Assembly: GCA_004211905.1 (NCBI GenBank)
Contig: SHBP01000001.1
Span: 317,589 to 381,588 of the forward strand
Length of the DNA stretch: 64,000 nucleotides
Source of the DNA: SAR92 clade bacterium
GTDB lineage: Bacteria; Pseudomonadota; Gammaproteobacteria; Pseudomonadales; Porticoccaceae
Direction of reading: 5' to 3'
Shown here: positions 1-64,000 of the stretch, piece by piece
How the letters are laid out: the number at the start of each line of letters is the position of its first letter
Numbering within the stretch: the stretch's first letter is position 1
Made by a program: the position numbers and the translations under genes
The notes under the pieces: model-generated
Databases searched by the model: none
What the model was told of the DNA's origin: nothing
The model's input: the letters and a program-made list of their open reading frames with translations, nothing else

Positions 1-654
1 TATAAAATCCCGGCACCTCAGCTAGAGACGGAAAATTGTGTTGCTCATAACGGATCTATTATTCCGGTACCTGGACGAGATATTTTTATACAAGCCTGGT
101 ACCAAGGCGGAATCTCAGTGATCGACTTTACTGACTCAACTAATCCAATAGAAATTGCCTATTTCGATCGCGGGCCAATCCATGAAAAAGAACTACTAAC
201 CGGCGGATTTTGGTCAGTTTATTATTACCAAGGAGCTATCTACGGCACCGAAATAGCACGGGGCTTAGATGTATTAAAGTTATTACCTAGCGAGTTCTTA
301 AGCGCTAATGAAATAGCAGCTGCGGCATTAGCCTATCCAACTATGGGTCCGCGTAAATTGTTCAATCCACAACAACAAATTCCAATGGCATGGCCAGATA
401 TGCCCATTGTAGCCAGTGCTTATGTGGACCAATTTGAACGTGCCGAAGCTATATCATCAGTCACTGCGGTCAATGTTCGAGAGCTACTCTCACAGCTAGC
501 TGGGCTTATAAAGGCAAATAAATCATCTGAGGTCGGAGAGGTGATTTCTAGCATTAAAAAAGAAATGAAAAGTGTTACTGCAGACCAAACCACTGTTGAT
601 CGTTTCCAACGGACACTAGAGGGTATTGCATCTCAGTCACTAGCATCGATCTGA
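1..654 (+). CDS. LVIVD-repeat protein, C-terminal part (5'-truncated by window edge)
   Basis: Frame 1 is open from base 1 (YKIPAPQLETENCVAHNGSIIPVPGRDIFIQAWYQGGISVIDFTD...EIAYFDRGP...GGFWSVYYY...EIARGLDV), motifs typical of LVIVD-repeat proteins. Confidence 0.75.
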   Translation, partial: YKIPAPQLETENCVAHNGSIIPVPGRDIFIQAWYQGGISVIDFTDSTNPIEIAYFDRGPIHEKELLTGGFWSVYYYQGAIYGTEIARGLDVLKLLPSEFLSANEIAAAALAYPTMGPRKLFNPQQQIPMAWPDMPIVASAYVDQFERAEAISSVTAVNVRELLSQLAGLIKANKSSEVGEVISSIKKEMKSVTADQTTVDRFQRTLEGIASQSLASI

Positions 655-684
655 GCTGTGACTGAGAGCAAATATTTTCCAAGG

Positions 685-1173
685 CTAGGAGGCAGGCTGT
701 GATTTTAACCATCTTATCTGCAAGGTTAATCCAATCAAATAGATAACTAAAAATGCCAAATGAAACTTCAGAATAAGGGGATCCTCAAATGAATCCACAA
801 ACGGGTCTCCAATTGGCAGGCGCCTTAAAAAATCAGTAATTGCAGGTATCATATGGAACAGTAGCGTACTGGTGTAACCCAAAGCCTGAAAATACTTGGA
901 GAAGCCACCAAATAGCGTGAACTTTTCCATAACAAGCCCACCAAAAACTGCCACTAAAGTTAGTACACCCAACCAGTGCGCAATACCAAAACCGCCTTGA
1001 TTGTATATCGCTAAAGACGACCCAGCGACAAAAATAGTAATGTACACATAAAGCCTTCCTGGCAAGTGCTGCATAGATATTACTTTATAGTGGCGCAAAG
1101 TATAAAACGCAGTTATCAGTGCAAGTACACCGAATATGGTATGAAACCAACCTAACAATGTCATCTCAGGCAT
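685..1173 (-). CDS. Integral membrane protein (DUF2306-like)
   Basis: 162 aa, about 5 hydrophobic segments, GWFHT..G..AL start and FHMIPAITD motif. Confidence 0.6.
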   Translation of the reverse strand: MPEMTLLGWFHTIFGVLALITAFYTLRHYKVISMQHLPGRLYVYITIFVAGSSLAIYNQGGFGIAHWLGVLTLVAVFGGLVMEKFTLFGGFSKYFQALGYTSTLLFHMIPAITDFLRRLPIGDPFVDSFEDPLILKFHLAFLVIYLIGLTLQIRWLKSQPAS

Positions 1174-1211
1174 AATTATTCTCTCAAGTTCGCGAATTTA
1201 AAAATTCTATT

Positions 1212-2348
1212 TTATTTGTGAGGGTTTACTAAATACTTCGCCCCAGTACCTTGCTTTGCGTAGGCCTTGATAATCTCAGGCTTTAACATCTCCTCAAAGG
1301 AAATTTCCTGAGTGTAATGGCTAGCAAAGGTCGTTGTAATTTCTTTAGCGACCCGCTCACGCATCTGACCAAAGCGTTCCATCCCGATTCGTCCAATCAT
1401 CGGAGTCAATAACCAGCCTCCTAGACCCCACTGCATACCAAACGATCGATCCAACACAGTCGGTGTTTGATCAAGACCGCCATATATGTATACCTGTTTG
1501 TAAGTATCAGACCCATAACGGCTGTACTCTTTAGCCGTCTTATTAGCTGCTATTTCCATTGCTCCGAGTATTTGCCCCGGTAGCTTACCATCATTACCGC
1601 CACCTGTAGCATCAAAGCCAAGGGTTGCGCCTGTTGCCACCAAAGCATCCACCAAATCTTTCATGAAGTCAGCATCACTAGTATCACAGACATACTCGGC
1701 ACCAAGATCTTTAAGAACCTTAACTTGCTCAGGCTTTCTGACGATATTGACCAATGGTACGCCATCATCCTTACAGATTTTTACCAACATTTGACCAAGA
1801 TTAGACGCAGCAGCCGTGTTGACCATGGCTGTATGGTTCTCCATCTTCATAGTTTCAACAAACGCTAGTGCTGTTAGGGGGTTCACGAATGAGGAAGAGG
1901 CTTCCGCAGAGGTTGTGCCATCGTCCATCACCAGGCAGCTTTGTGCTGGAACACACCGATATTGAGAGTACATGGCACCGCCAGCAACGCCAACTGTTTT
2001 ACCAATTAAATGCTTCGCATTTTCCCCTGCATCTATGATCACCCCGCCACCTTCGTTACCAACTTGCATAGATTGGTCTAATCTCGGCTTCATTGCGCCC
2101 ATTAACCCTGGATGTATCTTCATGGAAGCTACGGAGTCATCACCAGATCCGGTAATGGTAAGACTCTCAAGATCAGCGGCAAAACTAATAAGAAGACCAA
2201 GGTCTGAGGGATTAATAGGAGCAGCCTCTACTTTAATCAGCACCTCATTTTCAGTAGGGGTTGGTATTTCTGCATGAACAATCGAAAGTTCTATGTTTCC
2301 TTCACTAGTGACTATCGATCGAATTTCTTTTGACGTTTGGATTGACAC
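1212..2348 (-). CDS. Medium-chain (zinc-binding-fold) dehydrogenase / NADH oxidase-like
   Basis: EVLIKVEAAPINPSD, GNEGGG, FVNPLTA, TAAASNLGQM, YIYGGLD motifs of the MDR family. Confidence 0.85.
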   Translation of the reverse strand: MSIQTSKEIRSIVTSEGNIELSIVHAEIPTPTENEVLIKVEAAPINPSDLGLLISFAADLESLTITGSGDDSVASMKIHPGLMGAMKPRLDQSMQVGNEGGGVIIDAGENAKHLIGKTVGVAGGAMYSQYRCVPAQSCLVMDDGTTSAEASSSFVNPLTALAFVETMKMENHTAMVNTAAASNLGQMLVKICKDDGVPLVNIVRKPEQVKVLKDLGAEYVCDTSDADFMKDLVDALVATGATLGFDATGGGNDGKLPGQILGAMEIAANKTAKEYSRYGSDTYKQVYIYGGLDQTPTVLDRSFGMQWGLGGWLLTPMIGRIGMERFGQMRERVAKEITTTFASHYTQEISFEEMLKPEIIKAYAKQGTGAKYLVNPHK

Positions 2349-2499
2349 GTTGGCTCTCCTTAAAGAGTATATTTAACTACTAGGGTGAATGTTATGTTGT
2401 ACATACTTATTGTTTCTATTCCGAATCATCATTGCTATATATTTAATCGATTTTAAATATATAACAATTTCAGATAGTTCTCGCCTCTGCGGCCTGGGT

Positions 2500-3366
2500 T
2501 TAAGAGACCATTCTTTTAAAAGTATTATCATGCTTATCAATATACTGATGCTTTAAAGCCCCTAATACATGTGCACCTAAAACAATATAAAGTAAATATG
2601 GCAATAGATATTTGTGCACACCTCCCCAAACAATATAAATATCACTTTGCTCCCATAATGGCGGCAACTCCCAAATAAAAAAGAAAGTGCCGTAGCCATG
2701 ATAACTAGTCATCAAAAAGCCAGTGACTGGAACTGCAAGCATAATGAAATACAATGTAATGTGGGCACCATGGGCGAGTTTTTTCTCTTTGGATGTTAGC
2801 GAATCTGAAAGGGCTGGCCGTTTTGAAAAGCTATTCCATGCCAATCTGAAGAGCACTAAAAAGAACACGCTTACGCCTAACGTTTTATGAGTAACATAAT
2901 AAGCGCGTCGATATTCTGTATCCTCTGGAATCATCGAGGCAAAAATCCCCATTGGAATAAGAGAAAGAAAAAGAATAGCGATCATCCAATGAAGTATTCG
3001 TGAAACCCTTCCATAACGGTCATGCTCATTTCCTGATGATAAGACAAGAATACTGTTACTTTTGCTTTGGCCCCTAGCAATAAATAAAAGGAATAATCCT
3101 ACTAACAATGAAATAGTGGCTTGTACCCATAATAATGCTGGTTTTGCCGAGTCTAGTGGCGTTTGATTAGGCTTTGGATTCTCTAACAACCCAGAGCTCA
3201 CAACAAAAAAGAGAAACCAAGCAGCGACTGCAAAGCACCCTAGAGCTGCAAGGCATGTTCCAAAAACCCTGACCTTAGGGGCGCTGTAATTTAAGGCCCA
3301 GGCAGTTAATATTGAAGTGAGAACTATTGCTAGAGCCACCCAGCTACCGGGATTCTCGACGTCCAT
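2500..3366 (-). CDS. Cytochrome b561-family protein with N-terminal membrane extension
   Basis: C-terminal RYGRVSRILHW...HKTLG...AHGAH...H..GALKH heme-b His pattern, preceded by about 100 aa with three extra hydrophobic helices. Confidence 0.8.
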   Translation of the reverse strand: MDVENPGSWVALAIVLTSILTAWALNYSAPKVRVFGTCLAALGCFAVAAWFLFFVVSSGLLENPKPNQTPLDSAKPALLWVQATISLLVGLFLLFIARGQSKSNSILVLSSGNEHDRYGRVSRILHWMIAILFLSLIPMGIFASMIPEDTEYRRAYYVTHKTLGVSVFFLVLFRLAWNSFSKRPALSDSLTSKEKKLAHGAHITLYFIMLAVPVTGFLMTSYHGYGTFFFIWELPPLWEQSDIYIVWGGVHKYLLPYLLYIVLGAHVLGALKHQYIDKHDNTFKRMVS

Positions 3367-3485
3367 AGATTAGTTCCTTCGAAAGTGACAAACATTAAGA
3401 GGGTTTAATTAACGGAGATATTATATTATGTACAACGATTTTAACAAGTAGACAAATAAATCATACTAGTATATGATTTCATACC

Positions 3486-3824
3486 ATGACGAAATGTAAA
3501 AGCCCAGTAGTAAACGCATTAAAACTTATCGGTGGCAAGTGGAAGATCGCCATTATCTATAATTTGCGTGCGGAACCCATTAGGTTTGGGGAATTGAAAA
3601 GGATTCTATCGCCCATTACTCAACAAATGTTGACCAAACAACTGCGGGAGCTTGAAAGAGATTTATTAATTCGTCGCAAAGTATTCGAGGTTATTCCACC
3701 GCGGGTCGAGTATTCGTTAACAGAATTTGGGCAATCCTTTATGCCGGTAATGAATTCTCTGTGTCAATGGAGCTCAGAACACGAGGATTTAATGGAAACA
3801 CTATCTGACGCCGAGCTATCTTGA
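3486..3824 (+). CDS. HxlR-family winged-helix transcriptional regulator
   Basis: IGGKWK..I, RFGELKR, ITQQMLTKQLRELE, PPRVEYSLTEFG; divergent from the cytochrome b gene. Confidence 0.9.
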   Translation: MTKCKSPVVNALKLIGGKWKIAIIYNLRAEPIRFGELKRILSPITQQMLTKQLRELERDLLIRRKVFEVIPPRVEYSLTEFGQSFMPVMNSLCQWSSEHEDLMETLSDAELS

Positions 3825-3876
3825 ACCCCTCCCTGCCGTAAATAGACTTATCAGTCAGTGACAGCGTTACTATAAT

Positions 3877-5022
3877 TTAAAGTAACTCATGCAAATTACT
3901 TTCATCTTTTTTGCTAAATCCTTCGACAGGTCTGCCTGCAATAAAGTCACTTATTAACATCGCCAATTCAGGGCCCACCTCTTCCTGAACAAAATGACCC
4001 GCTCCTTCTAATGTAACGACCGTTGGATTGGGGATTCGATTCAAGAAATCATCTTTCATATTGATAGTAACTCTTTCTTCACCACCAAAAGCCACCAAAA
4101 AAGGCTTATCCCATTTCTCGTACACATTGACCCAATACTCTTCGTTCTCTGCTAGCTGCGTAGGTATCAAATAAGGCCAAACATGAGCCCCCGCTTTATA
4201 CTCCCCTGTAGGATAAGGCGCCTCATACGCATTTGCCTCTCTATCTGTGAGATTGATTCTCCCAAAAGTTTCGATAATACCAACGATATCCATATCTTGG
4301 GCGTGATAAGAGTGCGCTATCCATTTCGAAAACATTCTTACACCTTGAATTGGAGAAGGATTCTCTATAGCTAATGCATCCTCTGATGCGGTTTTGAGCT
4401 CTTCAAAAGTTACTTCACCATGCCACCAGACTAAAAGCTTAACAAAGCCCTCAAATAGCGTGCTACTAATCCCTGATCTTGCGATCATTCCGGTGTTAGA
4501 AACCACTACCCTTGAAAAACGATCAGGTAGTTCAGCAACAACCCGCAACCCCACCAGTCCGCCCCAATCCTGACCGAAGTGAGTCGCATCTTTTAGGTCT
4601 AACCTTGTCACAAGCTCTTTCATTACGTCGACATGATGTTGATAACTGTAATCATGCTTAGAAATGAATTTATCTGATTTTCCAAAGCCGACCATATCAG
4701 GGACGATGACCCTATGCCCTTCACTTGCGAGAACAGGAATCATTTTTCTATACAAATAACTCCAGGTGGGCTCTCCATGAAATAGAATGATTGGATCCGC
4801 ATCCCTTGGACCTTCATCAAGATAATGAATCCGCAAGCCATCAATAAAAATGTAATTTGGCTCAAAAGGGAACTCATGTAGATCCTTGAATCTTTCATCG
4901 GGTGTTCTTAGCACTCCTTTTTTAATAGTGTCATTGGATAATTCAGATTCGTTACCCAGAAGACAGGGAGAATTCAGAAGTGTCACAAAAATAAGTAATG
5001 CTGTTTTCAAATAAATATTCAT
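3877..5022 (-). CDS. Haloalkane dehalogenase (alpha/beta hydrolase) with predicted signal peptide
   Basis: LRTPDERF, FHGEPTWSYLYR, GQDWGG nucleophile, GAGHFVQEE base. Start placed at ATG 5022 (MNIYLKTALL...) downstream of GAGGAG, rather than the track start 5118. Confidence 0.85.
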   Translation of the reverse strand: MNIYLKTALLIFVTLLNSPCLLGNESELSNDTIKKGVLRTPDERFKDLHEFPFEPNYIFIDGLRIHYLDEGPRDADPIILFHGEPTWSYLYRKMIPVLASEGHRVIVPDMVGFGKSDKFISKHDYSYQHHVDVMKELVTRLDLKDATHFGQDWGGLVGLRVVAELPDRFSRVVVSNTGMIARSGISSTLFEGFVKLLVWWHGEVTFEELKTASEDALAIENPSPIQGVRMFSKWIAHSYHAQDMDIVGIIETFGRINLTDREANAYEAPYPTGEYKAGAHVWPYLIPTQLAENEEYWVNVYEKWDKPFLVAFGGEERVTINMKDDFLNRIPNPTVVTLEGAGHFVQEEVGPELAMLISDFIAGRPVEGFSKKDESNLHELL

Positions 5023-5096
5023 GGATACGTAGCTCCTCTTATCAGTAGAGAATATCTTTATCCAACGCACAAACCAATTTTTCGTTGACCCTTCAT

Positions 5097-5128
5097 CTTT
5101 GAAGCCATCAAAACTCACGGCTTCAAAG
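5097..5128. terminator. Perfect 10-bp inverted repeat, possible terminator
   Basis: CTTTGAAGCC-N12-GGCTTCAAAG, downstream of the 5166-5984 minus-strand operon; no clear U-tract. Confidence 0.35.
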
Positions 5129-5165
5129 GAGCATCTCGGTTAAGATTACTAAGTAGATAGATTAC

Positions 5166-5318
5166 TTAGCTAGGAATCTTATCCAACGCATTTTTCAAAT
5201 TCCCCAAGGCCACTGTGGCAAGTATTGGTATCAACCACCAACTATCGCTCCCACTGATTGCTGAAACCAGTATGGCTGCGGCCCAAAGTAATGCTTGGCT
5301 AATCATTAGCTTGCTCAT
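5166..5318 (-). CDS. Small membrane protein, 50 aa (not in ORF track)
   Basis: GGAG-N7-ATG; MSKLMISQALLWAAAILVSAISGSDSWWLIPILATVALGNLKNALDKIPS*; two hydrophobic stretches; directly follows the XRE gene. Confidence 0.6.
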   Translation of the reverse strand: MSKLMISQALLWAAAILVSAISGSDSWWLIPILATVALGNLKNALDKIPS

Positions 5319-5329
5319 CCTATAACTCC

Positions 5330-5536
5330 TTATTTGTATTGAAATATATTCTCTAGTGGCTCTTGAAATACGTCTGATATCTTAAACGCTACCTCTAGAG
5401 ATGGCGAGTACTTATCTTTTTCAATGGCAATAATCGTCTGACGTGTAACGCCTACTTTTTCGGCTAAAGTTTGCTGAGACATTTCACCTGCCTCAAATCG
5501 TAGTTTTCGAATATTATTACTTAAACTTTTAGACAA
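5330..5536 (-). CDS. XRE/Cro-C1 HTH transcriptional regulator
   Basis: NNIRKLR..MSQQTLAEKVGVTRQTIIAIEKDKYSPSLEVAFKIS; probable TTG start 1 nt after the upstream TAG. Confidence 0.85.
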   Translation of the reverse strand: MSKSLSNNIRKLRFEAGEMSQQTLAEKVGVTRQTIIAIEKDKYSPSLEVAFKISDVFQEPLENIFQYK

Positions 5537-5537
5537 G

Positions 5538-5984
5538 CTATACACCTTTTCGATAGTGATACAGTTGAGTGCCAAAACGAATCACTTCAGCTAAAACAAA
5601 GAATAAAAGTAAAAAATGAAACATACCATAGGGAGTCGTGAGCATAAGATGATTATCAAATCGAGCATCTAGTAAAATCTGCACCATTGAAACCCAAATG
5701 CAAACTGCCAAGAACCCATAACTGTATCTAGATGAAGTCTTTTCAATAAGCTTGTCTCTCTCATCTTCTAGTTGCGATTTATTCTTTATTGCCAAGAATG
5801 ACTGAATGATAGCTTCTAAAATAATAAACCCAACAACAAGAATAATGACCTCAATAAATCCAGGTAATTCTGGATTTAATGGCAAGCTAGAAAAAGCGCC
5901 ATATAAATACCACCCAAAAAACAATAAAGTAGCACCCAACGAGGCAAGTAAGCTTTTTTCCTTGTACGACATATCCATGATCAA
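5538..5984 (-). CDS. Four-helix membrane protein paired with XRE regulator
   Basis: Hydrophobic segments with central EDERDKLIE motif typical of XRE-associated (DUF2178-like) membrane proteins. Confidence 0.65.
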   Translation of the reverse strand: MIMDMSYKEKSLLASLGATLLFFGWYLYGAFSSLPLNPELPGFIEVIILVVGFIILEAIIQSFLAIKNKSQLEDERDKLIEKTSSRYSYGFLAVCIWVSMVQILLDARFDNHLMLTTPYGMFHFLLLFFVLAEVIRFGTQLYHYRKGV

Positions 5985-5990
5985 TCCTTT

Positions 5991-6032
5991 AAGTTAAATA
6001 ATTTTTACTTAATGTACAAAATATTTAACATT
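5991..6032. promoter_or_regulatory. Tandem imperfect palindromes, candidate XRE operators
   Basis: AAGTTAAATAATTTTTACTT followed by AATGTACAAAATATTTAACATT immediately upstream of the 5984 start. Confidence 0.4.
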
Positions 6033-6291
6033 AAGTCAACCGCAATCTATGATTTTTATCAGGCCTCTAGAATCATATTTGCGCTGACTACTAACCAACA
6101 CGCCAGTTCATCAAGCAAGCAACGAGATCGACCATACAAATCTATACTCTAGGATTACCGAGAACAAACGTCCTGTGCTATCTTCAAACCATGGTATTGA
6201 AAATTTGTTCAAAAATTGCAACGGTTTTCAAAGAACCTAGGTATATATAGTTGAAGGACACAACTTAAACTTAACTAAAAAGGACAAACAG

Positions 6292-6681
6292 ATGACAAGC
6301 TTTATGGATGCGATGGTACCCATTTTTGGAATTATTGGCGTTTTTGGCATGCCCGCCGTTATTGTGTGGACTGCACTGCACTTTAATAATAAGAAAAAGG
6401 AACAGTTTCATACCTCATTACAAAAATTAATTGCTAGCGGTCAGGAATTAACACCGGAATTAATGCAAAGTATTCCCGGTTACCAAGCGGAAGAGTCGAA
6501 AGACAGCGATGTTAAAGGTGGCGCTGTTTTGATAGGAATCGGCATCGGCATCGTACTACTGGGATACTTTGGAATGCACAACAGCATAGTTTGGGGTTCT
6601 GGGTTACTGGTAGCCTGCCTTGGCGTGGGATTATTAAGTGCCGGCATTTACTCTAAGAGAGACAGCAGTGAAGATGCTTAA
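6292..6681 (+). CDS. DUF6249-like membrane protein
   Basis: N-terminal TM, soluble G.EL.PEL linker, D.K.G..LIGIGIG and two C-terminal TMs; stop overlaps the sigma-factor start. Confidence 0.7.
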   Translation: MTSFMDAMVPIFGIIGVFGMPAVIVWTALHFNNKKKEQFHTSLQKLIASGQELTPELMQSIPGYQAEESKDSDVKGGAVLIGIGIGIVLLGYFGMHNSIVWGSGLLVACLGVGLLSAGIYSKRDSSEDA

Positions 6682-7172
6682 TGGAATCAGATGAAGAGCT
6701 GATAAGAAGAACGCTCGCCGGCGGTAACCATCATTATGGTGTTCTAATTCAACGGTATGCTGACTATTTATTTGGGTTGGGCATGCGATTGACCGCCGGT
6801 AATAGAGAACTTGCTGAGGACATCTCTCAGCAAAGTTTTCTTAAATCTTATACTTACCTAAAAAGTTTTGATGCTCGCAAAACCTACAAGCATTGGTTGA
6901 CAGGAATTGCCGTCAACTGTTTTAAAGATATACGTCTTAAAGAGCAGCGCTATGCTCCGCTAGATGACACCAATGAGGCAAGCTACTCGCCTCGTCTAGA
7001 GGAGAATTCTGACTTCTTTAATCTTATTCAACCTCTTGATGACAATGAAAAGATTATGTTCACGCTTAAATATGTATACGATTACCGAACTCAGGAAATC
7101 GCAGATGTTTTAGGCCTAAAGACTGGCACCGTAAAATCAAAAATAAGTCGCGCTTTGGAGAAATTAAAATGA
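6681..7172 (+). CDS. ECF-type RNA polymerase sigma factor
   Basis: AEDISQQSFLK, F/YKHWLTGIAVN (region 2); QEIADVLGLKTGTVKSKISRA (region 4). Confidence 0.9.
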   Translation: MESDEELIRRTLAGGNHHYGVLIQRYADYLFGLGMRLTAGNRELAEDISQQSFLKSYTYLKSFDARKTYKHWLTGIAVNCFKDIRLKEQRYAPLDDTNEASYSPRLEENSDFFNLIQPLDDNEKIMFTLKYVYDYRTQEIADVLGLKTGTVKSKISRALEKLK

Positions 7173-7489
7173 CCTCAATTGGAGCTATCATCGAACAAGA
7201 AAAGGCCGTGTCATATGACCAAAGAAATAAGCAGCTATTTAGCTTTTACACATTGACGCTTATTGCTCAAGAGCAGGCCTCAAGAAGACTAAAAAAGAGA
7301 GCGGGAATTTCACTCTTATTGATCGTTTCTTTTCTCTTGTTATTTTTGGCTCCTATTAGTTCATTGATTGAAGGCTTTGTTGCTTCTTTAAGTACCTTGG
7401 ACATCATTGATATTTTTAAACTAGGAGTACTAAATTACGGCCTGGTATTTATTTTTTATAAATTCTTAAAAAAACGTTCAATTTTCTGA
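7169..7489 (+). CDS. Small membrane protein, candidate anti-sigma factor
   Basis: ATGA overlap with the sigma factor stop; two hydrophobic C-terminal segments. Confidence 0.55.
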   Translation: MTSIGAIIEQEKAVSYDQRNKQLFSFYTLTLIAQEQASRRLKKRAGISLLLIVSFLLLFLAPISSLIEGFVASLSTLDIIDIFKLGVLNYGLVFIFYKFLKKRSIF

Positions 7490-7639
7490 ATCTAAACTGA
7501 TTAACGAACGCGTCTTACTTGAGAAATCGAAGCGCAGAAAAAACCTTTGACCGAAGGGTCGTTCGCCCTTTCCCATCCAGCTTGATGCACTGGTGGTCCA
7601 GACGCATTATTGCATTCAAGCTTAAACTAAAAGGTAAAT

Positions 7640-7783
7640 ATGATGGACGGATTAGCAGTAATCAGCTTTGTTTTTGGAGTAATCGGTTTTGTTTTTGGGT
7701 TAGTTGCATTTATAAGAGTAGAGAAATTAATAAAAACTCTTAAAGCACAAGGCAATCTGAACCAAGACTACAAAGAAGAATAA
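7640..7783 (+). CDS. Small single-TM protein, 47 aa (not in ORF track)
   Basis: AAGG upstream of ATG; MMDGLAVISFVFGVIGFVFGLVAFIRVEKLIKTLKAQGNLNQDYKEE*. Confidence 0.6.
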   Translation: MMDGLAVISFVFGVIGFVFGLVAFIRVEKLIKTLKAQGNLNQDYKEE

Positions 7784-7807
7784 TTCTACTACCTATTAAA
7801 GAATCTA

Positions 7808-10204
7808 TTATTCACGCAGTAGTAAACGGCTGACCGCATGTTTATCTATTTCACTTTCCTCAAAATGAATATCTCGCCAAGCTTTATCTCTGTAGCGCGC
7901 CGTTTGGTCACTGAAGTTTTCAGCACCTGGAGAGCCAGATTGGCTATAGGACAAAATAGCTTGAGCGCGAGGCCCTGCTTCGGTGAAACTAAGGGTCATT
8001 ATGAAGCTAGAGCCATGAGCAATATTGTAACCACTACTGCTCAATGTTTGACTGTCCACTAAGCGGTCATTTGCTCCTGAAAATATAGGAGAATCAATAT
8101 AAGGTCGGGTAACCTGAAGGTTAGCGATGCCTTCATGTCTATTTCCACCATGCACTGGAAACGTTGTGCCCGCACGATGTGCTTTTTGTAAATTACCTAA
8201 AGGTATGTCCAAGGCAATACCTTGATTATTGAGTAACTCCACAGCCTCTGCCAACTCAACTAATGAGCGCTCATTTTGAACGAGCTCTGCGGGAGTAATT
8301 GCCGGTTTGGCTGCATCAAACTTATCTGCAAATAACTCTCCTGAATACTGTGTTGCTGTGTAATCATAACGAGTAAGCCACTCTCTGAATAACACTGCAC
8401 CTCGACTATTTAGGTCATAACGATTATCCCAACGTGCCAAAATAGAGCACGCGTCGGCTAAATCAATCGAGACTCCATTGATTGTAACTTTTGGAGTATT
8501 TTCACATTGCTCAAGTAATTGAGGTTTAAGCAAATGGGCAGATAACCCTGAATTATCAAAAAGTGCTGCCTGGATCTCCTGCACGGAAAAAAGACCATCC
8601 TCCCCCCGAAAATCAAACCCATCTAGACCCTCAAGTAGGTGTACATTCATTCTAGTTCGAGCACTCCGCGGCGTATTTACAGCACCATATAGCGGAGAAT
8701 AGCCCGTAGTCGGCTGCTTTGGGTCACTCAACCAGTAACTGTCATTGGCGTTAAAAACATAAAACTCACTTTCAATCATTGGCCGCTGCTCAAATGGCGT
8801 TGTGCCAGATATGGGAACATTTGGGTGAGAGATCCATTCATCTCGACGAGTGCTCCCATCAAGAATGACCAAGCCTTTCGTTAAATACAGTTGCTTTAAC
8901 TGAGGTACCTGCTCGACTCGACCATTCCAAGCTTTAATTGCCTCGTCACTCAGGGCGCCCACGTTGCTATTATCCAAGTATACTGCTCGCCCCTCAGCAC
9001 TAGTCGATATTGTGTTTACCCAGGGCATTGCGTTGTACATCTTGTGAGCTCCAATAAACTCATCCATAGACTGGGATTTCCCCATAGCCAACCACTGAGA
9101 AATAACATCAATATTGCCAGTATTAGCATCGCGAGCTGCGTAAGCTGTTTTTTCAGTCCAACCAAGCCCAGGCATCTGAACAATAGGCCCATGGTGGCTA
9201 AACCAAATCGATATGGTCTTTTTTTGCATGCCATCATCAGTTTGAACATTGACGGTTACATCTCTAGACACGAGAGAACGCCACTCCCCTTCATAACGGT
9301 ATTGAGTTGGGTCTTCAGGGTTTAAGGTAAGCTGATAAAGAGTGATGCGCTTAGAATCTGACACCGTGTGTGTCCATCCAATCGCGTTATTAAAACCAAC
9401 AGCAACTCCCGCAGTTCCGACCAAATTTGCACCATACACGTCAAGCTCGCCTGGAATGGTTAAATGCTTTTCCCAAAATCGGTTAGTTCCGTACCAAGGA
9501 TAATGAGGATTCGCCAACAGAGAGCCCTTGCCATTTTCAGTAGATTTGGCCCCAAATGCCCATGCATTGGAACCCATACCTTCAAGTCGAATAGCATTGA
9601 GAGCAGCCACTTGCTGAGACTCAGGAACTTGTAACACAACCTCAATGGAAGGTGGCTGAGCTGCAACAACTGCTCCGGACATGCGTGTGATGGTATAAAC
9701 TGAAGCAACATACTGCGTCATGAATTCTTCTGCAGTGGCCGGGCGAACCCAAGGAGCCTGATCACACCAGGATTCAAACTTTCCATTAGCGTCTTTGAGG
9801 TAGCGGTTGTAGCCTGCCGCATATCCTGCAATCCACTCTTTAACCTTTTCAGGCTGAGCATTTAATGCCTGACGACCCTTGTCCGGCATATTCAAGGCTT
9901 TCATTACTATATCGCTGTGCACATAGTTACTTTTATGTCCTGCACCCAAATACTCCGCACTTTCGCCTTTAGTCGACATTAACGCTAGTGCCATATTACA
10001 TACATGATCTTGCGCTGACGCATAAGCTTCACCATATCCAAGACTACCGTAATCCGCCGCTTTAATATGAGGAATACCAAAGTCCGTGCGTGTTACTTCA
10101 ACCTCGTATCTCAGTGGTTCATTAACAGCTGGCTTGCATGCAACCATAGAAAAATAAATGGTGCCGAGAAAAACGAAGCGAATAATTTTTAAGATCATGA
10201 GCAA
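7808..10204 (-). CDS. Penicillin acylase family Ntn-hydrolase (AHL-acylase/PvdQ-like), possible lipoprotein
   Basis: RTDFGIPHIKA, GYGEAYASAQD, GSNAWAFG (beta-chain Ser1), LLANPHYPW, NANDSYWL; signal ending SMVAC. Confidence 0.9.
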   Translation of the reverse strand: MLMILKIIRFVFLGTIYFSMVACKPAVNEPLRYEVEVTRTDFGIPHIKAADYGSLGYGEAYASAQDHVCNMALALMSTKGESAEYLGAGHKSNYVHSDIVMKALNMPDKGRQALNAQPEKVKEWIAGYAAGYNRYLKDANGKFESWCDQAPWVRPATAEEFMTQYVASVYTITRMSGAVVAAQPPSIEVVLQVPESQQVAALNAIRLEGMGSNAWAFGAKSTENGKGSLLANPHYPWYGTNRFWEKHLTIPGELDVYGANLVGTAGVAVGFNNAIGWTHTVSDSKRITLYQLTLNPEDPTQYRYEGEWRSLVSRDVTVNVQTDDGMQKKTISIWFSHHGPIVQMPGLGWTEKTAYAARDANTGNIDVISQWLAMGKSQSMDEFIGAHKMYNAMPWVNTISTSAEGRAVYLDNSNVGALSDEAIKAWNGRVEQVPQLKQLYLTKGLVILDGSTRRDEWISHPNVPISGTTPFEQRPMIESEFYVFNANDSYWLSDPKQPTTGYSPLYGAVNTPRSARTRMNVHLLEGLDGFDFRGEDGLFSVQEIQAALFDNSGLSAHLLKPQLLEQCENTPKVTINGVSIDLADACSILARWDNRYDLNSRGAVLFREWLTRYDYTATQYSGELFADKFDAAKPAITPAELVQNERSLVELAEAVELLNNQGIALDIPLGNLQKAHRAGTTFPVHGGNRHEGIANLQVTRPYIDSPIFSGANDRLVDSQTLSSSGYNIAHGSSFIMTLSFTEAGPRAQAILSYSQSGSPGAENFSDQTARYRDKAWRDIHFEESEIDKHAVSRLLLRE

Positions 10205-10374
10205 AGCCCTTTGTATGAGTATTTACCACGCGAAGAACACGAGTTGATAGATAGTTTTATTTTGCAGATGTTACACAAGATAACTTCTATTCGATAATAT
10301 ATAAATCACTTTACCATAACTACACATCGAACGTTAAATTTACATGTGCGCACTTAGTGAGCTAAAATTCTCTC

Positions 10375-10827
10375 ATGAACCTACTGAATAATGAGAACCT
10401 CAAGTGGAGGCGGTACACCGAAGGGGACGCTTTTGACTACCCCATAGATTACTCTGACGCCGTCCTTGATGTGCGAGAAGACGGACGCTTGGAAATATTG
10501 GTTAAATGGGAACCAAATTGTTATTGTCATTTTCATAGGCATACCGCTGAGACCAGCTCTCTTGTTCTAGAAGGTGAGCTTCTTGTTACAGATATCGATA
10601 TTGAGACAGGCAAAGAGATTGGTCAGCGAGTAAGAGTTGCCGGAGATTTTGTACATAAACAGCCAGGCGATGTACATATGGAACAAGGAGGTGCCAACGG
10701 AGCTCTTGTTCTCTTTAATATTTATGCTCCTTCGGAAGAAGGTAAACTAGTGGAATCATTGAAGAAAGATGGAAGCGTGATAAGCTCCTCAACCATAGAA
10801 AAGATTCTTAGAAAACGTACCCAATAA
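10375..10827 (+). CDS. Cupin-fold protein
   Basis: HFHRHTAET..LVLEGEL and GD.H.E cupin motifs. Confidence 0.7.
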   Translation: MNLLNNENLKWRRYTEGDAFDYPIDYSDAVLDVREDGRLEILVKWEPNCYCHFHRHTAETSSLVLEGELLVTDIDIETGKEIGQRVRVAGDFVHKQPGDVHMEQGGANGALVLFNIYAPSEEGKLVESLKKDGSVISSSTIEKILRKRTQ

Positions 10828-11029
10828 TATTTTTCAATATTATATTCAACTTACTACCACTCATTTGTTGTGAACGCTTTGTTTGTAAAAAAATTCTTAT
10901 CAAAATAATAACAACGAACTTTTAGGTTTCTTAGAGCAACACTCAATCCAGGTTTTTGGCAAGGGTGCGCAGAAATTCGATGGTCTCTTTGATTGACCGC
11001 ACCGGTGTTTTGCAGGCAGACACGGCGGA

Positions 11030-13042
11030 CTATTCCGCCGCGTCCTCCTTCAGATAGCGATCGAACCAATCGATAGTACGCTGCAAGGCGTCAATCTGGT
11101 TTTCTCGCTTTTGCCAACCGTGTCCTTCCTCGACGTAGATCTTAGAGTCGACCCTCTTGCCGGCCTTTTGCAAATACTCGACCACTTGCTCGGCCTCATA
11201 GGCGGGGACGCGAAGGTCGTTCTGACCGTGCAGCACAAGCAGCGGGGCCTTCACCTGGTCAAGATAAGTCAGCGGGCTGGTTCGATCATAGACTTCGGGA
11301 TGTGTCTCAGGCGATCCCAGCAGCCCGCGCTGATATTCGCGTAGGGCCGGCGAGCCTCGTTCCCACATGCTGCGCCAGTTGACGATGCCGTATAGCTCGA
11401 CCGATGCTGCCCAGAAATCGGGCATACGTCCAACTGCGATAAGGCTCATGTAGCCGCCATAGGACCCACCGGTTATACCGACCTTCTTCAGGTCACCATA
11501 ACCCGACGCGGCAACAAATTTTGCAGCCCATGCCTCGTCTTCCAGGTCGCGTCCGCCCAGATCGTAGCGGTTGGCCTCCATGAAGGCACGGCCATATCCG
11601 GTCGATCCGCGAACATTTGGGGCGATCACGATGTAGCCACGTGACGCGAGCGCCACTGCCGTCGCATCGAATGTATCGAAGGTCTGGCCGGTCGGTCCGC
11701 CGTGAGCGATGACAACGATTGGGGTGCTAGCATCCCGCTTGAGATTATAGGGCATCCACAGGATCGCGCTGATAACGGTACCGTCGGCGCTCTTGTAGCT
11801 GACGGTCTGGCTCGTCGGCAGATTGACCTCGTTCACGCTAGCAAGGCCAAGCCGGGTTATCCGACGGTTCACTCCGGTTGCGAGTTCGTGTGTCCAGTAA
11901 TCGAATGGGACGCTGGCCGAGGAATGCGGGAAAAGGATGTATTTCCCGTCAGGTGAGAACTGCGGTAAGTCGAACCAGGACGAAGCGGTCGTGCCTTTGG
12001 GAAGTTTTAGCGCGCGCGCCTTTCCCGCTTCGATGTCGTAGGCCAGCATTTCAATACTGCCATCGACATTGTTGATCACCAGCGCGGTCTTGCCGTCAGG
12101 CGAAATCCGACCGGCCTCTTGCGGCCATTGGCTTGGCACCATGAGACGGCGCTCGCCGGTCTTCAGATCGACAAGCACTGCCTGATTCACGCCATCAGGC
12201 GCCTCACTTGTCACCGACAAGAATCGATTGTCACTCGAAAATCCGACTGCCACGTCCAACTTGCCCTCGCCAGTCGCAATCATGCTTTTCTCGCCGGTCG
12301 CCACGTCGATCATCCAGATCGCGCCCGTCAGGATATCACCGCGATTAGCAATCAGCTTTGTACCGTCAGCGTTAAAACCGACCGGTGACCAGTAGATACC
12401 GGGGTCTTTGTCGCGGGTAAGTTGCCGGACCTCGCGGGTTGCAAGATCCAGCAGCGCGAGGTCGAAAGTGGGTGAAGCGGCTTCGCGGCGCACGAATGCG
12501 AGCACTTTGCTGTCAGGTGAAAAAACATACCTACCGGTTTCGGAAACGTCATCGGTCGATGTCAGATTGACCGCCTCACCACCACTGCCCGGCATCGCAA
12601 AGATGTCAAAAAGCTCGTTGCCACCGACATCGGATGCGTAAAGGATTGTCTTCCCGTCAGGCGATACCGTCGGAAAAAACGCTCTGTTTTCCGACTGATG
12701 CAGCTGCTGCGGAAACCCGCCTGCATGCGGGAACCGCCACAAATTCATCCGCCCCGTCAGATCGGACGAAAACACAACGTCATTCCCGTCCGGCGTCCAG
12801 GTAGCAAACCAGCTGGTTCGCAAAGAGAGCACATCCTCGACCGAAATCGGTTTGGTATCTGGGTTGGGGACCGAGTCAAGGCTGCCAGGATCGGTCAGTT
12901 CCCGCTCGGGGACTCCCGTCAATACCGCAACGCCCGGCCGGTTCGGATCAAGCGGGGCCTCCTGTGCGAGAAGCGGAGAGCAGAGAAAGCCCAGGGCCGC
13001 GATGGTCGCGACGAGATGCCGAAAAAAAGCTACGTTAAACAT
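11030..13042 (-). CDS. S9-family peptidase (beta-propeller plus alpha/beta hydrolase), secreted
   Basis: Signal peptide, PD40-like repeats, HGGP, PNVRGSTGYG, GGSYGG, HGQND, EGHG; GC-rich. Confidence 0.9.
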   Translation of the reverse strand: MFNVAFFRHLVATIAALGFLCSPLLAQEAPLDPNRPGVAVLTGVPERELTDPGSLDSVPNPDTKPISVEDVLSLRTSWFATWTPDGNDVVFSSDLTGRMNLWRFPHAGGFPQQLHQSENRAFFPTVSPDGKTILYASDVGGNELFDIFAMPGSGGEAVNLTSTDDVSETGRYVFSPDSKVLAFVRREAASPTFDLALLDLATREVRQLTRDKDPGIYWSPVGFNADGTKLIANRGDILTGAIWMIDVATGEKSMIATGEGKLDVAVGFSSDNRFLSVTSEAPDGVNQAVLVDLKTGERRLMVPSQWPQEAGRISPDGKTALVINNVDGSIEMLAYDIEAGKARALKLPKGTTASSWFDLPQFSPDGKYILFPHSSASVPFDYWTHELATGVNRRITRLGLASVNEVNLPTSQTVSYKSADGTVISAILWMPYNLKRDASTPIVVIAHGGPTGQTFDTFDATAVALASRGYIVIAPNVRGSTGYGRAFMEANRYDLGGRDLEDEAWAAKFVAASGYGDLKKVGITGGSYGGYMSLIAVGRMPDFWAASVELYGIVNWRSMWERGSPALREYQRGLLGSPETHPEVYDRTSPLTYLDQVKAPLLVLHGQNDLRVPAYEAEQVVEYLQKAGKRVDSKIYVEEGHGWQKRENQIDALQRTIDWFDRYLKEDAAE

Positions 13043-13094
13043 TTTCTAACCTTTCTTTATTACCTCGAAATCTGCCTACCAGATCGCCCACCAG

Positions 13095-15293
13095 CTAATT
13101 CGCAGGTGTGCGGGGATCGAACCCGTCCATCAGCTTCTGGAGGAGGTAGACGGTCTGGAGCGCCGAATTGAAGGCTCGGCCCTCGTCATTTACCGCCATG
13201 CCGTGCCCCCCTTCGCGCGCCTCGTAGAACAGCGCCGGGTGCCCTTGGGCCATAAGCCGTGCGGCCATCTTGCGCGCATGACCAGGATGGACGCGGTCAT
13301 CGCGCGTGGACGTCATCAGCAGCATTTCCGGATAGTCACCGTCGGGCTCGATATTCTGGTACGGCGAATAGCGCAGCAGCGGCTCGGCCTCGGTGGGTAT
13401 CTCGGGATTACCGTACTCCGGCATCCAGCTCGCGCCGGCCAGCAGCTTGTGGAACCGCGCCATGTCTAGCAGCGGGACAAGCGAGATCGAAGCGCCGAAG
13501 AGATCCGGTCGCTGGGTCGCGAGTACGCCCGCGGTCAACCCTCCGTTCGAGCCACCGACGAATCCGATCCGTCCCGCCCGCGACAGGCCGCGCGCAATCA
13601 GATCCTCGGCCACCGCAGCGAAGTCGTCATAGGCGATCTGGCGCGTGGCACCACGCGCGGCGTTGTGCCAGGCCGGGCCGTATTCGCCTCCGCCGCGGAC
13701 GTTTGGAAGGACGAAGCGCCCGCCGCGTTCGAGCCAGATCTGATGCATAGGCCCGATGTATGGGACTTCGAAGCTGGGTAGCATGGGAATGCCGAACGCG
13801 CCATACCCGTACATCAGCGTTGGAGCGGCAGCATCCCACCCGCCTTTTTTGCCGACAACGAAATAGGGAACACGGGCCCCATCCTGAGTTTCGACGAAGA
13901 ACTGCTTGGTTTCGAAACCCTCAAGGTCAACCGCAGCCTCGGCCTCCTGCACCTTGGCGAGTTTACCCGCCTGAGAGAGCGCGAACATCGTCGGTACCGT
14001 GGTGAAATTCTCGAATTTGAGGAGCGCGCTGTCTTCCGAGGGATCCATGCTTGTCAGCAGCGTCAGCGTGCCGCCCTGCCGACCAGCGGGAACATTCACG
14101 TTATCGACCTGCCATTGACCATCCGCACCGCGCCGTGCGCGTTTCAGCGTCGAAACGACATTGTCCAACACGACGAGGTATGCACTGGTATCGAGGATCG
14201 CCGGTGGGCTAGCAAGCGGAAGCGCTTCGCTCGCATCGGGCGTGAAAACCGTGCGATAGGTGTCCCCATCCACATCACCCGCGAGGATCCTGGGAAGGTT
14301 TGCCGCGATGATGGAGCCTGCACTGAACACTTTGCCGCCAACATCGAAATCCGTGTCCAGCCGTAACAGCAGTTCATTGCCGATTCCGGTCAGACCCATA
14401 AAGGACGCCATGAGTTCCACCGGAAGGGGTAGGGTCTCGGGCGGCTGGCCGGACGCGACGCGCAGAACGGTCAGATCCGTAAAGCTTCGGGCTGCCAATA
14501 CCAGAAGCTCGCGTTGCGTATTGGTCTGAGCCAGGAAGGGCGCGAGTAGGAGATGATCGGAGGGAATGCTGTGCAGCACTTCCGCCTCGGAGACCCCGGT
14601 GCCGCGATGCCATTGTCGCAGAATGCGCGGATAGCCCGAAGTCGTTGCCTCGTCGGGTTCGAGCACGATGGAGATGGCCAGCGTATTCTCATCAACCCAG
14701 GCGATCATCTGTCGGGCAAGCGGTGTCCGGAACCCGTCCGGAACAAATTTCTTGGCCGCAAGATCGAATTCGCGCACGCTCACGGCATCGCTTCCGCCAT
14801 CGGACAACGGAATGAGCGCTTTCGCGCCGTCAGGCGAAAACCGGATCATCGGCGCATTTACATACCAGTTATGGCCTTCGGCTTCCGCCAATGCGTCGAT
14901 GTCGACAAGTGTCTCCCAGGCGGCCTCCCCAGCACCGAACGACGCCGTTCGGTTGCGCTGGAGGAGGCCTCTTGGATGGTCGGGCTCCTGAGCGATCCGA
15001 TAGACGAAGCCACTTGCCTGCGTAAGCATGTGCATCTTGGGAAGGCGGCCTTCGCTCTGATAGCTCGCCAAATATTCGGCCTTGAGCTGGTCGAAACGCG
15101 GGTCCGCCGCCAGTCGGGCAGCCGTGCGTTCGGACTGTTCTTCGGTCCAGCCAAGCGCACGATCCCCTTCGATCTCTTCCAGCCACAGATACGGATCTGC
15201 GGCATCAGATGCTAGGACAGAAAACGAATAGGTAATGCCTATTATCACACTTGCTCGGATTTTATTTCGAATAGTCAGAATATTTGGCATCAC
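13095..15293 (-). CDS. Prolyl oligopeptidase (S9A), secreted
   Basis: DPYLWLEE, NVRGGGEYGPAWH, GGSNGGL, EYGNP, DDRVHPGHARK, GGHG; GC-rich except the first ~30 codons. Confidence 0.9.
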   Translation of the reverse strand: MMPNILTIRNKIRASVIIGITYSFSVLASDAADPYLWLEEIEGDRALGWTEEQSERTAARLAADPRFDQLKAEYLASYQSEGRLPKMHMLTQASGFVYRIAQEPDHPRGLLQRNRTASFGAGEAAWETLVDIDALAEAEGHNWYVNAPMIRFSPDGAKALIPLSDGGSDAVSVREFDLAAKKFVPDGFRTPLARQMIAWVDENTLAISIVLEPDEATTSGYPRILRQWHRGTGVSEAEVLHSIPSDHLLLAPFLAQTNTQRELLVLAARSFTDLTVLRVASGQPPETLPLPVELMASFMGLTGIGNELLLRLDTDFDVGGKVFSAGSIIAANLPRILAGDVDGDTYRTVFTPDASEALPLASPPAILDTSAYLVVLDNVVSTLKRARRGADGQWQVDNVNVPAGRQGGTLTLLTSMDPSEDSALLKFENFTTVPTMFALSQAGKLAKVQEAEAAVDLEGFETKQFFVETQDGARVPYFVVGKKGGWDAAAPTLMYGYGAFGIPMLPSFEVPYIGPMHQIWLERGGRFVLPNVRGGGEYGPAWHNAARGATRQIAYDDFAAVAEDLIARGLSRAGRIGFVGGSNGGLTAGVLATQRPDLFGASISLVPLLDMARFHKLLAGASWMPEYGNPEIPTEAEPLLRYSPYQNIEPDGDYPEMLLMTSTRDDRVHPGHARKMAARLMAQGHPALFYEAREGGHGMAVNDEGRAFNSALQTVYLLQKLMDGFDPRTPAN

Positions 15294-15337
15294 AGTTTCC
15301 CTCGATCTGAAAACTTGAAAATCTTTAAGAGCTATAA

Positions 15338-15373
15338 AGATGCTCCATCACAGCAAATCGCAATGGAGCATCT
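15338..15373 (-). terminator. Probable intrinsic terminator of the TonB receptor gene
   Basis: Perfect 11-bp stem AGATGCTCCAT/ATGGAGCATCT, 18 nt after the receptor stop, followed by a short T-rich tail on the minus strand. Confidence 0.55.
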
Positions 15374-15391
15374 GTTTAGGTTTTGGGTGGA

Positions 15392-17842
15392 TTAGTACGT
15401 CAGTTTCAGATTCAGGCCTATTGTGCGAGGCCGCAGAAAGGTTTGCTCACCTGGATTGCCTGAAGTAATAGCACCGTCATCATTCAGCAGGTTATCTCCA
15501 AATAGGAAAAGGCCCCAATGCTCACCTTCAACACCAATGCGAGCATCAACCTGAGTGAGGTTATCAGCAGGGAGGAATGTGGGAAATGCCGGGTTACTCT
15601 GAGCGGTACGATATTGCGCGCCTAAACGGGCAAAACCGTTCCAACCGTTGTTCAAGCCCCAACGATACTGGGCAGAGGCACTGAAGCTGCGATCAGATGT
15701 ACCTTCCACCTCATCACCGCCCATTATCGGGGTACCAGGGATATCGTCGGTTACGGTTGCATCCAGGAAGTTACCACCGGCTTGCAAAGTAAGTCCGTCA
15801 AACGGCGCATAACGAACATGGAATTCAATACCCCATGTTTCGGTGCCTTCTGAATTAGCGAGGCCATTAAACGGGGTACCTGGAAGCGTCGCTCGAACTA
15901 CACGGTCTTTCCAGTCAAGGAAGTAAACAGCACCTTCAACTTCCATTTGCCCACCCAGCAGAGTACCTTTGGCACCAATTTCATAGCTCAACAGTGAGTC
16001 CTCACTCAAACTTGAAGGTAATTCAATACCTAAGGAGCCTGCTATAGCAATCGATGCCGCTGGCTGCAATTGACCACTGCGAAACCCTTTCGCGACAGTC
16101 GCGAAGATCATCCAGTCATCATTAGGACTGTAGCTTAAATTAACACGCGGATTAACGCTGCTGTATTCCTCATCTAGCTCAGTATTTGGAACACCCGCCA
16201 CGCCACTGGCAGAAACAGCCTGCAATTCATTTTCAAAGTAGCGAACACCCATTGATAAATCTAACTGATCAGTAAACGACCAGGTACCATCCGCAAAAGC
16301 TGCATGTGCTTCTGACTCCGTTCTATCATCGGCATTGATGCCAAACAGAGGAAAACTTACAAGGTCTTGGCGTTCGGAAGTGCGGCGGTAAAGACCAGCG
16401 GTCCATTGTAAGGAGCCTTCGTTATCACTGCTAAAGCGCAATTCATGGGTATCAATTTGAATATCAATTGTTCCATCAAACTGTCCTCCGAATAGCAAGC
16501 CCGTCTGACTCAGCAGAAAATCATTGGTACCGTACGCATAAAGTAATGTACCAACTCCATCAATACCGTAACTTCCTGTAAACGAATATTGATCGTAGGC
16601 AGCTCCAGGAATCAACCCGTCAGTTGTCGTAACCGCATCAAGGCCCGCGGATGGAGCATTATTATCGAGATCATAACTCCAACCGGAGATAATCAGATCT
16701 AAATTATCGCTGGGGGTAATACGCAATTTTCCACGGTAACTGCTAATTTCAGAGTCATTAACGTCTTTTTCTCCAGTGTTCACATTATCAAGCCAGCCAC
16801 CCAAATCCTCATCAACAGCAGTTAAGCGCAGAGCAATCACGTCCTCAACAATAGGGGCATTAATCATGGCCTTGATGCCTTTGTCGTCATCACCGTCCTG
16901 AACGGACGAGGCGGTGAAGTCGGAGGCGGCCTGAAATTCGCTCATGTCCGGGTCTCTGGTCAGCACGCGAATGGTGCCGCCCATTGAGCCTTCGCCATAG
17001 AGCGTGCCTTGCGGTCCACGCAGTACTTCCACACGCTCAATATCCCAGGCACGCACATCTGGGTTCAGGGGCACCGTGACACCTGTAAAGGGTAATTCAT
17101 CCAAATAGAAACCGTTGGCGTTACCGCCCAAGTCAGTAGAAACACCCCGAATTGATATTTGTGAAACACCAGCGCGAAAATCATTCATATTGACACCGGG
17201 AGCAGTTTCAAGAAAATCACTTAAACTTGCTGCACCAATATCGTCCAAATAATCACCCTGAAAAGCAGAGATGGCAACTGGCACATCCAGGATATTCTGC
17301 GCACGCTTCTGTGCGGTAACGACCACTTCTTCAAGGTAGGTTCCTGACTTACCTTTCTCTTCAACTTGACTATTGTTTGCAGATACCGAGCCAACTGCTC
17401 CAGTTGCACTAAAAATGCTGATTAAGGTCGCCAAAAAACCTTTCTTGAATTTTTTCATATCTTTTCCCCCCTGGTTATTTGAAGAGCGGATCGCCAACGC
17501 ACCATCGGTTTGCAGCTCTGGCTGGAGGCCGGTATTTACTAGCAGAATGCTTAAAGCCTCTCTGCGAATGTACCTTCCTTCCAGCTTGCCGGCCGTTAAC
17601 CCTTGAGCTTCATCAAATGAAAAGATGAAGGTCATATCAGCTTGCTCGGCAAACTCGATCAGCGCTTGATCCGCTCGTTGTTGAGGGATGTTGAAGAGAA
17701 TTTTCTCGGATGAATCTAGACTACTGGCAGCAACCGGCCGTGGTATTAACAAAATTGTCACTACCAGAACGGCAAGCAGCAGACAGTAAAAGACTCTCGA
17801 ACCCCATCCCTCAGTAACCGGCTTGAAAAATAATGATTTCAT
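15392..17842 (-). CDS. TonB-dependent receptor with N-terminal STN signalling domain
   Basis: STN (FNIPQQRADQALIEFAEQAD...), LEEVVVTAQKR TonB box, VEVLRGPQGTLYG plug, C-terminal RPRTIGLNLKLTY. Start is uncertain (17842 or 17926); second in-frame start at 17458. Confidence 0.9.
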   Translation of the reverse strand: MKSLFFKPVTEGWGSRVFYCLLLAVLVVTILLIPRPVAASSLDSSEKILFNIPQQRADQALIEFAEQADMTFIFSFDEAQGLTAGKLEGRYIRREALSILLVNTGLQPELQTDGALAIRSSNNQGGKDMKKFKKGFLATLISIFSATGAVGSVSANNSQVEEKGKSGTYLEEVVVTAQKRAQNILDVPVAISAFQGDYLDDIGAASLSDFLETAPGVNMNDFRAGVSQISIRGVSTDLGGNANGFYLDELPFTGVTVPLNPDVRAWDIERVEVLRGPQGTLYGEGSMGGTIRVLTRDPDMSEFQAASDFTASSVQDGDDDKGIKAMINAPIVEDVIALRLTAVDEDLGGWLDNVNTGEKDVNDSEISSYRGKLRITPSDNLDLIISGWSYDLDNNAPSAGLDAVTTTDGLIPGAAYDQYSFTGSYGIDGVGTLLYAYGTNDFLLSQTGLLFGGQFDGTIDIQIDTHELRFSSDNEGSLQWTAGLYRRTSERQDLVSFPLFGINADDRTESEAHAAFADGTWSFTDQLDLSMGVRYFENELQAVSASGVAGVPNTELDEEYSSVNPRVNLSYSPNDDWMIFATVAKGFRSGQLQPAASIAIAGSLGIELPSSLSEDSLLSYEIGAKGTLLGGQMEVEGAVYFLDWKDRVVRATLPGTPFNGLANSEGTETWGIEFHVRYAPFDGLTLQAGGNFLDATVTDDIPGTPIMGGDEVEGTSDRSFSASAQYRWGLNNGWNGFARLGAQYRTAQSNPAFPTFLPADNLTQVDARIGVEGEHWGLFLFGDNLLNDDGAITSGNPGEQTFLRPRTIGLNLKLTY

Positions 17843-17982
17843 TCCGGTTACCAATGAAGACGACTCAAGAGTTTTTTTCCGCCAACTAATTTGCATTTTA
17901 TTTTTAATAGGGCGGCTTGTGATCAAACAGTCTCCTATTCACTTTGTATCCCAGAGTTTGGAATACACCTATTATCTTACAA

Positions 17983-18010
17983 TGTCATTCCCACCTACGC
18001 GGGAATGACA
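17983..18010. repeat. Palindromic ATTCCC-N8-GGGAAT (REP/dRS3-like) element
   Basis: TGTCATTCCC-ACCTACGC-GGGAATGACA, a perfect 10-bp stem between fecR-like gene and receptor. Confidence 0.6.
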
Positions 18011-18030
18011 GGCATGAAAGTCTGACACTA

Positions 18031-19095
18031 CTAATTTTGCTCCTCAGCAAGTGCGCTACTTAACAATATTCGGTCTTCGCTCAACCGTTGATAACGAACA
18101 TTAAAATTCCGCTGTAACGTTGCCAGCAAGCCTTCCACATCCCCAGCTTTAAAGAGACCTGCTACGCGCACTTTTTTAAGCTGCTCATCCTCAATCTCAA
18201 ACTGCACAGGGGTATAACGCTCTATCTCATTAATTGCCTGATCCAGCGACTCCCCACGAAATACCAGATTTCCGCCACGCCAGGATAGCTTGACTTTAAT
18301 CTCTTCCGGCTTAATTGACTCAATTGACTGTTCAGTGCTACCAATCACTACCTGCTCTCCAACCTCCAGCGCCATGTCAGCGGTTTCGACAGCCAGTACA
18401 GGCACTACAGGGTTGGCCAGCTGCTCCGCGTCTATCACCGCGACAATGACTTTGCCCTCGGTAACAAGCAGCTCTATCTTTTTATCTTCAGTAATTTCCA
18501 GATTAAAGGCGGTCCCAACAGCCTGAACCATCTTGTCGCCAATATAGACATTAAACGGGCGCTCTTTATCGTGCTCCACCTGAAAATGCACTTCACCGCG
18601 CTCCAAAAACAGGGCACGTTGTTGTTCGGTAAAGTGGGTACGAATAGCACTGTTGGTATTGAGGGTAATAGTTGAGCCGTCAGTCAATACCACAGTGGAT
18701 TGCTCGCCAGTATTGGTTTCAAAGTACTGCTCTCGTTGCTGGGCAACAGCAGGCGACTCTTCAGCCATAAAGTTAAAGTCACCAACACTCATTACGCCCA
18801 CCAATAAAGCGATCAGAAATGAGGCAGCAACGGCAACCGGAGCACGCATGCTTCTCTCTTTATTCTGAATCGGCCGGGGAAACAAGTCGGTCAGTCGCGA
18901 TAGAGACTCCATTTTGTCCCACAGCTTAGCCATCTGAATAAAGGTCTCCCGATGGGCAGCACTTTCTCCCAGCCAGGCTTTCAGTTCGCGCTCTTCCACA
19001 ACGGTCAGGTCGCGATCCAATTTAGCCAGCCATTCACTGGCTTGATCCAGAAGATCGTCCCGCTTGGAAAAATTCAGTAAATTACTCATAATCAC
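18031..19095 (-). CDS. FecR-family anti-sigma/sensor
   Basis: QASEWLAKL, L..WL.ES.AH, TM segment, T..GEQ.T..L.DGS.I.LNT, GE.HF.V.HD..RPF.V, VGTAF, WRGG.L.F. Confidence 0.9.
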   Translation of the reverse strand: MIMSNLLNFSKRDDLLDQASEWLAKLDRDLTVVEERELKAWLGESAAHRETFIQMAKLWDKMESLSRLTDLFPRPIQNKERSMRAPVAVAASFLIALLVGVMSVGDFNFMAEESPAVAQQREQYFETNTGEQSTVVLTDGSTITLNTNSAIRTHFTEQQRALFLERGEVHFQVEHDKERPFNVYIGDKMVQAVGTAFNLEITEDKKIELLVTEGKVIVAVIDAEQLANPVVPVLAVETADMALEVGEQVVIGSTEQSIESIKPEEIKVKLSWRGGNLVFRGESLDQAINEIERYTPVQFEIEDEQLKKVRVAGLFKAGDVEGLLATLQRNFNVRYQRLSEDRILLSSALAEEQN

Positions 19096-19633
19096 CTACT
19101 TGGCCGAAGCCAGATGCCTTTTTAACTGGCGCCCTCTTTTGCAATAACAGCTCTGCACACAACCGCATTCCGCGCGCCACATGCTTCTGAACGGTACTTT
19201 CACTTAAATCCAATTCTTTGGCTATCTCGCGCTGGGAGTAGCCATACACCTTTTTCAACACAAACACCTTTCTACACTGCATCGGTAACTGGCGTACCAC
19301 CTCACAAAATTGTCCGAACTCCTGATCGGACACTGCCCGCTTTAATGGACCGTCCGCCAGACTGGCCTCCAGGCCAATCTCTTCGTCGTCAGCCAGGGAA
19401 TCCGCAAGGCGTACTTCTGCCCGCTTAACATGATCCAGCGCCAGATTGCGCGCAATCTTCACCATCAGGGCTCTTGGCTCGCGGATCTCAGCTTGGGTCT
19501 TGTATTGGCAGACCCGAACATAGGTCTCCTGGACGATATCTTCAATCTCATGAGGTGGCACAATGCGGGACACAACCCACGCGAGCTGTGTCCTGCAGAG
19601 CATATAAATATCGTTAATTACTTCTTTAGTCAC
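19082..19633 (-). CDS. FecI-like ECF sigma factor
   Basis: EDIVQETYVR, IARNLALD, VFVLKKVYGYSQREIAKELDLSESTVQKH; overlaps the fecR-like start. Confidence 0.9.
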   Translation of the reverse strand: MTKEVINDIYMLCRTQLAWVVSRIVPPHEIEDIVQETYVRVCQYKTQAEIREPRALMVKIARNLALDHVKRAEVRLADSLADDEEIGLEASLADGPLKRAVSDQEFGQFCEVVRQLPMQCRKVFVLKKVYGYSQREIAKELDLSESTVQKHVARGMRLCAELLLQKRAPVKKASGFGQVGDYE

Positions 19634-19700
19634 TACTTAATCGTCTTTTTTTTGGCTTCAACAGTATAATGACGCTTCAGCCTAATTTTTCCGCCACCTG

Positions 19701-19907
19701 TCATCCAATAATTTTTTTCAGCTCCTCTAAATGACGCTTGAAAGATTTTCTTCCCTCAGAGGTTAAGGATACCCAGGTCCGCTGGCGGGTAAATTCTGTC
19801 TTTTTAATCAGTTGCACATAGCTTGCATCTTCCAATACCTTTAAATGCTTTGAAAGCACTGAATCACTTACTTCAAGTTGTTCTTTAATAATCTGAAACT
19901 CCAGTTC
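19701..19907 (-). pseudogene. Winged-helix regulator remnant (5'-truncated, frameshifted)
   Basis: ELEFQIIKEQLEVSDSVLSKHLKVLEDASYVQLIKK...RTWVSLTSEGRK, then a frameshift near 19745 into FKRHLEELKKIIG*; no N-terminus. Confidence 0.7.
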
Positions 19908-19962
19908 CTATTAAGCATAAACCTGAAATTTTGAGAATATTAATTTTATTTTTATCAATCAT
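19885..19962 (-). pseudogene. 25-codon N-terminal stub starting 11 nt after att copy 1
   Basis: MIDKNKINILKISGLCLIGTGVSDY*; runs out of frame into the winged-helix remnant. Confidence 0.35.
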
Positions 19963-19973
19963 TTTCTTTCTAT

Positions 19974-20063
19974 TTATTCCCACTCAATAGTTGCAGATTT
20001 ACAGAGCCCTATAAACGAAGGGCTACAAGCACGAAAATAAAAGCGTGTAACTTTCGTGTAACT
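19974..20063 (-). repeat. guaA-3'-end-like attachment site, copy 1
   Basis: Minus strand TCT GCA ACT ATT GAG TGG GAA TAA (SATIEWE*); AGCCCT-ATAAACGA-AGGGCT palindrome; CGTGTAACT twice (20044, 20055). Confidence 0.8.
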
Positions 20064-20196
20064 CTTACCTTCTATTTTTGTTCTGCCCATTAAACCAATT
20101 CCTTTGTTTTATCAGTTATTTAACGCATTATAACTTACAAACATTGTAACATTCCTTAAAGAACTAATTAAATGCTTAATAATAATTAATTTATGT

Positions 20197-20230
20197 TAAA
20201 CATAAATATTTAGTTGCTAAACATAAATAT
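20197..20230 (+). promoter_or_regulatory. 13-bp direct repeat, candidate autoregulatory operator
   Basis: TAAACATAAATAT at 20197 and 20218 (21-bp period) just upstream of the HTH gene. Confidence 0.5.
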
Positions 20231-20242
20231 ATCGATTAGGAT

Positions 20243-20470
20243 ATGCTCATGGAAATTTGTATCACTTTAGATGTAGAAATGGCGAAAAAGAAGATATCTC
20301 TGAAAGAGCTGTCTGAAAAAATTGGAATTTCTATAACCAACTTGTCGCTACTAAAGACAGGCAAGGTTAAGGCTATTCGCTTTAGCACTCTGATGGCTAT
20401 ATGCCGTGAGCTTGATTGTCAGCCTGGCGATATTCTTGTTTACGTAAGTGATAATTCAGAAATAAGTTAA
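20243..20470 (+). CDS. XRE/Cro-like (YozG-type) HTH regulator
   Basis: LDVEMAKKKISLKELSEKIGISITNLSLLKTGKVKAIRFSTL.AIC..LDCQPGDIL. Confidence 0.9.
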   Translation: MLMEICITLDVEMAKKKISLKELSEKIGISITNLSLLKTGKVKAIRFSTLMAICRELDCQPGDILVYVSDNSEIS

Positions 20471-20522
20471 TGACATTTCATGATGAAGTGTAATTTAGAC
20501 AATTAAACTAGGAGGTTTAATT

Positions 20523-21131
20523 ATGCAGAATAAAGATTATTTATTACCCGGTGTTGCCGCAATATTCGTGGCGGTGATATCTCCTATCTACTGGCTTGGG
20601 ATGGCTGCATCTGTGGGCGATTCCGATGTGTTATGGCAAGACATGATGTCTTTGGGGTTTTCCGATATTCTGTTTGCTTCTATTCTTCTATTAACCATAT
20701 ATATCTATCTCAATCTAAAAAATATTCTCAATGAACAATTGAACTTTAATCATATTGATTTGTTGGTTTGGATTTATGCTGCTATCAATATCCTTTGGGT
20801 GAGCACCCTACTCCTTGATGTAGCTAGCGCTGTACTACCAGAAAATATCGTATCGCAGAACGAGGGCACCTTTTTAAATATCGGATTATCAATAGGCGTC
20901 GGTGCAATTGTCATATTAGGTATCATAGATTTGTTAATAGGTATTTTACTTCTAGCGAAATCAACTGAACTTCCTACCCTACTAAAGATTTTTGCCATTA
21001 TGTCAGTGATACAGGGCGTACTAGGTATAACAGTAGTTTTTGCGGCAACGTTAATCTTCATCTTCCCGATAACTATGATTATTTTGGCTATGTTTTTTCT
21101 ACGTAAACCAGAGTCTTTAGAACTCGTTTAA
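20523..21131 (+). CDS. Multi-pass membrane protein of unknown function
   Basis: 202 aa, about 6 hydrophobic segments, AGGAGG RBS, AT-rich. Confidence 0.7.
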   Translation: MQNKDYLLPGVAAIFVAVISPIYWLGMAASVGDSDVLWQDMMSLGFSDILFASILLLTIYIYLNLKNILNEQLNFNHIDLLVWIYAAINILWVSTLLLDVASAVLPENIVSQNEGTFLNIGLSIGVGAIVILGIIDLLIGILLLAKSTELPTLLKIFAIMSVIQGVLGITVVFAATLIFIFPITMIILAMFFLRKPESLELV

Positions 21132-21140
21132 ATTGTATTG

Positions 21141-21158
21141 CCAGCAACTATTGAGCGG
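21141..21158 (+). repeat. Inverted partial att-like core
   Basis: CCAGCAACTATTGAGCGG (CCA GCA ACT ATT GAG = PATIE); 12 bp identical to copy 1 but opposite orientation; TGTAAC repeats follow at ~21240-21295. Confidence 0.45.
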
Positions 21159-21353
21159 CATATGTTTCTATATTGGAAAGTAACAGATTCACTTTTGTGG
21201 ATTATACGCTAGTTATGAATCGTAATAGTCGAGTTTGTTTGTAACAAAGCTTGTAACCGCAAAGAAGGAATGGCCTCTAAAGAGGTGATTGTAACTGACA
21301 TGGCCTTTTACTAAACTTCACCCCTCTCTTTTCAATAGCCATGTCAACACATT

Positions 21354-21388
21354 AAAAAAACCCCACAAATTGCTTTATGGGGGTTTTT
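21354..21388. terminator. Bidirectional intrinsic terminator
   Basis: AAAAAAACCCCA...TGGGGGTTTTT between convergent genes. Confidence 0.65.
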
Positions 21389-21428
21389 ATGGGCCTGGCA
21401 CGGCCGTTTGTTGACTGCGAGGGCGCGA

Positions 21429-22616
21429 CTAGAGGCCTAAAAGAGCTTCAAAATTCTTTGAATAGAAACTGTCCAACTCCTCTGATGTCGCCTGCACGGC
21501 ATCAAGACTGCGTTCGAAGGCGCCGAACGGATCTTTGCCGCCCTCTGGATGTGGGTAATCTGTATTAAACATCAACATGTCCTTGCCAACATTACGCATA
21601 ACCCAGCCGGCATCCTCAAAATGCAGTGGCGTGGCTTTCACCTGGCGTTGCATATATTCAGAGGGCTTGAGTGATAGTTTTCTTAAGCCCAGATCAAATC
21701 TGCCTAATTCAGCTGCACCGATATCTAGATTTGACATACAAGCTGGCAACCAATTTGAGCCTAATTCAACTAAACCGATTTTAAGTTTAGGAAAGCGCTC
21801 AAGCACACCATCATAGATCATGCAGGCCAACCAACGCTCAATCGAATGGTGTAAAACCGGCAGATCTTTGGGCGAAGTGGTTTCAATATTCATTGACTCG
21901 GGAGCCAATTCTCGCTTTACACCAGTGTTGCGATAGTCATCGATCAATTTCGCGCCACTGCCAATATGCAAGGTAATTGGCACACCTGCTTCTTGTAACA
22001 CGGCCCAAATCGGGTCATATGCAATATGTGATGGTGCGCGACCATCCACTGCATCTGATGTCATCCAGAAGGCTTTAATACCTATCTTGATAGCTTTTTT
22101 AGCCTCCTGTAGAGCCTTGACTGGATCTCTTAACGACAGATATCCCACCGCTTGTAGTCGATCGCTATCGCTGGAGCAAAAATCGACCATAGCTCTATTC
22201 ATGGCATCACAACCACCCCATACGACCTTTTCGTCGTTAGATCGGGCAAAACGGGAAACAAACACCAAACCTGGGAATACCAGCTGCTTGTTAATTCCGG
22301 CGATATCCAATGCATCAGTGCGTTCGATATTATTCACCGCACCATAGGCGCCGATAATATTGCGCTTGCCTTCACTACCAAAAATATCTGATTTCAGATG
22401 CTCTGTCATGGCAGGGTCATTACCAGCGAGGCGGTTATGGGCCTGATCCACCAGCGGCTTGAGCTGTGGAACCTTTTCAACTCTGAAAAACGGCTCGTCT
22501 AAATTAGCCCTGACGTACTCCGACGCATAGCCTTCGATCCAACCGTCATACTCGGAAATATGGCTATCTGCGTCGTGAATTGTACGATTTACTTGATGTG
22601 CGCTTTGTTGATTCAT
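21429..22616 (-). CDS. Amidohydrolase_2-family metallohydrolase
   Basis: IHDADSH, LHIGSG, GVLERFPKLKIG..ELG, FNTDYPHPEG. Confidence 0.9.
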   Translation of the reverse strand: MNQQSAHQVNRTIHDADSHISEYDGWIEGYASEYVRANLDEPFFRVEKVPQLKPLVDQAHNRLAGNDPAMTEHLKSDIFGSEGKRNIIGAYGAVNNIERTDALDIAGINKQLVFPGLVFVSRFARSNDEKVVWGGCDAMNRAMVDFCSSDSDRLQAVGYLSLRDPVKALQEAKKAIKIGIKAFWMTSDAVDGRAPSHIAYDPIWAVLQEAGVPITLHIGSGAKLIDDYRNTGVKRELAPESMNIETTSPKDLPVLHHSIERWLACMIYDGVLERFPKLKIGLVELGSNWLPACMSNLDIGAAELGRFDLGLRKLSLKPSEYMQRQVKATPLHFEDAGWVMRNVGKDMLMFNTDYPHPEGGKDPFGAFERSLDAVQATSEELDSFYSKNFEALLGL

Positions 22617-22741
22617 TGGTGACTCCTCTTATATATATTTTTACAGGCTTTGGTGCACTGCTTACATCATAGTTACAGTAACACTATAATATATTACACC
22701 TTTATTACATAGTTTATATAATAAAATTTTAAACCTAGAAA

Positions 22742-24088
22742 TTAGTCCGTCAATGTGTCATAAACAAACTGTTGAGAAGTTTTTCTAAAGTCCGGATTTA
22801 CCGCTGGTGGTGGCTTTGGAAACTGCTGCACCATGCCAATAAAAAACAGATCATTCTTTGGGTCAATCCAAAACCAGGTGGACGCTGCCCCACCCCAAAA
22901 ATAAGAACCATCGCCATAACCTGATATCTCAGATGCCTCGCCCATGATGATGCCAAAGTTCAATCCAAAGCCAACTCTCTGACTGGTTGTGCCATTTAAA
23001 TTTCCAGTGGAATCGATTGTTTGCGAATCTGTCAGCACATTTTTAGCCATTAGATCTATACTTTTTTTGCTTAGAATTCGCACACCATCAAGTTGCCCGC
23101 CATTGAGCATCATTTGGCAAAAGCGAGCATAATCAGCCATGGTCGACACTAGGCCTCCGCCCCCTGACTCCATGCCCCGAGTCTCTTTGCGATAGGAGAT
23201 ATCCCCCAAAATATTAAACGCCGGATCTGCAAATGGCAGTGCTTGAAAGTTTTTTGTAACTGGATGGTAGCCAAACACATCCGCAAGTCGCTCGGCTTTC
23301 TCTGCTGGGACATAGAATGCCGTATCGACCATACCCAATGGCTTAAATATTTTTGACTGAAAAAAATCACCCAAGCTCATCCCGGAAATACGCTCAACGA
23401 TTGCGCCCTGCAAGTCTACTGACACCGAGTAAGCCCAGGCCGTTCCTGGTTGATGCATGAGCGGAATCGTGGCCACTGTATCGACCAGCGATTGTAAATC
23501 TGGTGAGGCTAAGACCGCTTTTTTTCTGAACTGCATATTGCTTGGATCAGCACCGCTAATGCCATAGCCAAACCCAGCAGTATGACTCATAAGTTCGCGG
23601 ATGGTTGGCTGACGTTGCAGGGGCTCTAACTCTACATTGCCTTCGAGGTCATAGCTCTTGACCACCTTTAGGTTCTCGAACTCAGGAATAAATTTAGACA
23701 CCGGATCATCCAAAGAAAATGCACCCTGTTCATGCAATATCATCATTGCGACACCGGTTATCGGCTTGCTCATAGAGTAAATACGATACATGCTATCCTG
23801 AGTAATAGGCTCTCCATTAAGCAGGTCACGAACACCGGCCTGTGTATAACTGGCAACTTTGCCATCACGCACTAAAAGTGTGGCAATACCCATGCTGTCA
23901 CCTTCGACCACAAATTGGCGCATGCGCGACTCAAGAGCGGCTATTTTTTCAACATCTACACCTGTCACTGCGGGGTTAGAGGTTAAATCTGGGAAGGCGG
24001 AACCGGTAATTTTTGTGCAGGCACTAAGGTTTACCACCAGCAATCCAGTTAATGTGGCAGTCTTGAGTCGGGTTAATCTATCTCTCAT
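22742..24088 (-). CDS. Serine hydrolase (beta-lactamase class C fold), predicted lipoprotein
   Basis: LSAC lipobox, YSMSK (SxxK), LMSHTAGF, PG..W.YS, GGGL.ST..DY.RF. Confidence 0.9.
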   Translation of the reverse strand: MRDRLTRLKTATLTGLLVVNLSACTKITGSAFPDLTSNPAVTGVDVEKIAALESRMRQFVVEGDSMGIATLLVRDGKVASYTQAGVRDLLNGEPITQDSMYRIYSMSKPITGVAMMILHEQGAFSLDDPVSKFIPEFENLKVVKSYDLEGNVELEPLQRQPTIRELMSHTAGFGYGISGADPSNMQFRKKAVLASPDLQSLVDTVATIPLMHQPGTAWAYSVSVDLQGAIVERISGMSLGDFFQSKIFKPLGMVDTAFYVPAEKAERLADVFGYHPVTKNFQALPFADPAFNILGDISYRKETRGMESGGGGLVSTMADYARFCQMMLNGGQLDGVRILSKKSIDLMAKNVLTDSQTIDSTGNLNGTTSQRVGFGLNFGIIMGEASEISGYGDGSYFWGGAASTWFWIDPKNDLFFIGMVQQFPKPPPAVNPDFRKTSQQFVYDTLTD

Positions 24089-24156
24089 TATTGTTCTCTC
24101 TATCGTTATCGTTAATTTCTAGTTTGTACTCTAGTGGCGTTGACTACACAGTCATC

Positions 24157-26010
24157 TTATGGGGCGTACCAAATCGGTGAGGAATATGCGCGCTCCTGGA
24201 TTACCGCAGGACCTCGGTCAGGCTTAACCATGCCCAGTGCCAGCGCGTCAGCCAATGCGTGTCTTGGAGTTGGGATTTCAATAACTCGAACATAATAAAA
24301 TGCTGAAAGTTCGGGCTTAAAATCAGGATCTCGCCAAACCGTCGAAAGAAGTGGAGCACCTATAGAATTTGTATAGGTAGCCGTTTCCAAATTAACCGTG
24401 TTGCCTATGGCCGCTAGTTTTTTACCCGCACCCAAACGATCTTCTCCAGCCCAGACTACGTCATAGACCCTCTCAAACGACTGGCCTTGCGAATCAACCC
24501 AGCCTTTGATCACCTGTACCCGGTCAAGGTTAGCGCCTTTCGAATCACTGCCTGCGTGAATCAAAAAGCTAGGCGATTTGGCCCCTTTACGCTCAGGTAG
24601 ATCGCCCCCCATTGGCACACCCTTAGCATAGCCATTTCTCGGGTAGCGTTTATGACTGAGGTCTCGCTTGTTGAAATCCCAGCCGCCAAACACCCGCAAA
24701 AAGATACGCGGTCCACTGGTGGCATAAACCTCACGGCGCTTAAATGCCTGCATGATTGAGGTGCGATCATTGTAATCTGCCCAGACTGCCGCCAACCCCT
24801 GAGCTGCCATCGCCCAGCCACTTGTCGCATCAGGGCGATCAGGATTTATTAACTTTCTCTCTGGTGTACCATCCCTTGCCATCTTACCGTGAAAATTTTG
24901 CTCCTCTGCTGAAGCCATGCCTGTGTGTGCGTCTGTAGAACCAATCATGCCAAGCTTGTAGGGGTTGGTACCTAGCGCTTGCTCCAACTTGAGACCGCGT
25001 CGCAACCCACTGCGCAAGTAATCCCCTTGAAGCGCGTTATAGCCCTCGTTTTTAGCCTGAATGTGATAGGCGTAGGTTTCAAAATCGGCAAACTCATCAT
25101 TCGGTGACAAGCTAGAAATAGTCTCGCTATCGCCTTTGATTTGGGTGACTTCAGCTACTGGCTCCCATTTGGCTCGAAGTCTGGCATATTCCGCATCAAC
25201 CGGTACGTCCTTGATAGTAGTCTCGGGAAACATATAGCCTTTTGAAATATTGGAATTGTGCGGTATAGCAATGAACTCAGCATTGGTGGTTTTACTAACA
25301 TCTTCTAACCAATTCCACAGATCCTGTGGATAAGCGCTATCGCCCGTATCGAAGGGACGAAAGGTTTTAGCAGTTTGGGCATCAGCATCGGTAAAAACCA
25401 CGCGATGCAAATTTGCACCACCGGGGATCGGACTCCATTCCCACCCAATCATGGCGGTAAACTTTCCGGGCACGTTGTGCTTGTCGGCAAGATCCGCGGC
25501 CTCTTCCCATGCGGTACGTGCCATAAGTCGCGAATTGGGGATCGCCTCCTGATAGAGTTCCGTGGTTTTAGCTGAATTAACTGGGTCGCCATCGTATAGT
25601 TTGGCGATTCTCATCATCACCCTGTAAAAGGTATTGCTGTCGATAGATTCACGAATCAGCTTTTCCATGCTGTCTTTTTGCTTCAATTCTTCGCTATTAA
25701 GACCGTCTTCAGGAATACCCGAGTTATAAACAGTACGCATTACCCCTAAAAATTCTGCATGATCAGCAATGACTAAAAAGTCCAGCTTCTCTTGAATGCG
25801 GATTCTTGCTCTATGATAAGGGTGCACCACTGGCAGGCCCTTTGCGTAGCGATAAGCTGTGTCAACATCAGCCGATTGGTTGCCGCGAGGAAAGGCATCA
25901 AACGAATTTGATGTATGCACATGAGTATCACCCCATAAAAGCTCTCTAGCATGACTCATGACTGGTGCGCACAATAATCCGATCATCACCATTTGTAAGA
26001 GCGTCTTCAT
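24157..26010 (-). CDS. DUF3604 family protein (secreted, PHP-like)
   Basis: WGDTHVHTSNSFDA, LDFLVIADHAE, EWS..PGGANLHRVV, AIPHNSN.SKG.MF, E..QIKGDSE, IQERAYSSPIWY. Confidence 0.85.
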   Translation of the reverse strand: MKTLLQMVMIGLLCAPVMSHARELLWGDTHVHTSNSFDAFPRGNQSADVDTAYRYAKGLPVVHPYHRARIRIQEKLDFLVIADHAEFLGVMRTVYNSGIPEDGLNSEELKQKDSMEKLIRESIDSNTFYRVMMRIAKLYDGDPVNSAKTTELYQEAIPNSRLMARTAWEEAADLADKHNVPGKFTAMIGWEWSPIPGGANLHRVVFTDADAQTAKTFRPFDTGDSAYPQDLWNWLEDVSKTTNAEFIAIPHNSNISKGYMFPETTIKDVPVDAEYARLRAKWEPVAEVTQIKGDSETISSLSPNDEFADFETYAYHIQAKNEGYNALQGDYLRSGLRRGLKLEQALGTNPYKLGMIGSTDAHTGMASAEEQNFHGKMARDGTPERKLINPDRPDATSGWAMAAQGLAAVWADYNDRTSIMQAFKRREVYATSGPRIFLRVFGGWDFNKRDLSHKRYPRNGYAKGVPMGGDLPERKGAKSPSFLIHAGSDSKGANLDRVQVIKGWVDSQGQSFERVYDVVWAGEDRLGAGKKLAAIGNTVNLETATYTNSIGAPLLSTVWRDPDFKPELSAFYYVRVIEIPTPRHALADALALGMVKPDRGPAVIQERAYSSPIWYAP

Positions 26011-27039
26011 TTATAGACCCCCTCTTTTATCGTAGGCTTTGACTGAAAACGGGCCATCTAAATCCACAGGCTGACGCAAGGAAAAAATATTGCCATCAAC
26101 ATCGCGAGCATAGGCCTGAATAAAGCGGCCTAACTTGACCGGCGGACTAAAAAACTCAACTCCGAGCGCTTGGACTCGTTGATATTCCGCTTCGATATCA
26201 CTTACCTCCAGAGAAAATGAATAGCCTAGAGATGTTGGTTCTCGCTCTATCGTACTCTGCGGCGTGGGCGGATCTATAAACTGTAAAATTTCCATGACTT
26301 TGGACTGACGATTAAGTCTGAACCAGCCAATTTGTACCTTGGCATTATCAATATCAAACAGGTTGTCACCAAACTCACCTACCGGCACCTCGACTATTCT
26401 GTGGGGGTTGGTCTGAAAAACCTTTTGATAAAACTGCATCAGTCGATCCCTGTCAGGGGTGAACAGCGATACCTGAGACATCCAAATTGGCTTGTTATCC
26501 TTATCCCAATTGTCCAGATACCCCGCATGTTTCAACAATTGTTCGCCATCTAGCTCCTCCATTTCTAGAAGATTGCCCTCTGGATCATAGGCATAGACAT
26601 AGCTCACTCCATAGGTAGGGGAATACACAGGTTTGTCATGCCGATTCAAGAATCTGGCACCTTGGGCAGCAAACTTATCAAATAATGGCTGATCTTTAGG
26701 CGATTGATAACAGGTGTGTGACATGCCTGGCCCAATAACGGGCATATCAGTCAGAGTGACTGAGTCATTATGGGCAAATTCACTGAGCTCCAGAACCCAA
26801 TTCGGTGCTCGCAAAATCGCTGTCCGTACCTTTACATTGTCGCGAGCAAAGAGAATGTCGGCCGATGTATCATTTTCAAAGGATTCCTTATGGATCACCT
26901 CAAAACCAGTCGCTGCACTATAAAACTCCAATACCCTGTCAAGGTTTTGTACAGACAGACCAATGTGGTTCACTCCCTCAATATCTGTGGTGGAATCAAC
27001 CAGTACAGCATTGGGATCAAAGTCAAAATCTATAGTCAT
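26011..27039 (-). CDS. Double VOC/glyoxalase-domain protein
   Basis: NHIGLSVQNLDR..EFY, G.SHTC, YAYDPEGNLLE, YARDVDGNIFSLRQ. Confidence 0.8.
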   Translation of the reverse strand: MTIDFDFDPNAVLVDSTTDIEGVNHIGLSVQNLDRVLEFYSAATGFEVIHKESFENDTSADILFARDNVKVRTAILRAPNWVLELSEFAHNDSVTLTDMPVIGPGMSHTCYQSPKDQPLFDKFAAQGARFLNRHDKPVYSPTYGVSYVYAYDPEGNLLEMEELDGEQLLKHAGYLDNWDKDNKPIWMSQVSLFTPDRDRLMQFYQKVFQTNPHRIVEVPVGEFGDNLFDIDNAKVQIGWFRLNRQSKVMEILQFIDPPTPQSTIEREPTSLGYSFSLEVSDIEAEYQRVQALGVEFFSPPVKLGRFIQAYARDVDGNIFSLRQPVDLDGPFSVKAYDKRGGL

Positions 27040-27130
27040 TTCATAAGCCTCTTCTTTTTTGTAATTGTTAAAACGTCAATGACTGGATTTTTGCTGATTG
27101 CCGCCTGCGTCTGCTCATGGCAGTAGTCAA

Positions 27131-28348
27131 TCAGCCAAAATGTAATCGTCGATACTTGCCGCTAAAATATAAAAGTGGGTCACGGTGCGGTTCAAACTTT
27201 GCTCTCACCACTTCACCAATAAATATGGTGTGGTCACCCTGAATAATCATGTCTTTTTTTATGCATTCAAAACTCGCTAGCGATCCTTCAATAATCGGTA
27301 CATTTTGCTCCCAGGTACTCCAATCAATGTCTGCAAAACGATCAACCCCCTTAGAGGCAAATACATTTGAAGTAGACTGCTGCCCAGTATGTAACACATT
27401 AATACCAAATGATTTTTCAGCTCTAAAAGCATCTAGGCTGCCTACATGATTACCTAGACAAATTGATACTAACGGCGGGTCGAGAGAGACCGAACTAAAG
27501 GAATTGACTGTCAAGCCAATAGGTTTTTTCGTATCATCAAGCGTGGTTACCACAGTGATTCCAGTGACAAAACAACCCATTGCATCTCGCAGAGTTCGAG
27601 CGTCTGAGCCACTCACATATTGTAGTGGTTGATGGGGCACATGATTTTCTAAAAACTCTAATACCAGAGCACTGAATTCATCCCCCTTATCGAAAGCAAC
27701 ATAGTTGCCAGCCCCTTCAATTTCCGAGACTTCGGCTTGGGGAATTAATTTAGCGAAACGTTGCGTTGCGTCGGATGAACTTATTTGACTGTCGATACCG
27801 CGTACTAAAAGCGTGGGTAGTTTCAAGTTCTTGGCCGCGGGCTCAAGTTTGTTTTGCAATTTAATAAAATCGAAGCCACCTGCAAACAAACCTTGATCAA
27901 AATCCTCACTGGATGCTCGCTCGCTGACTGTTTTGGCAATACTTTTGTTGTTGAGGCTTTGGAACTCAGGCGGTGGATTGGTCAAAACCAGCCCAGTGGC
28001 AATGGGTGCGGAAGTATTACCCAATGCTGCTAAGCCGATCCAACCGCCAAAATTTGAGCCCACAACTACGGGACGAGACTCCAACTGAGCCAAAACTGCT
28101 ACCAAATCACCCATAAACGCATCTAGACTGTAATTGCAGTCCTTGGGACTATCACTGCCACCATGTCCTCGCAGATCTAAACTAATTACATAACGACCAG
28201 CCTGCGCTAGCGCCTTTGCCGCGCTCTCCCATACCTTGCGGGTCTGTGTTAGGCCAGGCAGCAAAACTACGCAGGGATGCTCTTCGCTACCGTACTCATC
28301 CGCAGTTAGCGCCACACCACCAACACCAATAAACTCTCTCATATTCAT
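27131..28348 (-). CDS. Alpha/beta-hydrolase-fold plus flavin-reductase fusion protein
   Basis: N-terminal DLRGHGGSD fold; C-terminal LRDAMGCFVTGITVVTT...GLTVNSFSSVSLDPPLV...GDHTIFIGEV. Start moved to 28348, right after the GST stop. Confidence 0.85.
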   Translation of the reverse strand: MNMREFIGVGGVALTADEYGSEEHPCVVLLPGLTQTRKVWESAAKALAQAGRYVISLDLRGHGGSDSPKDCNYSLDAFMGDLVAVLAQLESRPVVVGSNFGGWIGLAALGNTSAPIATGLVLTNPPPEFQSLNNKSIAKTVSERASSEDFDQGLFAGGFDFIKLQNKLEPAAKNLKLPTLLVRGIDSQISSSDATQRFAKLIPQAEVSEIEGAGNYVAFDKGDEFSALVLEFLENHVPHQPLQYVSGSDARTLRDAMGCFVTGITVVTTLDDTKKPIGLTVNSFSSVSLDPPLVSICLGNHVGSLDAFRAEKSFGINVLHTGQQSTSNVFASKGVDRFADIDWSTWEQNVPIIEGSLASFECIKKDMIIQGDHTIFIGEVVRAKFEPHRDPLLYFSGKYRRLHFG

Positions 28349-28349
28349 C

Positions 28350-28976
28350 CTACTGTTGGGTAAGTGCAGTAACGCTCGGTCGTGCCCCAACTGACTGGTA
28401 CCAGGCATTTAGATTGTCTAAACTCGACTCAGGTTTTAGGTCTACCATGGTACTAGCGAACTCAATCGCTGTATAAAGGGTAATATCGGCAATAGTAAAC
28501 CTATCACCTGCAACATAAGCATTCTGCCCAAACTCACGATCCAAGCGCTCAAAGTAATTGCGTGCCGCCACATCGCTGGCTGCCTTAGCTTCAGGTATCT
28601 GTTTGACCAACCCTAGTTGAGCAACGATTGGTCCATTTACCCAGGAGATACCGATTTCACGCCACATCTCGAACTCAATATGTCGATTTCTAGACTCAAT
28701 ATGGCCCAGCTCGAAAGGGCTGGCCCCAAGCAAATTTGGCTCTGGGAAGATGGCCTCTAAGTAGCGACAAATTGCCACAGACTCTGGAATACATCGGCCA
28801 TCTTCTAATTCGAGAACTGGAATTTTGCCACTGGGATTCTTCTTCAAAAACTCGGATGATTTGTGTTCTCCCCTACGCATATCACAGGCAACTAGTTCGA
28901 GCTCAATGCCCTTCTCGTTGGCAAATATTTTTACTCGCTTAGGATTTGGTGCATTCGGAAAATCATATAGTTTCAT
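28350..28976 (-). CDS. Glutathione S-transferase family protein
   Basis: APNPKRVKIF, NPSGKIPVLEL, ESVAICRYLE, GDRFTIADI. Confidence 0.9.
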   Translation of the reverse strand: MKLYDFPNAPNPKRVKIFANEKGIELELVACDMRRGEHKSSEFLKKNPSGKIPVLELEDGRCIPESVAICRYLEAIFPEPNLLGASPFELGHIESRNRHIEFEMWREIGISWVNGPIVAQLGLVKQIPEAKAASDVAARNYFERLDREFGQNAYVAGDRFTIADITLYTAIEFASTMVDLKPESSLDNLNAWYQSVGARPSVTALTQQ

Positions 28977-29033
28977 CAGTCGCTCCTGTTTGGAAAAGGG
29001 TTGTTAATAATCTTTCCAGTAGTCGATAAAGAT

Positions 29034-30062
29034 TCAATAGTCAGCCACTTTTACTAATTGTTTGCCCAGATTGGCTCCGCCCAACAGGCCGATAAACGCC
29101 GCCTCAGCACTATCTAACCCCTGCGCTATAGTCTCGGTATATTTAATCTCACCGTTAAGTACTTTTTCTGTTAGCAAGCCGGTAATCTGGTGATATTGAT
29201 CGTGCCACTCTCGGACCTGAAAATAGCGGAATTCAGGTGGCTCCGACAGTGCGCCAAAAATATCCATTGGTGTCTCCGCAGTGTTCAAATCCTGTGAATT
29301 ATAGGCCGACACATATCCACAAATTGGCACCCGTGCGCCCTTGTTTAGCAAGGGTGCAACAGCTTTGGCCACATCGCCACCGACATTCTCGAAATAAATA
29401 TCTATGCCATCAGGGCATACACTTTTAAGCCGGCCGGTCAGATCACCAGCTCTATAATCAACCGCGGCATCAAAGCCCATTTCATCCAATAAGAATTGGC
29501 ACTTTTGTGCGCCGCCAGCGATACCAACGGTACGACAACCTTGCGCCTTAGCAAGCTGTCCAACCACAGTACCCACTGAGCCGGCAGCTGCGGAAACTAC
29601 CAAGGTTTCTCCGCGCTTAGGTTTACCGATAAAAGTGAGACCGCTATAGGCAGTTCTACCAGTCATGCCGGCCGAGCCAAGAAAAACTGATAGTGGTAAA
29701 CCCTGATCATCAATATGGTAGATATTGTCCATGGACTCATGAGCTAGAAAATATTCCTGCCAGCCTGAAAAACAGGTTACAAAGTCTCCCTGCTTATATT
29801 TTTCGGACTTAGATTCGATAACCACCGATACAGTCTCGCCAACAATGACTTTACCAATACCGATAGGTTGTAGATAATTTTTGATGTCACTCATACGTGG
29901 CCGCATATAAGGGTCAAGCGACAACCAGATAGTTTTAAGTAAGAACTCTCCCTGACTTAATTCTCGGACGGGTTCGCTGAGCATGGAGAGATCTCCATCC
30001 CGCAAGTCACCCTGCGGCCGCCTATTTAGAACTATTTTCCGGTTGGTATATTCGCGCGTCAT
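29034..30062 (-). CDS. NADP-dependent alkenal/enone reductase (MDR family)
   Basis: LSLDPYMR, GMTGRTAY, VVSAAAGSVG.VVGQLAK, GIDIYFENVGG, GANLGKQLV. Confidence 0.9.
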   Translation of the reverse strand: MTREYTNRKIVLNRRPQGDLRDGDLSMLSEPVRELSQGEFLLKTIWLSLDPYMRPRMSDIKNYLQPIGIGKVIVGETVSVVIESKSEKYKQGDFVTCFSGWQEYFLAHESMDNIYHIDDQGLPLSVFLGSAGMTGRTAYSGLTFIGKPKRGETLVVSAAAGSVGTVVGQLAKAQGCRTVGIAGGAQKCQFLLDEMGFDAAVDYRAGDLTGRLKSVCPDGIDIYFENVGGDVAKAVAPLLNKGARVPICGYVSAYNSQDLNTAETPMDIFGALSEPPEFRYFQVREWHDQYHQITGLLTEKVLNGEIKYTETIAQGLDSAEAAFIGLLGGANLGKQLVKVADY

Positions 30063-30317
30063 TGTTAACCCTCAGATAGATTTAAAATTTTATTCCAGTG
30101 CCATGTTCATCGAATAATAGAGCCAAGCTATATTATACATATACTATAATATAGAGGTAGGCAAGTATAGTCCGCAAAGGACACGTTTTAGTATAAAAGT
30201 GTCTTTTTGTTATTGAATAGCACTCAGAGGATTGAACTCAATAATAGACTTTTAAGATGGGTACACGCAGGCGTGCTCAACTGTAAGCACGCGAGTTAGA
30301 CGAGTAGACAATAAACT

Positions 30318-30923
30318 TTAGCTGTCGGTAACTACATAGGGAGCCGCGAACCCTCCCAGAATAAAACTGACGGTATTGTCAATCAAGCGCTGTCTGCTGC
30401 GTCCCGATCGATTCACTTTTTCAGCAGCGGCAATAGAAGCCGCGGAGCCCATGTAGAGGAGATGCTCTGCCTGCTCTAACGTCATCGTACGATTCTCTTC
30501 AATGACTCTCTCGATTAAAGTTCGACCAATCTCTTTGTGGTTCCTCTTTATCGTTTTAGCAACTGCCTCTCTTAGATCAGCCTGACTGAGCAGCACATCT
30601 CGTACATTTCCAGATTCAGATTGCTCAAAGTTAACCTCAACAAAGACTCTTACAAGTTCCTCAAAACTTTGAGTACTGGCTACTTTAGCCCTAATCTTCA
30701 AACGAAAATCTTCTAGTTCCCGCAACAAAAGCTCTTTAAAGATCTCTTGCCGGGAGTCGAAATATTTATAGACCAATGGGTTGCTCACACCGGCTGCCTT
30801 AGCCAGAGTCTCCATCGTAAATCCTGCAAATCCCATATCTTCGATAATTGCCGCTGCCGTGTCCAGAAGCTGTGATCGTCTTCCTTCCTTCGACAAACGG
30901 GTTCGAGGTTTTTGTGCCATCAA
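30318..30923 (-). CDS. TetR/AcrR-family regulator
   Basis: RTRLSKEGRRSQLLDTA...FTMETLAKAAGVSNPLVYKYF. Confidence 0.9.
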   Translation of the reverse strand: MMAQKPRTRLSKEGRRSQLLDTAAAIIEDMGFAGFTMETLAKAAGVSNPLVYKYFDSRQEIFKELLLRELEDFRLKIRAKVASTQSFEELVRVFVEVNFEQSESGNVRDVLLSQADLREAVAKTIKRNHKEIGRTLIERVIEENRTMTLEQAEHLLYMGSAASIAAAEKVNRSGRSRQRLIDNTVSFILGGFAAPYVVTDS

Positions 30924-30991
30924 TGTACTACCTTGCCTATGTGCACCCCGAAGAGGCGCACTGAAGCGTTCATTCTAACCGCTATTTTGGC

Positions 30992-32524
30992 TTATGTCGC
31001 CTTGGCTTTAGGCTGTTGTTGATTTCGCTTATGCTCTTCGATGCCAGCAATGATTTTGATATGCATGGAATGGGTCAAATGATATTTCCCATAAAAGAAT
31101 ACGGCGACAAACGACGCTATACCCATAATGGGCCCAGCCAGTATACCCATTCGAAATAACACGTCTGCGTCAACAGCTCCCGGAACCGCTAGCGATGGGA
31201 AACGAACAAATTTGTCCAGCCCTACGCCACCCACCAAGTGACCAAAGGAAAACGAAGCTTTAGCAAAAAAGGCTCTTGCAGAATAGAATAACCCTTCCTG
31301 GCGCAAACCTGTCTCCAACTCGTTTTCATCTACCACATCACCAATCATAGACATCATAGCGACAGCACCAAGGCCAATCACAAACGCGAATACGCCTGCG
31401 TTGCAGAGCAGCAGTGGTAGCAATGTAGCGCTATGATTGTCAGGCATTAAATCGAGCAATCTCAAATCCACAACCAGTTGAGCAGTAATCGCCATACAAA
31501 TCAGAGAGAAGATTACCACAGGCTTGCGATCGAACTTGCGCATTAACACAGGTGAAATTAAAGCACCAAATAAGGCACAGGGTGCCGACACTAGTCCAAA
31601 CCAGCGAATTTGTCCCGGCACGAGCTCCCAAAAGTAAGTGTTCATAAAAACACCTAAAGTATCGTAGATTCCGCTAGCAATCATAAAGAAAAAGTAACCG
31701 GCAAGTAGTACGACATAATTGCGGCACTTTAATGTGAGCAATATCTCTTTAAAGAAACCTTTAAAAGAGAGCGGTTGTTGCTTTGGTGGCTCGGATAGTG
31801 ATGGCACATGCTTATACGTGCCTGCAGCGGTAGTCCAAATCGCCACTAGAACCAAACTACAAGCTAACAATATCAAAGGAGCATAGGAGGCTGCATTTAA
31901 GTGCCCCGGAACTACCACGCCATCAACAGCTCTTATATGGTCGCCATCAAAGAATACGCCCCAAGCCAAAAATCCAAACAAGGCACCAGTTACATAGGAA
32001 AATGCAGAATTGGCACTAAACAATCTGGAACGTTGATTTTGGTTCTTTGACATTTCACCCCCCAGGGCGAGATGCGGAATTGAATAGAGTGTTAAGAATA
32101 CCCGACTAAAAATAGTGCAGGAGGCTAACCATGCGAACAGGACATAATTAGTGAAATTATCTACTTCATTCAGAATGGCTTCAGGCGGATTGAAAATTGC
32201 GTAGATTGCCAGCGCCAAGGGTATGGGCGCAGCAAATAGAAATGGATGTCGTCGTCCGTGCTTGGATTTCCATTTGTCTGAAATTATCCCAATCAATGGG
32301 TCGGTGATCGCATCAACCAGCAGGGCCACGAAGATCGCAATACCGATGAGGGTATTCGATAGTCCAATTACCTGGTTATAAAAAATAGTAATAAAGGTAT
32401 TGAACAGCCCCAAGTAAACTGCCTCACCTGCGGCCCCAATACCAAATGCGGCGACTGACCAACGAGATAGTTTTTCGTCGATCTTTGTTCTTAGACCAGT
32501 ATCCTGCGTCTTAATAGGAGTCAT
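30992..32524 (-). CDS. MFS transporter (GPH/MelB-like)
   Basis: DAITDPLIG.ISD....GRRHPF, IPHLALG.E, D..DENEL.TG.RQEG.F. Confidence 0.9.
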   Translation of the reverse strand: MTPIKTQDTGLRTKIDEKLSRWSVAAFGIGAAGEAVYLGLFNTFITIFYNQVIGLSNTLIGIAIFVALLVDAITDPLIGIISDKWKSKHGRRHPFLFAAPIPLALAIYAIFNPPEAILNEVDNFTNYVLFAWLASCTIFSRVFLTLYSIPHLALGGEMSKNQNQRSRLFSANSAFSYVTGALFGFLAWGVFFDGDHIRAVDGVVVPGHLNAASYAPLILLACSLVLVAIWTTAAGTYKHVPSLSEPPKQQPLSFKGFFKEILLTLKCRNYVVLLAGYFFFMIASGIYDTLGVFMNTYFWELVPGQIRWFGLVSAPCALFGALISPVLMRKFDRKPVVIFSLICMAITAQLVVDLRLLDLMPDNHSATLLPLLLCNAGVFAFVIGLGAVAMMSMIGDVVDENELETGLRQEGLFYSARAFFAKASFSFGHLVGGVGLDKFVRFPSLAVPGAVDADVLFRMGILAGPIMGIASFVAVFFYGKYHLTHSMHIKIIAGIEEHKRNQQQPKAKAT

Positions 32525-32607
32525 GAATCGTAATCAGCCCTTTTTTTGAATGGCAAGTACCGCCACATTCAAGTATCGAAATTAGCCTAGCATTTTTCAA
32601 ACCGAAA

Positions 32608-33768
32608 CTATGCCAAAGACATCAAGGCCTGCATGTTGCCATGATAAAACTTACTCATGGTGGCTTCATCACAGCCTTCCATTGTAGCTTCGAACTTGCT
32701 GATAGGATCTGACCCACCCTCTGGATGCGGATAGTCCGATGCGTAGCAAATCATATCCGGACTGGTATTTTCAATGATCCATCCAACGGGTTCACCGGCA
32801 AAGGGCGAAAACTTAAGACATCGTCTCGCTGTATCTGAGGGTTTTTCCACAAACTCTCGACGCGGCACATAAGCTCCGTAGGTAAAGTCTAGCGACTTTA
32901 GCCAGGATGGAACCCAAAATGCACCATGCTCCATACACATGCCTCGTAGACTGGGGTGACGATCAAAGACGCCGTCAAAAATTAGCGCCGACAGAAATAG
33001 TTCAGCCGAATTTTTTATCGTTATCAGACCGAGCTCGCCTGCAGGCGCATCGCCACCCAGCGCAATAGTATTCTTGCCATTGCGCTTAAAGCTTTTTGGC
33101 ACAGCTTCATAATGACCATTGGCGGCCACATGTATTCCAAAGGGTACCCTCTGCTCTACAAAACCTGCCCAGACAGGGTCAAAGTCTGGATGAGCAAAAC
33201 TAATCTTGTCATCGTTGGGCTCATTGGTGTCAATCATAAAGGTATAACAACCGTCATCGAAGCCCTGTTTCATTAGCTCCAGCGCCCTCTCTGGCCCTAG
33301 GGTATAGGGTAAATACCCAATGGCAAGCAAGCGATCATCATGGGCACAAAAGTCAGCCATAGCCTTATTTAGGGTACGAGCGCCTGCATAGAGTGCGTCC
33401 ATATCACCCACATGGGCCACCTGATGAAATGAGAAAGTGGGTAGCACCCATTGCTTCTCATAACCAAACAGATCCAGTGCATGGGAGCGCTCTTGAGGGT
33501 CAAATGCGCCAATTCGGGACCAACCACCCAGGTTGTTGCTGACAATAATATCCTCGCATTCTTGCTTAACGGTGGCATCATGCTTGCGCCGCTCGAACAG
33601 CTCTACGCCGTCATCATATTTTTGCCTATCAATTGGTAGCTCTGTTTGATCATCCATTTTTTGCAGCAGTTCTATATCAGCTTCTCTGGCCGCCTTTATT
33701 AGAAAGTCATCTAGCTCTATAACATGACTGTCGGCATCAATGATCTTGCGGTGTTGTGCGTAACTCAT
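32608..33768 (-). CDS. Amidohydrolase_2-family metallohydrolase
   Basis: IDADSH, GVFDRHP.L, YASDYPHPEG. Confidence 0.9.
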   Translation of the reverse strand: MSYAQHRKIIDADSHVIELDDFLIKAAREADIELLQKMDDQTELPIDRQKYDDGVELFERRKHDATVKQECEDIIVSNNLGGWSRIGAFDPQERSHALDLFGYEKQWVLPTFSFHQVAHVGDMDALYAGARTLNKAMADFCAHDDRLLAIGYLPYTLGPERALELMKQGFDDGCYTFMIDTNEPNDDKISFAHPDFDPVWAGFVEQRVPFGIHVAANGHYEAVPKSFKRNGKNTIALGGDAPAGELGLITIKNSAELFLSALIFDGVFDRHPSLRGMCMEHGAFWVPSWLKSLDFTYGAYVPRREFVEKPSDTARRCLKFSPFAGEPVGWIIENTSPDMICYASDYPHPEGGSDPISKFEATMEGCDEATMSKFYHGNMQALMSLA

Positions 33769-33836
33769 AAGCTACTCCTTTTTTACTAATTCTGGTTTTT
33801 GAGAAGAGTTCGCCTGTATATGCTTTTCAATAAAGG

Positions 33837-34991
33837 CTACAAATCTAAACTTTCTGTCAGATGCTGGTGGAAATTAACAATCGCTTTTTCAAAGTAGCCA
33901 AAGGTCAAATGGCTATTGGCTTGGGCTGTTACCGTCTGCTGAATTAAGCAGGCCGCTTCTCGGTCTTCATCCTGGCCTGATTCATTAACAAACTGGGCAT
34001 CTTTTTTAACATCCTCAAGAGAAATTGGGTTCTCAGAAGTTTGTTCAGGGGTTACCAAATAAATCACCATCTGAGTGCTACTGGGGCTCAGTGGCTCCAT
34101 AATAGTCAAGTTTGAATGTTTGGATAGTACTGAGACACTAGCATTGGGAAAAAGATGGTAGACAGAGGTCAGCATCCCTGCAGCTCTGCGCTTTTCTGCA
34201 GGCACATCTCGTAACTTTTCAATGCGTCGGAAAGGAAAAGTTACTCGAGCATTAGCACCGTATGTCTCGACCAAATTGACATTATCTAAGCCATAGGGGA
34301 AGAACGACTTCCTATGCAGTGATTTAATATGGTAGCCCTCTAGGAGAGTTTCGGTTAACAACTTCCAATTGGCTGGGTCTGTATTTTCTGACTGTTTAAA
34401 CAGCTCCTGCTCGGGAGTAAAATAGTCACGGCTATTTTCTAGCATCTGTGGACTGATGGTTCCCTCCTGCATCACATAGACAAGACCGCCCTTTTCCATA
34501 GCGCTTACCTCCACCAGACTGTGATCTTCAATGTCAAGACCAGGAAATCCCTCTTCACCAGGGATAAATTTGAGTGAACCATCAAGGCCGTAAAACCAAG
34601 CATGATAGGGGCAGACAAAGCCATTAGCGCGTCCAGTACCACTAGCTATTTGCATACCACGATGCCGACAAGCATTAATAAAAGCTCTAACCTTGCCATC
34701 TTTCCCACGTGCTACTACCAGTGGGGTACCCGCCGATTTGCGAGCAATATAGCTCCCTTGTTCGGGTAGCGCCGCGGAGGGGCAAAAGGGTATTGGCAGA
34801 CTGCGCAATAGCGCTATTTCAGCATCAAATCGCTCTTGGGAATGATAGTTTTCAACAGGTTCTTGCCAAACAGTATCACCAAGGTCAGTTGTGCCATTAT
34901 CGATATGGGTAAAGACTCTCTCTATCGCCTCCTGGTCATTTAAAAGTGACACGGTCGGAATAATATTGGACTCTGGTTCTGAAGATGACAT
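33837..34991 (-). CDS. Rieske non-heme iron oxygenase, alpha subunit
   Basis: NACRHRG...CPYHAW Rieske ligands; NWK...E..LEGYH...LH mononuclear Fe site. Confidence 0.9.
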   Translation of the reverse strand: MSSSEPESNIIPTVSLLNDQEAIERVFTHIDNGTTDLGDTVWQEPVENYHSQERFDAEIALLRSLPIPFCPSAALPEQGSYIARKSAGTPLVVARGKDGKVRAFINACRHRGMQIASGTGRANGFVCPYHAWFYGLDGSLKFIPGEEGFPGLDIEDHSLVEVSAMEKGGLVYVMQEGTISPQMLENSRDYFTPEQELFKQSENTDPANWKLLTETLLEGYHIKSLHRKSFFPYGLDNVNLVETYGANARVTFPFRRIEKLRDVPAEKRRAAGMLTSVYHLFPNASVSVLSKHSNLTIMEPLSPSSTQMVIYLVTPEQTSENPISLEDVKKDAQFVNESGQDEDREAACLIQQTVTAQANSHLTFGYFEKAIVNFHQHLTESLDL

Positions 34992-35742
34992 TGGAAAAAC
35001 CTACTTTTAAATTTTAAAAATTTTTAGACAATTAAATTGAGTAATGCTGCTAAAAAATTTAGCGTCATCGCTGACACTTTTTTGTACCTCTAAGGTACCT
35101 TTAACGGGCGATTAGGTCAACCTTAATATAGAAACTATATATTAATATATTAGCCAATTTTAATTTAAATTGATGAAGTCAGTTCACTCGAACGCGAACT
35201 CAAGATTATCGATTATTAGAGACGGCACCGCGGACTATAGTTTGGATGCGATCACCACCGATAACACTAAAGTTTTCTACTGCAGCATTAGATGCACCCG
35301 AAGCAAACTTCGCTATTACTCTTGCTTCTTTGCGCCCCTTAATAAGTCGCTAAAGTTACGTTCCCTATCGATATAGTTTTGTTATACCAATCCTATAATA
35401 AATCTTGATATCTCCAGACTTTAAGCCTATCGTATTGGTGAGTTTTTAAAATCAATTGTTGACCGCTGCGTGTCAGAATTTCAAGCACGATATTATATTC
35501 GAGCACTGAAAATTCCAACCACAAAGCATGCATTTGGGGCATGCAGTTGTAATGGGTATGGTCAGACATTTTGGTGGATCTAACACTAATCTTTTCCAAT
35601 TACATCCCAATTACCGAAGGCTGAAACTACGTGGTAGCAATGTACCGACCAAGAGCTGAGTTACTCAATGGCACTTCGACATTCCCCAAGGTTACCGAGA
35701 TAAAATAATACTATGAACATAATCAGAGGCAGCGGCAGTATC

Positions 35743-36912
35743 ATGACTAAACCCATAGCAAAATCCTGTGTTGTGAGCCTGGCGTTTTTAATCGCCGGAT
35801 GCGGCGACTCATCCATCACAAAAGTGGCGCCAGGAGGTATCTTCATTACCGAATTAATGTCTGTATCGGCAGCCAGCGAGCCCCAGTGGTTTGAGCTCTA
35901 TAACAGCACCGACGCCTCGATCAACCTTCAGGATTGTGAAATCACTAATTCTCAGGACCAGGCATTTACCATTACTGATAGCCTGGTTATGGAAGCTCAG
36001 CAATATGCAGTGATTGCCAATCAAAACCCTAGAGCAGACTTCACCTATCAGTCTGATCTATTTGAGTTACCTCCAGCCGGCGGCATAAGTCTGACCTGCA
36101 ATGGTAGCCTTATTGATAAAATGACTTATCAAATTGGCCCGCCGACCATTGCTGCAACAGCCAGATCTTGGCAGTTAATACCGGATACCGATAGCAACCA
36201 AGCCCAGAGTGCTGAGGCAAATGATAAGGTAGAAAATTGGTGCTATACCATTTTGATCGAAGATTACATGATTGGAGATCGGCGATTTGCGACGCCAGGA
36301 AGAGCCAACTCCGTCTGCGAATCGGTTATGCCCTATGTGAGTTATAACGATCAAGAATCAGTGTTGATTGAGGGCATTGATTTGGCTGCAACGCTAAAGG
36401 TTGCAGAGGCAGAATTTGCCCGCGAGTTATCTACATCAGAATTACCAATATGGGCGATTAGAGACCAAGTGGTTACACCTGAAATCGCCGCTAAAATAGC
36501 CCAGCTGTACTTCGACAATATCGAGATGCTCTATACTACAGAGCCATTTACTATCATTGACTGGAACCATGCCGTATGGCATTTTTCGTGGGCAATCTCT
36601 AACCTATATCGCAATGGTGACACCGCAGTCAAAGCCGCATTACAGCTGGCTTATGAAGATGCAATTACCCGGCCAGAAACCCTTGAGCGCTACAACCATA
36701 TTGCGATTCACCATATCCGAAATGATACTGTGGTGATGGGCGATATTCATACGCCGGCTCACAATCGTATGCGGCAGCTTGTTGTGGCGCCAGGCAATCC
36801 AGCATACCTGCAAAGCTTTGCAGAGTACGAAGAAAATAAAAGAAGTGCCTTTGCGCTAACAACGATCGATATTGTGTACCGGGCAAAGATTTTTTTTGAA
36901 GGTTTGTTGTGA
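35743..36912 (+). CDS. Lipoprotein with lamin-tail-like domain and unknown C-terminal domain
   Basis: LIAGC lipobox, IFITELM...QWFELYN.T...INL, ATPGRAN. Start at 35743 or 35713. Confidence 0.75.
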   Translation: MTKPIAKSCVVSLAFLIAGCGDSSITKVAPGGIFITELMSVSAASEPQWFELYNSTDASINLQDCEITNSQDQAFTITDSLVMEAQQYAVIANQNPRADFTYQSDLFELPPAGGISLTCNGSLIDKMTYQIGPPTIAATARSWQLIPDTDSNQAQSAEANDKVENWCYTILIEDYMIGDRRFATPGRANSVCESVMPYVSYNDQESVLIEGIDLAATLKVAEAEFARELSTSELPIWAIRDQVVTPEIAAKIAQLYFDNIEMLYTTEPFTIIDWNHAVWHFSWAISNLYRNGDTAVKAALQLAYEDAITRPETLERYNHIAIHHIRNDTVVMGDIHTPAHNRMRQLVVAPGNPAYLQSFAEYEENKRSAFALTTIDIVYRAKIFFEGLL

Positions 36913-37218
36913 GGACATTTTTTTAAAAGCTTGATCAATCGACACCGTCTCACCGCGCTGGAGGCTATAAGTTAGGGTGCTATTTTTTGGTTTACCGCTA
37001 CATCAGTGCCTAACGTCTCATCTCATTTCACAGCAGCATTTTTAAGAATATACCAAAGTTGACTCACATGGCTTTAAAAGTTAGCCTTAACTTTATTGTT
37101 ATAATCGTCAATAATAGTTAATTGTCCTTTATGCGCTGTATTTTATGGTTAAAAGGCGATTAATATTATAACTACAACTAGCATTATGCTTATTTAACAA
37201 CAAATATAAGGGATTTAA

Positions 37219-39036
37219 TTGATGAAGTACCTAATAAGGTTTATTAGCGGTCTTATTTTGGTTCTGGTCGTTGTCGCAGGAGCGGCCTATGCCTATCTGG
37301 CACCAGAGAGTAAACCAGCCCCAGTAGCATCCGATAATACGCTAATTAATCTAGATACTGGTGACATTATCGGCTATCAAAATAGTCTTGGGGCGTCAGT
37401 ATGGCGAGGTATACCCTTTGCTCAACCACCAGTTGGCGATTTGCGCTGGCGTGCTCCGCGACCTCCGGCGCCTTGGCAACATCCAAGGCAGATGTTAGAG
37501 GCTGGGCCAGATTGTGCCCATCAGGCCAACAACACATCACCGGAAAAGAACCTTATCAATGGCAGCGAAGACTGCCTGTATCTCAACGTCTTTGCTCCCG
37601 AAAACGCCAAAGATCGACCGGTGATGTTTTGGATTCATGGAGGGGCTAATAACGGAGGCACAAGTAATCATCCAATGTTAGATGGTTCTCAACTGGCATC
37701 TCAATTTGATGTGGTAGTGGTAAGTATTAACTATCGCTTATCGGCTTTTGGCTGGCTGTCTCACCCTGCGCTTCGCACCAATGCCAAATTGCCCGAGGAT
37801 AAGTCTAGTAACTTTGGCACATTGGACCAGATTGCGGGGTTAAAATGGGTACAGCGAAACATTGCCCAATTTGGCGGCGATGCCAGCAGAGTCACTATTT
37901 TTGGTGAATCTGCCGGTGGATGGAATGTCATGGCACTCATGGCCTCCCCCCTGGCTACGGACTTATTTCATGGTGCTATTGTTCAGAGTGGCGGCTTGGA
38001 CATCGAGCCCACCACCAGGGCTGAAAACTTTATAGAGGATGAGGGCCACGAACACAGCTCGCGGGAATTCATCAATCAATTACTCGTAGCTGAGGGCAGA
38101 GCTACAAACAGAGAAGCTGCAAAGAAATTACAAAGCAGCATGACTGTCCATGATCTTGCTGATTATTTACGCAGCAAAACTACGACTGAGGTATTTAAAG
38201 CCTTCCGAAGTGAGACCGGTGGCAAGGTGTTTGGAAATTTGGACCTAATTGGTGACGGTATCGTTTTACCTCAGGCCGTTGCTTCAGAGCAACTCTTTGC
38301 GGATCCTGCCAATTACAACGCAGTACCGGTGATACTTGGTACCAACCGTGATGAGATGAAGTTGTTTTTAAGCTTCAGTCCCGATCAAGTAGACAAGTTT
38401 ATGGGTATACCCATCGCAATCAAAAACAGTGGGCGCTATGAGGCATTTAGCAGCTATGCCAGTGATCAGTGGAAAATTAAAGCGGTCGACCAACTGGCTA
38501 CGGTGATGCGTCAGGGGCAAGGAGATAACGTTTTTGCCTATCGTTTCGATGCGGATGATCTACGTGACTTTGGTTTTCTCAGCCTGCAAGAGCTGATGGG
38601 TGCAGCTCATGCCTTTGAGATACCCTATGTATTTGGAAACTTTGTTTCGTTCATGAGTAATCTTATCCATCCGGAGTCTGCTCGATCGGCGAGAAATGCT
38701 CTATCACAGAGCATGATGTCCTACTGGGCGTCATTTGCTCATTACGGTAAGCCCGCCAAGGGATATCATGGCAAACAGGTTGAATGGAGCACTTGGAGCA
38801 ATAATGATGAGCAAAATCGAGTAATGATCTTTGATACATCCATAGATCGCGGCATTCGAATGTCTCCAATGAAGTTGAAGATGCAAGATCTAAAGCAACG
38901 GTTTTTTAGCGAAACTCGCTTCAACGATCAGGAAGAATATTGCCAAGCTTATAAGCTTTTGTTTGCCAACGAGAACTTTGTACAATCCGAGTACGATAAC
39001 CTAGGTGATAAAGGCTGTTCTGGAGTGGGCTTATAG
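37219..39036 (+). CDS. Type-B carboxylesterase with N-terminal anchor
   Basis: GIPFAQPPVGDLRWRAP, SEDCLYLNV, WIHGG, FGESAGG, GTNRDE, GAAHAFE. Confidence 0.92.
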   Translation: MMKYLIRFISGLILVLVVVAGAAYAYLAPESKPAPVASDNTLINLDTGDIIGYQNSLGASVWRGIPFAQPPVGDLRWRAPRPPAPWQHPRQMLEAGPDCAHQANNTSPEKNLINGSEDCLYLNVFAPENAKDRPVMFWIHGGANNGGTSNHPMLDGSQLASQFDVVVVSINYRLSAFGWLSHPALRTNAKLPEDKSSNFGTLDQIAGLKWVQRNIAQFGGDASRVTIFGESAGGWNVMALMASPLATDLFHGAIVQSGGLDIEPTTRAENFIEDEGHEHSSREFINQLLVAEGRATNREAAKKLQSSMTVHDLADYLRSKTTTEVFKAFRSETGGKVFGNLDLIGDGIVLPQAVASEQLFADPANYNAVPVILGTNRDEMKLFLSFSPDQVDKFMGIPIAIKNSGRYEAFSSYASDQWKIKAVDQLATVMRQGQGDNVFAYRFDADDLRDFGFLSLQELMGAAHAFEIPYVFGNFVSFMSNLIHPESARSARNALSQSMMSYWASFAHYGKPAKGYHGKQVEWSTWSNNDEQNRVMIFDTSIDRGIRMSPMKLKMQDLKQRFFSETRFNDQEEYCQAYKLLFANENFVQSEYDNLGDKGCSGVGL

Positions 39037-39087
39037 TGTGCAGATGGAATCTGTAATCCTCAAGCCATTTAACTGCCCTAAACAAAG

Positions 39088-39119
39088 AAGCCCCGGAGCT
39101 GTATGCTCAGGGGCTTTTT
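39088..39119 (+). terminator. Intrinsic terminator of carboxylesterase gene
   Basis: AAGCCCC-G-GAGC-loop-GCTC-A-GGGGCTT followed by T-run. Confidence 0.65.
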
Positions 39120-39204
39120 AAATGGTCTTAAGAATCAATCTTTCAACGCTATGCTTCGCACTGAATTTGGCAACTCGCTCAAAAGGAAAACGAGTTAAGG
39201 CGTC

Positions 39205-39378
39205 TTAGCAAATAAAGGGCGCCATGCCTGGGGCCTTAGCAATGAGTGCACCGGTAATCAGCACCTCTTTAATGAATTTATCCTATGCCATACCAGCGAC
39301 CGGTATCACCGCTAAGAGGGCAGCCCCTGTTGCCACAAAACCCGTACCTAAATGATGGAACTTTTTATTTAAGAACAT
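39205..39378 (-). pseudogene. Remnant of a TonB-dependent receptor 5' end
   Basis: MFLNKKFHHLGTGFVATGAALLAVIPVAGMA*DKFIKEVLITGALIA...*: signal peptide, in-frame TAG at 39283-39285, then a TonB-box-like EVLITG. Confidence 0.55.
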
Positions 39379-39708
39379 CTTGATTATTGCGCACTAATTA
39401 GTGATGAAAGTAAAGGTACAACCAAATTTTTGATAATAAGACCTATTATTTTTAAACCCACCTAGTAAGTCGCTTCTATACCAGTGTTTAAAATCGATAT
39501 ATCTAATGACGTGCTATGGCAGGCTGCAGTCAAAGGCATCCCTTGCATTTAGAATGCGTGCGGTGTGAAAATCTACTTGCTCGGCGGTGAAGCAAAAGAC
39601 GCGCTAAAACAGCATAATAATTATTTAGCGTCAGTTTCTGGATGTATAAATCTCGGGATAGATCAATAAATCTAATGCCAGGACCATAATCGAAAGCAGA
39701 CACTGGAC

Positions 39709-39742
39709 AAAAAAAAGGAGGCCAAGAATAATCTTGACCTCC
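39709..39742 (-). terminator. Intrinsic terminator of TonB receptor gene
   Basis: Minus strand GGAGGTCAAGA-TTAT-TCTTGGCCTCC-T8. Confidence 0.8.
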
Positions 39743-39764
39743 CTACAAGGAACTTAGTTTATAA

Positions 39765-42131
39765 TTAGAACTGTAATCTCACTGTCACACCGTAGCTACG
39801 AGGGTCACCAGGGTAGGCATTAAAACTACCTGCCTGTATCACAGAATTGAAGAGACCGTCGGTATATTCTTCATCCGTTATGTTTTTTCCCCATAAGTTA
39901 ACGGTCCAGAAGCCGCCAGCATCACGTATCCCCACTGTGGCATTGGCAGTGACATAGCTACCTTGGTCAGCAATTGGGTTTTGCTCGCTAGTCACATTGC
40001 GTGAGCCGCGATATCTAGCTCCAAGATTGGCAAAACCTTCAACGGAGCCAAAGCTTTTCACGTAATTGATGGATGAGCTTAATGTCCAATCAGGTACACC
40101 GGATAACGGCTTTCCGCTTAGGTCTTGGACGGGCGGGAGTGGTGGAGTGGAGCCAGCGGGTCGAACGATCTGAGGTCCGCCAACATAACTCGTATATTCG
40201 TGATCTAGATACGAGCCTGCAAATGAGAGAAACAGGTTTGATGTGGGTGCATAAAGCGTGTCAAATTCGATGCCGTCAATCTGAATCTCACCGGCGTTGC
40301 CCAAAACAAAGGTGACGCCGTTGAACGCGTTGGATTGAAAGTCACGTAAGCGCTGCGAGAAGGCGGCGACGTTAACCTGTAAGTTATTGTCTAATGCACG
40401 AATTTTAGCGCCCACTTCCCATGCATCAGCAAGTTCTTTATCAAAATCTGCGCCGTTAGACCCGGACCCAACATTAAATCCACCTGCTTTATAGCCCCTT
40501 TTACCGCTGGCATATAGACTCACATCATCACTGTACTCATAAGAAATAATGAGTTCGCCAGTAGGCTCCTGTTCGCTGCGTTTTTCGGAAAAGTCCGACA
40601 CCGGCCTAAATAGCTGTACGAATCCAGCGTATGTAGGAAAGAGCGGATTTATCGCTGCTAGCATTGCCACAGCGGGATCGCTAGCGGGATCACTAAAATC
40701 AATAGCAGAATAGGGCGCATCAGTAGTCATTCGCGCGTCAATTGATTTGTCTTCTGTGGTCCAGCGCGTCCCGAGTGAGGCTGTTAACTTGTCATTAATG
40801 TGCCAGTCAAGCTTACCAAACACAGAGTGGCTAGTTGTCAGTAGACTGAATTCGCTTACTCTACCAGTACCGGAACTAATATAGGATCCAGTAGGGGCGC
40901 CCTTCAGCTGTTCAACAAGCGATACCAAGCCGAAGACCCGAGAATCAAAGAACGGGCGGGCGAATGAACCTAAGCGATTAGTCCCGCCGCTGTCTTGGTC
41001 AGCGTCGTAATAGTAGTAGCCCAATAGCCAGTCGACTTTATTTTCACCGGTAGACTGTAGCCTAAATTCTTGAGTGAACACCTGTCGGTCAAAGGTGTTT
41101 TGTAATACGCCACTCAGTTCGATGTCGATAAAATCGGCGTCAATATCATTGCTTTCCTCAAAATCTCGGAACGCTGTCAGAGAGGTAAAGGAATAGGACT
41201 CACGCTCCCAATCTAATTGTGCTGAGTATCCGCTCTGCTCCTGATCGGTTTCCATGGCTCGGTCAAACTTAATCTTGCGCGCGTAAATATCGTCTGGCAA
41301 GATTGTTGCGCCAAGGGCCGTAGTTGCGGCGGCATTGCCAGGATCATTGTAGTAAAACGGCGCACCGCAACAATCTTCTTCAATGGATGAAGTATCGGCA
41401 ATAAGGCGTATGGTCAGCTCGTCGCTGGGCTCTATCAGCAGTTGCCCGCGCAGGGCGTGGCGATTCCTATTATTTACAGCATCTCTACCTTCCTGAATAT
41501 TATCAATAAAACCGTCGCGGGTATTGCGGTTGCCGGAGACTCGGTAAGAGACGGTGTCACTAATGGGGCCAGTAATGGTGCCACGGGTTATTTTACTATT
41601 GTAACTACCAAAGGATTGCTCAAAATCAGCTCCAAACTCTCGCTGGGGTTTTTTGGTAATAATGGAGATAACACCGGCAGGGGTATTTTTACCATAAACC
41701 GAGCTCTGCGGTCCGCGCAGCACTTCTACCCGCTCAACAGCGATAAAATCATCAATAGCTGAGGCTGCCCGACTGCGGTATACACCATCGATAAACACCC
41801 CTACAGAAGGTTCTAAACCTGCGTTATTGCCTGAGGTACCTAGTCCGCGAATACTAAATGTTTGCTGTGAAGAGCTCTGGTTTTGGGTAACACTAAGAGA
41901 CGGCACTGCAAGCTCCATTTCTTGAATGTCATCAAGACTTCTTTGTTTCAGAAGCTCTCCTGAAACTACAGATACAGCTACTGGAGTATCTTGCAAAGTC
42001 GCTGTTCGCTTTTGAGCGGTTACCAACACTTCTTCCAGCCCGCGATACGTTTCCTCCTGGGCTAGGCCAGTATTAGCTGCTACTACTGCTACGGAGAGCG
42101 CGCTAATACGCACTATTTTATGCAATTTCAT
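39765..42131 (-). CDS. TonB-dependent receptor
   Basis: Signal peptide, LEEVLVTAQKR, IRGLG, ERVEVLRGPQ..YGKN..AG.I, C-terminal PRSYGVTVRLQF. Confidence 0.93.
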   Translation of the reverse strand: MKLHKIVRISALSVAVVAANTGLAQEETYRGLEEVLVTAQKRTATLQDTPVAVSVVSGELLKQRSLDDIQEMELAVPSLSVTQNQSSSQQTFSIRGLGTSGNNAGLEPSVGVFIDGVYRSRAASAIDDFIAVERVEVLRGPQSSVYGKNTPAGVISIITKKPQREFGADFEQSFGSYNSKITRGTITGPISDTVSYRVSGNRNTRDGFIDNIQEGRDAVNNRNRHALRGQLLIEPSDELTIRLIADTSSIEEDCCGAPFYYNDPGNAAATTALGATILPDDIYARKIKFDRAMETDQEQSGYSAQLDWERESYSFTSLTAFRDFEESNDIDADFIDIELSGVLQNTFDRQVFTQEFRLQSTGENKVDWLLGYYYYDADQDSGGTNRLGSFARPFFDSRVFGLVSLVEQLKGAPTGSYISSGTGRVSEFSLLTTSHSVFGKLDWHINDKLTASLGTRWTTEDKSIDARMTTDAPYSAIDFSDPASDPAVAMLAAINPLFPTYAGFVQLFRPVSDFSEKRSEQEPTGELIISYEYSDDVSLYASGKRGYKAGGFNVGSGSNGADFDKELADAWEVGAKIRALDNNLQVNVAAFSQRLRDFQSNAFNGVTFVLGNAGEIQIDGIEFDTLYAPTSNLFLSFAGSYLDHEYTSYVGGPQIVRPAGSTPPLPPVQDLSGKPLSGVPDWTLSSSINYVKSFGSVEGFANLGARYRGSRNVTSEQNPIADQGSYVTANATVGIRDAGGFWTVNLWGKNITDEEYTDGLFNSVIQAGSFNAYPGDPRSYGVTVRLQF

Positions 42132-42267
42132 AATCTTATATCCCCAATTTAGTTTTGTTAGTTGTTTATATTTAAGATATAACGAACGTTTTTGAAACGA
42201 TCATTATTGTCAACGAGCTATTGTTATCGTTGTCGTATCCGAACCCGCTTTAAGTTATAGTAATTCT

Positions 42268-42296
42268 ATAGTAATTCTTATTACAGTAATCGTCAA
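42268..42296 (-). promoter_or_regulatory. Candidate sigma70 promoter of the TonB receptor
   Basis: Minus strand TTGACG-N17-TACTAT, overlapping an 11-bp tandem repeat ATAGTAATTCT x2 (42257-42278). Confidence 0.45.
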
Positions 42297-42716
42297 TAGT
42301 ACTCCAACAGAATTAAAGTTCGATTCGAAAAATTGTAGAAAAACCTTAAACCCCTACATTTAATGGCTTAATTAGGTCACTTTAATGGCAATATTTGTAG
42401 CAATAGCCTGCCAAGAGCTAAGCACATATCGGAGTAAAGAGATTAGATCCGGTGAATTTGATAGTTTTACGATAGATTTATAAAATTCTACTAAGCATAG
42501 GGTCAATAGCTAAACGATATTGTGCGGAAAAATGACACAGAAGCAAAATCCATGACCTGCGCCTACAGAAATTTGAGTTCAGCGGCCACTCTTTACGGTG
42601 TAACCCCTGTGAAGACAGCATTGCACTAGCTTACGAGTATAGATAAACCATAAGATGGGCTGGCATAGCCCCGCAACAGCTGATAAGGTTGCTTCTCGCT
42701 ATCTAATGTTAGAGTT

Positions 42717-43373
42717 ATGAGTAAAACCGACGCGACCAAGAAAACCCGAACCCGGCTATCGCCAAAAGCCAGAAAAAATATGATTCTGGACTGTGCGGCC
42801 AAGCTTGTGGCAGGGGAAGGTGTGTCAGCAGTAACTATGGAGCGTTTAGGTTCTGAAGCAGAAATCAGTAAGGCGTTGGTGTACAACTACTTCCCCAGCG
42901 TTAAATTGCTTTTACAAACATTATTAACGCGCGAATATCGTCATCTACGTAGAGTCCAGCTGGAAGCAGCTGAAAGCGCAGAGACACTGGAGCAAATGGT
43001 CCGCCGGGTCACTAAGGTATATCTCTCCTACATCAGCGATCGCGGACTTATCATTGAACGTCTATCCCTGGAGCCCTCTGTGGCCAATAGTGGCGACCCC
43101 AACAAATATGGTCGAGGTCCAGCGGTAAACTATCTCGCCGAAATACTCTGTGACAACTTCAATATAGACATGGAAGTGGCTAGAGCTACAGTAGACATCT
43201 CCTATGGCATGCCAACCGCTGCAGGTCAATATCTTATCCATAACGACATCAACCTGCAGACGATAGAAGATATTACTGTGGCCATGATTTTGGGTAGCTA
43301 TCAGGCTATTCAGAAAAGATACGAGACCTCTCTAAAAACCCTACTCAAACGCCCTCGTAATAAAGCCGTCTAA
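42717..43373 (+). CDS. TetR/AcrR-family regulator
   Basis: RTRLSPKARKNMILDCA...VTMERLG.EA.ISKALVYNYF. Confidence 0.9.
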   Translation: MSKTDATKKTRTRLSPKARKNMILDCAAKLVAGEGVSAVTMERLGSEAEISKALVYNYFPSVKLLLQTLLTREYRHLRRVQLEAAESAETLEQMVRRVTKVYLSYISDRGLIIERLSLEPSVANSGDPNKYGRGPAVNYLAEILCDNFNIDMEVARATVDISYGMPTAAGQYLIHNDINLQTIEDITVAMILGSYQAIQKRYETSLKTLLKRPRNKAV

Positions 43374-43604
43374 ACAGGTTAGTGGCAGCTTGATACGATC
43401 TCCGATACCGTCTTAATAATCACGCAGGCAGCAGCACAATGCTATTGACCAGAAGCTGAATAAAAGCCGAGGGTTGAGGTCTTTGGAGCTATTGCAACGA
43501 TAAAAGCGGCCTTGGCAAAGACAAGAAAGCGAGCTGGGAGCATTAAAAATTCGCCTATTATTTTTGCACTGCCACTTTCGACAATCTCACTTGGCAGTGG
43601 TCAG

Positions 43605-44699
43605 CTACCTAGCGCCCCAGGCATCCAGCTTGCGCACCGAGAGACGTGACTGAGGATCAACCGCCTGACGCAGGGAAAAGATATTACCATCCAGATCTCG
43701 GCTGTAGACTTGCCAGAAATCATCCAGCTCAACAGGCTCGCTTACAAAATCTAATCCCAGACTAGTCAGACGCCGGTACTCTGCCTGAATATCTGCAACC
43801 TCGATAGAGAACGAATAGCCCAGCGCAGTCACAGCGCGCTGACCAGTAAATTCTGGCGTCTCCGGGCTGATATATTGCCAAATCTCAATCACCTTGGATG
43901 CCTGATTTAATTTAAACCAGCCACCAATTAAGTCGACATTATCTATATTTACTATATCGTCCAGTCTGGGATTATCAGCAACATGGGCGTATCTGTAGGG
44001 CTTAAACCCTAATACCATTTGATAGAACTCAATCAGCCCTTCAATATCATGGGTCGCCAAACCCACCTGAGACATCCATAGATTTCCATCCAAATCCTGC
44101 CCGCTACCGCCGTAGCCTGCGCGCTCTAATAATTTACCATCCAGCTGTTCGAGTTCAATCATGTTGCCGTCCGGATCATAGGCATAGCCATAGGTGATGC
44201 CATAGCCACCAAGATCAATTGGCTGGTCACCGCGAGATAGCGGATCTATATCCATTGCCACAAACTTGTCCCAGCCAGAGTCATAGCTAGGAGATTGAAA
44301 ACAGGTGTGAGTCATACCTGGCCCCTCGGGTGGCATATTACTCACTGGGACGTCCTGGTTACCCTCGAACTGGGTTAACTCCAACAGCATATTAGGCCCC
44401 CTAAGAACAGCTATCTCATAGGCAATATTGTCTTGGCCAAATAGCTTGCTGGTCTGCTCATTGGCGCTAACCGACTCTCGTCGCAACAATTCAAACTGAG
44501 TGGCTCCCTGATAGAACGCTAGCGCAACATCCAGATCTCTTACCGACAGCCCAATATGATTTAATCCAATGACAGTAGTGCTGGCATCGGCGACAGTTGC
44601 GGTTTTATCCACATCTACTGGGCTCGTTGGCTGCACAATCATATACAGAGCAATACCTAGAGCGGCGATTAACAGTACAGACTTGCTGACAAGGTTCAT
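43605..44699 (-). CDS. Double VOC/glyoxalase-domain protein with N-terminal TM
   Basis: NHIGLSVRDLD.AL.FY, GPGMTHTC, YAYDPDGN.IE, YSRDLDGNIFSLRQ; paralog of 26011-27039. Confidence 0.8.
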   Translation of the reverse strand: MNLVSKSVLLIAALGIALYMIVQPTSPVDVDKTATVADASTTVIGLNHIGLSVRDLDVALAFYQGATQFELLRRESVSANEQTSKLFGQDNIAYEIAVLRGPNMLLELTQFEGNQDVPVSNMPPEGPGMTHTCFQSPSYDSGWDKFVAMDIDPLSRGDQPIDLGGYGITYGYAYDPDGNMIELEQLDGKLLERAGYGGSGQDLDGNLWMSQVGLATHDIEGLIEFYQMVLGFKPYRYAHVADNPRLDDIVNIDNVDLIGGWFKLNQASKVIEIWQYISPETPEFTGQRAVTALGYSFSIEVADIQAEYRRLTSLGLDFVSEPVELDDFWQVYSRDLDGNIFSLRQAVDPQSRLSVRKLDAWGAR

Positions 44700-44723
44700 A
44701 AGGATTTCCGTAACAGTTAAGGT

Positions 44724-46640
44724 TTAATTGGGGAGAGAAAATACCAACAGCATGTTGCCTGGCATTTCAGCCCACTTGTCATAACCAGAGGTCACAAACA
44801 GCTGACCATTAGCAATGACCGGGCCGTCAGCCTCAATTGAGCCGCCTTGACCCTTCAGCCCATTGACCGCTGTGAATTCTCTATAGGTATTGTAAGTCCA
44901 GAGAGTATCGCCACTGCTGGCATCAAAGGCGCGCAGCCGCCCATCCATGCCACCGGCAAATACCAGACCAGGACTACTGCTCACTGCGGCAGAAATACCC
45001 TGAAAACAGTCAAATTTGATGTCTTCAGGACACAGAGATGGAAGGACATTACGCCACAAAAACTCCCCCGTATCTGGATCCAGCGCATGCACTCCAGGGT
45101 AGGGATCGCCTTGGTTATAGCGATTCCTAGTAGGAAGGTCAGACACCCCCACATAAAGGCGCTCACCATCGCTGCTCATACCCCAGTGCACGCCACCCAT
45201 AGTACCACCGCTACCTACTCTTTGACGCCAGAGTATTTTGCCCTGCTGATCTGGATCCATAGCATAGGTGAGCCCAGATTTTTGCCCCACTAACAAGAGA
45301 TCTCGGTTAGATTTTGAGGTCACCAAAATTGCTGAGGCGCCAATATCATAATCTGGTCCATCTTCCTCGGGACAGTTGATCATTGTGAAGCCGCAGGCAC
45401 CATTCCAGGCATCGTTGGCGGTCACCTGAGATACCCATTGCACCTCACCTGTTGTGATGTCCATGGCAATTACCGAATCACTGGTTCCTGTGGCTGGCGA
45501 CGAGTAGTTTTGTCCGGTGGTAGCATAGATAAGATTGCGCTTGGTGTCCAACGTAGGGCCAGACCAGATAGGCGCTCCCGAGGGACCAAAGCGATCTACA
45601 CCAACGGCATTTTTACCCCGGCGCTCAGGTTTATCTGTAGTGTAAGTACGCCAGGCAATACTGCCGTCCTCCAAGTTGAGTGCGACCAAGGCACCGCGGA
45701 AGGTACAGCAGGCATAGTTCGACTGAGCCGCAGGCACAACCTCCGATGATGACAAGGGCACATAGACTCTTTTACTATCAGCAGTCACCGAGCCAGTAAC
45801 GCTCGCTAGAGGATGGCTGTGAACCTTGGTTTTCCAAAGGAACGCTCCGGTCTTTGCGTTTAGTGCATAGGCATTGGCCTTGTAGTCACCAAACAATAGC
45901 CTGGCTTCCCCAGCAGCCTGATTACTCGCATCGCCCTGTAGTTTAATAGCGCCGCGAACCTCATTCTCAGCCTGAAAGGTCCAACGAATGCAGCCAGTCT
46001 GTGTATCCAAAGCGTACACAGTCCCATCCTGACTCCCTATGTAAGTCATACTTTCTGTCACGGTAGGCTGGGATCTCACCCTAGTGGAATCGGGGAAGGC
46101 GAAGGCCCATTTCAGTTCAAGGTCTTTAACGGTCTGTTTATTTAATTTGGTTTCATTTGCTTGAAAGCGCTGGCTATTGAGCTCGCCACCCCAACCTGTC
46201 CATTGGGCACTTGCTGAGGATTTGGTTTTAGCCAGAGAGCCTGCATCGCAGAAGGCATCAGACAAATCAGCTGTTTTTCGTGATGCCATTTTCCCGGTTA
46301 CATAATAAGCCACCTGCTGCATCTCGCTAGCCGAAAGAGACAGTCCGGTGGTGCTCATAACTCCACTGGTGAGCGATTTGATAATACGCTCGGGCTGATA
46401 TAGCTTTAGAGCCGCCATTTGCGGTGCCTTAGGCATAGCACCGGCATGGCAGCTGACACATCTAGCCTGATATAACTGCTTACCAAGGACATAGTCTGCA
46501 TCAATAGCCTCAATTGCAGAGTTCTCCTCGGCCACAGAGGTCGCACAGAGGATCGCAACTGAGACTCCGATCAGAAATTTAACCAAATTGGTATTTGGAA
46601 GAATATTTGAAGTAGCGTAACTGTGTTTGGGTGTGATCAT
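44724..46640 (-). CDS. PQQ-binding beta-propeller dehydrogenase with N-terminal cytochrome c (PVA-dehydrogenase-like)
   Basis: CVSCH heme motif, W.GWGG...N.RF, LKWAFAFP, CC.FRG, GA.IWS.PT.D, DGPD.D.G, GG.HWG. Confidence 0.85.
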   Translation of the reverse strand: MITPKHSYATSNILPNTNLVKFLIGVSVAILCATSVAEENSAIEAIDADYVLGKQLYQARCVSCHAGAMPKAPQMAALKLYQPERIIKSLTSGVMSTTGLSLSASEMQQVAYYVTGKMASRKTADLSDAFCDAGSLAKTKSSASAQWTGWGGELNSQRFQANETKLNKQTVKDLELKWAFAFPDSTRVRSQPTVTESMTYIGSQDGTVYALDTQTGCIRWTFQAENEVRGAIKLQGDASNQAAGEARLLFGDYKANAYALNAKTGAFLWKTKVHSHPLASVTGSVTADSKRVYVPLSSSEVVPAAQSNYACCTFRGALVALNLEDGSIAWRTYTTDKPERRGKNAVGVDRFGPSGAPIWSGPTLDTKRNLIYATTGQNYSSPATGTSDSVIAMDITTGEVQWVSQVTANDAWNGACGFTMINCPEEDGPDYDIGASAILVTSKSNRDLLLVGQKSGLTYAMDPDQQGKILWRQRVGSGGTMGGVHWGMSSDGERLYVGVSDLPTRNRYNQGDPYPGVHALDPDTGEFLWRNVLPSLCPEDIKFDCFQGISAAVSSSPGLVFAGGMDGRLRAFDASSGDTLWTYNTYREFTAVNGLKGQGGSIEADGPVIANGQLFVTSGYDKWAEMPGNMLLVFSLPN

Positions 46641-46908
46641 CTTTATACTCGTTTATCAGATGTTAACCTAACCTGATGCATTTTTCGGAGTTACTCTTAA
46701 ATCGCCTAAAAACCACCCTTGAGGGAACATAGGCGAGCGCTAGATCAAGCATAAAAAGTTCATATTAGCCAAGTTACAGGCCAATCCTTTTTACCTTAGG
46801 ACTCACAACTGTCAATACTTCTGTTTATCCTAGGGTAGCAAAACGCCTATCCTTTAGCATTTATTACGTATTTAGTCAGTAAAGCAGTTTCAACGGCTGC
46901 ATCTATTA

Positions 46909-46934
46909 TTACAATATACTTAATTTACAATATA
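46909..46934. promoter_or_regulatory. 10-bp direct repeat in divergent promoter region
   Basis: TTACAATATA at 46909 and 46925. Confidence 0.3.
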
Positions 46935-47160
46935 ATTCAATTTTACCCGCATAATTTACTTAAATATGTAAAATTTTTCCAGAAAATGGCCTAAAATCTT
47001 TGCATCTGCTGTATTCGCAGTTATTATTCAAATAGTTAATAAGAAGCTGTTTGTAGCCGCCGGGCATATTTTAAAGCAGGTCAATTACTAGCTGTCGATA
47101 GAAACTACCTAATCGGCCATAGTTAAAGGGCCTATAACCAGGATCCAAAGGAGTTGTTTA

Positions 47161-47919
47161 ATGTTTAATTTAGAAGGTCATGTAGCACTGGTCACAGGTG
47201 GAAATGGGGGAATTGGCCTGGCCTATGCCCGGGGACTTGTGAAGTCAGGCGCTGCCGTTGCTATCTGGGGTCGCAATACAGAAAAAAACCAGACCGCGGT
47301 TGATGAGCTTAGGAGCCTGGGCGGCAATGTGAAGGCTTTTGTCTGCGACGTGACCGATGAGGCTATGGTCAAGCAAATTTTTGCTGACACTCTCGATCAT
47401 TTTGGCAAAGTAGACTCCTGCTTTGCCAACGCCGGTGGTGGAGGCGAACCGGGCAGGCTACATGAAACAGATAGTGCAAACTGGAATCGAGTCATGGATA
47501 TGAACGTCACCAGCGTAGTGCACACTTTTCGTCCAGTTATCGCCCACTTAATAGAGCGCGAAGCGACAGGTAAGTTACTGGTAACTTCCTCAATCGCCGC
47601 GCTGATGGGTATGGGCTTCCAAGCGTCCTACTCAACCACCAAGGCTGCGGTGCTGGGGTTGACTCGCGCTCTGGCTGTGGAATTGGGCGCTAACGGCATT
47701 ACCGCCAATGCAATTCTACCCGGCTATGTTGAATCAGATCTTACGGCAGCCGCACCCAAAGCTTTTAAAGAGGGGTCTAAAAGGCGAGTGGCTGGTGGCC
47801 GACTGGGGACTTCTGAGGATATGGAAGGTGTTGCAGTCTTTTTGGCATCGCGTCACAGTGACTATATGACAGGCCAAACAATCGCTATAGACGGCGGACA
47901 CAGCATCTTTCCCCTGTGA
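47161..47919 (+). CDS. Short-chain dehydrogenase/reductase
   Basis: TGGNGGIG, NAG, YSTTK, N.ILPG. Confidence 0.92.
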   Translation: MFNLEGHVALVTGGNGGIGLAYARGLVKSGAAVAIWGRNTEKNQTAVDELRSLGGNVKAFVCDVTDEAMVKQIFADTLDHFGKVDSCFANAGGGGEPGRLHETDSANWNRVMDMNVTSVVHTFRPVIAHLIEREATGKLLVTSSIAALMGMGFQASYSTTKAAVLGLTRALAVELGANGITANAILPGYVESDLTAAAPKAFKEGSKRRVAGGRLGTSEDMEGVAVFLASRHSDYMTGQTIAIDGGHSIFPL

Positions 47920-48917
47920 AAGGTTCTCGCGTTATTGGCGCCATGCTACTCTTACTCTGGTCAGTGTCGCTGACGGCCGAGATGATTCCAACCCAAAGCC
48001 CATCAGTGCAATTTATCAATCAGCATATCAGCGATCCGGCGCTGCAGTTTTCTGACCACAGCATTGATGTTGATGGTCAGCGACTACACTATGTCAGCGC
48101 CGGCACCGGTAAATTAATTCTGTTCTACCACGGCTTTCCCTCTTACTGGTACATGTGGAAAAATCAACTATTGGACTTAGCCGCGGACTATCGAGTAGTG
48201 GCAGTGGATGGTCTGGGCGCTAATCTATCGGCTAAACCCAACAAGCTAGAGCCCTACCATATCAGTGCCTTGTCACGACAGCTCAAGGCGTTGGTCGAGG
48301 CACTGGTGGGCGATGAAGGCTTTGTGCTTGTAGGTCATGACTGGGGCGGCGCATTGGCCTGGTCCTATGCCCAACAGTATCCTCAGGGTCTAGATAAGTT
48401 AGTGGTACTAAATGCACCACCTACCAATTTGTTTCTTGAATTACTCCGCTCCAATCCAGATCAACGCAAGGCATCCACTTATATTGCTAGTTTAAAGAAC
48501 GCTGCTCAGAACCAAACTGTAGACCAGAAATATGCCAACCGAATGGCAAGTTTTGCCTATCGCAGTATGATCAATCGCGGCCTAATCTCAGCGTCAGAGG
48601 GTGAACTATACAAAACCGCACTGACTCGGCCCGGGGCTGTAGTCGGCGGCATCAAATGGTATCAGGCTAATATCCCTGAGCTAGACAAGATTACAGATGA
48701 TGATTTCTGGCCTTCAATCAAGGCCAGCACAGAGGTAGAGAGTATGCTGATTTGGGGCGAGGACGATACTACCTTTGTCTCCGCCTTTATAGACCAACTA
48801 CCCAACTATGCAAAAGATCTACGGATCGAAGTCCTACCGGGCGTGAGGCATTGGCCCCCGCTGGAGGCTCCGGATAAGGTAAATCACCTGATAAGAGAAT
48901 TTATTGAGGCGCCTTGA
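47916..48917 (+). CDS. Alpha/beta hydrolase (epoxide-hydrolase-like), predicted secreted
   Basis: HGFP..WY.W, GHDWGG, IWGEDD, HW.P.EAP..V; GTG start overlaps the SDR stop. Confidence 0.88.
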   Translation: MKGSRVIGAMLLLLWSVSLTAEMIPTQSPSVQFINQHISDPALQFSDHSIDVDGQRLHYVSAGTGKLILFYHGFPSYWYMWKNQLLDLAADYRVVAVDGLGANLSAKPNKLEPYHISALSRQLKALVEALVGDEGFVLVGHDWGGALAWSYAQQYPQGLDKLVVLNAPPTNLFLELLRSNPDQRKASTYIASLKNAAQNQTVDQKYANRMASFAYRSMINRGLISASEGELYKTALTRPGAVVGGIKWYQANIPELDKITDDDFWPSIKASTEVESMLIWGEDDTTFVSAFIDQLPNYAKDLRIEVLPGVRHWPPLEAPDKVNHLIREFIEAP

Positions 48918-49024
48918 GGAGCTCATGGGCATTAATATAGGACTGTGATTGATGGATAACCATCAGGATAAACCGGAAACGAGCAACTTAATCTTGTCGC
49001 ATAAGCGGCGAATGGGGTGGAAGA

Positions 49025-50986
49025 ATGGCCAATACCAGTAAGGGATCGCAGCCTTCCGTTGACAGCAAAGTTACAAGCGGTATGACCGTCGCCGACGATC
49101 TTGACTTTGCTCGCGTTGTACAGATTTTTTTACGTACCTGGCCTTTCATCAAGCCGCTGACCCGTCACCTAATCATCTTTGTTCTGTGCTCAGCGCTGGT
49201 CTTTATTGTGACTACCTTTCTTGGCTTCGTCATCACCGGGCTGGTGAATAGTGGCATCATCGGTGGTCAGCCACTTGGGGTTCTGCATGCCCGTATTTAT
49301 GGTCTCGATCCGGCGGTGTTTGTCGAGGTGGAGGAACTATCCGCGAACGCTCGGCGGCAGCTACCCCAACTCGCAATATGGTCCATGATTCCCATGGTCG
49401 GATTGGTACTTATCGGTGGCATGCTCCTCTACCAGTATAGCGTCTGGATTTTTCAGAGCATAAATCAGTTGATGCGTGTGCGTCTCATCGATCAGCTGCA
49501 GATGCAATCCCTAGCATTCCACAGCCAGACGCAAACGGGCGACGCGATCTACCGGATCTATCAAGACAGCGCCATGGTGACATCGATCATCCGATCGATT
49601 TTCTTGGATCCATTGATGTTCCTGGGGCGCTACCTATTCGGCCTTGCGGTGGTGTCCGCTTTCAACCCCTGGCTATCACTAATACTCGGTGTCACATTAG
49701 TCCCCGTGCTGCTCCTAGGACGCTATTTCTCATCACCGCTAAGGGTTGCCTTCCGACGTGCCCGAGAAAGCAACAGCCAACTGACATCCTGGATACAGGA
49801 GACCATGGTCGGCATCCGCGTCATTAAGGCCACTGGAAACGAAAGCCAGCGTGAATCTACATTCAAACGGATCTCCGAAGATGCCTTTGCCGCGGCGTTT
49901 GAAGCCAGGGTCTTGCTCACGGTATTGGGTATCCTAGCATTCGTAGTCGCGGGTCTAGCGGTTATTACGACCCAATCCATCACCGCTCTCTACGCCAATG
50001 CGGAAGCATCCACCTACGCACGGGATCTACTCCTCGGTTTCGGATTTGCCGTATGGAACCTTGGTTCGTTCACTGCGGCGTCGACCCGCATCAACGACAG
50101 CGTGGGCTCGCTGGAATCGCTTATCACGATCTGGGGACGCGCCCAAGACATGGCTGTTGGACTCAACCGCGTATTCGAGATCCTTGATCTCGAACCGGAA
50201 ATAATGGATGCCCCAAATGCCAGCGACCTCGACAATATCGGGGACGGCGTGACCTTTCAAAACGTAACGTTCGGCTACGACCGAATGCGCCCCGTCCTAT
50301 CCAACGTCAACTTTACATCGCCTACGGGTCAGATCACAGCAATTGTTGGTCCCACGGGCACAGGTAAGTCGACCTTAATGTCCCTGTTGCTTCGGCTTGC
50401 TGATCCCCAAACCGGCGCCATTACAGTGGGTGGCAAGGCCGTCAATAACGTCACGGTTGCATCACTGCGCCGTCAGGTTTCAATTGCCACGCAAGAGAAC
50501 ATCTTATTTACCGCTTCTGTGCTAGAAAATATTCGCTACGCAGTACCGGAAGCCGATCGGGACGCCGTGATCGCCGCCGCTCGAATCGCATGTGCTGATG
50601 AATTCATCGACCAGTTGTCACAGGGCTATGACACCCCACTCGGTGAACGCGCTACCAAGCTGTCGACCGGTCAGCGTCAGCGCATTGTTATCGCTCGAGC
50701 ATTGGTCAAGGACTCGCCCATACTAATACTGGACGAGCCCACGGCTGCCCTCGATGCAGAGACCGAATTGCGGGTGATGGACAATCTGCGCCAATGGGGT
50801 GCATCTCGCTGCGTGTTTTTGATCACTCATCGGTTGTCGACCATCCGCCAGGCACACAACGTGCTGTACCTGAACGACGGCCATGTTGCAGCCTTTGGAC
50901 CGCACGATCAGTTACTCCAAGACAACAACACCTATCGGTCATTTGTCGAAGCCGAAGCCGGGATACCAATGGAGAAAAAGCCTTGA
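49025..50986 (+). CDS. ABC exporter, TMD-NBD half transporter
   Basis: GPTGTGKS, LSTGQRQR, ILDEPT, ITHRL. Confidence 0.92.
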   Translation: MANTSKGSQPSVDSKVTSGMTVADDLDFARVVQIFLRTWPFIKPLTRHLIIFVLCSALVFIVTTFLGFVITGLVNSGIIGGQPLGVLHARIYGLDPAVFVEVEELSANARRQLPQLAIWSMIPMVGLVLIGGMLLYQYSVWIFQSINQLMRVRLIDQLQMQSLAFHSQTQTGDAIYRIYQDSAMVTSIIRSIFLDPLMFLGRYLFGLAVVSAFNPWLSLILGVTLVPVLLLGRYFSSPLRVAFRRARESNSQLTSWIQETMVGIRVIKATGNESQRESTFKRISEDAFAAAFEARVLLTVLGILAFVVAGLAVITTQSITALYANAEASTYARDLLLGFGFAVWNLGSFTAASTRINDSVGSLESLITIWGRAQDMAVGLNRVFEILDLEPEIMDAPNASDLDNIGDGVTFQNVTFGYDRMRPVLSNVNFTSPTGQITAIVGPTGTGKSTLMSLLLRLADPQTGAITVGGKAVNNVTVASLRRQVSIATQENILFTASVLENIRYAVPEADRDAVIAAARIACADEFIDQLSQGYDTPLGERATKLSTGQRQRIVIARALVKDSPILILDEPTAALDAETELRVMDNLRQWGASRCVFLITHRLSTIRQAHNVLYLNDGHVAAFGPHDQLLQDNNTYRSFVEAEAGIPMEKKP

Positions 50987-52947
50987 GTGATAAAGAAAAT
51001 ATGAGCGCAGAACCAATCAGCACCCGCGAGACGCTGAACCTTGTCGCCCGCTCGCTACGTTTTGTCTGGCCTTACTGGCCACGGATCTTGATTCAACTGA
51101 TCCTCAGCTTCATCGGCATTGCGATGATCCTATTCCTGCCCTGGCCACTAAAAATCCTCATAGATTACGTGATTATGGGGCTGCCGGTCGGTTACTCACC
51201 CACCCCCTTTCCGCCCTATATTCAACCCTTTGTCGACCTACTGCACGGTATGACCCCGTTGGAAATTGTCTGGGTGGTCATCGCCGTAAGCTGCCTTGGT
51301 ATCGTCCTGATAGGCTCATTTGGGAACGGTAGCTCTCGTGATACCGCTGATGGCAACCTGGCGCAGGGACTTGATACTGCCACTCAGAGTGAAAATCGGG
51401 CGAACGAGGCTAGCAGCCGGGTGAGTGGCCTGCTCGGTCTGTTTGAATACCGTTTCCAACTGAAGACTACCCATCGCTTTAATCACCGGTTACGCAGTTT
51501 GGTATTCCAGCGCTTGTTGGCCTTACCTATGAACCGATTCAGTGACGAAAGTGTGGGGGATGCCGTGTATCGCGTGATGTATGATACGCCAGCCATCTCC
51601 AAAGTTTGTTACGACATATTGGTTGTGCCGCTGAGCAATATCTTCCTCATCGCAGTTGTTATCTGGACCATGCAATACAGCTATGCATCTGTACCATCGC
51701 TGGTACTGTTGGCTTGGCTCGCCGTACCCATGCTACTGATATCCTCACTTTTGATGACCGGTGCTACCCGCCGCAGGTCGCTGGCGAGTCGCAAAGCCGG
51801 TGCCAATACGACCGCAACCGCCGAAGAGGGGTTGGGTAATATACGCGCCGTGCAGAGCCTCGGAGCGAACGACCGGCAGCGCGATGAGTTCAAGCGCGAT
51901 AGCAATGAGTCGTTCAGCCGATACCGGTCGTTTGTGTGGATGAACGTAATCTTAGTCGGCCTGCAAGCCGCGATCGCCTGCGGCCTAATTTTGTACGTGT
52001 TCTTCGACATCGCCGAGGCCATCATTGGCGGTCGCATGTCACCGGGGGACGCAGGTCCTCTGTATGTCTTCTTTGGGCAGTTGTTACTCAGTACTCTGGC
52101 TCTTGGCGCACTGTGGTTCAAACTGCAAGACAATCTCGTCGGCATGCGCCGGGTGTTTCAGATCATTGATCAGCAAGCGGACCATGAACGCCACGGTAAA
52201 GAGACACTGGAAACTGTGCGTGAAGGACTGAAGATTGACCAGGTCAGTTACACCTATCCAGATGGAACGCCTGTACTTGATAGTGTCTCTCTAGATGCTC
52301 GAGTGGGCGAGATGATAGCTCTGGTTGGCACGACCGGTTCAGGCAAGACGACGTTGTCTTATCTCATCCCCGCATTTATACAGCCCACCGCGGGGCGTGT
52401 ATTACTCGATGGCATCGACACTCGCCAGCTGTCAGTCGGCAATCTACGGGGCCTCGTCAGCTTCGTTTTTCAAGAACCGGCGATATTTAACGATACAGTG
52501 GCGAACAACATCCGCCTAGGTAACTCAGACGCCAGCGATGCAGACCTTACCTCTGCCGCAGCAAGCGCAGGTGCCCTGTCGTTCATCCGCGATCTTCCAG
52601 AGGGTTTCGACACGCTTCTAGGTCGTAACGGCGACACCCTATCTGTCGGGCAAAAACAGCGTCTGGCAATTGCCCGAGGGTTGGTTAGCCAGTCGCCGGT
52701 GCTGGTGCTTGATGAACCCACCGCAGCACTGGACCCGGAAACCGAAAACGCCTTAGTGCAAGCCTTACAGGTGGAGCGCGAAAAGCGCATCCTGATTGTG
52801 ATCGCCCATCGCCTTAGCACCATCCGCATGGCCGATCGGATCTGTGTGGTCGATGACGGTCGAATTGTCGAATCCGGGCGTCATGAAGAACTAATGCAGA
52901 ACCCGAGCGGCGCCTACCGACGATTTGTCGAACTTCAGTTGGGTTAG
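50983..52947 (+). CDS. ABC exporter, TMD-NBD half transporter (partner)
   Basis: GTTGSGKT, LSVGQKQR, LDEPT, IAHRL; start at TTG 50983 (TTGA overlap) or ATG 51001 rather than 50794. Confidence 0.92.
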   Translation: MSDKENMSAEPISTRETLNLVARSLRFVWPYWPRILIQLILSFIGIAMILFLPWPLKILIDYVIMGLPVGYSPTPFPPYIQPFVDLLHGMTPLEIVWVVIAVSCLGIVLIGSFGNGSSRDTADGNLAQGLDTATQSENRANEASSRVSGLLGLFEYRFQLKTTHRFNHRLRSLVFQRLLALPMNRFSDESVGDAVYRVMYDTPAISKVCYDILVVPLSNIFLIAVVIWTMQYSYASVPSLVLLAWLAVPMLLISSLLMTGATRRRSLASRKAGANTTATAEEGLGNIRAVQSLGANDRQRDEFKRDSNESFSRYRSFVWMNVILVGLQAAIACGLILYVFFDIAEAIIGGRMSPGDAGPLYVFFGQLLLSTLALGALWFKLQDNLVGMRRVFQIIDQQADHERHGKETLETVREGLKIDQVSYTYPDGTPVLDSVSLDARVGEMIALVGTTGSGKTTLSYLIPAFIQPTAGRVLLDGIDTRQLSVGNLRGLVSFVFQEPAIFNDTVANNIRLGNSDASDADLTSAAASAGALSFIRDLPEGFDTLLGRNGDTLSVGQKQRLAIARGLVSQSPVLVLDEPTAALDPETENALVQALQVEREKRILIVIAHRLSTIRMADRICVVDDGRIVESGRHEELMQNPSGAYRRFVELQLG

Positions 52948-52965
52948 ATCACCTTTAATACGTCG

Positions 52966-54192
52966 CTAAGAACCACTCAACTTTTCTTGAAACCGATCGC
53001 CGCGTTCCGCTGCCAATTTAAAAGCAGCCTCTGTTTCGGCCACCTCTTCCTGCTGCTGCGCAGTTCTCAATGCTGCAAACTCTTTTTCCCACCAACGGCC
53101 TGTTAATTTGGGATAGGTTCTCATGAGATTAGCAGCCGCATTAGCCCCACGATTACGACCCGCATTGTAACCCACGTCGTCATTAGTTGAAGCGCCAGAC
53201 TTACCAAACGGTATCAGGTCCCCCTGCATCGTTGGCAGTAGGAAGTAAGGCATCGATATACGTGTATCTCCATCAGGAATCATGGTGGTATTCACTCGGT
53301 GGACAGTGGCCGAGTAACGTCCTTCGCTCAGATGCATCAGGGATCCTCCAGTATTAACTACCACAGAGCCCGGCACTACCGGCACATTGTATTCTCCCTC
53401 TGCCGTGCGACAGGTCACAGGAGCGTTCATCCACTGCCCTTCACCGGCGACCACCTGGAGCCCAGGTCGGTCATTGATTAACAAGGCCACAAAGGGAGGT
53501 CCGTCAATATGCGCACCTGTAACCGCGCTGGAAAATTTAGCATACTCATCACGAATCAGATCTCGCTTATCCGCTAGGATGGCGTCCATGCTGAAGTTGT
53601 GGTTCAAGCTCGCAAAAAGGTAGGGTTCATCGAGATTAAAATATTGTCGGAATTCGGCTGGATCCTCGCCGAGCGACTCAACGATCAGCTCGCCCAGTTG
53701 CAACGTCAAACGATGATAGGCCGAGTTGAGTTCGTTCAGCGTTGGCTTGAAGCCGGGCAATCTCTCTGAGTCTGGCCACGTATTAGGCCCTCGAAAAAAT
53801 CGTTCGTGGATAGGCTGAGACTCGTCGTCGTGGGCACAGAGTGGCGCCTCATCAAATCCGTACTGAAAGCTTTCAATCACTTGAGCACGGCCAGAATCTG
53901 GAGGCCTCGGTGAAGAATAACCTCGAACATAAGGACTATTTTCAATGGATGATGCTTGCTTAAAGTCCATGGGTGAATCAAAAAACTTCCTTACTTCGGT
54001 AAACACTCGCTGCTGGAACTCGTCCTTAAAGCCAGGCGCATTGGTTAGGATTAGAAACCCACATTCTTCAAGCGCATAACGAAGATCTTTAAAAAACTTA
54101 TCCCGGTTGCGTTCAAGATCAAGCCAATCAACTGATGGTATCTCGCTCAGCGAATCAGGACCGTGGTTGGTATTGTTAGGTTTATCGGACAT
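52966..54192 (-). CDS. 2-oxoglutarate/Fe(II) oxygenase (isopenicillin-N-synthase-like fold)
   Basis: ECGFL.L, PN.WP, AHID (HxD), PGLQV, VVNTG..L..LS.G.Y.AT.HRV, R.S.PYF. Confidence 0.85.
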   Translation of the reverse strand: MSDKPNNTNHGPDSLSEIPSVDWLDLERNRDKFFKDLRYALEECGFLILTNAPGFKDEFQQRVFTEVRKFFDSPMDFKQASSIENSPYVRGYSSPRPPDSGRAQVIESFQYGFDEAPLCAHDDESQPIHERFFRGPNTWPDSERLPGFKPTLNELNSAYHRLTLQLGELIVESLGEDPAEFRQYFNLDEPYLFASLNHNFSMDAILADKRDLIRDEYAKFSSAVTGAHIDGPPFVALLINDRPGLQVVAGEGQWMNAPVTCRTAEGEYNVPVVPGSVVVNTGGSLMHLSEGRYSATVHRVNTTMIPDGDTRISMPYFLLPTMQGDLIPFGKSGASTNDDVGYNAGRNRGANAAANLMRTYPKLTGRWWEKEFAALRTAQQQEEVAETEAAFKLAAERGDRFQEKLSGS

Positions 54193-54434
54193 AATGATCT
54201 TGGTCTCAACTATTTGTGATTGTTAAAAAGAGTAATGGGGTCAGCTTTCTCTGTTCCTGTTCTATTTCTTGTCTTTACCAGGGAACTTTTAAACTTTTCT
54301 ACCTGCGCCAGGTAAACAGATATCTTCTATCGAGAAGCGTCAAGAAATTGTTCAATCGATCAAAGGGGTAATACAATCGGGAGACGTGATAACTTTTTAG
54401 CCTAGCCTTTACCCTTTACCTCTACTTGATACCT

Positions 54435-54640
54435 TCAACCTTTTTGCTTTAACTCAGATATCACCTGCTCATCGGTCAGCAGATATGGCAGACATTCAAA
54501 AACACCAAGACTGACGAGCTCATTCTGCGCTACAGAGACCAATCCACCTTGATTATCAACCGATTACACTGGCACAAAATCATGACTGTCGTTATCAAGG
54601 CCAGGTAACCCACGTTCATGACTTACATACTCTAACCGGC
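54435..54640 (-). pseudogene. Possible decayed gene 3' end
   Basis: Protein-like frame LEYVSHERGLPGLDNDSHDFVPV*SVDNQGGLVSVAQNELVSLGVFECLPYLLTDEQVISELKQKG* with one internal TAA; family not recognised. Confidence 0.25.
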
Positions 54641-54765
54641 CACCGAATCGGAGCGTGCAAACCAGAGTATACAAGCTACTCTTTATTATAGATACCCTAC
54701 AATAGCGCTCTTCATCTAAACGCTCCGCTACAGTATTTCCCCTAGCATCTCGATGGGTCCACCCA

Positions 54766-57360
54766 CTAAGGTTTACTGTTAAAAACGCTAATTGCCTCTA
54801 TATTCAAACCAAGCTCAGTACCTTTAAGACCATCGGCACTGACATTAATGGTCGCATCACCAACACTGGCTTTAGTTTGCACAATTAACAGAGCTCGACC
54901 ATTACGGGTGGTGATTTCATTGGTCTTGTGAGGCTGAACGTTATCTTCCGCGCCATTGTCTACCCCCAATGACTGAAGCTTTGGATCGATATCAAAGCTC
55001 AACTTCCGCTCCTGAGTCGTTACCGCAACACCGTTTTTATCAACTACCTGTGCGGTGATATGTGCGACATCGTAGCTATCGGCATCCAAGCGTTTTCGAT
55101 CCACACTCAGAACAATAGCCGCAGGCTCCAGACTAGAACGAAGGCTTGTACCGACATCCACACCGGTCACCACCGATATCGCCTTCAACTCACCCGGCTC
55201 GAAGGCCACCGCCCACTTTAAAATGTGATCATCGTTGTCGATCAATCGCTGTACGCCCTGCGACTTGCCGTTGAGGAACAACTCTACCTCTGCCTGGTTG
55301 GTATACACCTCAACCACAATGTCTTGACCGGGGTTGTAGTTCCAATGCGCATTAACATCGTGCCAACCCCAGTTCCTCCACTTCCACTGGCCCTCCGTTT
55401 CTTCGACTACTTGATTGTCTTCTACGCGGTAGATCGAATCATCAAGATCGGCTGTAGTCATATAAACATGGGGTTCCTCGCTCCAGATCGATTTCATCAT
55501 ATGGTAACTGGGCTTCTTGAAACCCGCGAAATCCAACATGCCACTGGGTGCACCCTTGGACGGCCAGCGGCCTTCCACCTCACCTAGATAATCTATGCCT
55601 GTCCACACAAAAATACCCGCCACAAAAGGCCTATTCAGCACAGCTTCCCATTCAGCCCACTGAACAAAGTTTTCAGTACCCATCACCATCTTTTCGGGAT
55701 AGTGCCGGCGAGCATAATCGTAAATTGCTCGGCGATAGCTGAAGCCAGCGATATCCACAGCGTCGGCATAACCTGAATGTAAGCTAACCGATGGCAGTAC
55801 CATATTAGTGGTGACAGGCCGACTGGTATCAAGTGTTCGTAGCCACTTTGACAAACGCTGGGCAGTCCCTGCGAGGGTCGGTTCTTCAGCTTTAAAGCTA
55901 TTGAACACCGCTTTACTCTGCTCCGGAGTTATCGGGGGTTCCTTATGTGTTGCCCCCTTAGACTTGCCATTTTTGCCAAAATAACCGGTAGCGGGAATGT
56001 ATCTTGGGTAGCTCCATTCAATCTCATTACCAATACTCCATTGAAAAATAGATGGATTATTAATATCTCGCCTAATGATGGCGGTGAGATCTTTTTCAGC
56101 CCACTCAGTGAAAAATTCACTGTAGCCTTGCTCGATATAATCAATCTCTCCCTGATGACGACCGTTTCTACGCTTGTTTTTGGGTCTTTCCCACTCGTCA
56201 AAAGTTTCTTGCTGAACCAAGAAACCCATCTCATCACACAGTTCAATAAATTCTTTGGAGGCAGGTTTGTGACCGGTCCGAATAGCATTCACCCCCGCTT
56301 CTTTCAAAGCTTCCAAACGGCGCTTCCAAACCCCTAGAGGTACCGCAGCTCCCACTAGCCCAGCATCATGATGAAGGTTAACCCCTTTGATTTTTACGTT
56401 TCTATCGTTTAGAAAAAAACCGGTTTTGGCGTCGTTTCTTAAGGAACGAATACCGAAACGGGTACTCTTAGAATCAAGTAACTGTCCCTCAACTAGAACC
56501 TCTGTCTCAGCGAAATATAAATTAGGATTATCTATATCCCAAAGCCGCGGCTGAGTCACAATAACCTCTTGGCGAAGTAATTCGGTGGCGCGTGCGGCAA
56601 TTTCCAGACGCTTCACATCTCTACCAATGTTACGGCCCGAGTCATCGAGTAGCGTAGTTGAAACATTCAACACCCTGGCTTGCGCACTATCGTTTCGTAG
56701 TTCCGTGCTTATAAGCACCTTAGCACGCTCCGAAGTCACTTCCGGGGTTAAAATAGTACTTCCCCAAATTGGCACATGCACTTGACCTGTGATGACAAGC
56801 TTTACATTTCGGTAGATGCCAGAGCCCGTGTACCAGCGAGAATCCACATAGCGGCTGCGATCAACATACACAGCAATCACATTGTCACTGCCATCTGTAT
56901 TAAGAAACGGCGTGAGGTCATAATAAAAAGCCACATAGCCAAAGGGACGATAGCCGAGTGAATGTCCGTTAATCCACACCTCTGAGTGATTGTAGATTCC
57001 GTCGAACAAAATTTGGGTCTTGGCTATTTCGCCATTTGCCAGCTCCGGCGTAGCAAAATGCTTTCTATACCACCCCAGGCCACCTGGTAGATAGCCTGTA
57101 GCACCCGCGGTATTCTCCTGTGAATACTCCGCCTCGATGCTCCAATCATGGGGTAAGCGAAGCTCGCGCCAGCTGCTGTCGTCAAATGCTGGTGCTTGCG
57201 CTCCACTGTGTTCACCCAGACTGAATTTCCAATCGAAATTAAAATCCAGTTCTTGGCGGGTGCTGGCATCGTCATTCGCGGCAAGTGCAGCGCTGAATGC
57301 TAGCAATAGAACTTGGGTGCAAAATACGAATGCGGAAAAGAATGAACGATAAGTGGGCAT
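54766..57360 (-). CDS. Glycoside hydrolase family 2, secreted
   Basis: FNFDWKF, LPHDWSIE, SRWYTGSGIYR.V, KGVNLHHD.G..GAA, NAIRT.H, WSIGNE, GTE, VWTGIDYLGE. Confidence 0.92.
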   Translation of the reverse strand: MPTYRSFFSAFVFCTQVLLLAFSAALAANDDASTRQELDFNFDWKFSLGEHSGAQAPAFDDSSWRELRLPHDWSIEAEYSQENTAGATGYLPGGLGWYRKHFATPELANGEIAKTQILFDGIYNHSEVWINGHSLGYRPFGYVAFYYDLTPFLNTDGSDNVIAVYVDRSRYVDSRWYTGSGIYRNVKLVITGQVHVPIWGSTILTPEVTSERAKVLISTELRNDSAQARVLNVSTTLLDDSGRNIGRDVKRLEIAARATELLRQEVIVTQPRLWDIDNPNLYFAETEVLVEGQLLDSKSTRFGIRSLRNDAKTGFFLNDRNVKIKGVNLHHDAGLVGAAVPLGVWKRRLEALKEAGVNAIRTGHKPASKEFIELCDEMGFLVQQETFDEWERPKNKRRNGRHQGEIDYIEQGYSEFFTEWAEKDLTAIIRRDINNPSIFQWSIGNEIEWSYPRYIPATGYFGKNGKSKGATHKEPPITPEQSKAVFNSFKAEEPTLAGTAQRLSKWLRTLDTSRPVTTNMVLPSVSLHSGYADAVDIAGFSYRRAIYDYARRHYPEKMVMGTENFVQWAEWEAVLNRPFVAGIFVWTGIDYLGEVEGRWPSKGAPSGMLDFAGFKKPSYHMMKSIWSEEPHVYMTTADLDDSIYRVEDNQVVEETEGQWKWRNWGWHDVNAHWNYNPGQDIVVEVYTNQAEVELFLNGKSQGVQRLIDNDDHILKWAVAFEPGELKAISVVTGVDVGTSLRSSLEPAAIVLSVDRKRLDADSYDVAHITAQVVDKNGVAVTTQERKLSFDIDPKLQSLGVDNGAEDNVQPHKTNEITTRNGRALLIVQTKASVGDATINVSADGLKGTELGLNIEAISVFNSKP

Positions 57361-57560
57361 AAGAATTACCTTGAAACCAGTAAATTGAAGGAGTTATATA
57401 GAGTCTTTTTAAGCATAATTGCATTACTATTATATAATACTTATAATAATAATACATCCACTATTCAATCGCTGTGATCCAAGCTCGCCGTATTTTCATC
57501 AAGGTCGAGTCTGGGTTTAGCCATAGCACTAGCGAAGCAACAAAAAGGTCTTTCAGACAA

Positions 57561-58031
57561 ATGGTCATATTCTTCTCTATTTTTGGAACCATCCATACTG
57601 TACTTACTATTTTGGCGATACTAGCGGGAGGCTATGTTCTTTTTCAAACAAGATCTAAGCAGATTTCAAAGGTCGCTACGCTTTTATACATCCCACTAAT
57701 GTTGCTCATCAATGTAATGGCTCTACTCTTGGTCAAGCTCTTTCATTTTGGCCCGTTTCACGTTCTGGCCTACAGTCTTTTAGCCCTCACCTTGGGCGCG
57801 TTGCTTTGCCTCACCCTATGGAAAAGCCAGCTCAACTGGCGCTACTGGCATTTTTTGGCACTGGTATGGTCTTACATGGGCTTGCTGACCGTTTTTGTAT
57901 CCGGGTATTTGGTTGAACTTCCATTCATTAGTTATGGAATACCTTTTGTGGCCTCGGTGGTTTGTGTCAGCTTGCCGATGCTGATGGGCGGGCACCAGAT
58001 CATTCTAAGAAAAAAAGCTTTTTTTCTATAA
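57561..58031 (+). CDS. Membrane protein (DUF2306-like)
   Basis: G.IHT...ILAI.AG, FG.FH.LA, WSY.GLL; start at ATG 57561 preferred. Confidence 0.6.
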   Translation: MVIFFSIFGTIHTVLTILAILAGGYVLFQTRSKQISKVATLLYIPLMLLINVMALLLVKLFHFGPFHVLAYSLLALTLGALLCLTLWKSQLNWRYWHFLALVWSYMGLLTVFVSGYLVELPFISYGIPFVASVVCVSLPMLMGGHQIILRKKAFFL

Positions 58032-58282
58032 GGGCTTATTGAGCGAAAAGCATTGGGCTACATAGCAACTTAAACCTCGCTCCAGTCCAAAAAAACTGCG
58101 ATTAACGAGCCAAGACGTTTTGGTAGGAATTTAAAAGCATCCATGCACATGGCTATCCTCCTTTCACCGGCCTCCCTCGGCGCCGTAGGACACCTTTAGG
58201 GATCCAGCATCAGACTAATTCCTATAAGCGCGTGTTCCAAACTGAACTAATACCGTTGCAAGCTTGAATCATAGATACTTTG

Positions 58283-59758
58283 TCAACGCTGGGAGGTTTT
58301 TTCTAACTCCTTCAAAATATCAAGGTGTTTGGCTCGAGTAAGCCGATACCGCGCATAAAATGGCAGCGCACAAAAGCCTGCGATGCACATGATTGGTCCT
58401 GCGAATAAACCCAAACGCCAGATGACATCAGCGTCGACTTCACCAGGCACCGCATCAAAGGGAAAAACAATATACACATCTAGAATTATGCCACCAAAAA
58501 AGTGACCCGCTGAGTTGGATGCTTTTGCGAAGAAAGCGCGCGCTGAATAGATCAAGCCTTCCTGACGCAGACCGAAAAGCAACTCGTTTTCATCCGCTAT
58601 GTCACCCAAGATCGACATCATCGCAACGGCTCCCGCGGCGGCGCACATCACCGAAACCATTCCGTTAAACATTATTATTGGGAGCAAATATTCAGATCCA
58701 TTGGCGGGCATCAAATCGAATAAGCGCAGAACTAAGGGTATTGGACCAATTATCAATAAACCAAGAAGCCCACCGATCAGCACCGGCTTACGGTCAAATT
58801 TTCTCATCAATCTAGGAGACGCAGTCGCACCGATGATAATGGCGGGGACTCCCACCAGGCCGAACCATTTGATTTGCTCAGGTTTAAATTCCCAAAAATA
58901 GGTTGCAATAAAGACCGACAAGGTATCACTAAGCCCAACTGAAATCATGAGCAAGAAAAATCCAATCATCAAAAAAGTGTAGTTGGGATTAGCGAAAACG
59001 CCGACCATCTCTCGATAGAAACTCAAGAGCGATCTTCGCGCGTCACTCTTAGCTACCGAACTTAAATAGGGCACGCGATCCAGCGTACCAAGAGCACTAA
59101 GGTTGATCATCACTAAGATAATCCCGCAGGCGGTTAGAACCACAGGTGGATACGCCGATGCATCTAGGTGTTTAGGCACGACGGACCCGTCTGCCAATAG
59201 GCTTTCGCCACTCAGAAAAAAGCCCCAGACTGAGAAAGAAAATAGCGCGCCTGATACATATCCAATGATCGCGTTTGAACTGAACAGCCTTGAGCGCTCA
59301 TTGGGGTCCTTGGCCAACTCAGCGCCTAATGCATGATGCGGGATGGTATACAGCGTGACAAACACGCGCCCGCATATAGTCCAAACAGCTAACCAGGCAA
59401 ACAGCCATATCTGATTGGGTTCACCTGCAACGCCCCCCGTTAGAAAATCCGGTGGACTGAAAATTGCGTACAGAGAGACAGCGAGGGGAATAGGCGCGGT
59501 AAAAAGAAAGGGGTGGCGTCTGCCTAACCGCGAACGCCAGCGATCAGAAATCATCCCAACCATAGGGTCGGAGATAGCGTCGCCGATCGTAGCAAGCATG
59601 ATCGCAGTGCCTATCAGCGAATTGGAAAGACCTATTGCCTGGTTGTAGTAAATGACGATAAAGGTGTTAAACATGCCGAGGAAAACAACCTCTCCCACCT
59701 CCCCGATTCCATAAGCTAGCGTAGTCCTGAATGGCAAAGGTGCTCGTGTAGTTTCCAT
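58283..59758 (-). CDS. MFS transporter (GPH/MelB-like)
   Basis: DAISDPMVG.ISD....GRRHPF, IPHHALG.E, DIADENEL..G.RQEG; paralog of 30992-32524. Confidence 0.9.
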   Translation of the reverse strand: METTRAPLPFRTTLAYGIGEVGEVVFLGMFNTFIVIYYNQAIGLSNSLIGTAIMLATIGDAISDPMVGMISDRWRSRLGRRHPFLFTAPIPLAVSLYAIFSPPDFLTGGVAGEPNQIWLFAWLAVWTICGRVFVTLYTIPHHALGAELAKDPNERSRLFSSNAIIGYVSGALFSFSVWGFFLSGESLLADGSVVPKHLDASAYPPVVLTACGIILVMINLSALGTLDRVPYLSSVAKSDARRSLLSFYREMVGVFANPNYTFLMIGFFLLMISVGLSDTLSVFIATYFWEFKPEQIKWFGLVGVPAIIIGATASPRLMRKFDRKPVLIGGLLGLLIIGPIPLVLRLFDLMPANGSEYLLPIIMFNGMVSVMCAAAGAVAMMSILGDIADENELLFGLRQEGLIYSARAFFAKASNSAGHFFGGIILDVYIVFPFDAVPGEVDADVIWRLGLFAGPIMCIAGFCALPFYARYRLTRAKHLDILKELEKTSQR

Positions 59759-60324
59759 TTGGCCTCTCTGCTACTGGTTGCTAAATCGGTTAACGCTAGT
59801 ATTTTTCACTGCGCTTCGTCGGAAAGGTGAATTGCTAATTACGTCACTATTAGTAACCACATCAAACATTAACAGCCCCTTATTACGCCATTTATGGCGT
59901 CAGTTTTTCTTCTCTTCAATGAGAGTTACACCCTCACTGACACGATCGCAGCGCGCGCGAAGCATCTATAAATGGCCGTGCACTAATCTTCACTATTTTA
60001 CTGAAGTTATAATAGAGAAGAAAAAATTGCAAGAGGTATTAGGCACTTCGTTCTTGAGGTGCCTCGCCATACTGTTGTGCAAATATGCCATCGCTTTTTC
60101 GCAATGCCTAAAACTCAGCAGCAGACTATCCCCAGTAAAAATAGCGTGCTAAATGCTAAAAAGTCCCTACTCAGTTCCTCTGTTGCTCAAATAAAGTACT
60201 GAGTATTTAAAGGAGCCCAAAAGAGATCGGTAGTGGCAACGGCTGCAAAAAATACATACGCACCCTTTACTTTTAGTTTAGTGTTTATATAATAGTGTAA
60301 ATTCAGAAGACAAGGAACACGAGG

Positions 60325-61503
60325 ATGAGTACACAGCAATCACACCGCGAAGGTAGAATCATTCATGACGCAGACAGTCACATAATCGAATATCCTGGGT
60401 GGCTGGAGAGTTATTCCAGCGAATACGTTAAAGCCAACCTTAAGCCCAGCCGATTAACGACAGACAATCCATTATTTAAGCGAATTATAGATCAGGCCGA
60501 TAAGCGTCTGGCAGGCAATGATCCGGAGCTGACAGAAACGTTGAAATCGAACATCTTCGGCGCGCGGGAAAAGCTCAATATGTGGGCAGCCTTCGGAGCG
60601 ACCAAGAAGGCAGAAAGAAGTGAATCACTGGATATAATGGGTGTTAGCTCGCAGCTGATCTTTCCCAGCATCGCGATGGCGCGTTTTTCTCGCACCCCTG
60701 ATATGGACTTGATGTACGGCGGCGCGGACGCCTTGAATCGTGGCATGGCAGACTTTTGTGCTGACGATCCTCGCATGCTGGCAGTGGGCCATGTACCCCT
60801 TAATGATCCATTGCGCGCACAGGATTGTCTTAAAAAAGCGCTGAAGCTTGGCATTCGCTCAATCTGGGTCATTGCAGATTCAGTCGAAGGCCGCGCCCCT
60901 TCTCATCTGGACTACGACCCTCTCTGGGCGATGATGGAGGAAGCCGGAGTGGCTGTCACCCTGCACATCGGTAGTGGGGTAAATATGCCTCCGGAGTATA
61001 TGAACACCGGTGAAGAGCGTGAGCTGAAAGGGAACCCATTCAATATAGAAAGCACCAAAGCTCATGACATACCTGTATTGCACCACGCCATAGAGCGCTG
61101 GCTAACCTGCATGATCTACCATGGTGTTCTGGAGCGCTTTCCGCGCCTCAAAGTCGGCATTATCGAATTGGGCGCCAATTGGCTTCCCACCACACTCGCC
61201 AATTTAGACATTGGCCGTTTTCATTTGGGGAAGTTTGACACGAGCTTAGACAAGCTTTCACTAAAACCATCAGAGTATATTCACAGACAGGTTCGCGTCG
61301 CGCCCTTGCATATGGAAGACGCCGGTTGGATTTTACGCAATGTTGGCAAAGACATTCTAATGTTCAACACAGACTATCCTCACCCCGAGGGTGGCAGCGA
61401 CCCCTTCGGTGACTTTGAACGTAGCCTCAACGCCGTAGACGCTACCCCAGAGGAATTGGACAACTTCTACAGTAAGAACTTCGAATTTTATATGGGCCTG
61501 TAG
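60325..61503 (+). CDS. Amidohydrolase_2-family metallohydrolase
   Basis: IHDADSH, LHIGSG, FNTDYPHPEG; close paralog of 21429-22616. Confidence 0.9.
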   Translation: MSTQQSHREGRIIHDADSHIIEYPGWLESYSSEYVKANLKPSRLTTDNPLFKRIIDQADKRLAGNDPELTETLKSNIFGAREKLNMWAAFGATKKAERSESLDIMGVSSQLIFPSIAMARFSRTPDMDLMYGGADALNRGMADFCADDPRMLAVGHVPLNDPLRAQDCLKKALKLGIRSIWVIADSVEGRAPSHLDYDPLWAMMEEAGVAVTLHIGSGVNMPPEYMNTGEERELKGNPFNIESTKAHDIPVLHHAIERWLTCMIYHGVLERFPRLKVGIIELGANWLPTTLANLDIGRFHLGKFDTSLDKLSLKPSEYIHRQVRVAPLHMEDAGWILRNVGKDILMFNTDYPHPEGGSDPFGDFERSLNAVDATPEELDNFYSKNFEFYMGL

Positions 61504-61514
61504 TACTTCCCTAA

Positions 61515-61549
61515 TCGCGCGCGGCCAGCAGAGACTGGTCGCCGCGCGA
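61515..61549. terminator. GC-rich hairpin between convergent genes
   Basis: TCGCGCGCGGCCAG-CAGAGA-CTGGTCGCCGCGCGA. Confidence 0.5.
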
Positions 61550-61557
61550 ATTCACTG

Positions 61558-62151
61558 TCAGGTTTTAAAGGCCTCTACACCGTTCAGAATAAAACTGACG
61601 GTATCCTCCACCATTTTTTTCCGGCTACCACCATATCTGGCATAGTGCCTAGCAGCTTCGATAGAAGCACCGGATGCTAGGGCGATGACATGACCAGCTT
61701 GGGAGGGTGTAAGATGGTACATCTCTTTCACAGTAGCCACCAGAAACTGCCCAGTTTTGCGTAAATCATCTTTCTGTCTCTCTTTGTTTACTTCTTGTAG
61801 TTCCGGCTGCGCGCCTAAAATATGAGCAATTCCGCCCAGAGTAAACTGTTTGAAATTGAGGTTAACAAAAACTCTCACCACATCCTCAAAATTTTCTGCT
61901 ACAGATAACTCCTCTCTGACACTAAGGGCATAACTCTCATACTCTCTCGCCCAAAGATCCTGTAAAAGCTCCAGCCGAGTATCAAAGTACTTGTATATCA
62001 ATGGATTGCTAACACCAGCTTCGAAAGCTAGGGTGTCCATAGTGAAACCAGAAAAGCCCTTCTTCAAAAGCAGTTCTCTGGCAGTATCCAGCAATTGATT
62101 TCGACGGCCCTCAGGAGAAAGGCGAGTGCGCTTATTGCCACTCATAATCAT
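61558..62151 (-). CDS. TetR/AcrR-family regulator
   Basis: RTRLSPEGRRNQLLDTA...FTMDTLA.EAGVSNPLIYKYF. Confidence 0.9.
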   Translation of the reverse strand: MIMSGNKRTRLSPEGRRNQLLDTARELLLKKGFSGFTMDTLAFEAGVSNPLIYKYFDTRLELLQDLWAREYESYALSVREELSVAENFEDVVRVFVNLNFKQFTLGGIAHILGAQPELQEVNKERQKDDLRKTGQFLVATVKEMYHLTPSQAGHVIALASGASIEAARHYARYGGSRKKMVEDTVSFILNGVEAFKT

Positions 62152-62159
62152 GTTTCCTT

Positions 62160-62258
62160 TTAATTTAATAAGCTTTGGTTATTAGCAACGAATGCTATAA
62201 AAGAATATCCTATTGCGCCTAATGTTAGAAAAATTAGATACTTTTTTTGTCTTTTCAT
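62160..62258 (-). pseudogene. 32-codon signal-peptide-like stub starting 1 nt after att copy 2
   Basis: ...GAA TAA A ATG; MKRQKKYLIFLTLGAIGYSFIAFVANNQSLLN*. Confidence 0.5.
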
Positions 62259-62259
62259 T

Positions 62260-62344
62260 TTATTCCCACTCAATAGTAGACGCTTCTGAAACCCTTATAA
62301 AAAGACGGTTACAGCCAGATAGAAAGTAGTTTGTCACGACTGTT
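62260..62344 (-). repeat. guaA-3'-end-like attachment site, copy 2
   Basis: Minus strand TCT ACT ATT GAG TGG GAA TAA (STIEWE*); degenerate ATAAA-centred palindrome; AAAGTAGTTTGTCACGACTGTT at 62323. Confidence 0.85.
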
Positions 62345-62391
62345 TTATTATTTTGTCTACCATAACCCCAATTGCTCCAGTTTCACTGGTT

Positions 62392-63822
62392 TTAGTTGCT
62401 TGATTCAATAGATATTATAGAATAAAGAGATGCATCAATTCCTGCCTTGTAATCAGCAAAGGTAAAAGGCACCGGTATGTCAGGTTCAAGAGATCCTACA
62501 GAGGTAGGATATTTAAAATCTGTCCAATAACATTGGATCCAATCTTCGCAACCATATAGTTGATCATGCAATCCTCTTGCAGCTGTCATTCCAATACCTG
62601 AATTAGGAAGAATAAAAGCATTGGTCTCCCCCCAACTCAAAGGACTATCTCCAATTCTACGACCCACAATAATTAGTTCATTATGTAGAGCTTCTTTAAG
62701 AAACCCTAGTGAGCTAATACCTGCTGAGAAAGTTTCATGACCAGTTATGGCGTAAACCCTTGAGCTCTCTGGTATTAGCTCTGGGATCTCAAACATTAGA
62801 TCAACTGTTTTTGTGTAGTCACCCCCACCATTAAAACGTTGATCAAAAATTAATACTTCTGGTTTGAATGAAGAAATTTCTTGTCTGATCTTTTTATTAA
62901 ATTCTGAAATACTCATTTGCTGGCCATCGTTATTTTGGCGGTATTGAATATAAAGCATTCCAAGATCACTGAGTCGACTTAATTGAAACTCATCATTCGT
63001 TTTTAAATAAAGTGGATCATAGTTTGTATCATTAGAAAAACTGATAAATTGCTTGTTATGATCATGATCGAATTGAGGCATTAACCACACCCAAGGAGAT
63101 TGTATGTGCCTATCCTTTTGAGGAGGTATTGCTTTAATTTGAAACGCTTCAACACTGCCTTCATTATTAATGGTCGTCACATCCAAGTTAAGCTTATTGT
63201 CTATAAATCCCAGCTCAAAAAGGAATGCTGTGTTTTGAATTAAGAATGGTAAGGCGTATGCAACAAAACCACTATCCTCGCCACCATAATATCCTCTGAA
63301 AGCATCTTTAATTACCTCAATATCGGCATTACCAATATGAGTAACTCTAGCCCCTAGCAAGCTTGCATATTCGTTAGTTGTAGCAACTATATGATAGCCG
63401 TCATCAAACCAATATCCCTGATAAGGCATAGATGGGTAGCGCTTGGCCCTTGAACCATTCCAAACATTGGAATGACCGTTTTCTCCTAGTGCAACTATTT
63501 CGCTTATTGCCAGCTCAAATCTCGCTTGAGAGAGTTTATCTACCTCCTTCCTCAATTTATTAATTTTACTTAAAGCTATACCTCTTGCTCTAAAATGAAA
63601 GCTTCGATCATAACCTCTTACATAATTTTCAAAATACTCTAAATCCTGCAAGCGGGCTTCTTTCTCATTATTTGGAGTAGGAAAATTTGCATTAGGTGCA
63701 TCAGGATAAAACAGCAGGTTTCTTGTTAACTCGGGAATTCCAATGAAACCAATCAACAAAAATATCGCTAAAGTAAAAATTAAAGCAATATTCTTTTTAC
63801 TTATTTTTGAATTCTTATTCAA
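62392..63822 (-). CDS. S41-family peptidase-like exported protein
   Basis: N-terminal TM/signal, D.H-like NGHS motif, IFDQRFNGGGD, TFSAG, IIVG...G; TTG start 1 nt after the att-core TAA. Confidence 0.75.
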   Translation of the reverse strand: MNKNSKISKKNIALIFTLAIFLLIGFIGIPELTRNLLFYPDAPNANFPTPNNEKEARLQDLEYFENYVRGYDRSFHFRARGIALSKINKLRKEVDKLSQARFELAISEIVALGENGHSNVWNGSRAKRYPSMPYQGYWFDDGYHIVATTNEYASLLGARVTHIGNADIEVIKDAFRGYYGGEDSGFVAYALPFLIQNTAFLFELGFIDNKLNLDVTTINNEGSVEAFQIKAIPPQKDRHIQSPWVWLMPQFDHDHNKQFISFSNDTNYDPLYLKTNDEFQLSRLSDLGMLYIQYRQNNDGQQMSISEFNKKIRQEISSFKPEVLIFDQRFNGGGDYTKTVDLMFEIPELIPESSRVYAITGHETFSAGISSLGFLKEALHNELIIVGRRIGDSPLSWGETNAFILPNSGIGMTAARGLHDQLYGCEDWIQCYWTDFKYPTSVGSLEPDIPVPFTFADYKAGIDASLYSIISIESSN

Positions 63823-63823
63823 T

Positions 63824-63908
63824 TTATTCCCACTCCATAGCTTGAAAACCTGTAACCCCTATAAACGAGGGGTTACAGAGAGATAAAAAGTAGTTTGTCA
63901 CGACTGTT
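63824..63908 (-). repeat. guaA-3'-end-like attachment site, copy 3
   Basis: Minus strand GCT ATG GAG TGG GAA TAA; perfect palindrome CTGTAACCCCT-ATAAACG-AGGGGTTACAG (63850-63878); AAAGTAGTTTGTCACGACTGTT at 63887. Confidence 0.85.
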
Positions 63909-63946
63909 CTGTGCTTCCTGAATCGCAGAGTTGTTTTCAGTCATGC

Positions 63947-64000
63947 TCATACCCATTGGGAATCAGCCACAGTGGCAATTATCGCATCCGCTGCTCGCTC
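63947..64000 (-). CDS. 3' end of an ORF entering from outside the window (possibly a tyrosine integrase)
   Basis: ERAADAIIATVADSQWV*; only 17 residues visible. Confidence 0.25.
   Translation of the reverse strand, partial: ERAADAIIATVADSQWV

Follow-up and report, generated by a model that had tools for sequence, protein, structure and literature searches.

A likely site-specific accretion platform for integrase-less units downstream of guaA in a SAR92-clade bacterium

The region downstream of guaA in a marine SAR92-clade bacterium is likely to be a site-specific accretion platform, at which units without an integrase of their own are stacked. In the 64-kb stretch of DNA analysed here (the window), the core TTATTCCCACTCMATAG has exactly three matches, all on the plus strand (19974, 62260 and 63824), compared to none expected in shuffled sequence. 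Each match belongs to a direct copy of a module that consists of the guaA 3′-end core, a palindrome and direct repeats with an 11-bp period.

Modules and units in the window

The anatomy of the modules was observed directly. Similarity among the three copies extends over ~95 bp (module length ~85-95 bp), and the minus-strand open reading frames end at the three cores in SATIEWE, STIEWE and AMEWE, each followed by the stop codon, as the initial annotation had read them. ATAAA begins at +37 from the core in all three copies (20011, 62297 and 63861). Copies 2 (62323) and 3 (63887) share an exact 22-mer, AAAGTAGTTTGTCACGACTGTT, at +63, which is the form taken in these two copies by an 11-bp-period direct-repeat pair that is present in every module; its counterpart in copy 1 is the pair CGTGTAACTTT/CGTGTAACTC (20044-20064). 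The fixed geometry claimed in the initial annotation was confirmed by these exact matches, as were the perfect 11-bp palindrome arms of copy 3 (CTGTAACCCCT/AGGGGTTACAG, 63850-63878); the arms of copies 1 and 2 are only 5-6 bp long.

Module 1 (19974-20071, minus strand) carries the core CTATTGAGTGGGAATAA as read on the minus strand (19974-19990), a weak palindrome AGCCC..GGGCT (20005-20024) and the repeat pair given above; it forms the distal junction of a 42-kb block, and in other strains modules of its type are found with four different cargo clusters. Module 2 (62260-62356, minus strand), with its core at 62260-62276, palindrome GAAACC..GGTTAC at 62288-62312 and a repeat region including the 22-mer at 62323-62344, is the 3′ attachment module of a single-gene cassette, C1. 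Module 3 (63824-63917, minus strand) has a core with a CCATAG variant (63824-63840), the 11-bp-arm palindrome and the 22-mer (63887-63908), and belongs, as 3′ module, to the next unit, which is cut off by the window edge; in the complete genome L002 this module type is attached to other cargo. Among 20 module types, AGTGGG is the sole invariant block. Single-strand folding of the palindrome is usually weak (mean z -1.3, with z < -2 in 6 of 26 module types; module 3 reaches -6.7), no consensus hairpin of the modules was obtained by RNAalifold, and neither an Rfam family, a T-tract terminator nor a promoter consensus was found in the module. A profile drawn from numerous module types detected no fourth copy in the 64 kb, and its one weak match at 6274-6368 was rejected as spurious, as it lies inside a coding region. 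A possible decayed terminal core, TTACTACCACTCATTTGTTG (10851-10870, minus strand), which matches the core at 15 of 20 positions, is followed by a TTTGTTTGTAA remnant and is conserved beside the cupin gene in all strains, can be put forward with low confidence only; it was not detected by the module profile.

Cassette C1 (62260-63823, minus strand, 1564 bp) consists of module 2 and one gene (62392-63822) that starts with TTG 1 nt past the TAA of the core. The encoded 476-aa protein has an N-terminal hydrophobic stretch, matches neither Pfam nor NCBIfam models and is of unknown function. The identical unit occupies the guaA-proximal position in L003, but a distal one in L002, L006, L008, L092 and the window; metatranscriptomes show that it is transcribed, and it is absent from one contig population. 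To the right, a partial unit (63841-64000, minus strand) contains module 3 and the last ~90 bp of an unknown cargo, of which the sequence past 63912 has no match in any fetched locus.

Between cores 1 and 2 lies a 42.3-kb block (19974-62259, minus strand) of catabolic and transport genes, encoding three amidohydrolase_2, two MFS_2, three TetR and two glyoxalase proteins, a Rieske oxygenase, a GH2 protein, ABC exporters and a TonB receptor; neither a module nor a recombinase was found inside it. Its distal end is made of cassette material (20072-21295), namely an HTH_26 gene (20243-20470, plus strand), a gene for a 202-aa membrane protein (20523-21131, plus strand) and a leader fragment (21165-21295) with TTTGTAAC-type repeats that is a piece of the leader of a 160-aa/HTH_34 unit. 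The HTH_26 and 202-aa unit also occurs within the guaA array of L006 with 97% identity. The first feature past the distal core, starting 13 nt after core 1, is an HTH_34 (winged-helix) pseudogene (19701-19983, minus strand) broken into ORFs of 32 and 52 aa, of which intact 94-aa versions are found in the arrays of L002, L003, L006 and L007 and adjoining an ECF sigma gene in L018, L020 and L022. The 42-kb block directly follows guaA in L001, L004 and L005 and is missing from L023 and L027, in which guaA is followed by one cassette, module and core, and then by the HTH_34 remnant and ECF sigma gene of the window. We regard it as a core-bounded block whose mobility has not been shown; its distal end has cassette debris in place of a clean structure, and it may be an old fixed insertion or a rearrangement product. 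Beyond it, the distal part of the flexible island (10939-19700, minus strand) encodes two S9 peptidases (58-61% G+C), a TonB-dependent receptor, FecR and an ECF sigma factor, and is missing where 2-6 kb separate guaA from the genes for cupin and penicillin amidase. The 64 kb contain neither an integrase or resolvase nor a remnant of a driver, consistent with the earlier claim that the units carry no integrase of their own.

The guaA locus and its driver element in related strains

In all related SAR92/Porticoccaceae contigs that share the right end of the window (95-97% identity), guaA (525 aa) and guaB lie rightward on the minus strand, as the initial annotation had predicted; for the present contig this position is inferred from its relatives, not seen. 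Empty and filled sites were both observed. In L001, L004 and L005 the site is empty, with guaA ending at core 2 itself, and in other strains one to seven different small units are found at the guaA end (two to six in L002, which is a complete genome, L003, L006, L007 and L008), each unit ending in a module and core. Core and module mark every boundary. Over the fetched loci, 68 modules were counted in 40 loci and 54 units in ~27 clusters, with unit sizes from 185 bp to 8 kb in addition to the 42-kb block. Many units have an ORF beginning 1-10 nt past the core and no integrase debris, one module type may be joined to as many as four different cargoes, and comparison of L036 with L028 shows an 891-bp MerC cassette as a precise indel. 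In metatranscriptomes, contigs span cassette C1 and link the 3′ end of guaA with the core and the start of the downstream gene; contaminating DNA is possible for these core-spanning contigs, and read-through expression from guaBA remains inferred. Separately, an unrelated 1.8-kb indel in the guaA island has only a 6-bp repeat at its flanks. Most loci are from metagenome assemblies, in which chimeras are possible at repeats; the key cases, however, are drawn from the complete genome L002, the chromosome-level assembly L048, the 0.5-1.3-Mb contigs L029 and L030 and the single-cell genome L050.

The initial annotation had named invariant cargo and genome-wide scatter of the module as outcomes that would refute serial integration. 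Neither was seen: unit content and order between cores vary among near-identical strains, and the module is confined to the guaA-downstream island in the window and ~1 Mb of related loci. Together with the empty sites, the variable cargo supports the reading of the copies as arm-and-core junctions of serially integrated units.

A tyrosine integrase had also been predicted and does exist: this 64 kb lacks it, but sister strains and many other taxa have one at the guaA stop codon. In the sister strains its carrier is a 4.1-4.4-kb element, located exactly at the guaA stop codon, that has a serine resolvase gene and three or four small ORFs beside the gene of the integrase, which is of lambda type; the distal end of the element bears the repeats, palindrome and core module seen in the window, and repeats are present on the proximal arm too. 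L028 and L032, with both flanks 99.93-99.97% identical, differ by a 4066-bp insertion at the guaA stop codon, with the junctions attB ATTGAGTGGGAGTGA, attL ATTGAGTGGGAATAA and attR ATTAAGTGGGAGTGA. As attL and attR share only 7 bp, these junctions confine the crossover to AGTGGGA. In three different genomic backgrounds the integrase encoded after guaA is identical in protein sequence, and the 4.4-kb element, which includes a GNAT gene, is 99.8-99.98% identical. A driver element with the MerC cassette also occurs in a chromosome whose guaA has just 62% identity; there the two together are 97.8% identical over 5.3 kb (99.7% for the element), the homology stopping within the distal core, which shows transfer of driver plus cassette across hosts. 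The integrase gene is carried by a mobile 4-kb element and is not fixed beside the array.

The integrase matches PHROG_1 integrase (E 1.3e-31) and has the family-invariant residues R245, K284, R360, H361 and Y392. Its AlphaFold model (pLDDT 83) shows an N-terminal four-strand sheet and helix followed by two helical domains, with Tn1549 Int and full-length lambda Int as the best fold matches (E about 1e-9); no match was obtained to NCBIfam models, integron integrases included. Of 41 integrase loci in genomes of alpha- and gammaproteobacterial species, 27 have a complete guaA, with GAGTGGGA at its end, 150-220 bp upstream. Integrase clade and arm-repeat sequence covary. Truncated integrase genes adjoin guaA or lie in islands (e.g. 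L076), indicating that decay of once-autonomous elements also contributes.

Proposed mechanism and alternative explanations

It is proposed that lambda-type (three-domain, arm-binding) integrases, riding on the small mobile drivers of 4.1-4.4 kb, would recombine the attachment site of a circular element with the last codons of guaA. Read in the guaA sense, this site comprises at least two arm-type direct repeats at 11-bp period, an AAACCC..GGGTTT inverted repeat, the core ..ACTATTGAGTGGGA and the stop codon, and strand exchange would take place inside the 7 bp AGTGGGA, such that the last Glu codon and stop codon of guaA would come from the incoming DNA. Each integration would leave a cargo, then the arm module belonging to it and then a regenerated core, and therefore repeated events would stack units head to tail. 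Most units retain just the ~85-bp arm module and no recombinase. They may excise and integrate in cis, in one segment with an adjacent driver and bounded by outer cores, or in trans as separate circles using the driver integrase; both routes are inferred, as are excision of single cassettes today, binding of the integrase to the repeats, for which there are no binding data, and the roles of palindrome and resolvase. In this model, cores 3, 2 and 1 of the window would be the three junctions bounding the 476-aa cassette and the 42-kb catabolic block. The contigs contained no circular or excised forms, by which the initial annotation had proposed to check its reading, and none of the short integrase contigs was circular; however, contigs cannot reveal rare junctions. 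The claim of non-autonomous cassettes captured by a shared recombinase is supported overall, with the qualifications that the recombinase is on a mobile 4-kb element and that excision in trans is inferred.

The alternative that survives best, although unlikely, is accretion by decay only, in which the units are dead scars of integrase-carrying elements that lost their integrase and were never remobilised. In its favour, drivers can bear cargo such as the GNAT gene, truncated integrase fragments occur by guaA or in islands, and broken cassette pieces form the distal end of the 42-kb block. Against it, many ORFs start directly past the core without integrase debris, the 1564-bp unit occupies varying array positions with exact core boundaries, the integrase-less and exactly core-bounded MerC cassette moved with a driver into an unrelated host, and one arm module type carries different cargoes.

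Two further explanations are considered very unlikely. In the first, the 17-20-bp guaA-end repeats would act as microhomology for RecA or slippage, making the locus a homologous-recombination hotspot without a dedicated recombinase. Direct repeats do permit deletions, and the 1.8-kb island indel is flanked only by a 6-bp repeat; however, insertion of novel DNA requires more than deletion between repeats, attL and attR of the before-and-after pair share just 7 bp, a cognate integrase family is found at the exact site in two proteobacterial classes, and the arm repeats covary with the integrase clade. In the second, the module would be a dispersed REP- or MITE-like repeat, or a shared terminator or leader, resembling the guaA end by chance. 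It is indeed short, palindromic, intergenic and just 5′ of start codons, but it is restricted to the guaA-downstream island across the window and ~1 Mb of related loci, lacks a T-tract terminator, promoter consensus and Rfam family, marks exact presence/absence boundaries and rides integrase elements.

A classical integron, in which IntI would recombine attI with attC-bounded cassettes as folded single strands, is all but excluded and was refuted on the defining features tested: the small, mostly co-oriented, recombinase-less units of variable order with a palindrome per module do resemble one, but IntI is absent, the integrase has no NCBIfam match and folds closest to Tn1549 and lambda Int, the invariant block is AGTGGG and not GTTRRRY, the palindromes fold weakly without a consensus hairpin, and the sites have arm-type direct repeats and target the end of a protein-coding gene.

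Relation to known systems

GIsul2 is a guaA-targeting genomic island of Gammaproteobacteria with a CR2-sul2 unit (PMC9376610). It shares with the present arrays the guaA 3′-end target, the GAGTGGGA motif in the core, tandem integrations that regenerate cores, an encoded serine recombinase (resG) and a third internal att site bounding an integrase-less unit that is excised and integrated by the island integrase (PMC9376610). However, the marine integrase shows no detectable relation to the pAB3 GIsul2 Int (BLASTP E 9.6), and a tblastn search of 72,556 plasmids gave no match. The marine drivers are 4 kb in length, compared to 15 kb, without rep, tra or toxin-antitoxin genes, and in the marine arrays up to six or more tiny units are found, all bearing an arm module of their own.

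CIMEs are reported to accrete tandemly at ICESt1/ICESt3 at the fda 3′ end of Streptococcus thermophilus, and reportedly are non-autonomous, flanked by the att sites of a related autonomous element and mobilisable in cis with that element (Pavlovic et al. 2004; Bellanger et al. 2011). The guaA units are likewise non-autonomous and build tandem arrays at a housekeeping-gene 3′ end, but their driver, an integrase-resolvase element of 4 kb, has no conjugation genes, and they are far smaller, more numerous and not obvious deletion derivatives of the driver. Tycheposons of Prochlorococcus, which target seven tRNA genes and often carry replication modules (polymerases, primases and helicases), are also small cargo-bearing tyrosine-recombinase elements that build flexible islands in streamlined marine bacteria, repeating partial target sequences and pushing older units in (bioRxiv 10.1101/2020.12.28.424599). 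Unlike them, the present system targets guaA, has drivers without recognisable replication genes and forms ordered arrays with an intact arm module per unit. SCC units stack between direct repeats at the 3′ end of staphylococcal rlmH (orfX); a subset, pseudo-SCC, has no recombinases and relies on other units, and SCC recombinases are of the large serine type (CcrAB/CcrC). Stacking at a housekeeping gene 3′ end and some recombinase-less units are thus shared with SCC, whereas the recombinase type, the phylum and the much larger unit size are not.

The system resembles lambda-type (heteronymous) att sites in that its three-domain integrase begins with a beta-sheet domain, both arms carry arm-type repeats, attP and attB are identical over a short overlap, and the target is a gene 3′ end that the element restores. 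It differs in the conserved AAACCC..GGGTTT inverted repeat between arm sites and core and in the co-encoded resolvase, both of unknown role; neither Xis nor another directionality factor was identified for the drivers.

The description as integron-like in the initial annotation held for the outcome and failed for the machinery. As in integrons, small, mostly single-gene, co-oriented and recombinase-less units vary in order and content among strains, a short attachment module (~85 bp) is reused with different cargo, and ORFs start right past the core. Unlike integrons, the arrays have no IntI, no attC (R/L boxes, GTTRRRY) and nothing that points to folding as single strands; their sites are double-stranded and combine arm-type repeats with a 7-bp overlap for a lambda-type integrase, capture takes place at a housekeeping-gene stop codon, and the recombinase is mobile and usually not in the array. 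The guaA locus is therefore likely to represent site-specific tandem accretion that is integron-like in outcome yet not an integron, and is associated with a widespread, previously uncharacterised family of integrases.

Core repeats and unit arrays at guaA

The sequence TTATTCCCACTCMATAG is found three times in the window, on the plus strand only, at positions 19974, 62260 and 63824 (cores 1, 2 and 3), and not once in the shuffled sequence. Short minus-strand ORFs terminate at the three cores with SATIEWE, STIEWE and AMEWE, respectively, each directly before a stop codon. ATAAA starts 37 bp from the core start in all three copies, copy 3 has perfect 11-bp palindrome arms (63850-63878), and copies 2 and 3 have an exact 22-mer in common at +63; alignment places the similarity between copies at ~95 bp. 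The positions, minus-strand readings and geometry described in the initial annotation therefore all held. No further real copy of the module (core, palindrome and direct repeats of 11-bp period) was detected in the 64 kb with a profile built from many module types, and a weak profile match at 6274-6368, within a DUF6249 gene, was rejected. A near-core, TTATTGCCACTCATAAT, at 62132-62148 (14/17) overlaps the TetR start in all strains, 128 bp from core 2; with ~0.3 such 12-mers with one mismatch expected, it was treated as a probable chance match, although a very old core remains possible and cannot be excluded. A putative decayed core at 10851-10870 is no more than a possibility. The window contains neither tRNA genes nor Rfam families.

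Related contigs were retrieved by exact-protein look-up of the amidohydrolase encoded at 60325-61503, yielding ten that match the right part of the window at 95-97% identity. In all ten, the minus strand to the right encodes guaA (525 aa), guaB, xseA and der, confirming in these relatives the location predicted for guaA from sequence alone. Proteins 97-99% identical to the neighbouring guaA product carry the names SAR92 clade or Porticoccaceae.

The interval between the TetR gene and guaA differs from strain to strain, with a core and module at every unit boundary. It is empty in three related loci (L001, L004 and L005), where the end of guaA takes the position of core 2. The complete 2.69-Mb genome CP179212.1 (L002) holds 476-aa, 183-aa and DUF4386 genes, an HTH_34 plus 159-aa pair, and beta-lactamase-fold and SnoaL genes, and four further loci (L003, L006, L007 and L008) hold differing sets of small genes. 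Clustering of the inter-core units gave the order guaA, C1, C10, C11, C2, C3, TetR in L003 and, also with the guaA side first, ..., C2, C12, C13, C3, C1, TetR in L006. C1, the 1564-bp cassette with the 476-aa gene that lies between cores 2 and 3, adjoins TetR in L002, L008 and the window. Given these differing orders, C1 occupies different array positions with exact boundaries, and the expectation that cargo between cores would vary was met in both content and order across the related contigs. Among the fetched loci, 40 carry modules, 68 altogether, and the 54 units fall into ~27 clusters; besides the 42.3-kb block between cores 1 and 2, the units range from 185 bp to 8 kb. The genes of most units are co-oriented with guaA, and in many units an ORF begins 1-10 nt past the stop codon of the core. 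The 476-aa protein gave no exact match in a look-up of a collection that does not contain the window's own contig. A 435-aa protein encoded after guaA in several strains was considered as an integrase and rejected, having a signal-like N-terminus and an HHxxxD-type motif.

The driver element, its integrase and the module

Pfam scans revealed no integrase, transposase or other mobility gene among the ~49 ORFs of the window. The shared tyrosine integrase proposed in the initial annotation was found instead after guaA in related strains, so that this claim held in part. In L032, a related locus, the guaA stop codon is followed by a mobile element, here called the driver, encoding a 423-aa protein, a 195-aa serine resolvase and small ORFs. 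The 423-aa protein matches the PHROG_1 integrase (E 1.3e-31), falls just below the cut-off of Pfam Phage_integrase (PF00589; 25.5 against 27.1 bits) and matches no NCBIfam model. Residues R245, K284, R360, H361 and Y392 are invariant across 20-24 homologs, with Tyr357 replacing the first His. The AlphaFold model (pLDDT 83) has an N-terminal domain of a four-strand sheet plus helix, and its best Foldseek matches are Tn1549 Int, lambda Int and XerH (E ~1e-9), with IntI (2a3v) ranking 23rd. With the criteria of catalytic residue set and fold both met, there is little doubt that this protein is a tyrosine recombinase. The small ORFs have no match in Pfam, PHROGs or NCBIfam, and hence no excisionase was identified.

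Comparison of L032 with L028, which has the same site without a driver, located the crossover. A 4066-bp insertion distinguishes the two loci, which show 99.93-99.97% identity along their flanks of 10.4 and 5.9 kb. Their junctions read ATTGAGTGGGAGTGA/aataatg for attB (L028), ATTGAGTGGGAATAA/caaaatc for attL (L032) and ATTAAGTGGGAGTGA/aataatg for attR (L032), placing strand exchange within the 7 bp AGTGGGA, with which the L036/L028 pair and L048 are also consistent. Lambda-type integrases typically use a 7-bp overlap, and AGTGGGA meets the lambda Int-like criterion of a 6-8-bp overlap identical in the partner sites. The third base of the last Glu codon of guaA and the stop codon were observed to vary with the adjacent unit (GAATAA, GAATAG, GAGTAA and GAGTGA; L001-L045), as expected if incoming DNA supplies everything 3' of AGTGGGA.

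The distal end of the L032 driver is a standard module, CATACAAAGTT AATACAAACTT followed by palindrome and core, and its proximal arm contains two copies of CATACAAACTT. The proximal layout is constant: core, 37-39 nt, repeat pair, ~55 nt, second repeat pair, int. Repeat pairs lie at fixed distances in both arms and their sequence covaries with integrase clade, from which arm binding is inferred in the absence of binding data.

Read in the guaA sense, the module consists of a direct-repeat pair of 11-bp period (consensus TTACAAAGTnGTTACAAAC), ~15 nt, the palindrome AAACCC..GGGTTT, ~10 nt, ACTATTGAGTGGGA and the stop codon, and AGTGGG is the sole block invariant across 20 module types. The paired repeats are alike within a module and unlike between modules, with variants including TTTGTAAC, CGTGTAAC, TTTGTATG, TTTGTAAG, GTTTACAAG and ATGTAGTAAGT. 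The palindrome is strong in a few modules (fold z -6.7 in copy 3 of the window) and weak in most (mean fold z -1.3, 6/26 below -2), and RNAalifold found no consensus hairpin among the modules. A role as T-tract terminator was rejected, there being no T tract. For these reasons, we read the palindrome as a putative protein-binding inverted repeat in duplex DNA, an inference without binding data. The cargo preceding a module in the guaA sense always travels with that module, C1 invariably ending in a GTTTGTCAC-type module, and as many as four different cargoes were found on a single module type.

A second conserved inverted repeat (AAACCCCCATTCTTAAGGGGTTT-like) was observed directly after the core at the start of many units and of the driver carrying the P0127 integrase, followed by further TTTGTAAC-type repeat pairs. 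Instances lie at L007 13640-13775 and L038 17139-17222 and at unit starts in L029, L030, L033 and L039, indicating that some units keep both attachment-site arms.

Spread of the driver and extent of the island

The P0127 integrase, 77% identical to that of L032, recurs unchanged immediately past guaA in three genomic backgrounds, between which its 4.4-kb driver, bearing a GNAT gene, is 99.8-99.98% identical. A chromosome-level assembly labelled Thiomicrospira (L048), whose guaA is just 62% identical to the SAR92 protein, holds the L032 driver together with a MerC cassette; identity is 97.8% across 5.3 kb and reaches 99.7% within the element. Since this homology does not extend past the distal core into the flanks, which are unrelated and leave off within that core, the driver and the integrase-less MerC cassette appear to have moved as one core-bounded block. 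Its presence in two unrelated hosts could reflect co-mobilisation, for which there is no experimental support.

The integrase family has 703 metagenomic relatives and occurs at 41 loci in GTDB species genomes, 27 of which have a full guaA ending in GAGTGGGA 150-220 bp upstream of the integrase. The hosts include Porticoccaceae, SAR86, Cellvibrionales, Thioglobus and Oceanospirillaceae among the Gammaproteobacteria, and Rhodospirillales, Sphingomonadaceae, Caulobacteraceae, Hyphomicrobium and Rhizobium among the Alphaproteobacteria. Relatives are absent from the IMG/VR viral contigs, leaving a phage or satellite origin unsupported. The short integrase contigs begin in differing guaA alleles, and their ends do not overlap. 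Public DNA runs, available as contigs only and thus unable to show circle junctions, yielded nothing beyond strain variants and loose ends at cores. The 476-aa gene is covered by metatranscriptome contigs, some of which link the 3' end of guaA through the core to a downstream start, and one contig lacks C1; DNA carry-over cannot be excluded. Many metagenome contigs (L089-L103) were also seen to stop 0.2-2 kb past guaA or to start in differing guaA alleles fused to the same driver, and array and driver appear to break short-read assemblies.

The cargo of the window consists of metabolic, transport and regulatory genes with a mosaic G+C of 37-61%. A further set of related loci (L028-L037) carries guaA, 0-4 small units, a few genes and then cupin, penicillin amidase, HxlR and ADH genes corresponding to window 1-10827 in reverse. 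Because their homology to the window stops at ~10938, the stretch from ~10.94 to 64 kb is a flexible island. Two further loci, L023 and L027, encode an ECF sigma protein identical to that of the window in the order guaA, core, one 516-aa gene, module plus core, HTH_34 remnant, ECF sigma gene; the last two are those following core 1 in the window, and both lack the 42.3 kb that separates cores 1 and 2.

Several further features of the region were recorded. The 42-kb block contains three amidohydrolase_2 genes (21429-22616 on the minus strand, 60325-61503 on the plus strand, and 32608-33768), the terminal pair being inverted and 59% identical, as well as two MFS_2 transporters (30992-32524 and 58283-59758), two glyoxalase-fold dioxygenases (26011-27039 and 43605-44699) and three TetR regulators (among them 30318-30923 and 61558-62151). 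These paralogous sets raise the possibility of stacked or duplicated catabolic modules. The segment 11030-15293, with two S9 peptidase genes at 58-61% G+C against 39-47% around it, is likely to be foreign DNA within the island. The block 5538-7489 (DUF2178, DUF6249, ECF-type sigma factor and 106-aa gene) is present in the window and L029 and missing from L028, L031 and L034, a second presence/absence polymorphism outside the guaA array. At 58097/58098, eight loci (L001, L003-L005 and L007-L010) hold an extra 1.8 kb with a 450-aa beta-lactamase-fold gene; bounded only by the 6-bp repeat (A/G)CTGCG, this indel is not a product of the guaA system. The GH2 glycosidase gene is intact in the window (54766-57360, 864 aa), whereas CP179212.1 retains it only as pieces of 81 and 168 aa (L002 7026-7737). 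Both 21165-21247 and 10908-10988 match one contiguous stretch of L002, for which circular permutation was set aside in favour of two separate cassette relics.

Mechanism, comparison with known systems and significance

The repeat finding is real, and the interpretation first placed on it is supported. The mechanism we consider most likely is that the guaA stop codon accretes units by lambda-type site-specific recombination through a mobile integrase family, the accreted units retaining the arm module alone. Present-day mobilisation of units in trans or in cis is well motivated, though inferred and not demonstrated. In its logic, the array comes nearest to tandem accretion involving cis-mobilisable elements and to the islands that tycheposons build, and it matches a CIME in that its units lack recombination genes and are bounded by the att sites of an autonomous relative.

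GIsul2 integrates at guaA GAGTGGGA, and CR2-sul2, a unit without an integrase, is mobilised by the GIsul2 enzyme (PMC9376610). The marine elements likewise insert at the 3' end of guaA with the core GAGTGGGA, but sequence similarity between the two integrases is lacking (E 9.6 in BLASTP with pAB3 Int, NZ_CP012005 81035-82237), and tblastn with the marine integrase gave no match in the plasmid collection. Other guaA-targeting elements in the literature are Tn5801, streptococcal ICEs and IMEs, and ICERspD18B; Mesorhizobium IntG also targets guaA. The literature searches turned up no account of cassette arrays at guaA in marine bacteria.

A bolder reading is a second gene-cassette system, independent of integrons. 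Its cassettes, mostly promoterless and with one gene apiece, each with a portable ~85-bp double-stranded module, would be captured at the guaA stop codon, the incoming DNA rewriting the last codon and stop, and be expressed by guaBA read-through. Integrase-resolvase drivers of 4 kb would excise, shuffle and exchange them in trans across Alpha- and Gammaproteobacteria, and arm-repeat variants would be specificity classes paired with integrase lineages. Taken with all its parts together, we would not quite favour this reading.

The initial designation as integron-like held in part, as the array resembles an integron in outcome only. Small, co-oriented, recombinase-less cassettes of variable order are present, their lack of promoters being merely suggested by the absence of consensus matches. 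An IntI-type integrase beside the array is not, the window having no recombinase and the associated integrase not being IntI-like. Nor are attC sites (R''/L''-L'/R' boxes, GTTRRRY, folded single strand) met; the modules instead have AGTGGG, weak folds and direct repeats of 11-bp period. Tycheposons require a tRNA or tmRNA target and a tycheposon-clade integrase accompanied by a replication module, whereas the target here is the protein-coding guaA and the drivers carry no polymerase, primase or helicase. A REP/MITE family, which would have refuted the proposal, predicts genome-wide scatter, and the module was found only in the guaA island of the window and related loci.

Returning to lambda-type accretion, most strain-specific genes of abundant marine bacteria sit in flexible islands whose building is known for few lineages. 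For this island the builder is identifiable and amenable to testing: an integrase family, widespread yet unannotated, that targets guaA in at least two proteobacterial classes. It leaves very small cargo units arrayed in order on attachment modules that can be reused; MerC, beta-lactamase-fold enzymes, acyltransferases and regulators are among the cargoes, along with many proteins without a known function. The arrays would explain why metagenome contigs break just after guaA, and they indicate that ordinary lambda-type recombination can yield integron-like cassette arrays. A core followed by an inverted repeat and repeats of 11-bp period provides a simple marker with which to mine cassettes and to trace gene flow among SAR92, SAR86, SUP05-type and alphaproteobacterial plankton.

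What the first reader, a model, noticed from the sequence alone, without database searches (positions are those of the whole stretch)
27131..28348. Pseudo-hydrolase fused to a flavin reductase: both catalytic residues replaced by Asn
Seen: the nucleophile elbow reads G-S-N-F-G-G (GGC TCA AAT TTT GGC) instead of G-x-S-x-G, and the catalytic-His motif reads GAGNYV (GGC AAC TAT) instead of GAGH. The cap region looks short, while the C-terminal flavin-reductase domain appears intact and the frame is open. Inference: a catalytically dead hydrolase fold retained as a ligand-binding or scaffolding domain that could gate flavin reduction. No partner flavin monooxygenase is visible in the window.
Basis: partly seen in the sequence, partly recalled or inferred. 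Interest (0 to 1): 0.6.

Follow-up and report, generated by a model that had tools for sequence, protein, structure and literature searches.

The report
Dead-hydrolase flavin reductase beside diiron oxygenases
This gene joins an intact NAD(P)H:flavin reductase to a hydrolase-like domain that has lost every catalytic residue yet is still under selection, and it sits among mis-annotated PtmU3-type diiron oxygenases that have no known electron donor, so it may be their missing reductase.

Summary
Window 27131-28348 (minus strand) encodes a 405-aa protein with an alpha/beta-hydrolase fold (aa ~1-240) and a full PF01613 flavin-reductase domain (aa 257-402). Asn occupies the nucleophile (N99) and His (N215) positions. 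In addition, the acid position is Ser (S187), the oxyanion 'HG' is 'PG', and the cap is short (54 aa against 84-97).

This is not a private decaying allele. The fusion family is large. A tree shows stepwise erosion from a canonical site (HG/Ser/Asp/His) to P-N-S-N. The catalytic columns evolve like ordinary positions, while new invariant Arg/Gln/Glu residues and a rigid linker appear. dN/dS is ~0.1 in both halves. Only His->Asn (CAC->AAC) is recent.

New here: the 'amidohydrolase' genes near the fusion (three in this window) carry the complete signature of PtmU3-type high-potential diiron oxygenases (AROs), a class with no known reductase. Every fusion of this clade with known context has such an ARO within 5 kb, sometimes 42-67 nt away. 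The reverse does not hold for all AROs.

Most likely this is a flavin reductase with a repurposed, non-catalytic hydrolase-fold module, possibly the AROs' electron donor (~0.4). The scan noted a Ser-type member of the family on other DNA (e1-4209274).

The parts
27131..28348 (-). Fusion gene (405 aa): alpha/beta-hydrolase-fold pseudo-hydrolase domain plus PF01613 flavin reductase domain
   Evidence: ORF and translation; Pfam; AlphaFold model and Foldseek
27629..28348 (-). Alpha/beta-hydrolase-fold domain (aa 1-240) with all catalytic features lost: P31 (oxyanion 'HG' His), N99 (nucleophile), S187 (acid), N215 (His)
   Evidence: Alignment to 1a8q; family alignments; secondary structure of the model
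28052..28054 (-). Codon AAT = N99 at the nucleophile-elbow apex (G-S-N-F-G-G)
   Evidence: Asn in all relatives of 76 % identity or more, Thr in the sister clade, Ser in more distant members
27704..27706 (-). Codon AAC = N215 at the catalytic-His position; CAC (His) in the four closest genomes
   Evidence: the same Asn is seen in P0003 and in metagenome contig L090
27815..27979 (-). Shortened cap/lid region (aa 124-178, 54 residues, lower model confidence)
   Evidence: Cap is 84-97 aa in the ~445-aa and ~580-aa fused forms and in the split A. venetianus hydrolase; pLDDT 59-74
27581..27655 (-). Conserved interdomain linker (aa 232-256: F232, E234, P238, P242-E-Y, G247-S-D, R251, R254); the canonical outgroup has a gap here
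   Evidence: Per-column conservation and parsimony counts
27143..27580 (-). Flavin reductase domain (aa 257-402), intact
   Evidence: PF01613 E 2.7e-42 over the full profile; 41-45 % identity to 3rh7 and SgcE6; 38 positions with at most one change on the family tree
28350..28976 (-). Glutathione S-transferase; its stop codon lies one base before the fusion's ATG (probable translational coupling)
   Evidence: conserved next to the fusion in L001-L007 and L110
29034..30062 (-). CurA-like NADPH-dependent enone reductase (ADH_N_2 / MDR family)
   Evidence: 385 bits, below the 440-bit cut-off
30318..30923 (-). TetR-family regulator
30992..32524 (-). MFS_2 (GPH-type) transporter
32608..33768 (-). 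ARO-b: PF04909 protein with the complete dinuclear-oxygenase signature (DSH at aa 13, DYPHPE at aa 345)
   Evidence: signature as defined in PMC13154177
33837..34991 (-). Rieske oxygenase alpha subunit, with no reductase or ferredoxin in the window
26011..27039 (-). Tandem VOC/glyoxalase-fold protein directly downstream of the fusion
24157..26010 (-). DUF3604 protein
22742..24088 (-). Beta-lactamase-fold esterase-like protein (AcmB-like)
21429..22616 (-). ARO-a: PtmU3-type dinuclear oxygenase (DSH at aa 17, DYPHPE at aa 353); last gene of the apparent operon that contains the fusion
   Evidence: Best solved relative PtmU3 6omp, E 6e-20; motifs; invariant metal ligands; orthologues lie beside the fusion in L004-L007, G463 and L110
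60325..61503 (+). ARO-c: third PtmU3-type dinuclear oxygenase (59 % identical to ARO-a; DSH at aa 17, DYPHPE at aa 350), flanked by MFS_2 (58283-59758, minus strand) and TetR (61558-62151, minus strand)

Best explanation
The gene encodes a two-domain protein. Its C-terminal half is a working short-chain NAD(P)H:flavin oxidoreductase (PF01613). Its N-terminal half is an alpha/beta-hydrolase fold that no longer hydrolyses anything but has been repurposed and is maintained by selection.

Shown: the fold of both domains; the loss of all four catalytic features (oxyanion His, nucleophile Ser, acid Asp, catalytic His); the stepwise, family-wide nature of that loss; purifying selection on both halves; the appearance of new invariant charged residues (Q35, R37, R52, R60, R92, R183, E206, E209) and of a rigid linker; and the conserved co-location with PtmU3-type diiron 'amidohydrolase-related dinuclear oxygenases' (AROs).

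Inferred: the reductase half oxidises NAD(P)H and hands reduced flavin, or electrons from bound flavin, to the oxygenases of its own cluster. The candidates are above all the high-potential diiron AROs (ARO-a in the same apparent operon, ARO-b and ARO-c nearby), which have no ferredoxin or reductase of their own. The hydrolase-like half would then act as a non-catalytic binding module, either docking onto the oxygenase or sensing a pathway metabolite, so that NAD(P)H is not wasted.

My odds for the sub-claims: non-hydrolytic and maintained 0.85; active flavin reductase 0.8; electron donor to the neighbouring AROs 0.4; alpha/beta domain as docking or sensing module 0.35.
For: Architecture and fold.

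Loss of the catalytic site: N99, S187, N215 and P31 fall on the canonical positions.

Not decay: omega is 0.08-0.16 for the alpha/beta half and 0.07-0.18 for the reductase half among the window, L001-L003 and L007.

Family-wide erosion: in 211 fused homologues the nucleophile column is S103/T69/N14/G12, the acid column S141/G25/D18/N15, and the His column H130/L43/Q13/R7/N2. The rooted tree gives HSDH > HSSH > PSSH > PTSH > PNSH > PNSN. These columns change 11-24 times, the 22nd-46th percentile of the domain, whereas R52, D58, R60 and R92 never change.

New constraints: ingroup-specific invariant residues and the linker are absent from the canonical-triad outgroup.

ARO identity of the neighbours: ARO-a's best solved relative is PtmU3, E 6e-20. 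D-x-H and D-x-P-H-x-E are present in all three window genes and in all 29 PF04909-type neighbours clustered across the 80 related loci. All seven ligand positions are invariant. Gamma1 = Ser and gamma4 = Pro/Ala place them in the high-potential diiron class, whose neighbourhoods largely lack Rieske ferredoxins.

Co-location: 23 of 80 loci have such an ARO within 7 kb, against an expected ~2-3 %. The ARO is on the same strand 42-67 nt upstream in L005, L006, L028 and L110, and 204 nt upstream in G463. In 401 alphaproteobacterial genomes the two best ARO hits are the two that abut the only two full-length fusions. Divergence of the fusion and of its adjacent ARO is congruent (Mantel r 0.60, 0 of 5000 permutations).

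No alternative donor: there is no ferredoxin, FNR-type reductase or other Fe-S motif in the window or in the ARO-bearing loci.

The genome's other PF01613 reductase has its own ACAD-fold neighbour.
Against: No biochemical test of any kind was possible.

The association is asymmetric. Several ARO-a/ARO-c relatives with 8 kb of flank on both sides have no fusion nearby (L094, L099, L107, L108, L111), and 57 of 80 fusion loci have no ARO within 7 kb. The link could therefore be at pathway level only.

Loci are phylogenetically related, so the binomial and Mantel figures overstate independence.

PF01613 reductases classically serve flavin-dependent monooxygenases, and none has been shown to serve an ARO. 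No paper in the library connects the two.

Most members of the sister clade keep His215, and many family members keep Ser plus His, so some members may retain chemistry.

One metagenome contig carrying the same N/N allele has a 2-nt deletion that frameshifts the reductase domain (L090).
Confidence: 0.55

Rival explanations
1. It is a generic flavin or quinone reductase in an electrophile/xenobiotic detoxification cluster. The TetR-controlled set of CurA-like enone reductase, GST, the fusion and a glyoxalase-fold protein would deal with quinones, enones or oxo-aldehydes. The reductase half would reduce quinones or free flavin, and the AROs would simply be other enzymes of the same catabolic island.
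For: The GST stop codon lies one base from the fusion's start, and the GST is conserved beside the fusion in L001-L007 and L110. A CurA-like reductase (385 bits), a GST and a tandem VOC flank the fusion. The fusion family is found in varied catabolic contexts such as CoA ligase, thiolase-like, CoA-transferase and HPPD genes.
Against: In G463 the GST, TetR and MFS genes are absent, yet the ARO-fusion pair is still adjacent. The VOC protein shows no similarity to the hydroquinone dioxygenases PcpA/LinE. The model gives no role to the conserved pseudo-hydrolase domain.
Confidence: 0.2
2. It is the reductase component of a classical two-component flavin-dependent monooxygenase encoded elsewhere in the genome (for example an ACAD-fold group-D oxygenase), as in HsaAB, HpaBC and RutAF. 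The hydrolase-like half would be a relic of an ancestral RutD/HsaD-type pathway hydrolase.
For: NCBIfam's nearest models are FerA, HsaB, the HPA-hydroxylase reductase, StyB and RutF, with RutD, PcaD and HsaD for the N-terminal half, all below their cut-offs. Canonical-triad relatives occur as a split pair next to an LLM monooxygenase on an A. venetianus plasmid. An A. vitis plasmid operon has the fusion alongside an ACAD-family gene and VOC genes. The genome has 14 PF08028 matches.
Against: No LLM- or HpaB-type monooxygenase was found in the 91 %-complete genome. No ACAD-fold gene lies in the window. The genome's stand-alone PF01613 reductase already sits beside an ACAD-fold gene. No flavin monooxygenase recurs beside the fusion in the 80 loci.
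Confidence: 0.15
3. The alpha/beta domain is still an enzyme. It would use other residues, or perform non-hydrolytic chemistry that does not need the Ser-His-Asp triad (for example lyase, isomerase, decarboxylase or cofactor-independent oxygenase-type chemistry), or it would use the neighbouring Ser98.
For: The pocket-lining region gains invariant Q35, R37 and R183. Ser98 is conserved in the Thr/Asn clade as G-S-[TN]. Most members of that clade keep His215. Alpha/beta folds are known to support non-hydrolytic reactions (general knowledge).
Against: Ser98 is the last residue of the strand, not the elbow apex, and lacks the small residues at -2 and +2. His215 itself is replaced in this protein. 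No polar residue at any canonical catalytic position is conserved across the family.
Confidence: 0.12
4. This allele is on its way to becoming a pseudogene: the His->Asn change is one more step of decay and the gene no longer matters.
For: N215 is private to the window, P0003 and L090. L090 carries a 2-nt deletion that frameshifts the reductase domain.
Against: The frame is open over 405 codons. Omega between the window and its closest relative L003 is 0.16 and 0.18 for the two halves, with no sign of relaxation. The nucleophile had been lost long before, in a clade that has kept the gene across Gamma- and Alphaproteobacteria. RNA-seq libraries from three studies hold contigs covering the gene. 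L090 is a single old assembly and may contain an error.
Confidence: 0.05

Closest known systems
Short-chain NAD(P)H:flavin oxidoreductases of PF01613 (HpaC, PheA2, SgcE6, HsaB, RutF, FerA)
   Same: The C-terminal 150 residues match the whole profile (E 2.7e-42) and are 41-45 % identical to 3rh7 and SgcE6. The family's conserved flavin-binding stretch (G-L-T-x-N-S-F-x-S-V-S-L-D-P-P) and the G-D-H motif are invariant.
   Different: It carries a 240-residue N-terminal alpha/beta-fold domain. It scores below every NCBIfam equivalog cut-off. No flavin-dependent monooxygenase partner is nearby.
C1 reductase component of Acinetobacter baumannii p-hydroxyphenylacetate 3-hydroxylase (PDB 5zc2/5zyr)
   Same: It is a PF01613 reductase with an extra domain, and it appears among the structural and sequence hits. 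In C1 the extra domain is autoinhibitory and the substrate HPA stimulates NADH oxidation (Sucharitakul 2005 and Phongsak 2012, as listed in the references of PMC6165268). This is the precedent for a ligand-gated flavin reductase.
   Different: In C1 the extra domain is C-terminal and not an alpha/beta hydrolase fold; here it is N-terminal and hydrolase-derived. Gating has not been tested here.
ABHD5/CGI-58 and other alpha/beta-hydrolase pseudoenzymes
   Same: An alpha/beta-hydrolase fold whose catalytic serine has been inactivated and which works by binding and activating a partner instead of hydrolysing (PMC/bioRxiv 10.1101/2025.05.06.652485). That Asn replaces the serine in ABHD5 is my recollection.
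   Different: ABHD5 is a eukaryotic, stand-alone protein that keeps its His and Asp. Here all four catalytic features are gone, and the domain is covalently fused to a redox enzyme in bacteria.
Canonical-triad hydrolase/flavin-reductase pairs and fusions (the ~580-aa fused forms; the split pair on A. venetianus plasmid CP060162 next to an LLM monooxygenase; RutD/RutF-like logic)
   Same: The same two domains in the same order, forming the outgroup of the family tree. They show what the ancestor looked like: HG, G-H-S-M-G-G, Asp, R-H and a cap of ~85-90 residues.
   Different: Those proteins keep a complete catalytic site and accompany a flavin-dependent (LLM) monooxygenase. The window's clade has lost the site, shortened the cap, gained a new linker and new invariant residues, and sits beside diiron AROs.
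Electron-transfer partners of amidohydrolase-related dinuclear oxygenases (AibG Rieske ferredoxin + AibF reductase for AibH1H2; SfbR for SfbO)
   Same: The proposed role is the same: bringing NAD(P)H electrons to a TIM-barrel dinuclear oxygenase encoded in the same cluster (PMC7782822, PMC10811679, PMC13154177).
   Different: The known partners are a Rieske ferredoxin plus an FMN/2Fe-2S reductase, and they go with low-potential AROs. The AROs here are of the high-potential PtmU3/DitZ type, for which the papers report that Rieske partners are largely absent. A PF01613 reductase has not been proposed for them.

Membership tests
Alpha/beta-hydrolase fold superfamily (structural membership) | Sequence profile match and the beta-sheet/helix core with a strand-turn-helix 'elbow' | tested here: met
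   Abhydrolase_1 at 71.8 bits (cut-off 25.8) and Abhydrolase_6; model plus Foldseek E ~1e-17 to esterases and haloperoxidases
Catalytically competent serine alpha/beta-hydrolase | Nucleophile Ser (or Cys/Asp) at the elbow apex in G-x-S-x-G | tested here: not met
   Asn99 aligns with Ser98 of 1a8q and sits at the elbow apex in the model
Catalytically competent serine alpha/beta-hydrolase | Catalytic His after the last core strand | tested here: not met
   Asn215 aligns with His257 of 1a8q; the closest relatives have CAC (His) at this codon
Catalytically competent serine alpha/beta-hydrolase | Acid (Asp/Glu) after strand beta7 | tested here: not met
   Ser187 aligns with the triad Asp (GDDD). 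The column is Ser in 141 of 211 family members and Asp only in the outgroup and a few others
Catalytically competent serine alpha/beta-hydrolase | Oxyanion-hole 'HG' motif after strand beta3 | tested here: not met
   The protein reads L-L-P-G. Pro is found in 48 of 48 members of the Thr/Asn clade and His in 9 of 9 outgroup members. The oxyanion hole is formed by backbone amides, so this loss alone is not decisive
PF01613 flavin reductase family | Full-length match above the gathering score, with conserved flavin/NAD(P)H-site motifs | tested here: met
   144.9 bits (cut-off 27) over profile positions 1-152 of 153; 38 positions with at most one change on the family tree
PF01613 flavin reductase family | NAD(P)H-dependent reduction of FMN/FAD | not testable with these tools
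   Needs purified protein
Named equivalogs HsaB, RutF, FerA, StyB, HpaC (reductase half) and PcaD, RutD, HsaD, MenH (hydrolase half) | Score above NCBIfam's curated cut-off | tested here: not met
   Best scores are 131 bits against cut-offs of 230-260 (reductases) and 68-70 bits against 255-390 (hydrolases)
Amidohydrolase-related dinuclear oxygenases (AROs), applied to the neighbours ARO-a, ARO-b and ARO-c | N-terminal D-x-H motif on strand beta1 | tested here: met
   DSH at aa 17, 13 and 17; D17 and H19 are invariant in alignment A2
Amidohydrolase-related dinuclear oxygenases (AROs), applied to the neighbours ARO-a, ARO-b and ARO-c | C-terminal D-x-P-H-x-[DE] motif with at least ~200 residues before it | tested here: met
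   DYPHPE at aa 353, 345 and 350; the motif definition comes from PMC13154177
Amidohydrolase-related dinuclear oxygenases (AROs), applied to the neighbours ARO-a, ARO-b and ARO-c | The remaining metal ligands (mid-barrel His and Glu) | tested here: met
   H217 and E284 are invariant and correspond to AibH2 His211 and Glu265
High-potential (diiron) ARO subclass | Gamma1 hydrophilic, gamma4 non-aromatic, gamma2 Phe/Tyr | tested here: inconclusive
   Gamma1 = Ser and gamma4 = Pro/Ala are met. Gamma2 was not mapped. The nearest solved relatives are PtmU3 and DitZ
Amidohydrolase-related dinuclear oxygenases (AROs) | Dinuclear Fe/Mn cofactor and O2-dependent oxygenation | not testable with these tools
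   Needs metal analysis and an enzyme assay
Ligand-gated flavin reductase of the C1-HPAH type | An accessory domain that inhibits NADH oxidation until an effector binds | not tested
   Only the presence of an accessory domain and of a conserved linker is shown. The accessory domain has a different fold and lies at the other end of the protein

The most novel reading that the evidence does not exclude
The pseudo-hydrolase/flavin-reductase fusion is the dedicated, so far unrecognised redox partner of a subgroup of high-potential PtmU3-type diiron oxygenases (AROs). The PF01613 half would reduce the diferric cofactor, directly or through reduced flavin. The catalytically dead alpha/beta domain would be the adaptor that docks on the TIM-barrel oxygenase, or that senses its substrate. 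This would be a new type of multicomponent oxygenase, built from a recycled hydrolase.
Probability: 0.35. Interest if true: 0.8.

Novelty: new variant of a known kind. Interest (0 to 1): 0.62.

Why it matters
There are three reasons.

First, the family records pseudoenzyme evolution in bacteria unusually clearly. One fold, fused to one partner domain, can be followed from a canonical Ser-Asp-His hydrolase with a long cap to a form with none of the catalytic residues and a short cap. Over the same path, selection shifts onto a new set of Arg, Gln and Glu residues and a new linker.

Second, databases call these proteins 'alpha/beta fold hydrolase' and their neighbours 'amidohydrolase'. Both names mislead anyone annotating pathways in marine Porticoccaceae, Sphingomonadales and Hyphomonadaceae.

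Third, about 12,000 predicted high-potential diiron AROs (PMC13154177) have no known physiological electron donor, because the Rieske ferredoxins that accompany the low-potential class are largely missing from their neighbourhoods. A reductase gene that repeatedly abuts such AROs is a directly testable candidate. It could allow these C-H-hydroxylating enzymes to be reconstituted with NAD(P)H instead of artificial reductants.

Tried and rejected
Context comes only from the search for related loci, the genome search and plasmid records.
- Complex prediction on the two halves (reductase aa 245-405 against alpha/beta aa 1-240) returned 'no answer' with score 0.00. This is no evidence either way. 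It used the single job, so the fusion could not be tested against ARO-a.
- The idea that GST plus tandem VOC marks a (chloro)hydroquinone pathway (LinD/LinE, PcpC/PcpA) found no support. The VOC protein has only weak hits to small glyoxalase-fold proteins and methylmalonyl-CoA epimerase.
- The A. vitis pAt operon looked like an HsaABCD-type set with an ARO, but its 'amidohydrolase' lacks D-x-P-H-x-[DE], so it is not counted as an ARO link.
- Luciferase-like and HpaB-type monooxygenases were sought in the genome and not found, in a genome that is 91 % complete.
- A literature search for 'DitZ' returned only unrelated papers. Searches combining flavin reductase, hydrolase, fusion and pseudoenzyme found no description of this family.
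- Read laying worked from contigs only.
- Ser98 as a register-shifted nucleophile was considered and judged unlikely: it is at the end of the strand and the flanking residues are not small.
- My first reverse-association script missed the fusion in L090 because of that contig's frameshift. This was corrected.
Full report
**What is there.** The finding's coordinates hold one open reading frame on the minus strand, 27131-28348, encoding 405 residues. Its ATG lies one base after the TAG stop codon of the upstream glutathione S-transferase gene. A longer start at 28408 would overlap that gene, and homologues of 403-409 residues support the shorter form. Pfam finds an alpha/beta-hydrolase fold at residues 25-225 and a complete Flavin_Reduct domain (PF01613) at 257-402, E 2.7e-42. 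NCBIfam's nearest models are FerA, HsaB, the HPA-hydroxylase reductase, StyB and RutF for the C-terminal half and PcaD, RutD and HsaD for the N-terminal half, all far below their cut-offs.

The protein reads G-S-N-F-G-G at residues 97-102 and G-A-G-N-Y-V at 212-217.
- Bromoperoxidase A1 (1a8q) is the best solved relative of the N-terminal half. In the alignment to it, N99 falls on the nucleophile Ser, N215 on the catalytic His, and S187 on the triad Asp.
- An AlphaFold model built on 30 homologues (pLDDT 83.3, pTM 0.76) places N99 between strand 94-98 and helix 100-111, the classical nucleophile elbow. S187 comes after strand 179-184 and N215 after strand 205-210.
- Foldseek matches the first half to esterases, haloperoxidases and meta-cleavage-product hydrolases, and the second half to SgcE6, 3rh7 and the C1 reductase of HPAH.

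**It is not a private accident.** The fusion is a large family: more than 1,700 database hits, and at least 580 loci among species-representative genomes. The window's closest relatives are Porticoccaceae MAGs (82-94 %). Most other members are Sphingomonadales, Hyphomonadaceae and other Alphaproteobacteria.

I aligned 211 non-identical fused homologues. The columns read as follows:

| Position | Residues observed |
|---|---|
| Nucleophile | S103, T69, N14, G12 |
| Acid | S141, G25, D18, N15 |
| His | H130, L43, Q13, R7, N2 |
| 'HG' His | H134, P75 |

Distant fused forms of about 580 residues, and a split hydrolase/reductase gene pair on an Acinetobacter venetianus plasmid, keep a textbook site (HG, G-H-S-M-G-G, Asp, R-H) and a long cap.

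A tree was built without the four catalytic columns and rooted on those canonical forms. Along the lineage to the window it gives the order HSDH, HSSH, PSSH, PTSH, PNSH, PNSN. Within the ~405-450-residue ingroup the four columns change 11-24 times by parsimony, which is the 22nd-46th percentile of the domain. R52, D58, R60 and R92 never change. So the catalytic positions are not under catalytic constraint anywhere in this subfamily.

**It is not decaying either.** Among the window and its four closest genomic relatives, dN/dS is 0.08-0.16 for the alpha/beta half and 0.07-0.18 for the reductase half. The ingroup has acquired near-invariant residues that the canonical outgroup lacks:
- Q35 and R37 directly after the oxyanion loop
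- R52, R60, R92-P93 and W103
- R183, four residues before the acid position
- E206 and E209
- a conserved linker (E234, P238, P242-E-Y, G247-S-D, R251) where the outgroup has a gap

This is the pattern of a repurposed domain. Asn at the nucleophile is shared by all relatives of 76 % identity or more. His-to-Asn is one recent C-to-A change (CAC in L001, L002, L003 and L007; AAC here), also seen in P0003 and in contig L090. L090 additionally has a 2-nt deletion that frameshifts the reductase domain. It is a single old assembly, so this may be an error, but I record it as a caveat.

**The surroundings change the question.** That is correct: none is in the window, and no luciferase-like or HpaB-type enzyme was found in the 2.28-Mb, 91 %-complete genome. 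The genome's other PF01613 reductase sits beside its own ACAD-fold gene.

The most recurrent neighbour of the fusion is a PF04909 'amidohydrolase'. The copy at 21429-22616 has PtmU3 (6omp, E 6e-20) and DitZ (8uyr) as solved relatives. These are not hydrolases. They are amidohydrolase-related dinuclear oxygenases (AROs), defined by an N-terminal D-x-H and a C-terminal D-x-P-H-x-D/E motif (PMC13154177; PMC10811679).

Three genes in the window carry both motifs:

| Gene | Coordinates | Strand |
|---|---|---|
| ARO-a | 21429-22616 | - |
| ARO-b | 32608-33768 | - |
| ARO-c | 60325-61503 | + |

All 29 PF04909-type neighbours clustered across the 80 related loci carry the C-terminal motif as well. 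All seven metal-ligand positions are invariant in their alignment, matching the ligands listed for AibH2 and PtmU3 (PMC7782822). With gamma1 = Ser and gamma4 = Pro/Ala they fall in the high-potential diiron class (PtmU3, DitZ). For that class the authors report that the Rieske ferredoxins accompanying low-potential AROs are 'largely absent'. The word 'flavin' does not occur in that paper, and no paper in the library links PtmU3 or AROs to a flavin reductase.

**Strength of the link.**
- Of 80 fusion loci, 23 have such an ARO within 7 kb. Genomes of 3.3-4.6 Mb have only 5-7 PF04909 genes of any kind, so about 2-3 % would be expected by chance.
- Arrangements differ between lineages:
  - The ARO is directly upstream on the same strand, with a 42-67 nt gap, in Kordiimonas (L005/G001), Hyphomonas (L006), L028 and metagenome contig L110, and with a 204 nt gap in G463.
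  - The two genes are divergent, with a GntR regulator between them, in a dozen Sphingomonadales and Hyphomonadaceae loci.
  - They lie in the same apparent operon 4.5 kb apart in the window's lineage.
- In 401 sampled alphaproteobacterial genomes the full-length fusion occurs in two and ARO-family genes in 78. The two best ARO hits of the whole sample are the ones abutting the two fusions.
- Divergence of the fusion and of its adjacent ARO is correlated (Mantel r 0.60, 0 of 5000 permutations), as expected for a co-inherited module. Shared species history contributes to this figure.
- None of the ARO-bearing loci, nor the window, has a small Rieske protein, a plant-type ferredoxin or an FNR-type reductase. 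The only Fe-S motif in the window is the Rieske centre of the oxygenase at 33837-34991.

**Limits of the link.** The association is asymmetric. Starting from the ARO side in metagenome contigs, the window's own lineage shows full synteny (L090, L091) and L110 has the adjacent pair. But orthologues of ARO-c, and two ARO-a relatives (L094 and L095, 71-74 %, sitting with TetR, a Rieske oxygenase and MFS_2), have no fusion within up to 8 kb. In addition, 57 of the 80 fusion loci have no ARO nearby, many of them with quite different neighbours such as phytase, 4HBT thioesterase, HPPD, and ppk/ppx. One reductase serving several oxygenases would explain this: the window's genome has one fusion and three AROs. 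So would a looser, pathway-level association.

**Most likely mechanism.**
- Shown: an intact PF01613 domain, a hydrolase fold without a catalytic site, selection on both, and co-location with diiron AROs.
- Inferred: the reductase half oxidises NAD(P)H and passes reducing equivalents, as reduced flavin or from bound flavin, to the cluster's oxygenases. High-potential AROs have Em' of about +190 to +240 mV, so reduction by a reduced flavin is thermodynamically easy. From memory, E. coli flavin reductase Fre reducing the diferric centre of ribonucleotide reductase R2 is a precedent.
- The role of the alpha/beta domain is the weakest step. The new invariant Arg, Gln and Glu residues around the former active site, together with the fixed linker, suggest that it binds an anionic ligand or a partner surface. 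The C1 reductase of HPAH shows that an accessory domain can gate a PF01613 reductase. ABHD5 shows that a serine-less alpha/beta fold can work purely by binding.

**Expression.** Contigs from RNA-seq libraries of three marine studies cover the operon at 97-99 % identity. One contig spans 25422-30062 and another spans 27126-28933. This is consistent with expression but is not proof of it.

**Verdict.** The gating idea is untested. The protein is a new variant of known kinds: a flavin reductase and an alpha/beta pseudoenzyme. The more interesting possibility is that it is the missing reductase of a subgroup of PtmU3-type oxygenases. That rests on genomic association only, and I give it about 0.35-0.4. 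The scan had already noted a Ser-type member of this fusion family on another genome (e1-4209274).

Noticed in passing
window 21429-22616 (-), 32608-33768 (-), 60325-61503 (+): Three PF04909 genes that would be annotated 'amidohydrolase' carry the full ARO (dinuclear oxygenase) signature of the PtmU3 type (DSH ... DYPHPE). Three of the genome's seven PF04909 genes lie in this one window. Each sits near an MFS_2 transporter and a TetR regulator.
   Followed up: yes
window 33837-34991 (-) with 32608-33768 (-): A full-length Rieske oxygenase alpha subunit lies 68 nt upstream of ARO-b, with no beta subunit, ferredoxin or reductase in the window. Relatives L094 and L095 also pair a Rieske oxygenase (62 %) with an ARO-a-like gene, TetR and MFS_2. 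Whether the Rieske protein and the ARO cooperate is unknown.
   Followed up: partly
L090:2271-3580: A metagenome contig of the window's lineage (ARO-a 98 % identical) carries the same N99/N215 allele, but it has a 2-nt deletion (AATGTATTT -> AATATTT) that frameshifts the reductase domain near residue 329. This is either an assembly error or a genuinely broken allele.
   Followed up: partly
proteins P0122-P0155 (about 430-453 aa) and P0170-P0270 (about 564-599 aa): Two further architectural classes of the fusion exist. The ~445-aa forms have a cap of ~93 residues and very degenerate sites (for example Gly or Leu at the nucleophile and Pro, Gly or Asp at the His position). The ~580-aa forms have a fully canonical triad and an extra C-terminal extension after the reductase domain.
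   Followed up: partly
L083 (A. venetianus plasmid CP060162) 1096-5381: A split version: a canonical-triad alpha/beta hydrolase, then 4 nt later a 313-aa flavin reductase, then an LLM flavin-dependent monooxygenase and an aldehyde dehydrogenase. This Rut-like arrangement probably resembles the ancestral context of the fusion.
   Followed up: partly
window 42717-46640: A second TetR regulator (42717-43373, +) lies next to a second tandem VOC/glyoxalase-fold gene (43605-44699, -) and a PQQ-dependent dehydrogenase with an N-terminal cytochrome c domain (44724-46640, -). This partly repeats the gene types of the cluster around the fusion.
   Followed up: no
window 52966-57360: A 2OG-Fe(II) oxygenase-family gene (52966-54192, -) and a GH2 glycosidase (54766-57360, -) lie just upstream of the MFS_2 / ARO-c / TetR trio. 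This hints that the substrates of that cluster may be glycosides or sugar-derived compounds.
   Followed up: no
genome contig C15:973-3057 (L082): The genome's only other PF01613 reductase (176 aa, stand-alone) lies next to an ACAD-fold gene of 390 aa. This is a likely classical two-component (HsaA/HsaB-like) pair.
   Followed up: partly
window 49025-52947 (+): Two ABC exporter-type genes (transmembrane plus ATPase domains). The longest ORFs overlap by about 190 nt (49025-50986 and 50794-52947), so the true start of the second gene is probably further downstream.
   Followed up: no

Follow-up and report, generated by a model that had tools for sequence, protein, structure and literature searches.

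The window, by which we mean the whole 64-kb stretch of DNA analyzed, contains three exact copies of the 12-mer GAGTGGGAATAA, all on the minus strand, at 19974-19985 (copy 1), 62260-62271 (copy 2), and 63824-63835 (copy 3), plus a fourth site with one mismatch at 62132. The chance expectation was a mean of 0.27 matches per shuffle, and four or more were found in none of 100 shuffles. The three copies can be aligned over ~85 nt 5' of each stop codon, and the repeat is longer than the core described in an earlier note on this DNA. Each att site combines a pair of GTTACAAAC-type direct repeats with an A/T-rich inverted repeat and a core, TATT-GAGTGGG-AATA, in which the inverted pair TATT/AATA brackets a 7-bp GAGTGGG overlap. 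The direct repeats lie at a fixed 57 nt from the core and are accompanied by an IHF-like motif, an arm-type layout. The consensus of 67 arm types has tandem direct repeats, an A/T-rich center, and the core outside the inverted repeat.

Copy 3 (63824..63908, minus strand) has the arm repeat GTGACAAAC followed by an inverted repeat with a 12-bp stem (CTGTAACCCCT..AGGGGTTACAG) between the arm repeat and the core TATG-GAGTGGG-AATAA, the TAA of which is the guaA-type stop codon. The junction is nearly identical to its counterpart in L010, a locus of the ~95% relative Porticoccaceae nBUS_09. It reads ATG GAG TGG GAA TAA A TTG, as the earlier note had it, and the TTG, 1 nt past the core TAA, begins the single gene of a cassette (62392..63822, minus strand). 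The encoded 476-aa protein has an N-terminal membrane anchor or signal-like segment. It gave no Pfam match itself; among its 130 homologues the distant ones carry PF03572, and the protein is a distant relative of the S41 peptidases.

In copy 2 (62260..62344, minus strand) the arm repeat is again GTGACAAAC, the inverted repeat is degenerate, and the core is TATT-GAGTGGG-AATAA. It reads ATT GAG TGG GAA TAA A ATG, and the ATG, again 1 nt past the core TAA, opens a 32-codon small membrane-protein ORF, MKRQKKYLIFLTLGAIGYSFIAFVANNQSLLN (62160..62258, minus strand). The start was correctly described in the earlier note; the description of the ORF as cut was not, since 16 of 18 copies found elsewhere have the full 32 codons. 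Elsewhere the ORF forms its own 221-nt mini-cassette, which occurs in many contexts; the ORF is also found directly behind the real guaA. Beyond it lies a TetR-family regulator (61558..62151, minus strand, PF00440), the first long gene of a 42-kb unit that reaches copy 1. The start region of the regulator gene, ATGAGTGGCAATAAG (62132-62146), resembles a degenerate core, and the same arrangement is found in L002 and L010. Genes lie on both strands of the 42-kb unit, which includes a high-GC segment and is far larger than the other units; it may be an old island or a former chromosomal flank rather than a cassette.

Copy 1 (19974..20058, minus strand) has two direct repeats, GTTACACG(A/C), a TAGCCCT..AGGGCT inverted repeat, and the core TATT-GAGTGGG-AATAA; its arm type is the commonest among the collected loci (36 copies). 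Here ATT GAG TGG GAA TAA is followed by 11 nt and then by the ATG of a 25-codon ORF (19885..19962, minus strand), as previously reported. The start codon thus comes 1 nt after the stop in two of the copies (3 and 2) and 11 nt after it in the remaining one. The earlier note took the short ORFs behind copies 1 and 2 to be stubs of longer genes. For copy 1 this was borne out: the 25 codons are the degraded, frame-shifted 5' end of a gene encoding an HTH_34 winged-helix regulator, the 3' two-thirds of which (ELEFQIIKEQLEVSDSVLSKHLKVLEDASYVQL...KKIIG*) follow in a different frame (19701..19893, minus strand), and an intact 94-aa parent is present in L010 (4173-4457, PF13601). The copy-2 ORF is a conserved small gene and not a stub.

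The real guaA end is not among the three copies, since each is preceded by an element arm rather than by guaA coding sequence; at internal copies, what lies upstream is an ORF of 25-38 codons in the arm. The evidence supports the view that each core is a copy of the guaA tail left by site-specific integration. Rfam and tRNA scans of the whole window gave no match; the arms therefore belong to no known RNA family, and the window lacks a tRNA anchor. Pfam detected no integrase among ~45 window ORFs.

Related guaA loci and their integrases

As DNA past position 64000 lies outside the window, the position of guaA is given only by synteny with L010, in which the real guaA lies 4.4 kb upstream of the window's cassette. 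The cores of L010 are at 6914 (the real guaA, ending ...SSKPPATIEWE*), 3981, 3159, 2491, and 927. Hence, direct repeats of the guaA tail with GAGTGGGA bound inserted DNA three times in the window and, in L010, at the real guaA plus four further sites. Upstream of copy 3, the window and L010 carry different units. A core-like sequence is also found in L010 at the border of a 164-aa gene and the winged-helix gene.

Pattern scans collected 19 genome and 120 metagenome loci, mostly of SAR92, Porticoccaceae, SAR86, and freshwater Betaproteobacteria, with 34 real guaA ends and ~200 internal copies of arm plus core. In L007, from the cultured SAR92 strain HTCC2207, one such copy has A-ATG right behind it. 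The arrays lie downstream of guaB and guaA. The units in 142 loci (SAR92, SAR86, and freshwater Betaproteobacteria) vary in length from 221 to 42286 nt, with a median of 1073 nt, and most lack an integrase; the genes of 53 units are co-oriented with guaA and those of 15 are opposed. Cassette position is polymorphic. The 476-aa gene follows a core in the window, L001, L002, and L010 with varying upstream sequence, and its ~1.56-kb cassette, with identical ends, has at least four different upstream sequences, the breakpoint falling at the core. In some metatranscriptome contigs this cassette stands directly after ...SKPPATIEWE*, the placement behind the real guaA that the earlier note had foreseen for a new unit, and from one contig it is absent altogether. 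Other metagenome and metatranscriptome contigs likewise diverge at cores into other neighbors. A two-gene cassette (a membrane protein plus an HTH_34 regulator) with the same arm is common to SAR86-type and Porticoccaceae genomes. Our literature search on SAR86, SAR92, and Polynucleobacter turned up no description of guaA arrays.

Tyrosine recombinases of 427-443 aa (PF00589, PF13102) are encoded directly after guaA in L131, L029, and L144, with GTTACA-type repeats between the guaA stop codon and the integrase start. The domains of these integrases, encoded downstream of guaA, are Phage_int_SAM_5 plus PF00589, and the integrase-bearing elements of the same family are ~6.8 kb in length and lie directly behind guaA in some genomes. 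The enzymes were recognized by reading the sequence past real guaA ends. A strict scan for HxLRH missed them, their motif being YSFRH or YGIRH, and a looser scan returned small second recombinases only. L143 has an integrase-bearing element behind an internal core, and integrase remnants adjoin cores in L016, L023, L085, and L098. No integrase was found at the array head in L003, L005, L009, L010, or L016, nor in the 64-kb window, and the flanks of most marine loci likewise yielded none; mobilization of the integrase-less units in trans is therefore something we infer. NCBIfam gave only weak Xer-type matches to the integrase. The integrase family that goes with the arrays has >2,000 members in public data. 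A tblastn search of 72,556 plasmid records with the L131 integrase gave one weak match (24.9% identity, E = 7e-4), which adjoins a predicted gyrA resistance gene.

Transcription and translation across the cores

The earlier note held that start codons should be enriched just past the core. Of 119 distinct cassette ends, 17 (14.3%) have a start codon 0-5 nt past the core versus 54 of 603 (9.0%) ordinary gene ends of the same loci, an odds ratio of 1.7 with p = 0.09. The data do not single out the junctions as tighter than ordinary packed neighboring genes. Lead genes abut the core because element-specific DNA starts right past AATAA and the genomes are tightly packed. The possibility that lead ORFs open within the core, at a TTG (frame +1) or a GTG (frame +2), was also considered and found to be nothing distinctive: an open frame crosses the core at 28 of the 119 ends, in line with ordinary gene ends (10.6% and 13.1% by frame). 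Being rich in purines, the core (GGAG or GGGA, 8-12 nt upstream) is a candidate ribosome-binding site, a role that we infer, and transcription of lead genes would arrive from the upstream side of the core. Only a unit in first position could be coupled to guaA translation.

Read-through from guaA was examined in a metatranscriptome composed of assembled contigs that lack strand information and in which DNA carry-over is possible. RNA contigs lead from the arm through the core to the small ORF and the TetR gene, and also from an upstream cassette to the 476-aa gene. Contigs of guaA extend at least 255 nt beyond the stop codon. Contigs that cross junctions make read-through plausible, as the earlier note had proposed, whereas in L010 the contig depth falls from ~100-500 in guaA to 0-8 in the first cassette gene, and read-through from guaA is therefore weak at best.

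The note had further suggested that the palindrome upstream of the core silences displaced genes, which then decay with distance from guaA. Neither suggestion agrees with what was found. Copy 3, which fronts the intact gene, is the only copy with a strong hairpin (RNA fold of -23.2 kcal/mol, z = -2.8), and an RNA contig crosses it; the folds of copies 2 and 1 are no better than those of shuffled sequences. In the window, L010, L001, and L002, the 476-aa gene sits at an inner position and is intact. The sole truncated copy of the 32-codon ORF is directly behind the real guaA, in L010, the reverse of the proposed gradient. Arms were also considered as terminators; a consensus scan found none at arms, and a T-run past the stem is present in a minority of arm types. 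Overall, the interpretation in the earlier note is partly supported, and its sequence facts on the start sites are confirmed.

Origin of the array

Sequence comparison leads us to put at about three in four the probability that the window contains the distal part of an 'additive' island at the guaA 3' end, built by a tyrosine integrase in a Porticoccaceae (SAR92-related) marine gammaproteobacterium. The integrase would recombine within the 7-bp overlap GAGTGGG, which is taken to span the last codons of guaA plus its stop codon, and hence each inserted unit would end with its own arm and a fresh guaA tail. The arm would be made up of the two direct repeats 57 nt from the core together with the A/T-rich inverted repeat and the IHF-like motif. 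The array would then run guaA, unit, core, unit, core, and so on, with units mostly of ~1 kb, oriented as guaA, and devoid of an integrase, and the ~6.8-kb elements behind guaA in some genomes would provide the enzyme in trans. Integration would probably favor the true guaA end. Most cassettes lack a recognizable left (P) arm, and a lambda-type integrase may be inefficient on such cassettes.

That the array grew by accretion and decay only, its units being remnants of full integrase-bearing islands that each entered separately at guaA and then lost the integrase and most genes by deletion, and the small units never having been mobile, seems doubtful to us. The integrase remnants beside cores would be expected under this explanation, as would the mixed gene orientation and high-GC segment of the 42-kb unit, and copy 1 resembles a deletion product, with the core-like sequence between the 164-aa and winged-helix genes of L010 pointing the same way. 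However, the ~1.56-kb cassette with its identical ends is found both behind at least four upstream units and directly behind guaA, one 221-nt mini-cassette recurs in many contexts, and the two-gene cassette has the same arm in SAR86-type and Porticoccaceae genomes. Moreover, homology on the upstream side of the junctions extends over only ~18 nt, which does not suffice for RecA-dependent exchange. Had the guaA terminator region been duplicated locally or undergone homologous recombination, with no site-specific recombination involved, the ~85 nt shared by the repeats and a hairpin near the stop codon would be accounted for. We consider this origin very improbable given the tandem repeats at fixed spacing, the IHF-like motif, and the inverted pair around a 7-bp overlap, the guaA-adjacent integrases that have the same repeats in the other arm, and a core identical to an experimentally proven integrase target.

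An integron-like process, in which a new unit behind guaA is expressed by read-through and coupling and is later silenced by the palindrome and decays to produce the order intact, stub, stub, would provide a parallel to the integron Pc if true, and we think it unlikely. The 1-nt gap from stop to start in two of the three window copies, the 17 of 119 cassette ends with an early start, the RNA contigs in which the 476-aa cassette directly follows the real guaA, the extension of guaA contigs past the stop codon, and the pseudogene behind copy 1 are in its favor, but the excess of early starts over ordinary gene ends is weak and ORFs that read through the core show none. The 32-codon ORF is a conserved, full-length gene whose one broken copy stands beside guaA, four contexts have an intact 476-aa gene at an inner position, the strong hairpin fronts an intact gene and is crossed by RNA while copies 2 and 1 fold at the shuffle level, RNA depth collapses past guaA in L010, and in L143 an integrase-bearing element follows an internal core.

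The additive-island reading could be extended to a functional integron analogue in plankton (SAR92, SAR86, Polynucleobacter, Limnohabitans), in which integrase-less ~1-kb cassettes would be captured preferentially at the true guaA stop codon with ~7-kb elements as helpers in trans and the core as ribosome-binding and start context; we offer this only tentatively and hold it to be rather improbable. Under the extension each cassette would bear just a P'-type arm plus core, lack a promoter, and depend on the guaBA operon for expression.

How flexible genes are acquired is poorly known in SAR92, Porticoccaceae, and SAR86, all of them abundant heterotrophs of the sea. A cassette array at guaA with a defined att site and an integrase family offers a concrete and testable route of gene gain in these lineages.

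Comparison with known systems

The closest likeness is to GIsul2 and the CR2-sul2 unit, which occupy the guaA 3' end with the core 5'-GAGTGGGA-3', the same core as that found here (PMC9376610). The shared core ties the plankton arrays to this clinically known element. Intact elements have the integrase gene next to guaA, ahead of all other genes, and additional internal att copies bound units devoid of an integrase; in experiments, the GIsul2 integrase both excised and integrated such a unit in trans (PMC9376610). The arrays described here differ in having marine and freshwater planktonic hosts, a metabolic or unknown cargo in place of resistance genes, and many tiny units (0.2-1.5 kb) in series.

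Additive flexible genomic islands, to which tycheposon-shaped islands are related, have cassettes between copies of the last ~20 nt of an anchor gene, with reported units of 330 bp to 42 kb (PMC10872708; bioRxiv 10.1101/2020.12.28.424599). Such islands are likewise found in streamlined planktonic hosts, are mostly integrase-less, and vary in content among close strains. At guaA the anchor-tail repeats bound the cassettes, and the window and L010 have different content upstream of copy 3. Two differences are that the anchors described are tRNA genes rather than a protein-coding gene, and that the GTTACAAAC arm architecture is not known from those accounts. As the anchor here is protein-coding, a stop codon is part of the repeat, and the junction can serve as a translation signal between genes.

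Integrons resemble the guaA arrays in having small, mostly single-gene units that point in one direction, are often promoterless, and each carry a 3' recombination site, and in both expression from an upstream promoter is plausible. In integrons a short ORF in attI1 is reported to aid translation of cassettes that lack a ribosome-binding site. In contrast, the guaA site adjoins no IntI-type integrase and its upstream gene is a housekeeping gene, and the sites have lambda-like arm repeats and a duplex core rather than the folded palindromes of attC with their GTTRRRY core. No IntI-type integrase, attI, or Pc was found here, nor were attC sites (RYYYAAC, GTTRRRY).

A further parallel is provided by the CIMEs and accreted ICEs at the fda 3' end of Streptococcus thermophilus, where att-bounded elements that lack recombination genes stand in tandem with integrase-bearing ones and can be mobilized by the integrase of the neighboring element. 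CIMEs are few and large, whereas the guaA arrays have up to five att copies per 8 kb and units as small as 221 nt.

The guaA anchor and its attachment-site copies

The window carries part of a guaA-anchored additive island of att-bounded units, a feature that is real and well structured. The sequence GAGTGGGAATAA has three exact minus-strand copies, at 19974 (copy 1), 62260 (copy 2) and 63824 (copy 3), whereas shuffled sequence gave a mean of 0.27 matches. At all copies the repeated sequence extends beyond this core to ~85 nt. Read on the minus strand, the copies share one layout: one or two GT(G/T)ACA(A/C)(A/G)C motifs, the last ending exactly 57 nt before GAGTGG, followed by a T-rich stretch, an inverted repeat with an A/T-rich centre and ACTATT-GAGTGGG-AATAA, in which the inverted pair TATT/AATA flanks the 7-bp GAGTGGG. 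This layout is that of a lambda-type attachment-site arm adjoining a core. A pattern modelled on it was run on one-genome-per-species contigs and on metagenome contigs, giving 19 and at least 120 loci (L numbers below), respectively. Hosts of the matches listed were mostly SAR92, Porticoccaceae, SAR86 and unclassified marine Gammaproteobacteria, with some freshwater Betaproteobacteria. Across 67 distinct arm types the consensus was ttacAAA..gTtAcAAaC, a T-run, AA.CC.TT.TTTTA.AAGGGTTT and ACTATT; 17 of the 67 have an IHF-like motif, YAANNNNTTGWTW, at the fixed position -42 to -40.

None of the three window copies is the true guaA end; non-coding arm sequence precedes each. The anchor is seen in L010 (CP179212.1, Porticoccaceae bacterium nBUS_09), which is ~95% identical to the window over the 476-aa gene and the junctions on either side of it. 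Its sense-strand order is guaA (C-terminus ...SSKPPATIEWE*), a four-gene unit, core, a DUF4386 gene, core, a 183-aa membrane protein gene, core, the 476-aa gene, core, a 32-codon ORF and lastly TetR. In L010 the real guaA thus lies upstream of the cassettes, 4.4 kb from that of the 476-aa gene, as the earlier note had predicted. Upstream of the copy-3 arm the two sequences diverge, and hence the window holds a different unit there. The order guaB-guaA followed by a comparable array also occurs in L003, L005, L009, L016 and L144.

Two further features of these junctions were observed. In the internal arm-plus-core copies (69 arm clusters from L001-L141 and the window) the guaA frame upstream of the core stop codon was open for a median of 30 codons versus 10 in the sole usable control frame, and in 30 of the 69 arm types an ORF that has a start codon and is 20 codons or longer ended at the core TAA (25, 25 and 38 codons in the window); this could be a motif constraint or a translated leader. 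The motif (T/G)CGTGTTCCTCGCAAACCCCCATTCTTAAAGGGTTTAGCA, which includes the inverted repeat AAACCC..GGGTTT, recurs straight after the guaA stop (L003, L005, L009, L026, L040, L141 and others), with related forms, ..CAACCCCCATTCCTAC.., behind numerous internal cores; one element type may have it as its left arm, or it may be the guaA terminator.

Units, their probable exchange and the recombinases

Unit length between successive cores (n = 95) had a median of 1073 nt, quartiles of 668 and 1606 nt and a range of 221-42286 nt, the window unit between copies 2 and 1 being the largest. Genes were oriented along guaA in 53 units versus 15 otherwise. The 476-aa cassette lies behind three different arms (the window, L001 and L002), with similarity stopping at the core, and a metatranscriptome contig places it immediately behind ...SKPPATIEWE*. 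In metatranscriptome run X27 a variant guaA tail, ...YDISSNLSVTMEWE, replaces ...YDISSKPPATIEWE before this cassette (window 63840), and recombination at the core may exchange the last GuaA residues. Another metatranscriptome contig lacks the cassette altogether, and in the DNA metagenome best matching the window its contig depth was 25-57 versus 14-19 for the flanks. A two-gene cassette (membrane protein plus HTH_34 regulator) is common to SAR86-type and Porticoccaceae genomes, arm included. As homology upstream of the cassette junctions amounts to only ~18 nt, site-specific recombination is their likely cause.

The shortest unit, a 221-nt mini-cassette, comprises just a 32-codon ORF for a small membrane protein, an arm and a core (L049, L056, L063, L068, L078, L110, L125, L135), and is found behind real guaA too. 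The 42-kb window unit contains two paralogous modules (30318-33768 and 58283-62151), each of a TetR regulator, an MFS_2 transporter and an Amidohydro_2 enzyme, connected by DNA repeats of 73-86% identity (families D3 and D13). In an AT-rich stretch adjoining the copy-1 arm (20243-21131, plus strand) are a 75-aa ORF resembling, by eye, an XRE-type helix-turn-helix protein and then a multi-pass membrane protein of 202 aa that matched nothing in Pfam. Window 11000-15300, of 58-62% G+C versus ~45% around it, is probably foreign DNA that was inserted separately; it encodes a member of the prolyl-oligopeptidase (S9) family (13095-15293), beside which lies a 670-aa ORF (11030-13042).

A search for an integrase found none in the window or in most collected loci. 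Reading the DNA behind real guaA ends, we found tyrosine recombinases of 427-443 aa that matched PF00589 over the curated cut-off together with Phage_int_SAM_5. The recombinase is the first gene behind guaA and co-directional with it, with GTTACA-type repeats between the guaA stop and the recombinase start. Full-length forms are present in L131, L029 and L144, and remnants lie behind guaA in L023, L085 and L098 and behind an internal core in L016. The L144 element (SAR86-like genome) is 6.8 kb, with cores at 9776 and 16608, and that of L143 stands behind an internal core, downstream of sugar-metabolism genes. A profile built from the recombinases found 2146 relatives, many from Polynucleobacter, Limnohabitans and metagenome-assembled Betaproteobacteria. 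Integrase-bearing elements also encode a further tyrosine recombinase of only 189-221 aa (L131 6421-7086, PF00589 E = 9e-28; L114 6156-6821; L121 680-1345; L053 7032-7697; L143 11329-11898; L144 11967-12542), which might have a directionality or resolution function.

Lead genes and their expression

The stop-then-start readings of the earlier note are present in the sequence: copy 3 continues A-TTG into the 476-aa ORF (62392-63822), copy 2 continues A-ATG into a 32-codon ORF (62160-62258), and at copy 1 an ATG after 11 nt opens a 25-codon ORF. The note took these lead genes to be expressed by read-through and translational coupling from guaA and to decay with distance from it, a model that is partly supported: read-through transcription is plausible and coupling remains putative, but the decay gradient fails. 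The copy-2 ORF, described as cut at 32 codons, has its normal length, given that 16 of 18 copies are of 32 codons; one divergent copy of 33 keeps its frame despite nine amino-acid changes. Its product is MKRQKKYLIFLTL(G/C)AIGY(S/F)FIAFVANNQSLLN. In many loci arm and core follow it at once, and it also stands immediately behind real guaA. The ORF is a small conserved gene rather than a remnant. The sole broken copy, of 20 codons, is the guaA-proximal one of L010, which contradicts decay away from guaA. The copy-1 ORF overlaps the 5' third, now degraded, of a gene for an HTH_34 regulator; the rest of that gene, its 3' two-thirds, continues in another frame. Intact 94-aa parents are the second gene of their own cassette in L010, L003 and L009; hence it is indeed a pseudogene, but not one of exported-protein origin.

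Two core-like sequences were observed near these genes. At the boundary of the 164-aa and HTH_34 genes of L010 (~4457-4480, minus strand), TATTTAGTAGGGAATCAAAAATAATG resembles the core TATTGAGTGGGAATAAA, and recombination at such a pseudo-core could explain why, in the window, copy 1 is joined to the regulator gene and the membrane-protein gene is missing. The TetR gene start, ATG AGT GGC AAT AAG (M S G N K; window 62132-62146, minus strand), differs from TATTGAGTGGGAATAAA by one deletion and two substitutions and has been conserved in both L002 and L010. In its +1 frame the core likewise reads SGNK, which heads other lead ORFs (LSGNK...), and the TetR start may have evolved within an old core.

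The 60 nt that follow the stop were clustered into 119 distinct ends, for each of which the first ORF of 60 or more codons was located. It began at 0-5 nt in 17 ends (14.3%), 6-30 nt in 19, 31-100 nt in 24 and 101-400 nt in 37, with none within 400 nt in 22. Among 603 ordinary long ORFs of the same loci 54 (9.0%) fell at 0-5 nt (odds ratio 1.7, Fisher p = 0.09), giving no clear start-codon enrichment behind cores. ORFs open through the core in the TTG and GTG frames occurred at 9.2% and 14.3% of ends versus 10.6% and 13.1% at ordinary gene ends. Tight junctions are thus real and recurrent, but not clearly commoner than the operon-like spacing of these compact genomes. Longer-leader cassettes often have their own AAGGAG, whereas in the 0-5 nt cassettes the sole such motif is the GGAG or GGGA of the core, 8-12 nt upstream.

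A crude scan of the 100 nt upstream of lead genes found no promoter-like sites. The copy-3 arm RNA folds at -23.2 kcal/mol (z = -2.8), whereas the folds of copies 2 and 1 are no stronger than those of shuffled sequence. The proposal that the palindrome silences displaced units would need the opposite, since the strong hairpin precedes the intact 476-aa gene, and one RNA-seq contig spans the stretch from the upstream unit into that gene, copy-3 hairpin and core included. Other RNA contigs connect the arm, by way of core and small ORF, with TetR (depth ~14-19), and those of guaA extend 255 nt or more into other first cassettes. These junction-spanning contigs, assembled without strand information and with DNA carry-over possible, indicate that transcription across junctions exists. 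Read-through from guaA looks weak: in L010 RNA contig depth over four runs was ~100-500 in guaA, ~17-43 just past the stop and 0-8 in the first cassette gene.

Relation to known islands

The guaA array belongs to two known kinds of island. GIsul2, a guaA-specific tyrosine-integrase island, has at the 3' end of guaA an integrase core identical to that of the arrays described here, and its integrase additionally moves an integrase-less unit delimited by a third att copy (PMC9376610). The other kind is the additive flexible island, in which anchor ends are repeated (PMC10872708), as they likewise are in the guaA array.
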